DNA of 64,000 bases from positions 20,460,001 to 20,524,000 of the forward strand of contig OZ360246.1 of assembly GCA_977017645.1 (NCBI GenBank), in the 5' to 3' direction. Below the pieces are notes generated by a model, which saw only the letters and a list, made by a program, of their open reading frames with translations, was not told the DNA's origin and made no database searches. Origin of the DNA: Torpedo marmorata. Taxonomy: Eukaryota. Shown here in pieces: positions 1 through 64,000 of the stretch (position 1 is the stretch's first letter; each line of letters opens with the position of its first letter). The position numbers and the translations under genes are program-made.

Positions 1-167
1 AAACTGAAAATTGTAGTTACGTCGGGTAACCATGTTCCAAAACGTTTTTTGAATTAAATTAAATTAAAAACACCCTATTTAATGCTATAATTTAAAACTA
101 AAACTGCTGATCCTGGAAGGGCCACTGCGTGCTCTGACGCGCTGCCCACAGCGTGTCGGAGCACAGC

Positions 168-315
168 GATAGAGCTCTTAAAGATAGCGGAGTCAAGGGA
201 TATGGGGAGAAGTCAGGAACGGGGTACTGATATTGGATGATCAGCCATGATCACAGTGAATGGCGGTGCTGGCTCGAAGGGCCGAATGGCCTACTCCTGC
301 ACCTATTGTCTATTG
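168..315 (+). mobile_element. CR1-type LINE 3' end fragment
   Basis: End of ORF2 plus 3' UTR (ggctcgaagggccgaatggcctactcctgcacctattgtctattg); it is the reverse complement of the 3' end of the CR1 at 686-840. Confidence 0.85.
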
Positions 316-743
316 GAATGATGGATTAGATATTGACTTTGCATCTATGTGGCCAGGGTTTGTCTGACCCAGACTGATGTGCTAAAGCACTGCTGATTCA
401 TTCCTGCTTGTGACATAAAACTTGTTTCGGCTATCTTATTCCATTTCCTCATGGCTTAGGATCAAGAGCACAAAATCAGCCTTGAATTTACTGTTTGGTG
501 GGGCAGTGTACTTTACTTTGTGTTAACCTGCCACAAGAAGGATTTACTCCCATAACAAATGTGTGAACATACGAACACTTCCAGAAAGCACAGAATCCCT
601 TTCATACACATCCAATCATTTGTATCCCATCAGTAACCAAAACTTTTTTGGTCCCATTTCCTGGTATTTCCACAATACTTCAATGACAATAGACAATAGG
701 TGCTGGAGTAGGCCCTTCGGCCCGTCGAGCTAGCACCGCCATT

Positions 744-3727
744 TTACAGATCATGGCTGATCACTACTATCAAGTACCCCTTTCCAGCCTTATCCCCATA
801 ACCCTTAACTCTCCTGCCCACTAGAGTCTTATCTAACTCTCGTTTGAACATAATCAGCGAATCTGCCTCTACCACCCTCTGTGGCAAAGCATTCCACAGA
901 TTCACACTTCTCTGGGTAAAAAATCTTTTCCTCATCTCCGTCCTAAAGGGCCTTCCCTGTATTCTTAAACTATGCCCTCCAGTCCTCGTCTCTCCCATCA
1001 TTGGGAACAAGTAATCCGATTTCACCCTGTCTATCCCCTTGATAATCTTGTATACCTCAATCATGTCCCCCCTCATCCTTCTAAACTCCATCGGATATAA
1101 GCCCAGTTTTTCTAACCTTTCAGCATATGTCAATCCTGCCATCCTGGGAACTAACCTTGTAAATCTGCGCTGCACTCCCTCTATAGCTAGTATGTCCTTC
1201 CACAAATTTGGGGACCAGAACTGGACGCAATACTCCAGGTGAGGTCTCACCTGGGCCCTGTACAACTGCAGAAGGGCATCTCTGCTCCTATACTCCAATC
1301 CCCTCTTTATGAAAGCCAACATGCCATTTGCCTTCTTCACAGCTTTCTGAACCTGCATGTTAGCCTTCAGTGACTGGTGTACAAGAACACCCAGATCCAT
1401 TTGCACTTCCCCACTCCCTAGCTTGTCTCCATTTAAATAATAATCCGCTTTCCTATTACTGCCCCCAAAATGGATAACCTCACATTTGCTCACATTGAAC
1501 TTCATCTTCCATTCCTCAGCCCACTCCCCCAACCTGTCCAAGTCCCTCTGCATTTTCCTGACATCCTCCTCACACTTTACACCACCACCCAGTTTAGTGT
1601 CGTCTGCAAATTTGCTCATGTTATTAATAATCCCTTCATCCAAATCATTTACATAAATGATAAACAACTGAGGACCCAACACCAATCCCTGCGGCACTCC
1701 ACTTGTCACATCCTGCCATCCTGAAAATGACCCGCTTTTCCCAACCCTTTGTTTCCTATTTCTTAACCAATTTCCTATCCACGTCAGCACCTTACCTCCA
1801 ATACCATACTCCCTGATCTTGCCCACTAGTCTCCTGTGCGGGACCTTATCAAAGGCCTTCTGGAAGTCCAAATACACCACATCCACTGGCTCTCCCAAGT
1901 CCACCCTCTTTGTCACATCTTCAAAAAATTCCAGAAGGTTAGTCAAGCATGATTTACCCTTAAGGAATCCATGCTGACTAGCCCCTATACTATTATTTCT
2001 GCCTAAGTGTTCTGCTATTACTCCTTTTATGATAGATTCCAATATCTTCCCCACCACTGATGTCAGGCTGACTGGTCTATAATTTCCTGTTTTCTCCCTC
2101 CCTCCCTTCTTAAAAAGCGGCACCACATCAGCCACTCTCTAATCCACAGGGACCTCCCCCGAATCTATGGAACTTTGGAAAATGTCGACCAGTGCCTCCA
2201 CAATTTCCAGAGCAACCTCTTTAAGCACCCTGGGATACACCCCATCAGGCCCTGGGGATTTATCAGCCCTCAGTCCCAACAATTTACTCACAACCTCCTG
2301 CTTCTGGATCTGGACATCCATCGGATTCCCTACTTCCCTAAGAAAGTTCCCCAAGTCTCTTGATACTGCATGACCACTACCCCCTAACTGACCATAACCT
2401 ATATCCTCCTTGGTGAAGACAGATGCAAAGTATCTGTTAAATTCCTCAGCCATTTCCTTGTTTCCAGTAATAATTTCACCCTTTTCCATTTTTAATGGCC
2501 CAATTTTAGTCCGAACCAATTTCTTCCTCTTCACATATCTAAAAAAGCTTTTGCTATCCTCTATTATATTATTTGCTAATTTCCTCTCGTACTTCATTTT
2601 CCCCTCTCGTATGACTTTCTTAGTTACCCTCTGATGTTTTTTGAAGGTTTCCCAATCCTATAACTTCCCACTCTGCTTCGCTATCTTATACTTACTCCCT
2701 TTGGACTTGATATTGCACTTGATTTCGTTAGTTAGCCACGGCTGCCATTTGCATCTCCTAGAGCCTTTCCTCCACTTTGGAATGAATTTGTCCTGAATCC
2801 TGTGAAAAATGCCCATAAATACCTGCCATTTTTCCCCAGTTGTCCTCCCAGCTAGGGTATCTTTCCATTTTATTTTGGCTAGCTCCTCCCTCATAGCTGC
2901 ATAATCCCCTTTATTTAACTGCAGTACTGATGCTTCCGACTTCCTTTCTTTTTCCCTTTCCATTTGCAGATTAAAAGTAACCATACTATGGTCACTATTC
3001 CCTAATGGCACCCCTACTTAGAGGTCACTTATTAACTCTGCGTCGCTGCACAGCACCAAGTCCAGAATCGACTTCCCCTGGTAGGTTCCTCCACTAGCTG
3101 CTCCAAGAATGTATCTCGTAGACATTCTATAAACTCACTCTCTTGCTTTCCTGCCCCCGCCTGATTTTCCCAGTCCACCTTCATGTTGAAGTCCCCCATA
3201 ACTACCGTATTGCTACCACTTTGATATGCCACTCTTAATTCTTGATTTATACTACTTCCTATATCTGAGCTATTTTTCGGAGGCCTGTAAATGACCCCCA
3301 TTATGGTCTTCATGTCTTTGCAATTTCTTAATTCTATCCAAACAGACTCTACCCCACCTGTTTCAATATCTTTCCTTTCAAACGCCTGAATTTCATTTCT
3401 TACCAACAGAGCTACCCCACCTCCTCTTCCGAACTTTCTGTCCTTTCTATAGGACGTGTACCCTGGAACATTTATTTCCCAATCCTGTTCCTCCCGCAGC
3501 CATGTCTCCATTACTCCGATAATGTCATAACCTCCTATTGCCATTTGCGCCTCAAGCTCATCCATTTTATTCCTTACACTCCGTGCATTCATATACAATA
3601 CCTTGATACCATACCTCCCTTTTCTCTCCACCTTTGTACCTGACGCACTTGCCCCTACTCTCCTATCCCTTTTTGTTCCCTTTTTCCTTATGGTTTCACC
3701 GTCTATCGGAACCACCCCTATATTCAC
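744..3727 (-). pseudogene. CR1 ORF2 (APE endonuclease + reverse transcriptase), disrupted
   Basis: YMNARS, GGGVALLV and MGDFN (APE); NYRPVSLTS, YLDFQKAFDKVPH, SGVPQG and KFADDTKL (RT). Split into 4 ORF pieces by in-frame stops (e.g. near 2139) and a frameshift near 3020. Confidence 0.93.
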
Positions 3728-3774
3728 TCTCCTATCCGTTTCCCTATCAGTCTGGTTCCCTTCCCCCTGCCAAT

Positions 3775-4791
3775 TTAGTTTAAATCAAACCCAACAGCAT
3801 TATTAAACCTAACTGCCAGTATATTGGCCCCCTTTGTATTCAGATATAAACCATCCCTCCTGTAGAGGTCTTGTCTCCCCCAGAAGAGATCCCAATGGTC
3901 TATGAACCTGAATCCCTGCACTCTGCACCATTCCTTCAGCCACACATTTAACCTCCTGATTTTATTATTTTTGCCCCCACCCACGCACAGCACAGGTAGC
4001 AGCCCCAAGATTACGATCCTGGAGGTCCTGCTTCTTAACCTCCTTCCTAGCTCACGGTAGTCCCTCTTCAGGATCTCTTCCTTCATTTTATCCACGTCAT
4101 TTGTACCTACGTGTATCAAGACATCCGGCCGCTCACCTTCCCTTCCCAGGATATTCTGAACCCTATCCGAGATATCTCGCACCCTGGCTCCTGGGAGGCA
4201 ACACACCATGCGGGAACACTTGTCAGGTTCGCAGAATCTTCTGTCTGTTCCCCTGACGATGGAGTCCCCAATGACCACCTTGTTCCTCTTCCTTCCTTTC
4301 CGCACCACCGGACCCCTTGGCCCAACATCTGGCAGGTTATCTTCCCCAACATCATCCAATACAGTATATTTGTTGCTAAGAGCAGTAGCCACCGGGGTGC
4401 TCACCACTGACCTAGCAACTTTCCCCCCTCCCCTGACAGTAGTCCACTTACCTGACCCCCCCAATCTGGGGTTAAACACTTCCCTGAATGTCGTATCTAT
4501 AAATTCCTCACTCTCCCTGATAAGCCGCAGATCATCAAGCTGCAACTCCATTTCTTTAATTTTATTCTTTAATACTTGTGTCCTGTTACATCCCCTGCAG
4601 GTATGCCCTGTGGGAAGGTTTAAGGTCCTCTCACTTACCTCCTCATCCAGCTGGAGCTCCAGTTCACCAACTCGGTCCCTAAGGAACCCCACCTCGTCGC
4701 ACCTGGCACAGATATGGTCATTTGGGAGGGTGGAAGTCACCCATGTCTCCCACATCTGGCAACTTGAGCAGAGCACTAACCGCATAGGCAT
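3775..4791 (-). CDS. CR1 ORF1p: Zn-finger/leucine zipper + SGNH esterase-like domain
   Basis: CSSC...HICARC, heptad ELELQLD, and the SGNH blocks VIGDS, HVGTND and DGLY; 338-aa open frame. Confidence 0.85.
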   Translation of the reverse strand: MPMRLVLCSSCQMWETWVTSTLPNDHICARCDEVGFLRDRVGELELQLDEEVSERTLNLPTGHTCRGCNRTQVLKNKIKEMELQLDDLRLIRESEEFIDTTFREVFNPRLGGSGKWTTVRGGGKVARSVVSTPVATALSNKYTVLDDVGEDNLPDVGPRGPVVRKGRKRNKVVIGDSIVRGTDRRFCEPDKCSRMVCCLPGARVRDISDRVQNILGREGERPDVLIHVGTNDVDKMKEEILKRDYRELGRRLRSRTSRIVILGLLPVLCVGGGKNNKIRRLNVWLKEWCRVQGFRFIDHWDLFWGRQDLYRRDGLYLNTKGANILAVRFNNAVGFDLN

Positions 4792-5644
4792 GGCTCAGCC
4801 TTTTAATGTAATGTACAGTGCACTCACCTAGGAAGGGCTAATAAAACAGCCAACCTTTCTCCCCGCCTGCTTTCGCCGAAGCCTGATGAGCCAAAGCCTG
4901 GAAGTCCCACTCCTTCGCTGTGCCACTCACTCGCTGGGCCGCTCCCTGTCCCTCTTATTTATTGGCCTTTTACCAATGAACCCCGACACCCTCTCCTGTA
5001 CGCCCGACCAATGGCCGCCTCTGACTCCTCCTCTGACTTTTGCCGCAGGCCCCGGTAAGTAACTTTTAAAAAAGCCTTCTTACCTTCTCTCCAACTCTTT
5101 TCTCCTCTGTTGTCTCCTCTCTCCTCTCCCGACTGTGAGGCCCTGTCCCCAGTAAGAGCCCTTAAAAAGACTTCTTACCTTCCCGACACCCTAGAGTACT
5201 AAAGGAAAAGTTAATGTGAAAATCCAAATGATTCAATATTATTTCTAACCAATGGCATAATGGTGTTGGCGTGAGCAGGCATCAGTATGGGAAGGTTTTG
5301 GAATGGGCCTGGGCCAGGGTAAGTGGGTAGAGTGAGGGGTAGGATAAGAGGGGAAATCAAAGTTATAAGGGCAGTGTGAAGAGGGAAGCCAAAGGCATCA
5401 GAGTAAATGGGGGGAAGGGGGGGCAAATCACAATGGAGGGAGGCAGAATGAAGAGATTGTTGGAGTGAAGATGGGGAGTCATCATGAAGGGAGATTGTGG
5501 GAGTAGTGAGGAGCAGGAAGGATGGGGCAGGATGCAAGTGCACAGGTGTTACTGTTCATGAGTGTGTACAGTAACCACTGAAGGTCAGGATCAGGGTGAG
5601 CAGTAGTCAGAATTGCTCAGTAAAGGGGTCAGTGAAAGCAAGAT

Positions 5645-6080
5645 CGGTGTGAGCGGGGGGGTTCAGTACGAGCGGAGGGGACTGTGAGCGGAGGGGACTG
5701 TGAGCGGAGGGGACTGTGAGCGGAGGAGGTCGGCGTGAGCGGAGGAGGTCGGCGTGAGCGGGGGGGTCGGCGTAAGCGGGGGGGTTCTGTATGAGCGGAG
5801 GGGACTGTGAGCGGAGGGGACTGTGAGCGGAGGGGACTGTGAGCGGAGGGGTCGGCGTGAGCGGAGGAGGTCGGCGTGAGCGGGGGGGTCAGCGTGAGCG
5901 GGGGGGTCGGCGTGTGCGGGGTGGGGTCGGCATGTGCGGGGGGGTCGGCATGTGTGGGGGTTCAGCGTGTGCGGGGGGGGTCGGCGTGTGCGGGGGGGTC
6001 GGCGTGAGCAGGGGGGGTGTTGGCGTGATCCGGGGGGGTGGGGGCAGCGTGAGCAGGGGGTGTCTGTGTGAGCGGGGGCA
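5645..6080 (+). repeat. G-rich minisatellite (16-19 bp units)
   Basis: Tandem GAGCGGAGGGGACTGT and GAGCGGGGGGGTCGGCGT variants. Confidence 0.9.
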
Positions 6081-6559
6081 GAATATCTGTGTGAATGCTG
6101 TGTGAATTCAGAAAATGCATCTCTGGCGAGAAAAAGGTAGTTAATGTTTGAGATCAATGACCTTTCAGAATGAGAGAGAGGAGAAGGGGGTCAAGAGCAA
6201 ATGCCTGTGATAGGGAGGCTGAGAAATGCAGGTGGTAATGATGCCAGTTGGGAGAGGAGAGGAGGGCTTGTTCATCTCAGTCGATAGTTCCGGTGGAGAT
6301 GTGAATAGAAAGGTGTCTTTGGGGGCAGAGGTCAGAGGGAAGATGGGCCAAGTGGAGGATGGATCAATATGAACAGGGATAAGAGAGAGTTCAGGTCAGC
6401 AGCAGGACAAGTCAGAGAAGCAAGGATCAGTGAGAGCCAGAGTCAGTGGGAGCAGAGGTGCTTGAGGGTGACTATTTCTTGTAAACTCTGATCACAGAAC
6501 AAATGTAAGTACTGTATGCCGTTAAAACACAATGCTGGAGAAACTCTGCAGGTCACACA

Positions 6560-7717
6560 TGTTACGAACTAACAAACCTTGCTAGTACTAACAAAGGAAT
6601 AGCAATGGAAAATTCACCAGACAGTGGTAAATTCAAAATAATAGTTTTTATTAAACTAATAACATAACATTTCTTACTTATCTCTAAACTTAACTCTAAC
6701 TTAAACCCACTGTGCGCAAATGTAAACATATATATGTGTGTGTGTTAAGAATCCAAACCATTACAGTTTGAGCTTGATTCTGAAAAGTCAATTTTAAACT
6801 TCAACATTTTTTGTTGCTTGAAGATTCTTTAAATCGCAATTCAGAATTAATTATGAGGCGCTTTTACATGTCATGTCTTCGGATCTTTTAAACTCACATC
6901 TTTTGATGAGTTGTCTTTCAGAGAGATATTCCTTCATACGAGTGATTTCACAAACTCCCTCTTATCTTGCCTAAGAGTTCCAGAGTCTGTTTTCCACGAT
7001 GATTTCTTTCTTAATCAAGAGTAACATACGAGGCTGCCCTCTTTCTTAGAGGCAGTCGGAGTGGATATTTATTTTAAAATACCACTTTTGGTGTTCCTCC
7101 TTTTATTAAGGAGAGCACAGGCAGCTTTCCTTCTATAAAGGAAATATTGCTGCTTTATCAATCCTGTCTCAACAGGACGGCAAGTTCTCTTAAACACACC
7201 CCTTTGTCTGATTTCGAAAATATATTTCTTGCAAATCTCTTATGTCACATGGTATGTGACATCATTTCTGTTTTTGAAGTTCATAATGTCTTCACCTGTG
7301 CTAAAAACATCTCTGTCCACTTATGCCTTCCTGCTTGTTTGACCAAGTATTTTCCTGATTGTTTGAAGTTCCAACTTCTCCAAAAGTTAATGAGAATATG
7401 CCTCCGTGATGTCTTCCTACATGGGAGCAAAATGGCTGTGCGTTTACACAGGTGCTTCTGAGCCAACACCTATTGTTTTCAGTATCTCAAGAACCATCAT
7501 TAAAGCCTTTCATCTCTTGGCTTCAACTGCAATCAGCAGACATTCCGTCTCTTCAAATGGCTCGCCATCTGCCATCTCAAAGAACCATGTGTGTTTAAAA
7601 TGCAAATATGTTGACTTTGTGCCCCTGAAACCACCCAAAACTAACTTACTAAGCCATATCTAGATGAAATATAGTTTTAACATTAAACTAAAGATTAATC
7701 ATAGCACATTCGTCACA
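6560..7717. mobile_element. Solo LTR (Gypsy-like), 1158 bp
   Basis: Begins TGTTACGAA and ends TTCGTCACA (TG..CA imperfect inverted ends). 4-bp TSD CACA at 6556-6559 and 7718-7721. Removing it restores the Penelope terminus ggtcacacagcg. No coding domains. Confidence 0.8.
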
Positions 7718-7750
7718 CACAGCGTACTTCATATAGCAAAGATAAAGAAA

Positions 7751-7791
7751 CATAACCAACGTTTCGGGCTTGAGCCCTTCATCAAGGTATG
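7751..7791 (-). ncRNA. Minimal hammerhead-ribozyme-like motif in Penelope terminal repeat
   Basis: Minus strand reads CATACC-TTGATGA-A-GGGC-TCAA-GCCC-GAAA-CG-TT-GGTTATG: core, stem II hairpin and stem I. The canonical C3 is U here. Confidence 0.6.
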
Positions 7792-8066
7792 AGCAAAATG
7801 CAGACAGGCATCTGAATAAAATGGTGGGGGGCAGGGGGGAGGGGCAGCGGGAGGGGCAGAGGCCCACAAGCAAGAGGTAATAATTGGATAAGAAAGGGAG
7901 GGCACAAGAGAAAACAGGGGGAGGGGGGATAGCTCTGAAGGGAGAGGGAAGGGGGTGGAGATCTGGAGGAAAGTAGACAGAGGGATGGAATAGAGAGAGA
8001 GAACAGGGAGTGGTCCAGCAGAAACTGGAGGTCTATGTTAATTCCATCCGGTTGGAGAGTGCCCAG

Positions 8067-8192
8067 AATCAGAATTTATTGTCATGAACAAGTCATGAAA
8101 TTCGGTGTTTTGCGGCAGCATCATAGTGCAAACATTCATATTATAACCATCTTACGACATTACTCTGCGCAGGGCGGAATCTTACGACATTA
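8067..8192 (-). mobile_element. 5'-truncated Rex/Babar-type LINE tail inserted in Penelope
   Basis: Tail matches 9877-9960 (aatcagaatttattgtcatgaaca); 7-bp TSD TGCCCAG at 8060-8066 and 8193-8199. Confidence 0.75.
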
Positions 8193-8971
8193 TGCCCAGG
8201 CGGAATATTAGGTGTTGCTCCTCCAATTTACGAGTGGCCCTGGTTTGGCAGTGCATGAGGCCATGGACAGACTTGTCGGCGCGGGAGAGGGGCGCAGAAT
8301 TGAAATGGTTGGCCACTGAGAGATCTGTCATTGATGCTGACAGAGCGAAGGTGCTCAGCGAAATGATCTCCCAGTGTGCGTCCAGTCTCTCTGACGTAGA
8401 GAAGGCCACAATGGGACACCAGTGAAGTGTTGCTTCATTTGGAAGGAGTGTTTGGGGTGTGGGTGCAAGTGTGCACTTCCTGCGGTCATAGGGGAATGTG
8501 CCAAGGGGGCGATTAGTGGGAAGGGATGAGTGGACGAGGGAGTCACAGAGGGAGCAGTCCCCATGGAAGGCAGAGAGGGGAGGAGAGGGAAGATGTGTCT
8601 GGTGGTGGGATCTATGTTGTAGATGATGGAAATTGTGGAGGTTAATATGTTGGATGCGGAGGCTGGTGGGGTGGTAGGTGAGGACAAGGGGAATCCTGTT
8701 CTTGTTGCATCTAGGGGTAGAGTGGGCCAGGGTAGAGGGCTGGAAATGGAGGACTCAGTAAGGGCTGTGTTGATGGTAGTAGAGGGAAAGCCACATTTTT
8801 TGAAGAAGGAGGACATCTCGATGATCTGGAATGGAATACCTCATCCTGGGAGCAGATGCGATGGAGACGGGGGAATTGGGAGAATGGAATAGAATCTTTA
8901 CAGGGAGCTGGATGTGTAGTCGAAGTAATTGTGGGAGTTTGTAAGTTTGTATGGAGTTCTTGTCACCAGTC

Positions 8972-9418
8972 CATAGGAAGGATGTGATTGCAGCAGAGAG
9001 AGTGCAGAAGAGATTCACCTGGATTTTTCCTGAGATAGAATAATTCGGTGAAGAGGATGGACTGGATAGGTTGGGTTTGTTTTCCTTGGAGAAAGTAGAG
9101 AGGAGGCCTGATTAAGAAATACAGGCAGTGGACAGTGAGAAACTTTCGCTTTTAACAGAAGTGTCTACAACCAGAAGACATAAGAAGGGCTAGGAGATGG
9201 AGAAAGATTTTTTTCACCCACAAGACAGTTGAAATCTGGAATACACTAACTTAAAGGGTGGTAGAGCCAGGCACTCTCACAACATTTAAGTGTTTCGTTG
9301 AGCACTTGAAACACCATGGCAGAGAGGGCTATGGACAAAGAGCTGGGGAATGGGATTAGTATAGCTAGGTAGGCTTGATTGCCTGAAGGGCATGTTTCCA
9401 TACTGTATGCCTCTATTA
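8972..9418 (+). mobile_element. Old CR1 3' fragment
   Basis: ggaaggatgtgattgca...gagagtgcagaagagattcacc (C-terminal ORF2) through the tail catgtttccatactgtatg. Confidence 0.65.
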
Positions 9419-9876
9419 ATGTAAAAGACATCTGTGGAAGGTGCAGCTTCCAACTGAATTTTTATCAGCATAGAATGTTAAAGTGGAACAGACTATCAGC
9501 AAAATCTGTAATCAGCAAAGGGATAAACTCCTTCAGGCAGGAGAAGCATGACATTCTGACTGTAAGAGTATTTGATGGTTATGCTAAGGGCAGGTCATCT
9601 TCCACTCTCACCTTTCATATTGCACCTCGGGCACGGTCCCCCAATTTCAACTTTCCTCTCTGTTTTATAATTCCTACTATTATTATTTTTGTTCTGAATC
9701 ATTCTTTTGTTCCTCTCAATCTCCAAAATTTACTGTAGGACTCACTCATTACTCTCCCTCCTCCTTGTTTTTAACTCCTCAGTCAACTCACCTCCCAAAA
9801 TCTTCCATTCTTCAAGCAATTGGAACTAAAACCAGAAATGCCAGCCAGTCAGACAACATCTCTGGGGAAAAAGAGA

Positions 9877-10585
9877 ATCAGAATTTATTGTCATGAACAT
9901 GTCACAAAATTTGTATTGTGGCAGCATCATGTTGCAAACATTTATATATACCACCTTACAAAATAAATAAAAAATAGTGTAAGAAAAAGAAAAAGTCAAA
10001 GTAAGGCAGTGTCTGTGGTTCATTGTTCATTCAGGAATCTGATGGCAGCGGGGAAGAGGCTGTTCTTGTGCCATTGAGTGCTCGCCTTTAGGCTCCTGTA
10101 CCTTTTTCCCGATAGAAGCAGAGTGAAGAGGGCATGGCCTGGGTGGTGGGGGTCCTTGAGGATAGAGACTGCTTTCTTAAGACACCGCCTTGTGTAGATG
10201 TCCTCGATGGAGTGAAGACTGGTGCCTGTGATGTCACAGGCCGAGTTAACAACCCTCTGGAGTTTATTCTTGTCCTGAGAGTTGGCGCCTCCATACCAGG
10301 CAGTGATGCAACCAACCAGAATGCTCTCCACGGTACACCTGTAGAAGTTTACGAGAGTCTTCGGTGACAAACCAAATCTCCTCAAACTCCTTACAAAGTA
10401 TAGCCGCTGGCGAGCCTCTTCATGATTGCATCGACATGGAGGCTCCAGGACAGATCCTTGGAGATGTTGACACCCAGGAATTTGAAGTCCTTGACGGTTT
10501 CCACTGCTGAGCCCTCAATGAGGACTGGTTTGTGTTCTCCTGACTTCTTCCTGTAGTCCACAATCATCTCCTTGGTTTTGCTAAC
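9877..10585 (-). mobile_element. Rex/Babar-type LINE 3' fragment
   Basis: ORF 10020-10385 LVNFYRCTVESILVGCITAWYG...DPHHPGHALF...RYRSLKA, the post-RT region of this clade; tail ...catgacaataaattctgattc. Confidence 0.8.
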
Positions 10586-11321
10586 AGATAATATATTGAG
10601 ACAAGATATTCCAGGGGCAGTTCATTGTAAAAAATCCAAGCTCAATACCAGACATCAGCCCATGTTCATATATTTTAGAATATTGTATTCTGCATGGTAT
10701 TTATGGGTACAGGTAGCCTTTTCAATCACTTCATTATATCACAGCCTCAACGTCCTTTTGGCTGTCACTAAACTACAATTCTGTCTCTTGCCTCAACCAA
10801 AATATACTGAATTTAGTTATAAAATCCCCAATTATGTTTTAACATCTTCTGCCTTTTGTGGAACTGAGTTCCAAATTGTAATTACACCCTCCCTGTGATA
10901 TCACCCCTGAATTTCTTGCGTCTTTTTTGAAGATAATGGCTCATATTCTGGGGAAAATAATATCTCTTCAACTGCCCTTCTGAATCTTCTCATTGAAGCA
11001 CCATGATCGAATTACACCTCCATCTTCACAATTCAAGGAAATATCAGCCAAGTGCATGCCGCCGACTTTTATAAGTTTGTGTCTGGGCTTACCCAACCCC
11101 ATTAATTTATTTAATTAATATAGTCACAAATGACAGCATTCCCCAAGTGAAATTCATAAAACTACAGTTGTCAGAAATCTGACCAAGGATCTTCTACCCA
11201 AAATGGTAACTCTGTTTCTCTTTCCACACTTGCTGTTTAGATTCCCCAAGTGGTCATGGTATGTACAGATGGGCACGGCATTTACTGGATGTGAACTGGC
11301 CAGGATTAAATGATCAGGACT

Positions 11322-11675
11322 TCTCCATCAACCCCCTCCCCTTGTCTCTTGCTTTTCCTCAACCCCTGACTCCCGTCCTCCAGCTCCCCAGCCCTTTCTC
11401 ATACCTTTCTCAGCCCCCTTCCCCTATCACCTCTCTGCTCCTTTCTCTTCTACCCCACTGCCACCTGTATCCACCTATCACCGGCCAGCCTGTGCTCCTC
11501 CCCCTTCCCCTCTTTCTTATTCGGGCATCTTCCTGATGGTCAGCACACCTCAAGAAGGGCTCAGACCCAAACCATTGACTGCCTTTTGCTTCCTATGGCT
11601 GCTGAGTGACCAGCTGAGATTCTCCAGCAATTTTGTGTATTGCACTAGACCCTGGCATCTGCAGATTTCTTGTTT
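11322..11675 (+). mobile_element. Degenerate Penelope terminal-repeat fragment
   Basis: Pyrimidine-rich tract, decayed hammerhead-like cctcaagaagggctcagacccaaaacc, then gaccagctgagattctccagcaattttgtg as in the other copies. Confidence 0.6.
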
Positions 11676-12314
11676 ACCAGGATTGAATAATGTAGATTGC
11701 AATGAGCGATTGAAACTCCATATATTTTCATTCAGGGAGAAATATTTCAACCTGTGACTTTCTCTGTGGTCACCCAGCTCTGCATGAGTAAATCCACACC
11801 AATGTGAATTGTATAATAACAAGCTCCATGAAATGGGTGCACTTCATTCCATAGTCACTTATGCATTTTACACAGCCACTTCGTTCCGGGATATTACTCA
11901 TTTTTTTCCGGAACGCGTGCTGTGTAAAAAGAACAGAACCGGAATGGGGGTGCCATTCCAGTAAAGTCTTTTTTCGCCTAGGCCCCAAGTAATTTTCGCG
12001 ACCGCCTGCAGTGTAAACTGCACTGCAGGCATTCCAGGACCAACTTGGATCTTGATGTGTATTGTGTACCGTAATTTTCTTAGTATATTGTGTACCGTAA
12101 TTTTTTTAGTGCTGTCTACTCTTTCCCGCGGCCTGGTGTCCCGCTCTGTCCCCGTGGTCCCCTGCCTGCTCTCTCCCGCGGCCCGCTGTCCCGCTCTCTC
12201 CCGCAGCCCGCTGCCCCGCTCTGCCCCGGCGGTCCACTGCCTGCTCTCTCCCGTGGCCCACAGTCCCTCTCTGTCCTGGCGGTCTGCTGCCTGCTCTCTG
12301 TTGCTATGGGCCGC

Positions 12315-12400
12315 TAAGCCTAACCCTAACACTAACCCGAACCTGAACCCCAACCATAGCCCTAACCCTATCCCAAATCCCACACCTAACCCTAACCCTA
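12315..12400 (+). repeat. Degenerate (CCCTAA)n telomere-like tract
   Basis: cctaaccctaac variants; a second short tract lies at 12618-12643. Confidence 0.75.
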
Positions 12401-12895
12401 AGATGTGAATATAAGGTCACCCACTATGCAGACAATAAACTTACCCCAGGACATATCAAAATACACAAGAAGTACCGGAAAGGAAATAAGGCACTGATCC
12501 CACAGGCACAAGCATGGGCCAACCAAAAGTGGCAGTTTATAGTGACACAGAACCTCTGAGAAAGGAGACCAGTGAACACAAGAGGGATGATTATCCTGCT
12601 GCCCACATATTGACAAACTAACCTGAACCCTAACCCTAACCCTAGATTTGACACTATGTCTGCCAGATTGTGAGGGCAATCACAAAGCACAAAGGTTTGA
12701 CACTAGGTCTGCCAGATTGTGAGCAAGCTAGTCTGTGGGTTTGTCCTGTTTGAACAGCCTGAAGCCCACCGCCCCGCTCCCTCACCGACAGCCTGCCACC
12801 AGCCCCCAACGATAGATAGCGGTGATTAGTAAAGGATTACTTAAGGTGGTATATGAGTGGAAAGAAAAAGTTTGAAATCCACTTCTTTCGATCAA

Positions 12896-13145
12896 TCCCA
12901 CGCTCTTTTATAAATTGTGTGCGAATGTTTTATTAAATTGTGCGTGTATTTCCCACGCTCCTTTATACATTGTGCGCGTATGTCTTATTAAATTGTGCGT
13001 GTTTTTTCCCACGCTCTTTCATAAATTGTACGCTTGTGTGCTTTATTCCCGCTACGATTTTCCCACGCTCTTATTAATTGTGCGTGTGTGTGCTTTAGCT
13101 CTCGCTACGATTTTCCCACGCTCTTCTGTTAATTGTTGTGTATTA
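12896..13145 (+). repeat. ~55-bp tandem repeat, about 5 copies
   Basis: TCCCACGCTC anchors at 12896, 12951, 13007, 13061 and 13114, each followed by aaattgtgcg-like sequence. Confidence 0.8.
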
Positions 13146-13789
13146 ATAAAAGTAATGTTTGATAGCAAACCCTTGTGTCCAGACTCGTCTGTCACGGACT
13201 TGACACTTTCTCAACACAACAATGACCAGTGCGGGGACTGACAGCGTTACTGTTGGCGTTACTCACCATTATCACCTTAATTTCAAACTGGCATATAAAA
13301 CCGGGCAAATTATTTGAGCCATTTTTTGGGAAAAACAAGTGGGTCTAACATGCCGTTAAATACGGTATGTTATACGTGACATTAGACGCCGACGCTGTTG
13401 AGTTACACGTCCCGCCCCTTTTGTTCGCAGAATGCCGGTATGCTGTATAAAAAGGCAGACTGATACGGAAAATTGCAAGTTTTGGTTGTTCCAGTGTGAA
13501 CGACCAATGCCAGCATATCAGAGGCTCTTCATAACGGAAAAATCACGCGAATGCTGTGTAAAAAAACATATCTGAGTCACATTAGTGACATTTTCCTACC
13601 AGTATGGGCAGGTCTCTTTACCATAAAAAATGTGAACAGATAAAATGAATCCCATTTTCTTATGAGAACTTCCATTCTTAAGCAAATATTTTATCAGGCG
13701 TTGGACACCAGTACTGGATGTTCAGCTGAACATCAGGAAGACCAAAGCCAGTATTTTTGGTCATTGCCACAAATTGAATCTCCCTCTCA

Positions 13790-14230
13790 CCTTGGTCATT
13801 GTTTAAGTTTCGGCAGAAGGTTTACAACTTTGTGTTGTGTTTGATGCTGTAGTAAGCCTCCAGTTCCATATCCTCTCCATCATCTCTATATGGCTTCCAC
13901 CTCCATAATATCACCCACAACCTGTGCCTGAACTTTTGCCTCTTGTCGTGACTTGACATGCTCTTCTGGATGACTCCCCATCTTCTATAAACTTGAGCTC
14001 ATCCAGACTTTGCTATCCAGGTCTTAACTTGCACCAAAGTCCTGTAGCTTATTGACCAACTTCGACTCCAAGTCCCATCATATCTCTGTAATATATAAAA
14101 AGAGATCCTTGTTTTCTAAGACCTCCCCAGCCTCGCGCATCTCTTGCCTTTTTAACCCTTGGAGATCTCTTCATTCAACAATTCTCTCCTCTTACACATC
14201 TGTTTTGATCACTCCCTCATGATTGTTTCA
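13790..14230 (+). mobile_element. Old L2-type LINE fragment
   Basis: Nucleotide resemblance to the L2 ORF2 3' region (ttccacctccataatatc, aaacttgagctcatccag); heavily decayed and recognised by eye only. Confidence 0.5.
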
Positions 14231-14649
14231 GGGGTGAGGTTCTACAAATTGAAAGAAGAGAGTCCAGGACAGATAAAATCTGTTGTGAAACTTACATTGT
14301 TACAAGTGTAAGTGAAAGACAAAGAAAATACCCCAAAGTGAGCACCCAGCACCTCCAGGTCAGTTCCTCACTGGCCGCAACAACAAACATTCTCAGCTGA
14401 GAACAGAAATCTGCACTGATGTGAGGCAGCACGGGATGACATTTACATTTTGTAATACCTCAGCAATGTCATTATATTGCAAGCCAAGCAGCTTTGGAAT
14501 TTTAGATTTTTTAATCATTTTAAATAATAAAGCATGGATGGAATTTGATTGGTGAAAGCAGTTGGTGTTTCAGCTGCAGCAGTTTGGAAATATTCAATTA
14601 ATGTCCAGCCAGGAGCTCTCTACCTGGCACAGGGTGGCGGCCAGACTTC

Positions 14650-15051
14650 CATTTGTAGCACCTTTGTCTTTACGTCAGGAGGTACAGATTTAAATTCACA
14701 ACCACAAAAATCTAGGTTTCAATTTCAGCCCAGTGGTCAGAGAATGAGGGGGGGGGGGGTTTCCTGATGAGATGTTAAACCAAGGTCCCACTGTCCTCTC
14801 CGAATGATGTTCAAGATCCCACAATATTATCGTAAGAAGTGCAAGGTAATTACTAGAACTGGGCAATACACATCCTTAAGCAATATCACTAAAAACTAAT
14901 AATCTGGTCACAAACAAAATCCTGGTTGTGGGACCTTGATCTGCACAAATTGCCTGGTCTGTTTCATGCATTGCAACATTTCCTGTAATTCAGAAGTATT
15001 TTATTGACCACTTTGGGACGCTATTGTGAAATATGTGATAGAAATGCAAGT
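14650..15051 (+). mobile_element. DeuSINE (SacSINE1/AmnSINE1-like), old
   Basis: gatgagatgttaaaccaagg, aagatcccac, atcactaaaaac..atctggtca, ttgtgggaccttg..gcacaaattg, cactttggga and agaaatgcaag match the Deu-domain/3' consensus as I recall it. Confidence 0.7.
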
Positions 15052-15578
15052 ATTCAAGTTATATAAACGGCTTTCATGTGTTTTTGATTAGATTCTAAAC
15101 TTTAACTTCACCCAAATAACCTATTATTCTAAATATAAATCACCTGATCCTTATCAGCGGATTCCAACCTATCCCTCACTCCTAAGTATCCGCTACTTGA
15201 TAGATAAAAGTACTCAATTAAAGTCTAGTCTGTAACTCAGTCCCACAGTTCAAAATGTGTTTAAGTTCAACTATGAAGCCACCCCGGTGAAAATAGGCTG
15301 CAAACACTCAGCATTGACCAGATGGGCCGAAGGATCTGTTTCTGTGCTGTAAAACTCTATGGTAATGAGTTTGTCATACAAATAAGGACAATGTTCATAC
15401 TCTATGACTCACTTATTGTTCTGGACAACATGTGAAGCGTGTGCAGATAACTAAGAAGCTGACTTTGCTTGTAGTAAATCATGAAAATCTGTAGACACTG
15501 TGGTTGAAGTAAAAACACAAAATGCTGGAGAAACTCAGCAGGTCAAAGAGTGTCCTTTATGTAGCAAAGGTAAAGATA

Positions 15579-15619
15579 CATAACTGACCTTTCGGGCTTA
15601 AGCCCTTCATCAAAGTATG
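15579..15619 (-). ncRNA. Minimal hammerhead-ribozyme-like motif (second copy)
   Basis: Minus strand reads CATACT-TTGATGA-A-GGGC-TTAA-GCCC-GAAA-GG-TC-AGTTATG. Confidence 0.6.
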
Positions 15620-16046
15620 AGAAAATGCTGGCAGGCATCCGAACAAAAGAGTGAGGGGTGAAGGGGTGGCAAAGGCAGGAGATGATAGGTGGAGAAAGGA
15701 GGGAGGGGACAGCAGGAATAAGGGGGAGGAGGGATGGATGGGTGGGTGGAAGAACTGGAAAGACAGGACAGGGGGAGGGGAAAGCAGTAAAGTCAATGTT
15801 CATGCCATCTGGCTGGAGAGTGCCCAGACGGAAAATAAGGTGTTGTTCCTCCAATCTGCGGGTGGTCGGGGGTGGGATAGTACACAAGGCCATGGACAGA
15901 CATGTGAGCGTGGGAGTGTGACTCGGAATTGAAATGGTTGGCCACTGGGAGGTCGCTGTTGTTGCGAATGGAGCGGAGGTGCTGAGCGAAGCGATCTCCC
16001 AATCTGCGACCGGTCTCTCCGATGTAGAGAAAGCCACAAAGGGAGC

Positions 16047-16960
16047 CCCAGGGCTGTGTGCTTAGTCCATTGCTCTTCACTCTGCTGACTCATGACTGTG
16101 CAGCAAAACACAGCTCGAATCACATCATCAAGTTCGCTGATGATACGACCGTGGTGGGCCTTATCAGCAAGAACGATGAGTCAGCATACAGAGATGAGGT
16201 GCAGTTGCTAATGGAATGGTGCGGAGACAACAACCTGCATCTGAATGTAAATAAAATTAAAGAGTTGGTTGTCGACTTCAGGAGGGCCCGGGGGGATCAT
16301 TCTCCATTGACCATGGACGGCTCTACCGTTGAGGTCGTAAAGAGTTCCATGTTTCTTGGAGTACACTTGATGGAGAGTCTCACCTGGTCCCTCAACACCA
16401 GTTCCATAGTCAAGAAAGCCCAGCAGCGTCTTTACTTCCTGCGAAGGCTGAAGAAAGTTCATCTTCCACCCTCTATCCTTACTACATTCTACAGGGGATG
16501 TATTGAGAGTATTCTGAGCAATTGCATCACCACTTGGTTTGGAAACTGTACCACTTCGGACCGAAAGACCCTGCAGAGGATAGTGAGGTCAGTGGAGAAA
16601 ATTATTGGAGTCTCTCTCCCCACCATGATGGACATCTACAACACACGATGCACGAGGAAGGCTAAAAACATTGTGAAGGACTTCTCACACCCCTTTGGTA
16701 AACTGTTTTCCTTTTTGCCATCTGGAAGGAGGTACCGAAGCACTCGGGCTCGTACGTCCAGACTGTGCAACAGTTTTTTCCCCCAAGCCATCAGGCTCCT
16801 CAATTTCTAGATATATATGTGTATTAGCATGTTATCGTTTTTTTTATTGTATTATAATATTTATGTACATCTGCCCATGGTCCTGGAGAAATGCTATCTC
16901 GTCTTACTGTGTATATGGCAATGAACGACAAATAAAGGTGACTTGACTTGACTTGACTTG
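16047..16960 (+). mobile_element. 5'-truncated Rex/Babar-type LINE with (GACTT)n tail
   Basis: ORF 16058-16810: PQGCVLSPLLF, IIKFADDTTVVGLI, KKAQQRLYFLRRL, FYRGCIESIL. AATAAA then GACTT repeats. The flanks rejoin into a continuous Penelope sequence. Confidence 0.88.
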
Positions 16961-17859
16961 ACCGGGTGCAGTAAATAAGTCCTCTGGAAGTACAAGTGAA
17001 GTGTTGCTTCACCTTTGCTACAGAAAAGACACTGTTTGACCTGCTGAGTTTCTCCAGCATTTGTGTTTTTTACTTCAACCACGGTGTCTACAGATTTTTG
17101 TGTTTTACTTCACTTGAAAGGCCTGTTTGGGGCCCCAGACCGTGGTGAAGGAAGAGGAGTGGGCGCAGGTGTTGCACCTCCTGCAGGCACAGGGGAAGGT
17201 GCCGGGGGTGCGATGGGTGGGGAGGGATGAGTGCACGATCAGTGTCAAGGGCAGGACAGAGGAACTGGTGCTGCTGGTGCCACCCTCTGGCATTCCATAA
17301 GAAGTGCAGGGGATACCTTCTTTCAGCACGACAGGAGAGAGAATGACAGGAAAAACTGGGAACATACTGTGGGTCAAGACTGATGAAGTAACATGGTCAG
17401 AATAGGCTACTGCATTTTTTATCATCTTGAACTTCCAATATAAATACAACCCTCCCCCACCCTTTCATTATCACCTTAATGTTTGTATAAAAATATTGCT
17501 TCCATTTTCCACTGTGCAGAAGGATGTTGGTGTTCAACTCCCCCACCTGGGCATCACATAGGGGGCAAACAAGGGCATACCCACCCATTCCCTCTCCCAC
17601 CTCTCCCAGTAGTCATAACAATGTGAGGTTCTGGTTGCCTGTTGTATAACATTAAGAGCACATGCCTGTGCTTCTCCAAAAAGTGGAAAATTTAAATTCA
17701 TGTTTCCCATTAATTGGAAAAGACCCTCCTTGGCAATCGATCAGTGACTTTCCTAATCCTGAAGTGGTCACCTGAATTAGGAGTACATGCTGATCAGATA
17801 AGGCACCATGTGCTCAAACAACTTAGGAAAAGAACTTGATGCAACAGTGAGACTAATTT

Positions 17860-18090
17860 TAAATTTAGACATACAGCACGGTAACAGACCCTTTCGGTCC
17901 TCAAGCCCTTGCCGCCCAATTACACCCAATTGACCTACAACACCCGGTATGTTTTGAAGGGTGGGAGGAAACCAGAGTCCCTGGGGAAAACCCACGGGGA
18001 GAACGTACAAACTCCTTACAGACAGCGCGGGATTCGAACCCCGGTCCCCATCGCTAGCGCTGTAACAACGTTGCGCTAACCGTGCCACCC
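17860..18090 (-). mobile_element. tRNA-derived V-SINE
   Basis: B box GGTTCGAATCC, V-domain-like gtaaggagtttgtacgttctccccgtg...ggtttcctcccac, CR1-like tail, and AATTT TSD at 17855 and 18091. Confidence 0.85.
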
Positions 18091-18269
18091 AATTTGGTAA
18101 AAATATTAATTATTTGAACAGGTTGTTTACAGACAACACTGAATCAGCTCATGAGGTGGGTCGGGTGGAGTATGATCAGGGATATGACTGTGCACAAACA
18201 AAAGTCAACCCTACAGTATGGCAACCAGAACTACACACAATATTCCAGGTGCACTTTCACCAACATCTT

Positions 18270-19120
18270 GCACTGCGGAAAATGGCGGCACTGCCGGAGC
18301 CGCTGTAGCGGCAGCGCTGCCACAGGTGCAGACCCGCGGGGAGCAAGGGAGCAGATATGCAGCGCTACCGCGGGGTCCAGCCGCCCAGTCGACTGCCGTC
18401 GGCGCCGCACGGGCTTTGAACGGCCCGTTGAGGGAGCCGACGGTGGTTTTATTTGAGATCCCGCGACCGCGGGGTCTGCGCCCAAGATGGCTATTAATCG
18501 GCAGCAGCCACGAGGGGCTGCAGACTCCAGGGAAGCGGAGGACTGGAGCAGGGCACCAGGGGACGGAAAGATCACCCCTGTCTGAGAAAGAGAAGCGGAG
18601 GAGACGACCCACGGGATGGTGACCACGGCGGCGGACCAGTGAGGGGTTCTGAGGCTGAAGGACCAGTGCATGCGGCGGGCTGCTGGCGACTCGAGGCGGG
18701 GAACCTGCGGAGGCTGTGGGATGCTGGAGACTGCTGTCGGGAGACTCGCGCCGGGCTGCGGACTGCCGGAGACTGGCTCGAACTGGCTGGAGGAGTACCA
18801 GGTATCGGAACCGGGATGCGAGAGGGTGCCGAGGGTGCCGAAGGGTTCCTAACCGTGTCGGAGGTTCGGATCTGGAGCGCGGGTTGCCGATGGTTTGGAC
18901 TGGACTCCGTGTGGATGCGGAGGCTGCGGAAGCGCTGGAGGCGAATCTACGGACACTCGGTGACTCTGGGGGGACTCTCTTTTCCTTCTCTTTCTCTGAC
19001 TGTAAGAAATGTTAGAGGCGCTTAGGCAATTTCCGCCGGTGGCGAATCTGTCTGCCTTGCAGCAGGCAAAAAGAAATTTCATGTAATATGACACTGTTTT
19101 GTACTATGACAATGGATTGA
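18270..19120 (+). mobile_element. CpG-rich non-coding retroposon with LINE-like 3' tail
   Basis: Flanked by ATCTT (18265, 19121) inside the CR1. Starts with aaaatggcggc. Its 3' end resembles the tail of the 5S-SINE at 20640-20722. Confidence 0.6.
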
Positions 19121-19757
19121 ATCTTCAACTGTTGGTGATGAACCAATCCTTGTACTTAATGCCTTGTCTGATGAAGGAAAGTGTGCCATTCCTTGACTAC
19201 CTGTGTCACCACTTTCAGAGAACTATGTACCTGCACCCCTAAGCTCTCTGTTCTGTAGCACAACTCAGTGCTGCCCTGGTTTAACTTCCCAAAATGCATC
19301 ACTTCACATTTGTTTGAATTGTATTGCATCTGCCCTTCCTTTGCCACTTTCCCAGATGATCTAGTTCCTGATGTAGCCTTAAACAACCTTCTTCACTGTC
19401 CACCACACCACCAATTTTGGTGTCATCTGAAAACTAGCGAACCATGCCACCAACGTTCACATCCAAATTGTTGATAGAGATAAAAACAACAGGGACCCAT
19501 CACCAATCCCTGCGGCACATCACTGGGTGTGGGCCTCTAATCTGAAATACAACGCCCCTCCACAACTACCCTCCAGCCAATTTTGTATCCAACTGGCTGG
19601 CTCATCCTGGATCCCATGTGATATCACTTTCCAAATCAATCTACCATGCAAGACCTTTACAAAAGCCAAGCTAAAATCGATATTGATAACATCTATCACC
19701 CTGATGTCATCAACCCTCTTGATCACCTTTTTAAATAAACTCAAATTCATGTGACAT

Positions 19758-19813
19758 CAGAATCAGAATCAATTTATTGTCATTTCACATGACATTACAT
19801 AACAAAACGAAAA
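19758..19813 (-). mobile_element. 56-bp Rex/Babar-type tail-only insertion
   Basis: cagaatcagaatcaatttattgtcat tail; GACAT TSD at 19753 and 19814. Confidence 0.6.
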
Positions 19814-20498
19814 GACATGATTTCCTATGAATAACATCATGGTGATTATCCTTATTCAGTCCTTGCCTTTTGAAATGCAGAGAGATCTTGTCTCTCTAAA
19901 TCCCCTCAAGTAACTTTCTCACACTGATGTCAAGCTTACTGGTCTGTAGTTCCGTGCATTGATTCTGCAGCCCTTCTTAAATAAAGGCACAACATTAGCC
20001 ACCCTCCAATCTTCTTGTATCTCACCCATGGTGAAGGAAGATACAAAAAAAATATCTTCCCTTACTGCCCATAACATCCTGTTCAGGCCCTGGAGTGTTA
20101 TTCAACTTTCTGCAGCTCAAGACGACCAACACCTCTTCTTCTGTAACATCAATATGTTTCAGGACATCACTGTTCTCTTCCCTGAATCCCCAAGTAGACA
20201 TGATCTTCTCCGTGGTAAATACAGATAAGAAGTATTCATTTAAGACCTCACCCATCTCGTGTAGCTCCACACATAAATGACTATACTGATCCTTGAGGGG
20301 ATCTATTCTCTCCCTAGTTACCCTTTTGCTCCTAACATAAAGAATCTTTTTAAATTCTCCTTTATCTGATCTGCCAAGGATATCTCAAGTCTTCTATTTC
20401 CACTCCTTATTTCTGCTCTTCAATGTCCCTTGTCAGCCAGTGTTCTCTAATTCTGCCAGCCTTGCCATTCACTGCAACAGGAACCTGTTGGCCCTAAA

Positions 20499-20734
20499 GC
20501 AGCACCAATAGCCTGAATACAACTGGGATTGTCTGATCTCGGAAGCTAAGCAGGCACAGGACTGGTCAGTACTTGGAGGGGAGACCGCCTAGGAACACCA
20601 GGTGCTGTAGGTTTCTGTGAGGGGTGCTGGACAAAGTAGCGACTCTCTGTCTGCCTTACGGTAGACAAAAATTAAATAATTTCATGTATGTTACATTCTA
20701 AATGTAGTATTACGTGACAATAATGGAACCTTTA
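20499..20734 (+). mobile_element. 5S rRNA-derived SINE (SINE3-type)
   Basis: 5S head (gtctgatctcggaagctaagcagg...agtacttggaggggagaccgcctaggaacaccaggtgctgtagg) with A and C boxes, a ~120-bp non-5S tail, and a 7-bp TSD CCCTAAA at 20492 and 20735. Confidence 0.85.
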
Positions 20735-21544
20735 CCCTAAACCTCTCTCTGTCTCTGTCTCACGCACGTTCATTTTTAAATGCCTCCCTCTTAGCACACA
20801 TCCATTCACCAGCAAACTGCCACTCTCAATCAACCTTTGCAAATTCCTGTCTAATGCCAAATCCCCAATTTAGGGCTTCAGTTTGTGGCAGCTGCTATAT
20901 TTGTCAAAAACGTTTTGACTTCAGTGATCCAGAAATCTAACACCTTCCCTCCAACAGCATCCTTCAAGTGACACATTCATGGAAGATCACAATTCACCTG
21001 ATTTGAGTTGCAATAACTTCCATGGTATAAAGATCCTCAAATTTGTTTCTGCTTCTTCCAGATAAATACTTTAGACTACACCACAAATAAATATGAACAT
21101 CACAGGAGACATCAGTTTAATTACTTGCCTTACAGAATTGAAAGGAATTCGTATTTTCTACTTCCTTCATTTCATTACAGTGAAAATTCTCAAATGAAAA
21201 GATTGTTTTCTTCCCAAATAACATCATAGACAACCTGCAACCTGTTTCTGTAAGTTGAATATGACTGGCCATGGCCATCAGTTCCATTGGAATCAGTGGG
21301 ATTCAGCCAAATGGAGGGAAGTAAGTCGGGAACACGAGCTCATGTAGAGCACAGTTCTGACCACGTCAAGTGGAATTGAGAGTGGAGACATGTAGTGCTG
21401 CAATTCCCACGTGAGCATTCAGAGGCTACACTAAGTCAGATATTGCAAACGACATGGAGACATATGATAAATTTGAATTTTAAATTTTTAATTCCTTATC
21501 AAATTACCAAATTGTGTCATAATCAAAAAGAAATTTAACAACAC

Positions 21545-21559
21545 TATTTTCATTGGTAG
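21545..21559 (+). promoter_or_regulatory. Putative 3' splice acceptor of the giant exon
   Basis: tattttcattggtAG|CT GAA (phase 1) at the switch from AT-rich intron to S/T-coding sequence. The last in-frame stop is at 21520. An alternative AG at 21566-21567 would be phase 0. Confidence 0.65.
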
Positions 21560-24500
21560 CTGAACAGATCAAAGAAACGTATTCTTCTTCAACACGTGCA
21601 TCATCGAGAACTGAACCATCTTCAGAATCCCATCAGACAAAAGAGGCAGCATTGTCCAACACAGAATCTTCATCGCAAACACCGGAAATTGGACAAGCAA
21701 CATCAGCCACAATATCATCAGTGGAAACACAGACAGCACAGGAGATACAAAGAAGGGAACATTCAGTTCAAACCTATCCAAACCCAACACATGTACCTTC
21801 AGTAATGGTGTCCAGATCAGCAACATATTCATCACTTATGATGGAGTCCTCAAGAGAAAAATTCTCCACTTCAACAGAACTTTCATCGAAAATTGATTCA
21901 TCTTCAGAAAGCCGTAAAACAACAGAAGTATCTTCGATTGCTGCGTCCTCCTCGCAAACACATCCAACAAGTGTGGACTCATTATTAACCAAGCTTTCGA
22001 CAAAAGCACATAAAAAAACAGCAAAAGTCTCCTCAGAAAGTGTGTCTGGAACTGAAATTCACTTCACATCATCATCATCATCATTTTCATCTCAGTCCTC
22101 ATCAAAGACTCATCCATCCTTCACACTAGTATCATCCACAACCAAACCTTCCTCAGAAACCCATCTGACAACACTGGAATCAACAAGCACAGAACATTCA
22201 ACACAGCTCCATGAAAGCTCAACAAAAGCTTCACCTGTAACTGTGACTCCCATTGAATCACCCCACACATCCTCATCATCTTCATTGCTCACTGAATACA
22301 CATCAGAAGCAACGGTGATAACTGAATCTTCATCAGAATCCCACACAATAACAGAGGTATCTTCGATCACAACATCCTCTTCAGAAGAACATCCCACGTA
22401 TCATGAATCAACATTAACAGAGCGGTCAACAGAAACCCATCCAAGCACAACACAAATTTCTTCAGAAAGTTTGTCCCCATCACAAACCCATTTTACAGCA
22501 ACAACTTTACCTTTCCAAACTGAGAGCTCAGCAGGAACCTATTCTGAATCAACACAAGTCAAATCTACCAGTCAATCTTCATCAGTATACCATTCAACTA
22601 CAGAACAAACATCAATCACTATCCCATCCAGTGAAACACATCACACACCTAAGCAGGAACCCATTACATCTGCACATCCAAACAAAACACAAGCTTCAAC
22701 AGGAACTCGATTCACTTCAGAAACAAAGGTAACATCACCAATCACAGAGGTAACGGAGTACCCATCAGCAAAACACCCAAGAACAACAGAAACATCATCC
22801 ACAACAGAATATTCATCACAAACACTGAAAAATAGACGAGCAACATCAGCCAAAACGTCATCAGTAGAAACACAGACAACACACGAGTCAATAAGAACAG
22901 AACATTCACCACACACCTTTTCAGGCCCAACACACGTACCTTCAGAAACTGTGACCAAACCAGAAACACCTTTAACAGCAGCAACTTCATCACTAATGAC
23001 GGAATCCTCAAGGGAAACATTCTCCACGTCAACAGAACGTTCACCAAAAATTGAATCGTCATCAGAAAGCCGTATAACAACAGAAGTATCTTCCATTGCT
23101 GCGACCTCATCGCCAACACATCCAACAACAAGAGTGGAATCATCATTACCCGAGCTTTCAAAAACAGCACATGAACAAACAACAAAAGTCACCTCAGAAA
23201 GTGTTTCTGCATCTCAAACTCACTTCACAACATCCTCATCATCCTTTTCACCGCAGTCCTCATCGGAGACCCATCCAACCCCCACACAAGTATCATCCAC
23301 AACCAAACCTTCCTCAGAAACCAATCTGACAAAACTGGAATCAACAAGCACAGAACATTCAACACAGCTCCATGAAAGCTCAACCCAAGCTTCATCTGTA
23401 ACTGTGTCTCCCACTGAATCACCCCACACATCCTCATCATCTTCATTGCTCACTGAATACACATCAGAAGTCAATTCAGCACCTCCAGAAGCAACTGTGA
23501 TAACTGAATCTTCTTCAGAATCCAACTCGATAACAGAGGTATCTTCAAATACAACACCTTCTTCAGAAGAACATACCACATCTCATGAATCAACAATAAC
23601 GGAGCAGTCAACAGAAACCCAACCAAGCACAACACAGATTTCCTCAGAAACTTTGTCCCCATCACGAATCCATGTTACAGCAACAACATTACATTCCCAA
23701 ACTGAAAGCTCAGCAGGAGCCTATTCTGAATTAACACAAGTCACATCTACCAGCCGATCTTCATCAGTATCCCATCCAACGATAGAACTAACATCAATCA
23801 CCGTCTCCTTCACTGAAACACATCACACACCTAAGCAGGCACCCATTACATCTGCACATACAATCAAACCACAAGCTTCAACAGGAAGTCTATTCACTTC
23901 AGCAACTATGGTAACATCACCAATCACAGAGGCAACTGAGATCCCTTCAGCAAAATATTCAAGCGCTACAGAGCCATCAGCCACAACGGAATTCTCATCA
24001 CAAACACTGCAAAATATACAAGCCTCATCAAGTACAACGTCATCAGTAGAAACACAGACAACAATAGAGGAGTCAGCAAGAACAGAATATTCACCACAAA
24101 CCTCTGCAAGCCAAACACAGGTTACCTCAGAAAGTGTGTCTCCTTCTCACTCCCATTTAACCTCAAGACAATTATCATTGACGACACCTTCCTCAACAAA
24201 GTCACTTTCTTCATTCGGGAAAGAAACCTCAACAGCTGAATCCTCATCAGAAACACGGCCAACAACAGAATCGTTCACAATCACAAGGTCCACTCGTAAA
24301 AGCAGAACGAAAAACCCGGAGTCGTCACCCACAGATTATTCAAAGCAAATCCATTCAAATGCAACACAAGTTCCATCAGTAACGGTGTCCAAACCAGAAA
24401 CTCTCTCAGAAACAGCAGCAACTTCATCACTAATGACGGAATCCTCAAGGGAAACATTCTCCACGTCAACAGAACGTTCACCAAAAATTGAATCGTCATC

Positions 24501-27500
24501 AGAAAGCCGTATAACAACAGAAGTATCTTCCATGGCTGAGACCTCATCACAAACACATCCAACAACAAGAGTGGAATCATCATTACCCGAGCTTTCAACA
24601 ACAGCACGTGAACAAACAACAAAAGTCACCTCAGAAAGTGTTTCTGCATCTCAAACTCACTTCACAACATCCTCATCATCCTTTTCACCGCAGTCCTCAT
24701 CAGAGACCCATCCAACCTCTACACAAATATCATCCACAAACAAACCTTCCTCAGAAACCCATCTGACAACACTGGAATCAACAAGCACAGAACATTCAAC
24801 ACAGCTCCATGAAAGCTCAACACAAGCTTCATCTGTAACTGTGTCTCCCACTGAATCACCCCACACATCCTCATCATTTTCATTGCTAACTGAATCCACA
24901 TCAGAAGTCAATTCAGCACCTACAGAAGCAACTGTGATAACTGAATCTACTTCAGAATCCAACTCGATAACAGAGGTATCTTCAAACACAACACCTTCTT
25001 CAGAAGAACATACCACATCTCATGAATCAACAATAACTGAGCAGTCAACAGAAACCCAACCAAGCACAACACAAATTTCCTCAGAAAGTTTGTCCCCATC
25101 ACAAATCCATGTTACTGCAACAACATTACATTCCCAAACTGAAAGCTCAGCAGGAACCTATTCTGAATTAACAGAACTCACATCTACCAGCCGATCTTCA
25201 TCAGTATCCCATCCAACGACAGAACTAACATCAATCACCGTCTCCTCCAGTGAAACACATTACACACCTAAGCAGGAACCCATCACATCTGCACATACAA
25301 ACAAAACACAAGCTTCAACAGGAACTCGATTCACTTCAGAAACTATGGTAACATCACCAATCACAGAGGCAACTGAGATCCCTTCTGCAAAGCACCCAAG
25401 TTCAACAAGGCCATCGTCCACAACTGAATCTTCATCACAAACACTGAAAAATAGACAAGCATCATCAAGTACAACGTCATCAGTAGAAACACAGACAACA
25501 ATAGAGGAGTCAGCAAGAACAGAATATTCACCACAAACCTCTGCAAGCCAAACACAAGTTCCCTCAGAAAGTGTGTCTACTTCCCACTTCCATTTAACCT
25601 CAAGAAAATTATCATTGACGACACCTTCCTCAACACAGTCACTTTCTTCATTTGGGAAAGAAACCTCAACGGCTGAATCCTCATCAGAAACACGGCCAAC
25701 AACAGAATCATTCACAATCACAAGGTCCACTCGTGAAAGCAGAACGAAAAACCCTGAATTGTCACCCACAAATTATTCAAAGCAAATCCATTCAAACGCA
25801 ACACAAATTTCATCAGTAACGGTGTCCAAACCAGAAACTCACTCAGAAACAGCAGCAACTTCATCACTAATGACGGAATCCTCAAGGGAAACATTCTACA
25901 CGTCAACAGAACGTTCACCAAAAATTGAATCGTCATCAGAAAGCCGTATAACAACAGAAGTATCTTCCATTGCTGAGACCTCATCACAAACACATCCAAC
26001 AACAAGAGTGGAATCATCATTACCCGAGCTTTCAACAACAGCACGTGAACAAACAACAAAAGTCACCTCAGAAAGTGTTTCTGCATCTCAAACTCACTTC
26101 ACAACATCCTCATCATCCTTTTCACCGCAGTCCTCATCAGAGAACCATCCAACCTCTACACAAGTATCATCCACAACCAAACCTTCCTCAGAAACCTATC
26201 TGACAACACTGGAATCAACAAGCACAAAACATTCAACACAGCTCCATGAAAGCTCAACCCAAGCTTCATTTGTAACTGTGTCTCCCACTGAATCACCCCA
26301 CACATCCTCATCATCTTCATTGCTCACTGAATACACATCAGAAGTCAATTCAGCACCTACAGAAGCAACTATGATAACTGAATCTTCTTCAGAATCCAAC
26401 TCAATAACAGAGGTATCTTCAAACACACCTTCTTCAGAAGAACATACCACATCTCATGAATCAACAATAACTGAGCAGTCAACAGAAACCCAACCAAGCA
26501 CAACACAAATTTCCTCAGAAACTTTGTCCCCATCACGAATCCATGTTACAGCAACAACATTACATTCCCAAACGGAAAGCTCAGCAGAATCCTATACTGA
26601 ATCAAAAGAAGTCACATCTACCATCCGATCTTCATCAGTATCCCATCCAACGACAGAACTAACATCAATCACCGTCTCCTCCAGTGAAACACATCACACA
26701 ACAAAGCAGGAACCCATCACATCTGCACATACAAACAAAAGACAAACTTCAACAGGAACTCAATTCACTTCAGAAACTATGGTAACATCACCAATCACAG
26801 AGGCAACAGAGATCACTTCAGCAAAATACACAAGCACTCCAGGGCCATCATCCACAACGGAATTCTCATCACAAACACTGCAAAATAGACAAGCCTCATT
26901 AAATACAACGTCATCAGTAGAAACACAGACAACAATAGAGGAGTCAGCAAGAACAGAATATTCACCACAAACCTCTGCAAGCCAAACACAGGTTCCCTCA
27001 GAAAGTGTGTCTCCTTCTCACTCCCATTTAACCTCAAGACAATTATCATTGACGACACCTTCCTCAACACAGTCACTTTCTTCATTCGGGAAAGAAACCT
27101 CAACAGCTGAATCCTCATCAGAAACACGGCCAACAACAGAATCATTCACAATCACAAGGTCCACTCGTGAAAGCAGAATGAAAAACCCGGAGTCGTCACC
27201 CACAGATTATTCAACGCAAATCCATTCAAACACAACTCAAGTTTCATCAGCAACGGTGTCCAAACCAGAAACTCACTCAGAAACAGCAGCAACTTCATCA
27301 CTAATGACGGAATCCTCAAGGGAAACATTCTCCACGTCAACAGAACGTTCACCAAAAATTGAATCGTCATCAGAAAGCCGTATAACAACAGAAGTATCTT
27401 CCATTGCAGCGACCTCATCACAAACACATCCAACAACAAGAGTGGAATCATCATTACCCGAGCTTTCAACAAAACCAAGAGAACAAACAACAAAAGTCAC

Positions 27501-30500
27501 CTCAGAAAGTGTTTCTGCATCTCAAACTCACTTCACAACATCCTCATCATCCTTTTCACCGCAGTCCTCATCAGAGACCCATCCAACCTCTACACAAGTA
27601 TCATCCACAACCAATCCTTCCTCAGAAACCTATCTGACAACACTGGAATCAACAAGCACAGAACATTCAACACAGCTCCATGAAAGCTCGACCCAAGCTT
27701 CATCTGTAACTGTGTCTCCCACTGAATCACCCCACACATCCTCATCATCTTCATTGCTAACTGAATCCACGTCAGAAGTCAATACAGCACCTGCAGAAGC
27801 AACTGTGATAACTGAATCTACTTCAGAATCAAACTCGATAACAGAGGTATCTTCAAACACAACACCTTCTTCAGAAGAACATAGCACATCTCATGAATCA
27901 ACTATAACTGAGCGGTCAACAGAAACCCAACCAAGCACAACACAAATTTCCTCAGAAAGTTTGTCCCCATCACGAATCCATTTTACAGCAACAACATTAC
28001 ATTCCCAAACTGAAAGCTCAGCAGGAACCTACTCTGAATTAACACAAGTTACATCTACCAGCCGATCTTCATCAGTATCCCATCCAACGACAGAACTAAC
28101 ATCAATCACCGTCTCCTCCAGTGAAAGACATCACACACCTAAGCAGGAACTCATTACATCTGCACATACAAACAAAACACAAGCTTCAACAGGAACTCAA
28201 TTCACTTCAGAAACTATGGTAACATCACCAATTACAGAAGCAACTGAGATCCCTTCTGCAAAACACCCAAGTTCAACAGGGCCATCGTCCACAACAGAAT
28301 CTTCATCACAAACGCTGAAAAATATACAAGCATCATCAAGTACAACGTCATCAGTAGAAACACAGACAACAATAGAGGAGTCAGCAAGAACAGAATATTC
28401 ACCACAAACCTCTGCAAGCCAAACACAGGTTCCCTCAGAAAGTGTGTCTCCTTCTCACTCCCATTTAACCTCAAGACAATTATCATTGACGACACCTTCC
28501 TCAACACAGTCACTTTCTTCATTTGGGAAGGAAACCTCAACAGCTGAATCCTCATCAGAAACACGGCCAACAACAGAAACGTTCACAATCACAAGGTCCA
28601 CTCATAAAAGCAGAACGAATAACCCGGATTCGTCACCCACAGATTATTCAACGCAAATCCATTCAAACGCAACACAAGTTTCATCAGTAACGGTGTCCAA
28701 ACCAGAAACTCACTCAGAAACAGCAGCAACTTCATCACTAATGACGGAATCCTCAAGGGAAACATTCTCCACGTCAACAAAACGTTCACCAAAAATTGAA
28801 TCGTCATCAGAAAGCCATATAACAACAGAAGTATCTTCCATTGCAGCGACCTCATCGCAAACACATCCAACAACAAGAGTGGAATCATCATTACCCGAGC
28901 TTTCAACAACAGCACGTGAACAAACAACAAAAGTCATCTCAGAAAGTGTTTCTGCATCTCAAACTCACTTCACAACATCCTCATCATCCTTTTCACCGCA
29001 GTCCTCATCAGAGAACCATCCAACCTCTACACAAGTATCATCCACAACCAAACCTTCCTCCGAAACCCATCTGACAACACTGGAATCAACAAGCACAGAA
29101 CATTCAACACAGCTCCATGAAAGCTCAACCCAAGCTTCATCTGTAACTGTGTCTCCCACTGAATCACCCCACACATCCTCATCATCTTCATTGCTCACTG
29201 AATCCACATCAGAAGTCTATTCAGCACCTGCAGAAGCAACTGTGATGACAGAATCTACTTCACAATCCATCTCAATAACAGAGGTATCTTTGAACACAAC
29301 ACCTTCTTCAGAAGAACATACCACATCTCATGAATCAACAATAACTGAGCAGTCAACAGAAACCCAACCAAGCACAACACAGATTTCCTCAGAAACTTTG
29401 TCCCCATCACAAATCCATGTTACAGCAACAACATTACATTCCCAAACTAAAAGCTCAGCAGGAGCCTATTCTGAATCAACAGAAGTCACATCTACCAGCC
29501 GATCTTCATCAGTATCCCATCCAACGACAGAACTAACATCAATCACTGTCTCCTCCAGTGAAACACATCACACAACTAAGCAGGAACACATCACATCTGC
29601 ACATACAAACAAAAGACAACCTTCAACAGGAACTCAATTCACTTCAGAAACTATGGTAACATCACCAATCACAGAGGCAACTGAGATCCCTTCAGCAAAA
29701 TACCCAAGTTCAACAGGGCCATCGTCCACAACAGAATCTTCATCACAAACGCTGAAAAATATACAAGCCTCATCAAGTACAACGTCATCAGTAGAAACAC
29801 AGACAACAATAGAGGAGTCAGCAAGAACAGAATATTCACCACAAACCTCTGCAAGCCAAACACAAGTTACCTCAGAAAGTGTGTCTCCTTCTCACTCCCA
29901 TTTAACCTCAAGACAATTATCATTGACGACACCTTCCTCAACACAGTCACTTTCTTCATTCGGGAAAGAAACCTCAACAGCTGAATCCTCATCAGAAACA
30001 CGGCCAACAACAGAAACGTTCACAATCATAAGGTCCACTCGTAAAAGCAGAACGAAAAACCCGGAGTCGTCACCCACAAATTATTCAACGCAAATCCATT
30101 CAAACGCAACACAAGTTTCATCAGTAACGGTGTCCAAACCAGAAACTCTCTCAGAAACAGCAGCAACTTCATCACTAATGACGGAATCCTCAAGGGAAAC
30201 ATTCTCCACGTCAACAGAACGTTCACCAAAAATTGAATCGTCATCAGAAAGCCGTATAACAACCGAAGTATCTTCCATTGCAGCGACCTCATCACAAACA
30301 CATCCAACAACAAGAGTGGAATCATCATTACCCGAGCTTTCAACAACAGCACGTGAACAAACAACAAAAGTCACCTCAGAAAGTGTTTCTGCATCTCAAA
30401 CTCACTTCACAACATCCTCATCATCCTTTTCACCGCAGTCCTCATCAGAGACCCATCCAACCTCGACACAAGTATCATCCACAACCAAACCTTCCTCAGA

Positions 30501-33500
30501 AACCTATCTGACAACACTGGAATCAACAAGCTCAACACAAGCTTCATCTGTAACTGTGTCTCCCACTGAATCACCCCACACATCCTCATCATCTTCATTG
30601 CTAACTGAATCCACATCGGAAGTCAATTCAGCACCTACAGAAGCAACTGTGATAACTGAATCTTCTTCAGAATCCAACTCGATAACAGAGATATCTTTGA
30701 ACACAACACCTTCTTCAGAAGAACATAGCACATCTCATGAATCAACAATAACCGAGCGGTCAACAGAAACCCAACCAAGCACAACACAAATTTCCTCAGA
30801 CAGTTTGTCCCCATCACGAATCCATGTTACAGCAACAACATTACATTCCCAAAATGAAAGCTCAGCAGGAACCTACTCTGAATTAACACAAGTTACATCT
30901 ACCAGCCGATCTTCATCAATATCCCATCCAACGACAGAACTAACATCAATCACCGTCTCCTCCAGTGAAACACATCACACACCTAAGCAGGAACCCATTA
31001 CATCTGCACATACAAACAAAACACAAGCTTCAACAGGAACGCAATTCACTTCAGAAACTATGGTAACATCACCAATCACAGAGGCAACTGAGATCCCTAC
31101 TGCAAAACAACCAAGTTCAACAGGGCCATCGTCCACAACAGAATCTTCATCACAAACGCTGAAAAATATACAAGCATCATCAACTGCAATGTCATCAGTA
31201 GAAACACAGACAACAATAGAGGAGTCAGCAAGAACAGAATATTCACCACAAACCTCTGCAAGCCAAACACAGGTTTCCTCAGAAAGTGTGTCACCTTCTC
31301 ACTCCCATTTAACCTCAAGACAATTATCATTGACGACACCTTCCACAACACAGTCACTTTCTTCATTCGGGAAAGAAACCTCAACAGCTGAATCCTCATC
31401 AGAAACACGGCCAACAACAGAAACGTTCACAATCACAAGGTCCACTCGTAAAAGCAGAACGAATAACCCTGAATCGTCACCCACAAATTATTCAACGCAA
31501 ATCCATTCAAACGCAACACAAGTTTCATCAGTAACGGTATCCAAACCAGAAACTCTCTCAGAAAAAGCAGCAACTTCATCACTAATGACGGAATCCTCAA
31601 GGGAAACATTCTCCACGTCAACTGAACGTTCACCAAAAATTGAATCGTCATCAGAAAGCCGTATAACAACAGAAGTATCTTCAATTGCTGCGACCTCATC
31701 ACAAACACATTCAACAACAAGAGTGGAATCATCATTACCCGAGCTTTCATCAACAGCACGAGAACAAACAACAAAAGTCACCTCAGAAAGTGTTTCTGCA
31801 TCTCAAACTCACTTCACAACATCCTCATCATCCTTTTCACCGCAGTCCTCATCAGAGACCCATCCAACCTCTACACAAGTATCATCCACAACCAAACCTT
31901 CCTCAGAAACCCATCTGACAACACTGGAATCAACAAGCACAGAACATTCAACACAGCTCCATGAAAGCTCAACCCAAGCTTCATCTGTAACTGTGTCTCC
32001 CACTGAATCACCCCACACATCCTCATCATCTTCATTGCTCACTGAATCCACAACAGAAGTCAATTCAGCACCTACAGAAGCAACTGTGATGACAGAATCT
32101 ACTTCAGAATCCATCTCAATAACAGAGGTATCTTTGAACACAAGACCTTCTTCAGAAGAACATACCACATCTCATGAATCAACAATAACTGAGCAGTCAA
32201 CAGAAACCCAACCAAGCACAACACAGATTTCCTCAGAAACTTTGTCCCCATCACGAATCCATGTTACAGCAACAACATTACATTCCCAAACTGAAAGCTC
32301 AGCAGAATCCTATACTGAATCAACAGAAGTCACATCTACCAGCCGATCTTCATCAGTATCCCATCCAACGACAGAACTAGCATCAATCACCGTCTCCTCC
32401 AGTGAAACACATCACACAACTAAGCAGGAACCCATCACATCTGCACATACAAACAAAAGACAACCTTCAACAGGAACTCAATTCACTTCAGAAACTATGG
32501 TAACATCACCAATCACAGAGGCAACAGAGATCCCTTCAGCAAAATACACAAGCACTACAGGGCCATCATCCACAACGGAATTCTCATCACAAACACTGCA
32601 AAATAGACAATCCTCATCAAGTACAATGTCATCAGTAGAAACACAGACAACAATAGAGGAGTCAGCAAGAACAGAATATTCACCACAAACCTCTGCAAGC
32701 CAAACACAGGTTACGTCCGAAAGTGTGTCTCCTTCTCACTCTCATTTAACCTCAAGACAATTATCATTGACGACACCTTCCTCAACACAGTCACTTTCTT
32801 CATTTAGGAAAGAAACCTCAACAGCTGAATCCTCATCAGAAACACGGCCAACAACAGAATCATTCACAATCACAAGGTCAACTCGTGAAAGCAGAACGAA
32901 AAACCCGGAGTCGTCACCCACAGATTATTCAACGCAAATCCATTCAAACACAACTCAAGTTTCATCAGCAACGGTGTCCAAACCAGAAACTCTCTCAGAA
33001 ACAGCAGCAACTTCATCACTAATGACGGACTCCTCAAGGGAAACATTCTCCACGTCAACTGAACGTTCACCAAAAATTGAATCGTCATCAGAAAGCCGTA
33101 TAACAACAGAAGTATCTTCCATTGCAGCGACCTCATCACAAACACATCCAACAACAAGAGTGGAATCATCATTACCCGAGCTTTCAACAACACCAAGTGA
33201 ACAAACAACAAAAGTCACCTCAGAAAGTGTTTCTGCATCTCAAACGCACTTCACAACAATCTCATCATCCTTTTCACTGCAGTCCTCATCAGAGACCCAT
33301 CCAACCTCTACACAAGTACCATCCACAACCAAACCTTCCTCTGAAACCCATCTGACAACACTGGAATCAACAAGCACAGAACATTCAACACAGCTCCATG
33401 AAAGCTCAACCCAAGCTTCATCTGTAACTGTGTCTCCCACTGAATCACCCCACACATCCTCATCATCTTCATTGCTCACTGAATCCACATCAGAAGTCTA

Positions 33501-36500
33501 TTCAGCACCTGCAGAAGCAACTGTGATGACAGAATCTACTTCAGAATCCATCTCAATAACAGAGGTATCTTTGAACACAAGACCTTCTTCAGAAGAACAT
33601 ACCACATCTCATGAATCAACAATAACTGAGCAGTCAACAGAAACCCAACCAAGCACAACACAGATTTCCCCAGAAACTTTGTCCCCATCACGAATCCATG
33701 TTACAGCAACAACATTACATTCCCAAACTGAAAGCTCAGCAGGAGCCTATTCTGAATCAACAGAAGTCACATCTACCAGCCGATCTTCATCAGTATCCCA
33801 TTCAACGACAGAACTAACATCAATCACCGTCTCCTCCAGTGAAACACATCACACAACTAAGCAGGAACCCATCACATCTGCACATACAAACAAAAGACAA
33901 CCTTCAACAGGAACTCAATTCACTTCAGAAACTATGGTAACATCACCAATCACAGAGGCAACTGAGATCCCTTCAGCAAAATACCCAAGCACTAAAGGGC
34001 CATCATCCACAACGGAATTCTCATCACAAACACTGCAAAATAGACAAGCCTCATCAAGTACAACGTCATCAGTAGAAACACAGACAACAATAGAGGAGTC
34101 AGCAAGAACAGAATATTCACCACAAACCTCTGCAAGCCAAACACAAGTTCCCTCAGAAAGTGTGTCTCCTTCTCACTCCCATTTAACCTCAAGACAATTA
34201 TCATTGACGACACCTTCCTCAACACAGTCACTTTCTTCATTTGGGAAGGAAACCTCAACAGCTGAATCCTCATCAGAAACACGGCCAACAACAGAATCAT
34301 TCACAATCACAAGGTCCACTCGTGAAAGCAGAACGAAAAACCCGGAGTCGTCACCCACAGATTATTCAACGCAAATCCATTCAAACACAACTCAAGTTTC
34401 ATCAGCAACGGTGTCCAAACCAGAAACTCACTCAGAAACAGCAGCAACTTCATCACTAGTGACGGAATCCTCAAGGGAAACATTCACCACGTCAACAGAA
34501 CGTTCACCAAAAATTGAATCGTCATCAGAAAGCCGTATAACAACAGAAGTATCTTCCATTGCAGCGACCTCATCACAAACACATCCAACAACAAGAGTGG
34601 AATCATCATTACCCGAGCTTTCAACAACAGCACGTGAACAAACAACAAAAGTCACCTCAGAAAGTGTTTCTGCATCTCAAACTCACTTCACAACATCCTC
34701 ATCATCCTTTTCACCGCAGTCCTCATCAGAGACGCATCCAACCTCTACACAAGTATCATCCACAACCAAACCTTCCTCAGAAACCCATCTGACAACACTG
34801 GAATCAACAAGCACAGAACATTCAACACAGCTCCATGAAAGCTCAACACAAGCTTCATCTGTAACTGTGTCTCCCACTGAATCACCCCACACATCCTCAT
34901 CATCTTCATTGCTAACTGAATTCGCGTCAGAAGTCAATTCAGCACCTACAGAAGCAACTGTGATAACTGAATCTTCTTCAGAATCCAACTCGATAACAGA
35001 GATATCTTTGAACACAACACCTTCTTCAGAAGAACATACCACATCTCATGAATCAACAATAACTGAGCAGTCAACAGAAACCCAACCAAGCACAACACAA
35101 ATTTCCTCAGAAACTTTGTCCCCATCACGAATCCATGTTACAGCAACAACATTACATTCCCAAACGGAAAGCTCAGCAGAATCCTATACTGAATCAACAG
35201 AAGTCACATCTACCAGCCGATCTTCATCAGTATCCCATCCAACGACAGAACTAACATCAATCACCGTCTCCTCCAGTGAAACACATCACACAACTAAGCA
35301 GGAACCCATCACATCTGCACATACAAACAAAAGACAACCTTCAACAGGAACTCAATTCACTTCAGAAACTATGGTAACATCACCAATCACAGAGGCAACT
35401 GAGATCCCTTCAGCAAAATACCCAAGCACTAAAGGGCCATCATCCACAACGGAATTCTCATCACAAACACTGCAAAAGAGACAAGCCTCATCAAGTACAA
35501 CGTCATCAGTAGAAACACAGACAACAATAGAGGAGTCAGCAAGAACAGAATATTCACCACAAACCTCTGCAAGCCAAACACAGGTTCCCTCAGAAAGTGT
35601 GTCTCCTTCTCACTCCCATTTAACCTCAAGACAATTATCATTGACGACACCTTCCTCAACACAGTCACTTTCTTCATTCGGGAAAGAAACCTCAACAGCT
35701 GAATCCTCATCAGAAACACGGCCAACAACAGAAACGTTCACAATCACAAGGTCCACTCGTAAAAGCAGAACGAAAAACCCTGAATCGTCACCCACAAATT
35801 ATTCAACGCAAATCCATTCAAACGCAACGCAAGTTTCATCAGTAACGGTGTCGAAACCAGAAACTCTCTCAGAAACAGCAGCAACTTCATCACTAATGAC
35901 GGAATCCTCAAGGGAAACATTCTCCACGTCAACAGAACGTTCACCAAAAATTGAATCGTCATCAGAAAGCCGTATAACAACAGAAGTATCTTCCATTGCA
36001 GCGACCTCATCACAAACACATCCAACAACAAGAGTGGAATCATCATTACCCGAGCTTTCAACAACAGCACGTGAACAAACAACAAAAGTCACCTCAGAAA
36101 GTGTTTCTGCATCTCAAACTCACTTCACAACATCCTCATCATCCTTTTCACCGCAGTCCTCAACAGAGACCCATCCAACCTCGACACAAGTATCATCCAC
36201 AACCAAACCTTCCTCAGAAACCTATCTGACAACACTGGAATCAACAAGCTCAACACAAGCTTCATCTGTAACTGTGTCTCCCACTGAATCACCCCACACA
36301 TCCTCATCATCTTCATTGCTAACTGAATCCACATCGGAAGTCAATTCAGCACCTACAGAAGCAACTGTGATAACTGAATCTTCTTCAGAATCCAACTCGA
36401 TAACAGAGATATCTTTGAACACAACACCTTCTTCAGAAGAACATAGCACATCTCATGAATCAACAATAACCGAGCGGTCAACAGAAACCCAACCAAGCAC

Positions 36501-39500
36501 AACACAAATTTCCTCAGACAGTTTGTCCCCATCACGAATCCATGTTACAGCAACAACATTACATTCCCAAAATGAAAGCTCAGCAGGAACCTACTCTGAA
36601 TTAACACAAGTTACATCTACCAGCCGATCTTCATCAATATCCCATCAAACGACAGAACTAACATCAATCACCGTCTCCTCCAGTGAAACACATCACACAC
36701 CTAAGCAGGAACCCATTACATCTGCACATACAAACAAAACACAAGCTTCAACAGGAACGCAATTCACTTCAGAAACTATGGTAACATCACCAATCACAGA
36801 GGCAACTGAGATCCCTACTGCAAAACAACCAAGTTCAACAGGGCCATCGTCCACAACAGAATCTTCATCACAAACGCTGAAAAATATACAAGCATCATCA
36901 ACTGCAATGTCATCAGTAGAAACACAGACAACAATAGAGGAGTCAGCAAGAACAGAATATTCACCACAAACCTCTGCAAGCCAAACACAGGTTCCCTCAG
37001 AAAGTGTGTCACCTTCTCACTCCCATTTAACCTCAAGACAATTATCATTGACGACACCTTCCACAACACAGTCACTTTCTTCATTCGGGAAAGAAACCTC
37101 AACAGCTGAATCCTCATCAGAAACACGGCCAACAACAGAAACGTTCACAATCACAAGGTCCACTCGTAAAAGCAGAACGAAAAACCCTGAATCGTCACCC
37201 ACAAATTATTCAACGCAAATCCATTCAAACGCAACGCAAGTTTCATCAGTAACGGTGTCGAAACCAGAAACTCTCTCAGAAACAGCAGCAACTTCATCAC
37301 TAATGACGGAATCCTCAAGGGAAACATTCTCCACGTCAACAGAACGTTCACCAAAAATTGAATCGTCATCAGAAAGCCGTATAACAACAGAAGTATCTTC
37401 CATTGCAGCGACCTCATCACAAACACATCCAACAACAAGAGTGGAATCATCATTACCCGAGCTTTCAACAACAGCACGTGAACAAACAACAAAAGTCACC
37501 TCAGAAAGTGTTTCTGCATCTCAAACTCACTTCACAACATCCTCATCATCCTTTTCACCGCAGTCCTCAACAGAGACCCATCCAACCTCGACACAAGTAT
37601 CATCCACAACCAAACCTTCCTCAGAAACCTATCTGACAACACTGGAATCAACAAGCTCAACACAAGCTTCATCTGTAACTGTGTCTCCCACTGAATCACC
37701 CCACACATCCTCATCATCTTCATTGCTAACTGAATCCACATCGGAAGTCAATTCAGCACCTACAGAAGCAACTGTGATAACTGAATCTTCTTCAGAATCC
37801 AACTCGATAACAGAGATATCTTTGAACACAACACCTTCTTCAGAAGAACATAGCACATCTCATGAATCAACAATAACCGAGCGGTCAACAGAAACCCAAC
37901 CAAGCACAACACAAATTTCCTCAGACAGTTTGTCCCCATCACGAATCCATGTTACAGCAACAACATTACATTCCCAAAATGAAAGCTCAGCAGGAACCTA
38001 CTCTGAATTAACACAAGTTACATCTACCAGCCGATCTTCATCAATATCCCATCAAACGACAGAACTAACATCAATCACCGTCTCCTCCAGTGAAACACAT
38101 CACACACCTAAGCAGGAACCCATTACATCTGCACATACAAACAAAACACAAGCTTCAACAGGAACGCAATTCACTTCAGAAACTATGGTAACATCACCAA
38201 TCACAGAGGCAACTGAGATCCCTACTGCAAAACAACCAAGTTCAACAGGGCCATCGTCCACAACAGAATCTTCATCACAAACGCTGAAAAATATACAAGC
38301 ATCATCAACTGCAATGTCATCAGTAGAAACACAGACAACAATAGAGGAGTCAGCAAGAACAGAATATTCACCACAAACCTCTGCAAGCCAAACACAGGTT
38401 CCCTCAGAAAGTGTGTCACCTTCTCACTCCCATTTAACCTCAAGACAATTATCATTGACGACACCTTCCACAACACAGTCACTTTCTTCATTCGGGAAAG
38501 AAACCTCAACAGCTGAATCCTCATCAGAAACACGGCCAACAACAGAAACGTTCACAATCACAAGGTCCACTCGTAAAAGCAGAACGAATAACCCTGAATC
38601 GTCACCCACAAATTATTCAACGCAAATCCATTCAAACGCAACACAAGTTTCATCAGTAACGGTATCCAAACCAGAAACTCTCTCAGAAAAAGCAGCAACT
38701 TCATCACTAATGACGGAATCCTCAAGGGAAACATTCTCCACGTCAACTGAACGTTCACCAAAAATTGAATCGTCATCAGAAAGCCGTATAACAACAGAAG
38801 TATCTTCAATTGCTGCGACCTCATCACAAACACATTCAACAACAAGAGTGGAATCATCATTACCCGAGCTTTCATCAACAGCACGAGAACAAACAACAAA
38901 AGTCACCTCAGAAAGTGTTTCTGCATCTCAAACTCACTTCACAACATCCTCATCATCCTTTTCACCGCAGTCCTCAACAGAGACCCATCCAACCTCTACA
39001 CAAGTATCATCCACAACCAAACCTTCCTCCGAAACCCATCTGACAACACTGGAATCAACAAGCACAGAACATTCAACACAGCTCCATGAAAGCTCAACCC
39101 AAGCTTCATCTGTAACTGTGTCTCCCACTGAATCACCCCACACATCCTCATCATCTTCATTGCTAACTGAATCCACATCAGAAGTCAATTCAGCACCTAC
39201 AGAAGCAACTGTGATGACAGAATCTACTTCAGAATCCATCTCAATAACAGAGATATCTTTGAACACAACACCTTCTTCAGAAGAACATACCACATCTCAT
39301 GAATCAACAATAACTGAGCAGTCAACAGAAACCCAACCAAGCTCAACACAGATTTCCTCAGAAACTTTGTCCCCATCACGAATCCATGTTACAGCAACAA
39401 CATTACATTCCCAAACTGAAAGCTCAGCAGAATCCTATACTGAATCAACAGAAGTCACATCTACCAGCCGATCTTCATCAGTATCCCATCCAACGACAGA

Positions 39501-42500
39501 ACTAGCATCAATCACCGTCTCCTCCAGTGAAACACATCACACAACTAAGCAGGAACACATCACATCTGCACATACAAACAAAAGACAACCTTCAACAGGA
39601 ACTCAATTCACTTCAGAAACTATGGTAACATCACCAATCACAGAGGCAACAGAGATCCCTTCAGCAAAATACACAAGCACTACAGGGCCATCATCCACAA
39701 CGGAATTCTCATCACAAACACTGCAAAATAGACAAGCCTCATCAAGTACAACGTCATCAGTAGAAACAGAGACAACAATAGAGGAGTCAGCAAGAACAGA
39801 ATATTCACCACAAACCTCTGCAAGCCAAACACAAGTTACCTCAGAAAGTGTGTCTCCTTCTCACTCCCATTTAACCTCAAGACAATTATCATTGACGACA
39901 CCTTCCTCAACACAGTCACTTTCTTCATTTAGGAAAGAAACCTCAACAGCTGAATCCTCATCAGAAACACGGCCAACAACAGAATCATTCACAATCACAA
40001 GGTCAACTCGTGAAAGCAGAACGAAAAACCCGGAGTCGTCACCCACAGATTATTCAACGCAAATCCATTCAAACACAACTCAAGTTTCATCAGCAACGGT
40101 GTCCAAACCAGAAACTCTCTCAGAAACAGCAGCAACTTCATCACTAATGACGGAATCCTCAAGGGAAACATTCTCCACGTCAACAGAACGTTCACCAAAA
40201 ATTGAATCGTCATCAGAAAGCCGTATAACAACAGAAGTATCTTCCATTGCAGCGACCTCATCACAAACATATCCAACAACAAGAGTGGAATCATCATTAC
40301 CCGAGCTTTCAACAACACCAGGTGAACAAACAACAAAAGTCACCTCAGAAAGTGTTTCTGCATCTCAAACTCACTTCACAACAATCTCATCATCCTTTTC
40401 ACTGCAGTCCTCATCAGAGACCCATCCAACCTCTACACAAGTATCATCCACAACCAAACCTTTCTCAGAAACCCATCTGACAACACTGGAATCAACAAGC
40501 ACAGAACATTCAACACAGCTCCATGAAAGCTCAACCCAAGCTTCATCTGTAACTGTGTCTCCCACTGAATCACCCCACACATCCTCATCATCTTCATTGC
40601 TCACTGAATCCACATCAGAAGTCTATTCAGCACCTGCAGAAGCAACTGTGATGACAGAATCTACTTCAGAATCCATCTCAATAACAGAGGTATCTTTGAA
40701 CACAAGACCTTCTTCAGAAGAACATACCACATCTCATGAATCAACAATAACTGAGCAGTCAACAGAAACCCAACCAAGCACAACACAGATTTCCCCAGAA
40801 ACATTGTCCCCATCACGAATCCATGTTACAGCAACAACATTACATTCCCAAACTGAAAGCTCAGCAGGAGCCTATTCTGAATCAACAGAAGTCACATCTA
40901 CCAGCCGATCTTCATCAGTATCCCATTCAACGACAGAACTAACATCAATCACCGTCTCCTCCAGTGAAACACATCACACAACTAAGCAGGAACACATCAC
41001 ATCTGCACATACAAACAAAAGACAACCTTCAACAGGAACTCAATTCACTTCAGAAACTATGGTAACATCACCAATCACAGAGGCAACTGAGATCCCTTCT
41101 GCAAAACACCCAAGTTCAACAAGGCCATCGTCCACAACAGAATCTTCATCACAAACGCTGAAAAATATACAAGCATCATCAAGTACAATGTCATCAGTAG
41201 AAACACAGACAACAATAGAGGAGTCAGCAAGAACAGAATATTCACCACAAACCTCTGCAAGCCAAACACAAGTTCCCTCAGAAAGTGTGTCTCCTTCTCA
41301 CTCCCATTTAACCTCAAGACAATTATCATTGACGACACCTTCCTCAACACAGTCACTTTCTTCATTCGGGAAAGAAACCTCAACAGCTGAATCCTCATCA
41401 GAAACACGGCCAACAACAGAATCATTCACAATCACAAGGTCCACTCGTAAAAGCAGAACGAAAAACCCTGAATTGTCACCCACAAATAATTCAACGCAAA
41501 TCCATTCAAACGCAACACAGGTTTCATCAGTAACGGTGTCCAAACCAGAAACTCTCTCAGAAAAAGCAGCAACTTCATCACTAATGACGGAATCCTCAAG
41601 GGAAACATTCTCCACGTCAACAGAACGTTCACCAAAAATTGAATCGTCATCAGAAAGCCGTATAACAACAGAAGTATCTTCCATTGCAGCGACCTCATCA
41701 CAAACACATCCAACAACAAGAGTGGAATCATCATTACCCGAGCTTTCAACAACAGCACGTGAACAAACAACAAAAGTCACCTCAGAAAGTGTTTCTGCAT
41801 CTCAAACTCACTTCACAACATCCTCATCATCCTTTTCACCGCAGTCCTCATCAGCGACCCATCCAACCTCTACACAAGTATCATCCACAACCAAACCTTC
41901 CTCAGAAACCTATCTGACAACACTGGAATCAACAAGCTCAACACAAGCTTCATCTGTAACTGTGTCTCCCACTGAATCACCCCACACATACTCATCATCT
42001 TCATTGCTAACTGAATTCACATCAGAAGTCAATTCAGCACCTACAGAAGCAACTGTGATAACTGAATGTTCTTCAGAATCCATCTCGATAACAGAGATAT
42101 CTTCGAACACAACACCTTCTTCAGAAGAACATACCACATCTCATGAATCAACAATAACTGAGCAGTCAACAGAAACCCAACCAAGCACAACACAAATTTC
42201 CTCAGAAACTTTGTCCCCATCACGAATCCATGTTACAGCAACAACATTACATTCCCAAACGGAAAGCTCAGCAGAATCCTATACTGAATCAAAAGAAGTC
42301 ACATCTACCATCCGATCTTCATCAGTATCCCATCCAACGACAGAACTAACATCAATCACCGTCTCCTCCAGTGAAACACATCACACAACTAAGCAGGAAC
42401 CCATCACATCTGCACATACAAACAAAAGACAACCTTCAACAGGAACTCAATTCACTTCAGAAACTATGGTAACATCACCAATCACAGAGGCAACTGAGAT

Positions 42501-45500
42501 CCCTTCAGCAAAATACCCAAGCACTAAAGGGCCATCATCCACAACGGAATTCTCATCACAAACACTGCAAAATAGACAAGCCTCATCAAGTACAACGTCA
42601 TCAGTAGAAACACAGACAACAATAGAGGAGTCAGCAAGAACAGAATATTCACCACAAACCTCTGCAAGCCAAACACAAGTTCCCTCAGAAAGTGTGTCTC
42701 CTTCTCACTCCCATTTAACCTCAAGACAATTATCATTGACGACACCTTCCTCAACACAGTCACTTTCTTCATTTGGGAAGGAAACCTCAACAGCTGAATC
42801 CTCATCAGAAACACGGCCAACAACAGAATCATTCACAATCACAAGGTCCACTCGTGAAAGCAGAACGAAAAACCCGGAGTCGTCACCCACAGATTATTCA
42901 ACGCAAATCCATTCAAACACAACTCAAGTTTCATCAGCAACGGTGTCCAAACCAGAAACTCACTCAGAAACAGCAGCAACTTCATCACTAGTGACGGAAT
43001 CCTCAAGGGAAACATTCTCCACGTCAACAGAACGTTCACCAAAAATTGAATCGTCATCAGAAAGCCGTATAACAACAGAAGTATCTTCCATTGCAGCGAC
43101 CTCATCACAAACACATCCAACAACAAGAGTGGAATCATCATTACCCGAGCTTTCAACAACAGCACGTGAACAAACAACAAAAGTCACCTCAGAAAGTGTT
43201 TCTGCATCTCAAACTCACTTCACAACATCCTCATCATCCTTTTCACCGCAGTCCTCATCAGAGACCCATCCAACCTCTACACAAGTATCATCCACAACCA
43301 AACCTTCCTCAGAAACCCATCTGACAACACTGGAATCAACAAGCACAGAACATTCAACACAACTCCATGAAAGCTCAACCCAAGCTTCATCTGTAACTGT
43401 GTCTCCCACTGAATCACCCCACACATCCTCATCATCTTCATTGCTCACTGAATCCACATCGGAAGTCAATTCAGCACCTACAGAAGCAACTGTGATAACT
43501 GAATCTTCTTCAGAATCCAACTCGATAACAGAGATATCTTTGAACACAACACTTTCTTCAGAAGAACATAGCACATCTCATGAATCAACAATAACCGAGC
43601 GGTCAACAGAAACCCAACCAAGCACAACACAAATTTCCTCAGAAAGTTTGTCCCCATCACGAATCCATGTTACAGCAACAACATTACATTCCCAAAATGA
43701 AAGCTCAGCAGGAACCTACTCTGAATTAACACAAGTTACATCTACCAGCCGATCTTCATCAGTATCCCATCCAACGACAGAACTAACATCAATCTCCGTC
43801 TCCTCCAGTGAAACACATCACACACCTAAGCAGGAACCCATTACATCTGCACATACAAACAAAACACAAGCTTCAACAGGAACGCAATTCACTTCAGAAA
43901 CTATGGTAACATCACCAATCACAGAGGCAACTGAGATCCCTTCTGCAAAACACCCAAGTTCAACAAGGCCATCGTCCACAACAGAATCTTCATCACAAAC
44001 GCTGAAAAATATACAAGCATCACCAAGTACAACGTCATCAGTAGAAACACAGACAACAATAGAGGAGTCAGCAAGAACAGAATATTCACCACAAACCTCT
44101 GCAAGCCAAACACAGGTTACCTCAGAAAGTGTGTCTCCTTCTCACTCCCATTTAACCTCAAGACAATTATCATTGACGACACCTTCCTCAACACAGTCAC
44201 TTTCTTCATTTAGGAAAGAAACCTCAACAGCTGAATCCTCATCAGAAACACGGCCAACAACAGAATCATTCACAATCACAAGGTCAACTCGTGAAAGCAG
44301 AACGAAAAACCCGGAGTCGTCACCCACAGATTATTCAACGCAAATCCATTCAAACACAACTCAAGTTTCATCAGCAACGGTGTCCAAACCAGAAACTCTC
44401 TCAGAAACAGCAGCAACTTCATCACTAATGACGGAATCCTCAAGGGAAACATTCTCCACGTCAACAAAACGTTCACCAAAAATTGAATCGTCATCAGAAA
44501 GCCGTATAACAACAGAAGTATCTTCCATTGCAGCGACCTCATCACAAACACATCCAACAACAAGAGTGCAATCATCATTACCCGAGCTTTCAACAACAGC
44601 ACGTGAACAAACAACAAAAGTCACCTCAGAAAGTGTTTCTGCATCTCAAACTCACTTCACAACATCCTCATCATCCTTTTCACCGCAGTCCTCATCAGAG
44701 ACCCATCCAACCTCTACACAAGTATCATCCACAACCAAACCTTCCTCAGAAACCTATCTGACAACACTGGAATCAACAAGCACAGAACATTCAACACAGC
44801 TCCATGAAAGCTCAACACAAGCTTCATCTGTAACTGTGTCTCCCACTGAATCACCCCACACATCCTCATCATCTTCATTGCTAACTGAATTCGCATCAGA
44901 AGTCAATTCAGCACCGACAGAAGCAACTGTGATAACTGAATCTTCTTCAGAATCCAACTCGATAACAGAGATATCTTTGAACACAACACCTTCTTCAGAA
45001 GAACATACCACATCTCATGAATCAACAATAACTGAGCAGTCAACAGAAACCCAACCAAGCACAACACAAATTTCCTCAGAAACTTTGTCCCCATCACGAA
45101 TCCATGTTACAGCAACAACATTACATTCCCAAACGGAAAGCTCAGCAGAATCCTATACTGAATCAACAGAAGTCACATCTACCAGCCGATCTTTATCAGT
45201 ATCCCATCCAACGACAGAACTAACATCAATCACCGTCTCCTCCAGTGAAACACATCACACAACTAAGCAGGAACCCATCACATCTGCACATACAAACAAA
45301 AGACAACCTTCAACAGGAACTCAATTCACTTCAGAATCTATGGTAACATCACCAATCACAGAGGCAACTGAGATCCCTTCAGCAAAATACCCAAGCACTA
45401 AAGGGCCATCATCCACAACGGAATTCTCATCACAAACACTGCAAAAGAGACAAGCCTCATCAAGTACAACGTCATCAGTAGAAACACAGACAACAATAGA

Positions 45501-48500
45501 GGAGTCAGCAAGAACAGAATATTCACCACAAACCTCTGCAAGCCAAACACAGGTTACCTCAGAAAGTGTGTCTCCTTCTCATTCCCATTTAACCTCAAGA
45601 CAATTATCATTGACGACACCTTCCTCAACACAGTCACTTTCTTCATTCGGGAAAGAAACCTCAACAGCTGAATCCTCATCAGAAACACGGCCAACAACAG
45701 AAACTTTCACAATCACAAGGTCCACTCGTAAAAGCAGAACGAAAAACCCTGAATCGTCACCCACAAATTATTCAACGCAAATCCATTCAAACGCAACACA
45801 AGTTTCATCAGTAACGGTGTCGAAACCAGAAACTCTCTCAGAAATAGCAGCGACTTCATCACTAATGACGGAATCCTCAAAGGAAACATTCTCCACGTCA
45901 ACAGAACGTTCACCAAAAATTGAATCGTCATCAGAAAGCCGTATAACAACAGAAGTATCTTCCTTTGCAGCGACCTCATCGCCAACACATCCAACAACAA
46001 GAGTGGAATCATCATTACCCGAGCTTTCAACAACAGCACGAGAACAAACAACAAAAGTCACCTCAGAAAGTGTTTCTGCATCTCAAACTCACTTCACAAC
46101 ATCCTCATCATCCTTTTCACCGCAGTCCTCATCAGAGACCCATCCAACCTCTACACAAGTATCATCCACAACCAAACCTTCCTCCGAAACCCATCTGACA
46201 ACACTGGAATCAACAAGCACAGAACATTCAACACAGCTCCATGAAAGCTCAACCCAAGCTTCATCTGTAACTGTGTCTCCCACTGAATCACCCCACACAT
46301 CCTCATCATCTTCATTGCTAACTGAATCCACATCAGAAGTCAATTCAGCACCTACAGAAGCAACTGTGATGACAGAATCTACTTCAGAATCCATCTCAAT
46401 AACAGAGGTATCTTTGAACACAAGACCTTTTTCAGAAGAACATACCACATCTCATGAATCAACAATAACTGAGCAGTCAACAGAAACCCAACCAAGCACA
46501 ACACAGATTTCCTCAGAAACTTTGTCCCCATCACGAATCCATATAACAGCAACAACATTACATTCCCAAACTGAAAGCTCAGCAGGAGCCTATACTGAAT
46601 CAACAGAAGTCACATCTACCAGCCGATCTTCATCAGTATCCCATCCAACGACAGAACTAACATCAATCACCGTCTCCTCCAGTGAAACACATCACACAAC
46701 GAAGCAGGAACACATCACATCTGCACATACAAACAAAAGACAACCTTCAACAGGAACTCAATTCACTTCAGAAACTATGGTAACATCACCAATCACAGAG
46801 GCAACTGAGATCCCTTCAGCAAAATACCCAAGTTCAACAGGGCCATCGTCCACAACAGAATCTTCATCACAAACGCTGAAAAATATACAAGCATCATCAA
46901 GTACAACGTCATCAGTAGAAACACAGACAACAATAGAGGAGTCAGCAAGAACAGAATATTCACCACAAACCTCTGCAAGCCAAACACAAGTTCCCTCAGA
47001 AAGTGTGTCTCCTTCTCACTCCCATTTAACCTCAAGACAATTATCATTAACGACACCTTCCTCAACACAGTCATTTTCTTCATTCGGGAAAGAAACCTCA
47101 ACAGCTGAATCCTCATCAGAAACACGGCCAACAACAGAAACTTTCACAATCACAAGGTCCACTCGTAAAAGCAGAACGAAAAACCCAGAATTGTCACCCA
47201 CAAATTATTCAACGCAAATCCATTCAAACGCAACACAAGTTTCATCAGTAACGGTGTCCAAACCAGAAACTCACTCTGAAACAGCAGCAACTTCATCACT
47301 AATGACGGAATCCTCAAGGGAAACATTCTCCACGTCAACAGAACGTTCACCAAAAATTGAATCGTCATCAGAAAGCCGTATAACAACAGAAGTATCTTCC
47401 ATTGCAGCGACCTCATCACAAACACATCCAACAACAAGAGTGGAATCATCATTACCCGAGCTTTCAACAACAGCACATGAACAAACAACAAAAGTCACCT
47501 CAGAAAGTGTTTCTGCATCTCAAACTCACTTCACAACATCCTCATCATCCTTTTCACCGCAGTCCTCATCAGAGACCCATCCAACCTCTTCACAAGTATC
47601 ATCCACAACCAAACCTTCCTCAGAAACCCATCTGACAACACTGGAATCAACAAGCACAGAACATTCAACACAGCTCCATGAAAGCTCAACACAAGCTTCA
47701 TCTGTAACTGTGTCTCCCACTGAATCACCCCACACATCCTCATCATCTTCATTGCTAACTGAATTCGCATCAGAAGTCAATTCAGCACCTACAGAAGCAA
47801 CTGTGATAACTGAATCTTCTTCAGAATCCATCTCGATAACAGAGATATCTTTGAACACAACACCTTCTTCAGAAGAACATACCACATCTCATGAATCAAC
47901 AATAACTGAGCAGTCAACAGAAACCCAACCAAGCACAACACAAATTTCCTCAGAAACTTTGTCCCCATCACGAATCCATGTTACAGCAACAACATTACAT
48001 TCCCAAACGGAAAGCTCAGCAGAATCCTATACTGAATCAACAGAAGTCACATCTACCAGCCGATCTTCATCAGTATCCCATCCAACGACAGAACTAACAT
48101 CAATCACCGTCTCCTCCAGTGAAACACATCACACACCTAAGCAGGAACCCATTACATCTGCACATACAAACAAAACACAAGCTTCAACAGGAACGCAATT
48201 CACTTCAGAAACTATGGTAACATCAGCAATCACAGAGGCAACTGAGATCCCTTCTGCAAAACACCCAAGTTCAACAAGGCCATCGTCCACAACAGAATCT
48301 TCATCACAAACGCTGAAAAATATACAAGCATCACCAAGTACAACGTCATCAGTAGAAACACAGACAACAATAGAGGAGTCAGCAAGAACAGAATATTCAC
48401 CACAAACCTCTGCAAGCCAAACACAAGTTCCCTCAGAAAGTGTGTCTCCTTCTCACTCCCATTTAACCTCAAGACAATTATCATTGACGACACCTTCCTC

Positions 48501-51500
48501 AACACAGTCACTTTCTTCATTCGGGAAAGAAACCTCAACAGCTGAATCCTCATACGAAACACGGCCAACAACAGAAACGTTCACAATTCCAAGCTCCACT
48601 CGTAAAAGCAGAACGAAAAACCCTGAATTGTCACCCACAAATTATTCAACGCAAATCCATTCAAACGCAACACAAGTTTCATCAGTAACGGTGTCCAAAC
48701 CAGAAACTCTCTCAGAAACAGCAGCAACTTCATCACTAATGACGGAATCCTCAAGGGAAACATTCTCCACGTCAACAGAACGTTCACCAAAAATTGAATC
48801 GTCATCAGAAAGCCGTATAACAACAGAAGTATCTTCCATTGCAGCGACCTCATCACAAACACATCCAACAACAAGAGTGGAATCATCATTACCCGAGCTT
48901 TCAACAACAGCACGTGAACAAACAACAAAAGTCACCTCAGAAAGTGTTTCTGCATCTCAAACTCACTTCACAACATCCTCATCATCCTTTTCACCGCAGT
49001 CCTCATCAGAGACGCATCCAACCTCTACACAAGTATCATCCACAACCAAACCTTCCTCAGAAACCCATCTGACAACACTGGAATCAACAAGCACAGAACA
49101 TTCAACACAGCTCCATGAAAGCTCAACACAAGCTTCATCTGTAACTGTGTCTCCCACTGAATCACCCCACACATCCTCATCATCTTCATTGCTAACTGAA
49201 TTCGCATCAGAAGTCAATTCAGCACCTACAGAAGCAACTGTGATAACTGAATCTTCTTCAGAATCCAACTCGATAACAGAGATATCTTTGAACACAACAC
49301 CTTCTTCAGAAGAACATACCACATCTCATGAATCAACAATAACTGAGCAGTCAACAGAAACCCAACCAAGCACAACACAAATTTCCTCAGAAACTTTGTC
49401 CACATCACGAATCCATGTTACAGCAACAACATTACATTCCCAAACGGAAAGCTCAGCAGAATCCTATACTGAATCAACAGAAGTCACATCTACCAGCCGA
49501 TCTTCATCAGTATCCCATCCAACGACAGAACTAACATCAATCACCGTCTCCTCCAGTGAAACACATCACACAACTAAGCAGGAACCCATCACATCTGCAC
49601 ATACAAACAAAAGACAACCTTCAACAGGAACTCAATTCACTTCAGAAACTATGGTAACATCACCAATCACAGAGGCAACTGAGATCCCTTCAGCAAAATA
49701 CCCAAGCACTAAAGGGCCATCATCCACAACGGAATTCTCATCACAAACACTGCAAAAGAGACAAGCCTCATCAAGTACAACGTCATCAGTAGAAACACAG
49801 ACAACAATAGAGGAGTCAGCAAGAACAGAATATTCACCACAAACCTCTGCAAGCCAAACACAGGTTACCTCAGAAAGTGTGTCTCCTTCTCACTCCCATT
49901 TAACCTCAAGACAATTATCATTGACGACACCTTCCTCAACACAGTCACTTTCTTCATTCGGGAAAGAAACCTCAACAGCTGAATCCTCATCAGAAACACG
50001 GCCAACAACAGAAACTTTCACAATCACAAGGTCCACTCGTAAAAGCAGAACGAAAAACCCTGAATCGTCACCCACAAATTATTCAACGCAAATCCATTCA
50101 AACGCAACACAAGTTTCATCAGTAACGGTGTTGAAACCAGAAACTCTCTCAGAAACAGCAGCAACTTCATCACTAATGACGGAATCCTCAAAGGAAACAT
50201 TCTCCACGTCAACAGAACGTTCACCAAAAATTGAATCGTCATCAGAAAGCCGTATAACAACAGAAGTATCTTCCTTTGCAGCGACCTCATCACAAACACA
50301 TCCAACAACAAGAGTGGAATCATCATTACCCGAGCTTTCAACAACAGCACGAGAACAAACAACAAAAGTCACCTCAGAAAGTGTTTCTGCATCTCAAACT
50401 CACTTCACAACATCCTCATCATCCTTTTCACCGCAGTCCTCATCAGAGACCCATCCAACCTCTACACAAGTATCATCCACAACCAAACCTTCCTCAGAAA
50501 CCCATCTGACAACACTGGAATCAACAAGCACAGAACATTCAACACAGCTCCATGAAAGCTCAACCCAAGCTTCATCTGTAACTGTGTCTCCCACTGAATC
50601 ACCCCACACATCCTCATCATCTTCATTGCTAACTGAATCCACATCAGAAGTCAATTCAGCACCTACAGAAGCAACTGTGATGACAGAATCTACTTCAGAA
50701 TCCATCTCAATAACAGAGGTATCTTTGAACACAAGACCTTTTTCAGAAGAACATACCACATCTCATGAATCAACAATAACTGAGCAGTCAACAGAAACCC
50801 AACCAAGCACAACACAGATTTCCTCAGAAACTTTGTCCCCATCACGAATCCATATAACAGCAACAACGTTACATTCCCAAACTGAAAGCTCAGCAGGAGC
50901 CTATTCTGAATCAACAGAAGTCACATCTACCAGCCGATCTTCATCAGTATCCCATCCAACGACAGAACTAACATCAATCACCGTCTCCTCCAGTGAAACA
51001 CATCACACAACGAAGCAGGAACACATCACATCTGCACATACAAACAAAAGACAACCTTCAACAGGAACTCAATTCACTTCAGAAACTATGGTAACATCAC
51101 CAATCACAGAGGCAACTGAGATCCCTTCAGCAAAATACCCAAGTTCAACAGGGCCATCGTCCACTACAGAATCTTCATCACAAACGCTGAAAAATATACA
51201 AGCATCATCAAGTACAACGTCATCAGTAGAAACACAGACAACAATAGAGGAGTCAGCAAGAACAGAATATTCACCACAAACCTCTGCAAGCCAAACACAA
51301 GTTCCCTCAGAAAGTGTGTCTCCTTCTCACTCCCATTTAACCTCAAGACAATTATCATTGACGACACCTTCCTCAACACAGTCATTTTCTTCATTCGGGA
51401 AAGAAACCTCAACAGCTGAATCCTCATCAGAAACACGGCCAACAACAGAAACTTTCACAATCACAAGGTCCACTCGTAAAAGCAGAACGAAAAACCCTGA

Positions 51501-54500
51501 ATTGTCACCCACAAATTATTCAACGCAAATCCATTCAAACGCAACACAAGTTTCATCAGTAACGGTGTCCAAACCAGAAGCTCACTCTGAAACAGCAGCA
51601 ACTTCATCACTAATGACGGAATCCTCAAGGGAAACATTCTCCACGTCAACAGAACGTTCACCAAAAATTGAATCGTCATCAGAAAGCCGTATAACAACAG
51701 AAGTATTTTCCATTGCAGCGACCTCATCACAAACACATCCAACAACAAGAGTGGAATCATCATTACCCGAGCTTTCAACAACAGCACGTGAACAAACAAC
51801 AAAAGTCACCTCAGAAAGTGTTTCTGCATCTCAAACTCACTTCACAACATACTCATCATCCTTTTCACCGCAGTCCTCATCAGAGACCCATCCAACCTCT
51901 ACACAAGTATCATCCACAACCAAACCTTCCTCAGAAACCCATCTGACAACACTGGAATCAACAAGCACAGAACATTCAACACAGCTCCATGAAAGCTCAA
52001 CACAAGCTTCATCTGTAACTGTGTCTCCCACTGAATCACCCCACACATCCTCATCATCTTCATTGCTAACTGAATTCGCATCAGAAGTCAATTCAGCACC
52101 TACAGAAGCAACTGTGATAACTGAATCTTCTTCAGAATCCATCTCGATAACAGAGATATCTTTGAACACAACACCTTCTTCAGAAGAACATACCACATCT
52201 CATGAATCAACAATAACTGAGCAGTCAACAGAAACCCAACCAAGCACAACACAGATTTCCTCAGAAACTTTGTCCCCATCAAGAATCCATGTTACAGCAA
52301 CAACATTACATTCCCAAACGGAAAGCTCAGCAGAATCCTATACTGAATCAACAGAAGTCACATCTACCAGCCGATCTTCATCAGTATCCCATCCAACGAC
52401 AGAACTAACATCAATCACCGTCTCCTCCAGTGAAACACATCACACACCTAAGCAGGAACCCATTACATCTGCACATACAAACAAAACACAAGCTTCAACA
52501 GGAACGCAATTCACTTCAGAAACTATGGTAACATCACCAATCACAGAGGCAACTGAGATCCCTTCTGCAAAACACCCAAGTTCAACAAGGCCATCGTCCA
52601 CAACAGAATCTTCATCACAAACGCTGAAAAATATACAAGCATCACCAAGTACAACGTCATCAGTAGAAACACAGACAACAATAGAGGAGTCAGCAAGAAC
52701 AGAATATTCACCACAAACCTCTGCAAGCCAAACACAAGTTCCCTCAGAAAGTGTGTCTCCTTCTCACTCCCATTTAACCTCAAGACAATTATCATTGACG
52801 ACACCTTCCTCAACACAGTCACTTTCTTCATTCGGGAAAGAAACCTCAACAGCTGAATCCTCATCAGAAACACGGCCAACAACAGAAACGTTCACAATTC
52901 CAAGGTCCACTCGTAAAAGCAGAACGAAAAACCCTGAATTGTCACCCACAAATTATTCAACGCAAATCCATTCAAACGCAACACAAGTTTCATCAGTAAC
53001 GGTGTTGAAACCAGAAACTCTCTCAGAAACAGCAGCAACTTCATCACTAATGACGGAATCCTCAAGGGAAACATTCTCCACGTCAACAGAACGTTCACCA
53101 AAAATTGAATCGTCATCAGAAAGCCGTATAACAACAGAATTATCTTCCATTGCAGCGACCTCATCACAAACACATCCAACAACAAGAGTGGAATCATCAT
53201 TACCCGAGCTTTCAACAACAGCACGTGAACAAACAACAAAAGTCACCTCAGAAAGTGTTTCTGCATCTCAAACTCACTTCACAACATCCTCATCATCCTT
53301 TTCACCGCAGTCCTCATCAGAGACGCATCCAACCTCTACACAAGTATCATCCACAACCAAACCTTCCTCAGAAACCCATCTGACAACACTGGAATCAACA
53401 AGCACAGAACATTCAACACAGCTCCATGAAAGCTCAACACAAGCTTCATCTGTAACTGTGTCTCCCACTGAATCACCCCACACATCCTCATCATCTTCAT
53501 TGCTAACTGAATTCGCATCAGAAGTCAATTCAGCACCTACAGAAGCAACTGTGATAACTGAATCTTCTTCAGAATCCAACTCGATAACAGAGATATCTTT
53601 GAACACAACACCTTCTTCAGAAGAACATACCACATCTCATGAATCAACAGTAACTGAGCAGTCAACAGAAACCCAACCAAGCACAACACAAATTTCCTCA
53701 GAAACTTTGTCCCCATCACGAATCCATGTTACAGCAACAACATTACATTCCCAAACGGAAAGCTCAGCAGAATCCTATACTGAATCAACAGAAGTCACAT
53801 CTACCAGCCGATCTTCATCAGTATCCCATCCAACGACAGAACTAACATCAATCACCGTCTCCTCCAGTGAAACACATCACACAACTAAGCAGGAACCCAT
53901 CACATCTGCACATACAAACAAAAGACAACCTTCAACAGGAACTCAATTCACTTCAGAAACTATGGTAACATCACCAATCACAGAGGCAACTGAGATCCCT
54001 TCAGCAAAATACCCAAGCACTAAAGGGCCATCATCCACAACGGAATTCTCATCACAAACACTGCAAAAGAGACAAGCCTCATCAAGTACAACGTCATCAG
54101 TAGAAACACAGACAACAATAGAGGAGTCAGCAAGAACAGAATATTCACCACAAACCTCTGCAAGCCAAACACAGGTTACCTCAGAAAGTGTGTCTCCTTC
54201 TCACTCCCATTTAACCTCAAGACAATTATCATTGACGACACCTTCCTCAACACAGTCACTTTCTTCATTCGGGAAAGAAACCTCAACAGCTGAATCCTCA
54301 TCAGAAACACGGCCAACAACAGAAACTTTCACAATCACAAGGTCCACTCGTAAAAGCAGAACGAAAAACCCTGAATCGTCACCCACAAATTATTCAACGC
54401 AAATCCATTCAAACGCAACACAAGTTTCATCAGTAACGGTGTTGAAACCAGAAACTCTCTCAGAAACAGCAGCAACTTCATCACTAATGACGGAATCCTC

Positions 54501-57500
54501 AAAGGAAACATTCTCCACGTCAACAGAACGTTCACCAAAAATTGAATCGTCATCAGAAAGCCGTATAACAACAGAAGTATCTTCCTTTGCAGCGACCTCA
54601 TCACAAACACATCCAACAACAAGAGTGGAATCATCATTACCCGAGCTTTCAACAACAGCACGAGAACAAACAACAAAAGTCACCTCAGAAAGTGTTTCTG
54701 CATCTCAAACTCACTTCACAACATCCTCATCATCCTTTTCACCGCAGTCCTCATCAGAGACCCATCCAACCTCTACACAAGTATCATCCACAACCAAACC
54801 TTCCTCAGAAACCCATCTGACAACACTGGAATCAACAAGCACAGAACATTCAACACAGCTCCATGAAAGCTCAACCCAAGCTTCATCTGTAACTGTGTCT
54901 CCCACTGAATCACCCCACACATCCTCATCATCTTCATTGCTCACTGAATCCACATCAGAAGTCAATTCAGCACCTACAGAAGCAACTGTGATGACAGAAT
55001 CTACTTCAGAATCCATCTCAATAACAGAGGTATCTTTGAACACAAGACCTTTTTCAGAAGAACATACCACATCTCATGAATCAACAATAACTGAGCAGTC
55101 AACAGAAACCCAACCAAGCACAACACAGATTTCCTCAGAAACTTTGTCCCCATCACGAATCCATATAACAGCAACAACGTTACATTCCCAAACTGAAAGC
55201 TCAGCAGGAGCCTATTCTGAATCAACAGAAGTCACATCTACCAGCCGATCTTCATCAGTATCCCATCCAACGACAGAACTAACATCAATCACCGTCTCCT
55301 CCAGTGAAACACATCACACAACTAAGCAGGAACACATCACATCTGCACATACAAACAAAAGACAACCTTCAACAGGAACTCAATTCACTTCAGAAACTAT
55401 GGTAACATCACCAATCACAGAGGCAACTGAGATCCCTTCAGCAAAATACCCAAGTTCAACAGGGCCATCGTCCACTACAGAATCTTCATCACAAACGCTG
55501 AAAAATATACAAGCATCATCAAGTACAACGTCATCAGTAGAAACACAGACAACAATAGAGGAGTCAGCAAGAACAGAATATTCACCACAAACCTCTGCAA
55601 GCCAAACACAGGTTACCTCAGAAAGTGTGTCTCCTTCTCACTCCCATTTAACCTCAAGACAATTATCATTGACGACACCTTCCTCAACACAGTCACTTTC
55701 TTCATTTAGGAAAGAAACCTCAACAGCTGAATCCTCATCAGAAACACGGCCAACAACAGAATCATTCACAATCACAAGGTCAACTCGTGAAAGCAGAACG
55801 AAAAACCCGGAGTCGTCACCCACAGATTATTCAACGCAAATCCATTCAAACACAACTCAAGTTTCATCAGCAACGGTGTCCAAACCAGAAAGTCTCTCAG
55901 AAACAGCAGCAACTTCATCACTAATGACGGAATCCTCAAGGGAAACATTCTCCACGTCAACAAAACGTTCACCAAAAATTGAATCGTCATCAGAAAGCCG
56001 TATAACAACAGAAGTATCTTCCATTGCAGCGACCTCATCACAAACACATCCAACAACAAGAGTGGAATCATCATTACCCGAGCTTTCAACAACAGCACGT
56101 GAACAAACAACAAAAGTCACCTCAGAAAGTGTTTCTGCATCTCAAACTCACTTCACAACATCCTCATCATCCTTTTCACCGCAGTCCTCATCAGAGACCC
56201 ATCCAACCTCTACACAAGTATCATCCACAACCAAACCTTCCTCAGAAACCCATCTGACAACACTGGAATCAACAAGCACAGAACATTCAACACAGCTCCA
56301 TGAAAGCTCAACACAAGCTTCATCTGTAACTGTGTCTCCCACTGAATCACCCCACACATCCTCATCATCTTCATTGCTAACTGAATTCGCATCAGAAGTC
56401 AATTCAGCACCGACAGAAGCAACTGTGATAACTGAATCTTCTTCAGAATCCAACTCGATAACAGAGATATCTTTGAACACAACACCTTCTTCAGAAGAAC
56501 ATACCACATCTCATGAATCAACAATAACTGAGCAGTCAACAGAAACCCAACCAAGCACAACACAAATTTCCTCAGAAACTTTGTCCCCATCACGAATCCA
56601 TGTTACAGCAACAACATTACATTCCCAAACGGAAAGCTCAGCAGAATCCTATACTGAATCAACAGAAGTCACATCTACCAGCCGATCTTCATCAGTATCC
56701 CATCCAACGACAGAACTAACATCAATCACCGTCTCCTCCAGTGAAACACATCACACAACTAAGCAGGAACCCATCACATCTGCACATACAAACAAAAGAC
56801 AACCTTCAACAGGAACTCAATTCACTTCAGAATCTATGGTAACATCACCAATCACAGAGGCAACTGAGATCCCTTCAGCAAAATACCCAAGCACTAAAGG
56901 GCCATCATCCACAACGGAATTCTCATCACAAACACTGCAAAAGAGACAAGCCTCATCAAGTACAACGTCATCAGTAGAAACACAGACAACAATAGAGGAG
57001 TCAGCAAGAACAGAATATTCACCACAAACCACTGCAAGCCAAACACAGGTTACCTCAGAAAGTGTGTCTCCTTCTCACTCCCATTTAACCTCAAGACAAT
57101 TATCATTGACGACACCTTCCTCAACACAGTCACTTTCTTCATTCGGGAAAGAAACCTCAACAGCTGAATCCTCATCAGAAACACGGCCAACAACAGAAAC
57201 TTTCACAATCACAAGGTCCACTCGTAAAAGCAGAACGAAAAACCCTGAATCGTCACCCACAAATTATTCAACGCAAATCCATTCAAACGCAACACAAGTT
57301 TCATCAGTAACGGTGTCGAAACCAGAATCTCTCTCAGAAACAGCAGCAACTTCATCACTAATGACGGAATCCTCAAAGGAAACATTCTCCACGTCAACAG
57401 AACGTTCTCCAAAAATTGAATCGTCATCAGAAAGCCGTATAACAACAGAAGTATCTTCCTTTGCAGCGACCTCATCGCCAACACATCCAACAACAAGAGT

Positions 57501-60500
57501 GGAATCATCATTACCCGAGCTTTCAACAACAGCACGAGAACAAACAACAAAAGTCACCTCAGAAAGTGTTTCTGCATCTCAAACTCACTTCACAACATCC
57601 TCATCATCCTTTTCACCGCAGTCCTCATCAGAGACCCATCCAACCTCTACACAAGTATCATCCACAACCAAACCTTCCTCCGAAACCCATCTGACAACAC
57701 TGGAATCAACAAGCACAGAACATTCAACACAGCTCCATGAAAGCTCAACCCAAGCTTCATCTGTAACTGTGTCTCCCACTGAATCACCCCACACATCCTC
57801 ATCATCTTCATTGCTAACTGAATCCACATCAGAAGTCAATTCAGCACCTACAGAAGCAACTGTGATGACAGAATCTACTTCAGAATCCATCTCAATAACA
57901 GAGGTATCTTTGAACACAAGACCTTTTTCAGAAGAACATACCACATCTCATGAATCAACAATAACTGAGCAGTCAACAGAAACCCAACCAAGCACAACAC
58001 AGATTTCCTCAGAAACTTTGTCCCCATCACGAATCCATATAACAGCAACAACATTACATTCCCAAACTGAAAGCTCAGCAGGAGCCTATACTGAATCAAC
58101 AGAAGTCACATCTACCAGCCGATCTTCATCAGTATCCCATCCAACGACAGAACTAACATCAATCACCGTCTCCTCCAGTGAAACACATCACACAACTAAG
58201 CAGGAACCCATCACATCTGCACATACAAACAAAAGACAACCTTCAACAGGAACTCAATTCACTTCAGAAACTATGGTAACATCACCAATCACAGAGGCAA
58301 CAGAGATCCCTTCAGCAAAATACCCAAGCACTACAGGGCCATCATCCACAACGGAATTCTCATCACAAACACTGCAAAATAGACAAGCATCATCAAGTAC
58401 AACGTCATCAGTAGAAACACAGACAACAATAGAGGAGTCAGCAAGAACAGAATATTCACCACAAACCTCTACAAGCCAAACACAGGTTACCTCAGAAAGT
58501 GTGTCTCCTTCTCACTCCCATTTAACCTCAAGACAATTATCATTGACGACACCTTCCTCAACACAGTCATTTTCTTCATTCGGGAAAGAAACCTCAACAG
58601 CTGAATCCTCATCAGAAACACGGCCAACAACAGAATCATTCACAATCACAAGGTCAACTCGTGAAAGCAGAACGAAAAACCCGGAGTCGTCATCCACAGA
58701 TTATTCAACGCAAATCCATTCAAACACAACTCAAGTTTCATCAGCAACGGTGTCCAAACCAGAAACTCTCTCAGAAACAGCAGCAACTTCATCACTAATG
58801 ACGGAATCCTCAAGGGAAACATTCTCCACGTCAACAAAACGTTCACCAAAAATTGAATCGTCATCAGAAAGCCGTATAACAACAGAAGTATCTTCCATTG
58901 CAGCGACCTCATCACAAACACATCCAACAACAAGAGTGGAATCATCATTACCCGAGCTTTCAACAACAGCACATGAACAAACAACAAAAGTCACCTCAGA
59001 AAGTGTTTCTGCATCTCAAACTCACTTCACAACAATCTCATCATCCTTTTCACCGCAGTCCTCATCAGAGACCCATCCAACCTCTAGACAAGTATCATCC
59101 ACAACCAAACATTCCTCAGAAACCCATCTGACAACACTGGAATCAACAAGCACAGAACATTCAACACAGCTCCATGAAAGCTCGACACAAGCTTCATCTG
59201 TAACTGTGTCTCCCACTGAATCACCCCACACATCCTCATCATCTTCATTGCTAACTGAATTCGCATCAGAAGTCAATTCAGCACCTACAGAAGCAACTGT
59301 GATAACTGAATATTCTTCAGAATCCATCTCGATAACAGAGATATCTTTGAACACAACACCTTCTTCAGAAGAACATACCACATCTCATGAATCAACAATA
59401 ACTGAGCAGTCAACAGAAACCCAACCAAGCACAACACAAATTTCCTCAGAAACTTTGTCCCCATCACGAATCCATGTTACAGCAACAACATTACATTCCC
59501 AAACGGAAAGCTCAGCAGAATCCTATACTGAATCAACAGAAGTCACATCTACCAGCCGATCTTCATCAGTATCCCATCCAACGACAGAACTAACATCAAT
59601 CACCGTCTCCTCCAGTGAAACACATCACACAACTAAGCAGGAACCCATCACATCTGCACATACAAACAAAAGACAACCTTCAACAGGAACTCAATTCACT
59701 TCAGAAACTATGGTAACATCACCAATCACAGAGGCAACAGAGATCCCTTCAGCAAAATACACAAGCACTAAAGGGCCATCATCCACAACGGAATTCTCAT
59801 CACAAACACTGCAAAAGAGACAAGCCTCATCAAGTACAACGTCATCAGTAGAAACACAGACAACAATAGAGGAGTCAGCAAGAACAGAATATTCACCACA
59901 AACCTCTGCAAGCCAAACACAGGTTACCTCAGAAAGTGTGTCTCCTTCTCACTCCCATTTAACCTCAAGACAATTATCATTGACGACACCTTCCTCAACA
60001 CAGTCACTTTCTTCATTCGGGAAAGAAACCTCAACAGCTGAATCCTCATCAGAAACACGGCCAACAACAGAATCATTCACAATCACAAGGTCCACTCGTA
60101 AAAGCAGAACGAAAAACCCTGAATCGTCACCCACAAATTATTCAACGCAAATCCATTCAAACGCAACACAGGTTTCATCAGTAACGGTGTCCAAACCAGA
60201 AACTCTCTCAGAAACAGCAGCAACTTCATCACTAATGACGGAATCCTCAAGGGAAACATTCTCCACGTCAACAGAACGTTCATCAAAAATTGAATCGTCA
60301 TCAGAAAGCCGTATAACAACAGAAGTATCTTCCATTGCTGCGACCTCATCACAAACACATCCAACAACAAGAGTGGAATCATCATTACCCGAGCTTTCAA
60401 CAACAGCACGTGAACAAACAACAAAAGTCACCTCAGAAAGTGTTTCTGCATCTCAAACTCACTTCACAACATCCTCATCATCCTTTTCACCGCAGTCCTC

Positions 60501-63500
60501 ATCAGAGACCCATCCAACCTCTACACAAGTATCATCCACAACCAAACCTTCCTCCGAAACCCATCTGACAACACTGGAATCAACAAGCACAGAACATTCA
60601 ACACAGCTCCATGAAAGCTCAACCCAAGCTTCATCTGTAACTGTGTCTCCCACTGAATCACCCCACACATCCTCATCATCTTCATTGCTAACTGAATCCA
60701 CATCAGAAGTCAATTCAGCACCTACAGAAGCAACTGTGATGACAGAATCTACTTCAGAATCCATCTCAATAACAGAGGTATCTTTGAACACAACACCTTC
60801 TTCAGAAGAACATACCACATCTCATGAATCAACAATAACGGAGCAGTCAACAGAAACCCAACCAAGCTCAACACAGATTTCCTCAGAAACTTTGTCCCCA
60901 TCACGAATCCATGTTACAGCAACAACAATACATTCCCAAACTGAAAGCTCAGCAGGAGCCTATTCTGAATCAACAGAAGTCACATCTACCAGCCGATCTT
61001 CATCAGTATCCCATCCAACGACAGAACTAACATCAATCACCGTCTCCTCCAGTGAAACACATCACACAACTAAGCAGGAACACATCACATCTGCACATAC
61101 AAACAAAAGACAACCTTCAACAGGAACTCAATTCACTTCAGAAACTATGGTAACATCACCAATCACAGAGGCAACTGAGATCCCTTCTGCAAAACACCCA
61201 AGTTCAACAGGGCCATCGTCCACAACAGAATCTTCATCACAAACGCTGAAAAATATACAAGCATCATCAAGTACAACGTCATCAGTAGAAACACAGACAA
61301 CAATAGAGGAGTCAGCAAGAACAGAATATTCACCACAAACCTCTGCAAGCCAAACACAAGTTCCCTCCGAAAGTGTGTCTCCTTCTCACTCCCATTTAAC
61401 CTCAAGACAATTATCATTGACGACACCATCCTCAACACAGTCACTTTCTTCATTCGGGAAAGAAACCTCAACAGCTGAATCCTCATCAGAAACACGGCCA
61501 ACAACAGAATCATTCACAATCACAATGTCCACTCGTAAAAGCAGAACGAAAAACCCTGAATTGTCACCCACAAATTATTCAACGCAAATCCATTCAAACG
61601 CAACACAAGTTTCATCAGTAACGGTGTCCAAACCAGAAACTCTCTCAGAAACAGCAGCAACTTCATCACTAGTGACGGAATCCTCAAGGGAAACATTCTC
61701 CACGTCAACAAAACGTTCACCAAAAATTGAATCGTCATCAGAAAGCCGTATAACAACAGAAGTATCTTCCATTGCAGCGACCTCATCGCAAACACATCCA
61801 ACAACAAGAGTGGAATCATCATTACCCGAGCTTTCAACAACAGCACGTGAACAAACAACAAAAGTCACCTCAGAAAGTGTTTCTGCATCTCAAACTCACT
61901 TCACAACATCCTCATCATCCTTTTCACCGCAGTCCTCATCAGAGACCCATCCAACCTCTACAAAAGTATCATCCACAACCATACCTTCCTCCGAAACCCA
62001 TCTGACAACACTGGAATCAACAAGCACAGAACATTCAACACAGCTCCATGAAAGCTCAACACAAGCTTCATCTGTAACTGTGTCTCCCACTGAATCACCC
62101 CACACATCCTCATCATCTTCATTGCTAACTGAATTCACATCAGAAGTCAATTCAGCACCTACAGAAGCAACTGTGATAACAGAATCTACTTCAGAATCCA
62201 TCTCGATAACAGAGATATCTTCGAACACAACACCTTCATCAGAAAAACATACCACATCTCATGAATCAACAATAACTGAGCAGTCAACAGAAACCCAACC
62301 AAGCACAACACAAATTTCCTCAGAAACTTTGTCCCCATCACGAATCCATGTTACAGCAACAACATTTCATTCCCAAACTGAAAGCTCAGCAGAATCCTAT
62401 ACTGAATCAACAGAAGTCACATCTACCAGCCGATCTTCATCAGTATCCCATCCAACGACAGAACTGACATCAATCACCGTCTCCTCCAGTGAAACACATC
62501 ACACAACTAAGCAGGAACCCATCACATCTGCACATACAAACAAAACACAAGCTTCAACAGGAACGCAATTCACTTCAGAAACTATGGTAACATCACCAAA
62601 CACAGAGGCAACTGAGATTCCTTCAGCAAAATATCCAAGCGCTACAGAGCCGTCATACACAACGGAATTCTCATCACAAACACTGCAAAATAGACAAGCC
62701 TCATCAAGTACAACGTCATCAGTAGAAACACAGACAACAATAGAGGAATCAGCAAGAACAGAATATTCACCACAAACCTCTGCAAGCCAAACACAGGTTA
62801 CCTCAGAAAGTGTGTCTCCTTCTCACTCCCATTTAACCTCAAGACAATTATCATTGACGACACCTTCCTCAACACAGTCACTTTCTTCATTTGGGAAAGA
62901 AACCTCAACAGCTGAATCCTCATCAGAAACACGGCCAACAACAGAATCATTCACAATCACAAGGTCCACTCATGAAAGCAAAACGAAAAACCCGGAGTCG
63001 TCACCCACAGATTATTCAACGCAAATCCATTCAAACACAACTCAAGTTTCATCAGTAACGGTGTCCAAACCAGAAACTCACTCTGAAACAGCAGCAACTT
63101 CATCACTAGTGACGGAATCCTCAAGGGAAACATTCTCCACGTCAACAAAACGTTCACCAAAAATTGAATCGTCATCAGAAAGCCGTGTAACAACAGAAGT
63201 ATCTTCCATTGCAGCGACCTCATCACAAACACATCCAACAACAAGAGTGGAATCATCATTACCCGAGCTTTCAACAACAGCACGTGAACAAACAACAAAA
63301 GTCACCTCAGAAAGTGTTTCTGCATCTCAAACTCACTTCACAACATACTCATCATCCTTTTCACCGCAGTCCTCATCAGAGACCCGTCCAACCTCTACAC
63401 AAGTATCATCCACAACCAAACCTTCCTCAGAAACCCATCTGACAACACTGGAATCAACAAGCACAGAACATTCAACACAGCTCCATGAAAGCTCAACACA

Positions 63501-64000
63501 AGCTTCATCTGTAACTGTGTCTCCCACTGAATCACCCCACACATCCTCATCATCTTCATTGATAATTGAATCCACATCAGAAGTCAATACAGCACCTGCA
63601 GAAGCAACTGTGATAACTGAATCTACTTCAGAATCCAACTCGATAACAGAGGTGTCTTCAAACACAACACCTTCTTCAGAAGAACATAGCACATCTCATG
63701 AATCAACAATAACTGAGCGGTCAACAGAAACCCAACCAAGCACAACACAAATTTCCTCAGAATCTTTGTCCCCATCACAAATCCATGTTACAGCAACAAC
63801 ATTACATTCCCAAACTGAAAGCTCAGCAGGAACCTATTCTGAATTAACAAAAGTTACATCTACCAGCCGATCTTCATCAGTATCCCATCCAACGACAGAA
63901 CTAACATCAATCACCGTCTCCTCCAGTGAAACACATCACACAACTAAGCAGGAACCCATCACATCTGCACATACAAACAAAAGACAACCTTCAACAGGAA
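21560..64000 (+). CDS. Giant mucin-like Ser/Thr-rich (PTS) coding exon, partial, runs off the window
   Basis: Frame 1 reads EQIKETYSSSTRASS... at 21562 and TSAHTNKRQPSTG at the window end. No frame-1 ORF with a stop appears in the ORF track, consistent with no stop in about 14,146 codons. One hand-translated unit (24601-26040) is about 26% S, 22% T, 11% E, 5% P and 4% H, with no C, W or D. Confidence 0.9.
22027..64000 (+). repeat. Coding tandem array of 1437-bp (479-aa) units, about 29 copies
   Basis: The anchor aaagtcacctcagaaagtgtttctgc recurs at about 23185, 24622, 26059, 27493 ... 63298. Spacings are 1437, except 1434 (once) and 1407 (four times). The first unit is 1161 bp and diverged. 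Confidence 0.97.

Follow-up and report, generated by a model that had tools for sequence, protein, structure and literature searches.

A 47-kb array of 479-residue coding repeats in the giant exon of a probable SEA-type membrane mucin gene of Torpedo marmorata

A stretch of 64,000 nucleotides of the Torpedo marmorata genome ("the window"; contig OZ360246.1, here C60) contains a long tandem array whose units share one open frame. Is such an array translated, or is it a satellite whose frame is open only by descent? The first-pass annotation of the window had favoured a translated array with an unusually long unit. Beyond the window we give extended positions, i.e. the position on C60 minus 20,460,000.

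Results

The open frame and the giant exon

One frame of the plus strand is free of stops from 21523 to the end of the window (14,159 codons) and runs on to extended position 71577, a total of 16,685 codons. As first noted, the other frames are full of stops (251–2,149 in each of the five). The features read from the window are as follows.

21546..21559, plus strand: splice acceptor of the giant exon, pyrimidine-rich with AG at its end
21560..64000, plus strand: in-window part of the giant S/T/P-rich (PTS) exon (whole exon 50,013 bp, to extended 71572)
21560..23187, plus strand: exon head, consisting of a diverged copy of the unit (84–90% to the consensus in the main alignments) that also has the 17-aa period
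23188..64000, plus strand: higher-order array, 28 whole units (23188–63300) and the start of a 29th
26425..26427, plus strand: 3-bp in-frame deletion in the third unit
30528..30529, plus strand: 30-bp in-frame deletion, in the units at 30370, 36088, 37495 and 41776

The giant exon is in phase 1 at both ends and consists of 48% S+T and 5.5% P. A single cysteine occurs among the 14,159 in-window residues, the array unit being pure PTS. Following the array are a partial unit, a unique PTS tail and a first EGF-like domain (about extended 71425–71556). A long S/T/P-rich tandem-repeat domain is thus held within a single large exon, as is characteristic of SEA-type membrane mucins. The exon is not a record for size, human MUC12 reaching 23,080 aa (PMC13345508).

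Organisation of the array

The array comprises 33 full units between 23188 and extended 70482 (about 47 kb): 27 of 1437 bp, four of 1407 bp and two of 1434 bp (479, 469 and 478 aa). All 33 are distinct. They differ from one another by 3.8% on average (range 0.14–6.2%) and carry 329 distinct derived alleles at 297 columns with no stop among them, which bears out the initial description of many substitutions and no nonsense codon. The length variants, a second 3-bp loss at extended 67547 included, are all in frame as had been reported. Since the four 30-bp deletions have identical breakpoints they represent one event, and the observation rests on three independent indels, not on five or six. The commonest codons are TCA (14.3%), ACA (13.5%) and GAA (8.7%), and 37.6% of all codons lie one change from a stop. 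The view that the dominant codons border on stops therefore holds for TCA and GAA but not for ACA, which is more than one step away; AAA makes up only 2.0% and TCG falls outside the top 14.

With growing distance between variant sites, their incompatibility climbs from 0.15 to 0.41, and a unit's nearest relative is often not its neighbour, a pattern that fits recombination among units.

Each 479-aa unit is itself a higher-order block of about 29 degenerate monomers of 16–17 aa. Mean amino-acid identity is 29% between monomers and 93% between units. The 17-aa autocorrelation of the unit is clear at the DNA level (z 6.8) and borderline at the protein level (z 3.4 versus a 99% null of 3.5). The same 17-aa monomer is present in the PTS region of the catshark orthologue, and a profile built from catshark monomers only scored z=10.1 on the Torpedo unit; four other PTS regions gave −1.7 to 1.3. 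The monomer was not seen in the Chiloscyllium stretch examined (150 aa adjoining the EGF domain). A search with one unit among proteins of 840–2,395 aa gave no match at E≤1e-5, which is weak evidence.

Selection on the reading frame

The open frame is under genuine selection. In the frame of the array, none of the 258 one-step chances of a stop was realised, whereas 70 of 899 were across the five others (Fisher p=1.1e-8); confined to plus-strand frames the contrast is 0/258 versus 20/324 (p=6e-6). Shuffled units never gave an open frame (0 of 20,000; minimum 5 stops). Neutral simulation had been named in the first-pass annotation as the check on chance: on neutral placement of the 329 changes no run out of 20,000 was stop-free (mean 18.1 stops), and even with 168 changes only one in 20,000 was. 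Zero stops is hence not expected by chance. Likewise, no frameshift was seen where 25.5 were expected at the rate that 69 pairs of repeat copies in the flanking DNA give. A trinucleotide null predicted 6.3 stops; as it was trained on purged data it is biased low, and we relied on the comparison across frames in its place. On the consensus background three alleles look like stops, but each lies in a codon with another change.

Constraint on the amino acids of the array is weak. The dN/dS between units, which the first-pass annotation had also called for, is 0.74–0.85 by allele counting only, that is, near 1. A synonymous excess of marginal significance (p=0.02) becomes smaller under the trinucleotide model.

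These data bear on the possibility that the array is a non-coding satellite or an assembly artefact, its open frame inherited from one recently amplified unit. Mean unit identity is indeed 96%, and the array was read from the assembly. Against this stand the distinctness of all 33 units, the 329 alleles without a stop and the single stop-free run obtained with 168 changes. Furthermore, there are no Ns in 464 kb, the diverged head copy is open too, and the exon joins a conserved C-terminus in frame (see below). We regard this explanation as already largely refuted and give it hardly any weight.

Terminal exons and C-terminal domains

Eight GT-AG exons beyond the window extend the frame of the giant exon. 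All nine exons have GT-AG boundaries and together form 16,997 codons without a stop. A search of 141 kb upstream for a signal-peptide exon left four sequences that passed the filter, one of them plausible; no intervening phase-1 exons were found between it, at −17.9 kb, and the giant exon. The exons assigned outside the window are listed below.

About −17991 to −17901 (upstream of the window), plus strand: putative first exon, candidate signal peptide
Extended 72055–72176, 74700–74764 and 76102–76304, plus strand: SEA exons, with a GSIV motif
Extended 76768–76930, plus strand: Cys/EGF-like exon
Extended 81136–81297, plus strand: end of the EGF-like domain and transmembrane exon, with a hydrophobic stretch
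Extended 91903–91973, 92885–93036 and 93231–93275 (stop), plus strand: tail exons

The order EGF-like, single SEA, EGF-like, transmembrane segment is that of the MUC3/MUC12/MUC17 cluster. The EGF profile matches are weak (E 0.012–0.04). The transmembrane segment is seen as the hydrophobic stretch and as a helix in the model of a Pristis homologue, and is followed by the three tail exons. Pfam SEA matched one of the gene's own exons at E=0.024, under the cut-off; two SEA exons, searched singly by sequence against the PDB, returned no SEA structure, and in a genome-wide Pfam SEA search the SEA of this gene was absent among the 100 matches listed. Because these matches are weak or absent, the evidence for the fold was taken through the Pristis pectinata protein XP_051895312.1 (66% identity). 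This protein had no Pfam match, and the top PDB matches of its AlphaFold model are MUC16 SEA domains (E 2.5e-4 and 8.4e-4). Five of the 12 matches from the homologue search match Pfam SEA, three above the cut-off. A SEA domain between the PTS region and the membrane is thus indicated mainly by proxy. The G and S of GSIV, the GS-hydrophobic motif, are invariant in 12 of 12 aligned relatives, and self-cleavage at this point is predicted. There is only one SEA in the gene model, unlike the tandem modules of MUC16; the multi-SEA array of this genome sits on another contig (C54).

Relatives of the gene

A full HMMER search gave 12 matches, of which 10 were looked up by name (P0006 and P0011 were not); P0006 looked unrelated and was excluded from later comparisons. 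A word-index search with the Cys-rich exon gave no match. Over 370–383 C-terminal residues the gene is 66% identical to Pristis 'mucin-17' (XP_051895312.1), 61% to Scyliorhinus torazame scyTo_0020580, 56% to Chiloscyllium GCC35035.1, 45% to Callorhinchus 'mucin-3A' (XP_007896060.2) and about 33% to teleost 'mucin-3A/3B-like' proteins. Homologous proteins occur in sharks, rays, a chimaera, teleosts and a newt. The four cartilaginous-fish proteins, which share the EGF-SEA-EGF-TM-tail region at 44–66% identity, are very likely orthologues. No second copy was found in the Torpedo genome by a search with the Pristis protein (stricter search mode).

Whereas the Torpedo gene would encode about 17,000 aa, the relatives' records hold 344–891 aa and are without most of the PTS exon. 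None of these records contains the 479-aa higher-order unit, the catshark PTS stretch (510 aa) being too short to judge. Such short or partial models would suit a real gene whose full 50-kb exon is seldom or never translated, short splice forms doing the work while the array drifts, and so would a dN/dS near 1. However, an untranslated array would not purge some 18 expected stops and 25 expected frameshifts, and the first EGF-like domain shares its exon with the array. We consider this reading very improbable. The alternative of a translated array is in keeping both with the purging of stops and frameshifts and with in-frame splicing into a conserved SEA-mucin C-terminus, and the original proposal of translation over a satellite is in this respect supported.

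Genomic position

The gene lies on C60 between a MRPS16-type exon and ODAD1-family exons, not between ACHE and TRIM56-SERPINE1, where the MUC3/MUC12/MUC17 cluster is located. On C58, SRRT, an AChE-family gene, other SEA/PTS mucins and a serpin are found together, as in the arrangement of that cluster; the C58 SEA genes showed no significant match to the C-terminus of the C60 gene (160 kb examined). Like the Pristis and Scyliorhinus proteins, the C60 gene model terminates in an acidic/polar tripeptide; it has no class I PDZ-binding motif. Because both the ACHE-linked position and the PDZ tail are absent, the gene is, as judged from sequence and position, likely a paralogue apart from MUC3/12/17 despite the database names.

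Alternatively it may be a true orthologue of the mammalian cluster that moved away from ACHE. The identical domain order and relatives named mucin-17, mucin-3A and mucin-3B-like speak for this, and human MUC3A/B combine a 17-aa repeat with one huge PTS exon (39,267 bp in MUC3B; PMC9578598). The neighbours on C60, the ACHE-type block on C58 and the missing PDZ motif speak against it, and none of the 10 looked-up clusters is named as mammalian. On balance we find orthology unlikely.

Discussion

We consider it highly probable that the array is the repeat core of a 50-kb exon in an intact SEA-type membrane mucin gene encoding about 17,000 aa. The gene class is a large but known type, and no new kind of system is among these findings. 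An old monomer of 16–17 aa, still visible in the catshark orthologue, would have decayed; a block of about 29 monomers would then have been amplified to 33 copies, and unequal crossing-over together with gene conversion would have shuffled the units. Selection would preserve the frame, since a stop anywhere would cost the protein its membrane anchor, with most amino-acid changes tolerated. The product is likely O-glycosylated and would form a long sugar-coated stalk on an epithelial surface; SEA self-cleavage, glycosylation and a glycocalyx barrier are the functions we propose.

Human MUC3A, MUC3B, MUC12 and MUC17 likewise have one very large PTS exon, a single SEA domain, a transmembrane segment and a tail, and differ from the Torpedo gene in their ACHE-SERPINE1 neighbourhood and class I PDZ motif. 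The Torpedo monomer and the MUC3A/B repeat are alike in length, and the homogenised unit in Torpedo is the 479-aa block, not the monomer. The claim of an unusually long unit stands against simple mucin repeats such as that of MUC6 (169 aa; PMC9712336), with the proviso that the unit is a higher-order block. Its length is not a record: for the central exon of human MUC5B a super-repeat of similar size, 528 aa in four copies, is already published (PMC6780288). MUC5B is secreted and gel-forming with a Cys-rich domain in its super-repeat, while the Torpedo unit is pure PTS and present in 33 copies. Our literature search, by title and beginning of abstract in freely accessible papers, found no publication on this gene in cartilaginous fish. 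Neither a MUC3 repeat of 375 units nor a bovine submaxillary mucin repeat of 329 aa was confirmed by the literature searched, and both were left out of the comparison.

Alpha-satellite higher-order repeats contain diverged monomers within near-identical higher-order units; the Torpedo array differs in being coding, selected against stops and only 47 kb long. With slightly less than even confidence, we suggest that the gene belongs to an ancient membrane-mucin lineage that databases mislabel MUC3/17. The lineage would be present in sharks, rays, chimaeras, bony fish and newts, and mammals may have lost it. The stalk would evolve like alpha-satellite DNA in one coding exon, a conserved 17-aa monomer being repackaged as a lineage-specific 479-aa unit in 33 copies. 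If so, no longer cysteine-free mucin repeat unit would be known to us, and the stalk would measure several micrometres. The locus supplies at full length a gene that is truncated below 900 aa in its database relatives. It suggests that fish and shark 'mucin-3/17' genes are not orthologues of the human cluster, and that an ACHE-linked mucin block was already present in cartilaginous fish. It also shows higher-order repeat turnover inside one coding exon and serves as a clean natural experiment on selection in mucin repeats, in which strict protection of the frame goes with almost free drift of the residues.

Gene structure and relatives

On the + strand, one frame stays open for 14,159 codons between 21523 and the end of the window, and its residues there include 3,765 S, 3,114 T, 1,476 E, 772 P and a single C. 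When 200 kb were fetched on each side of the window, the frame was found to terminate at 71577 (positions beyond 64000 are contig positions minus 20,460,000). No N occurs in the 464 kb around and including the window, which covers 20,460,001–20,524,000 of contig C60 in a 6.2-Gb genome. The 479-aa coding repeat with an open frame described in the first-pass annotation is real: its array comprises 33 full units (23188–70482), 28 of them within the window.

The array lies inside a giant exon of 50,013 bp, with its acceptor at 21560 and its donor at 71572, just past a Cys-rich EGF-like domain. Eight downstream GT-AG exons, reaching 93275, keep the frame, giving 16,997 codons in total.

Downstream exons (extended positions, + strand, GT-AG, in frame)
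72055–72176
74700–74764
76102–76304
76768–76930
81136–81297
91903–91973
92885–93036
93231–93275

Together these code for a SEA domain bearing a GSIV motif, for a Cys-rich/EGF-like part, and for a transmembrane stretch plus a tail. The best of the candidate first exons, an ATG-hydrophobic segment with a phase-1 donor, sits 39.5 kb upstream, where CpG is abundant.

When the 53-aa product of the Cys-rich exon was used as a HMMER query, 12 proteins matched, among them Pristis ‘mucin-17’, Chiloscyllium, Callorhinchus ‘mucin-3A’, Pleurodeles and teleost ‘mucin-3A/3B/4-like’ proteins; a Scyliorhinus (catshark) relative was added afterwards. C-terminal identity was 66% for Pristis, 61% for Scyliorhinus, 56% for Chiloscyllium, 45% for Callorhinchus and about 33% for teleosts, which points to a ray as the likely source of the DNA. 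The gene's own exons give a weak SEA signal; the assignment is backed by Pfam SEA matches in 5 of the 12 HMMER-found proteins and by a structure prediction for the Pristis protein (mean pLDDT 64, with block means of 71–95 across residues 111–350), whose top PDB matches are MUC16 SEA domains. A literature search confined to the main text of openly accessible papers found none on the gene, which is an unusually complete new example of a known mucin type.

Selection on the reading frame

All 33 units are distinct, with mean differences of 3.8% at the DNA level and 7.0% at the protein level. Across them 329 distinct derived alleles were counted, a lower bound on the mutations in the array. Under a neutral null in which alleles were scattered randomly following the base-change spectrum seen in the array (20,000 runs), 329 changes produced a mean of 18.1 stops and no stop-free run; with 168, 100 and 50 changes, stop-free runs numbered 1, 82 and 1,150 of 20,000. 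Zero stops is thus not expected by chance, and the reading as an array selected for an open frame stands. In a model-free control across frames, single changes that would create a stop triplet had been realised in 0 of 258 cases in the coding frame vs 70 of 899 in the other five (p=1.1e-8).

As a control for indels, 69 repeat-copy pairs in the flanks (85 kb) carried 3,814 substitutions and 351 indels, 296 of which were not multiples of three. Presuming similar indel rates in array and flanks, 25.5 frameshifts were predicted in the array vs 0 observed. The array's length variants (−3 at 26425, −30 in four units, −3 at 67547) are indeed all multiples of three, as had been noted for those within the window, but the four −30 variants have identical breakpoints, so that only three independent events are represented. 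Inter-unit dN/dS, one of the checks proposed at first pass, came to 0.74–0.85 (0.78 under the base model, 0.85 under a trinucleotide model, 0.74–0.84 for in-window units), with a synonymous excess at p=0.02; amino-acid selection in the array is weak. With stops and frameshifts purged and the exon joined in frame to SEA-mucin exons, the array was rightly read as coding.

Nested repeats

The 479-aa unit is itself a higher-order repeat. Its DNA autocorrelation has its peak at 17 codons (z 6.8 against a null maximum of 4.2), and secondary peaks at 67, 83, 161, 167 and 235 also exceed that maximum. The unit divides into 29 monomers of 13–20 aa (mean identity 29%). The S/T/P-rich repeat region (PTS) of the catshark orthologue clearly shows a 17-aa period (z 7.1), and a profile built from catshark monomers only scored z=10.1 over shuffles on the unit; this profile recognised none of four other PTS regions (the mucin on contig C58, goldfish, trout and a short Chiloscyllium stretch). 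Units that resemble each other most are often separated by 3–8 positions. Among 124 sites, four-gamete incompatibility is 0.15 at distances below 50 bp and reaches 0.41 beyond 400 bp; this would fit block duplication plus conversion. The points of interest are this satellite-like nesting and a likely misassigned orthology.

Known mucins and the MUC3 cluster

The 50-kb exon falls inside the known range. According to the cited papers, the human MUC3B PTS exon has 39,267 bp with a 17-aa repeat (PMC9578598), MUC12 alleles reach 23,080 aa (PMC13345508), MUC5B has four 528-aa super-repeats, Cys-rich region included (PMC6780288), the MUC6 repeat measures 169 aa (PMC9712336), and the sea bream SEA-type ‘I-Muc’ is an outlier in its tree (PMC3680472).

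The human MUC3/12/17 cluster has ACHE and TRIM56-SERPINE1 flanks and class I PDZ tails, whereas the present gene, on contig C60, has neither.

Neighbours on C60 (L-numbers, fetched stretches)
L031:4424–4564, MRPS16-type exon (Pfam), ~117 kb upstream of the giant exon
L006–L011, ODAD1-family exons (Pfam), from ~31 kb past the stop codon

A further neighbouring frame (L021:543–1142), without a Pfam match, presumably resembles the last exon of a sphingosine-1-phosphate phosphatase. The gene probably resembles MUC3/17 in its working yet lies outside that cluster.

On contig C58, the gene order at 36.45–44.17 Mb (L041–L056) is that of the human ACHE-MUC3-SERPINE1 block.

Features on C58
36.45 Mb, SRRT
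40.14 Mb, AChE-family exon, finer identity putative
40.57–40.97 Mb, four SEA matches with a PTS frame
44.16 Mb, serpin, finer identity putative

The PTS frame here has at least 1,678 codons, 61% S+T and an 11-aa period. The cluster has been suggested to have first emerged in amphibians (PMC9578598); the C58 block may move its origin back to cartilaginous fish.

Proposed mechanism

An intact gene, purged stops and frameshifts, and nested repeats are established. By analogy with SEA-type mucins (PMC9578598), the SEA domain would be cleaved, the S/T-rich stalk O-glycosylated, and the product displayed in the glycocalyx as a membrane-anchored heterodimer. A stop anywhere in the array would remove the membrane anchor, which would explain strict selection on the frame beside loose selection on residues. 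At 0.25 nm per residue, the stalk would measure ~4 micrometres.

Other features

Features of the window
747–4828 and 16028–19022, long frames resembling decayed LINE/reverse-transcriptase fragments, judged by eye
5644–6039, GC-rich minisatellite, 16–18-bp units
12314–12401, interstitial telomere-type hexamer repeat, ~15 degenerate copies
20495–20613, + strand, degenerate 5S rRNA-derived copy (44.9 bits), ~950 bp upstream of the giant exon

Elsewhere in the genome, contig C54 carries dozens of near-identical SEA matches every 3.6–4.2 kb at 34.10–34.26 Mb, a multi-SEA (MUC16-like) array, and additional SEA matches at 34.49–34.61 Mb. SEA matches in open frames of 665–971 aa on three other contigs (C332:395442, C43:50809599, C76:19722081) are possibly further PTS-SEA mucins.
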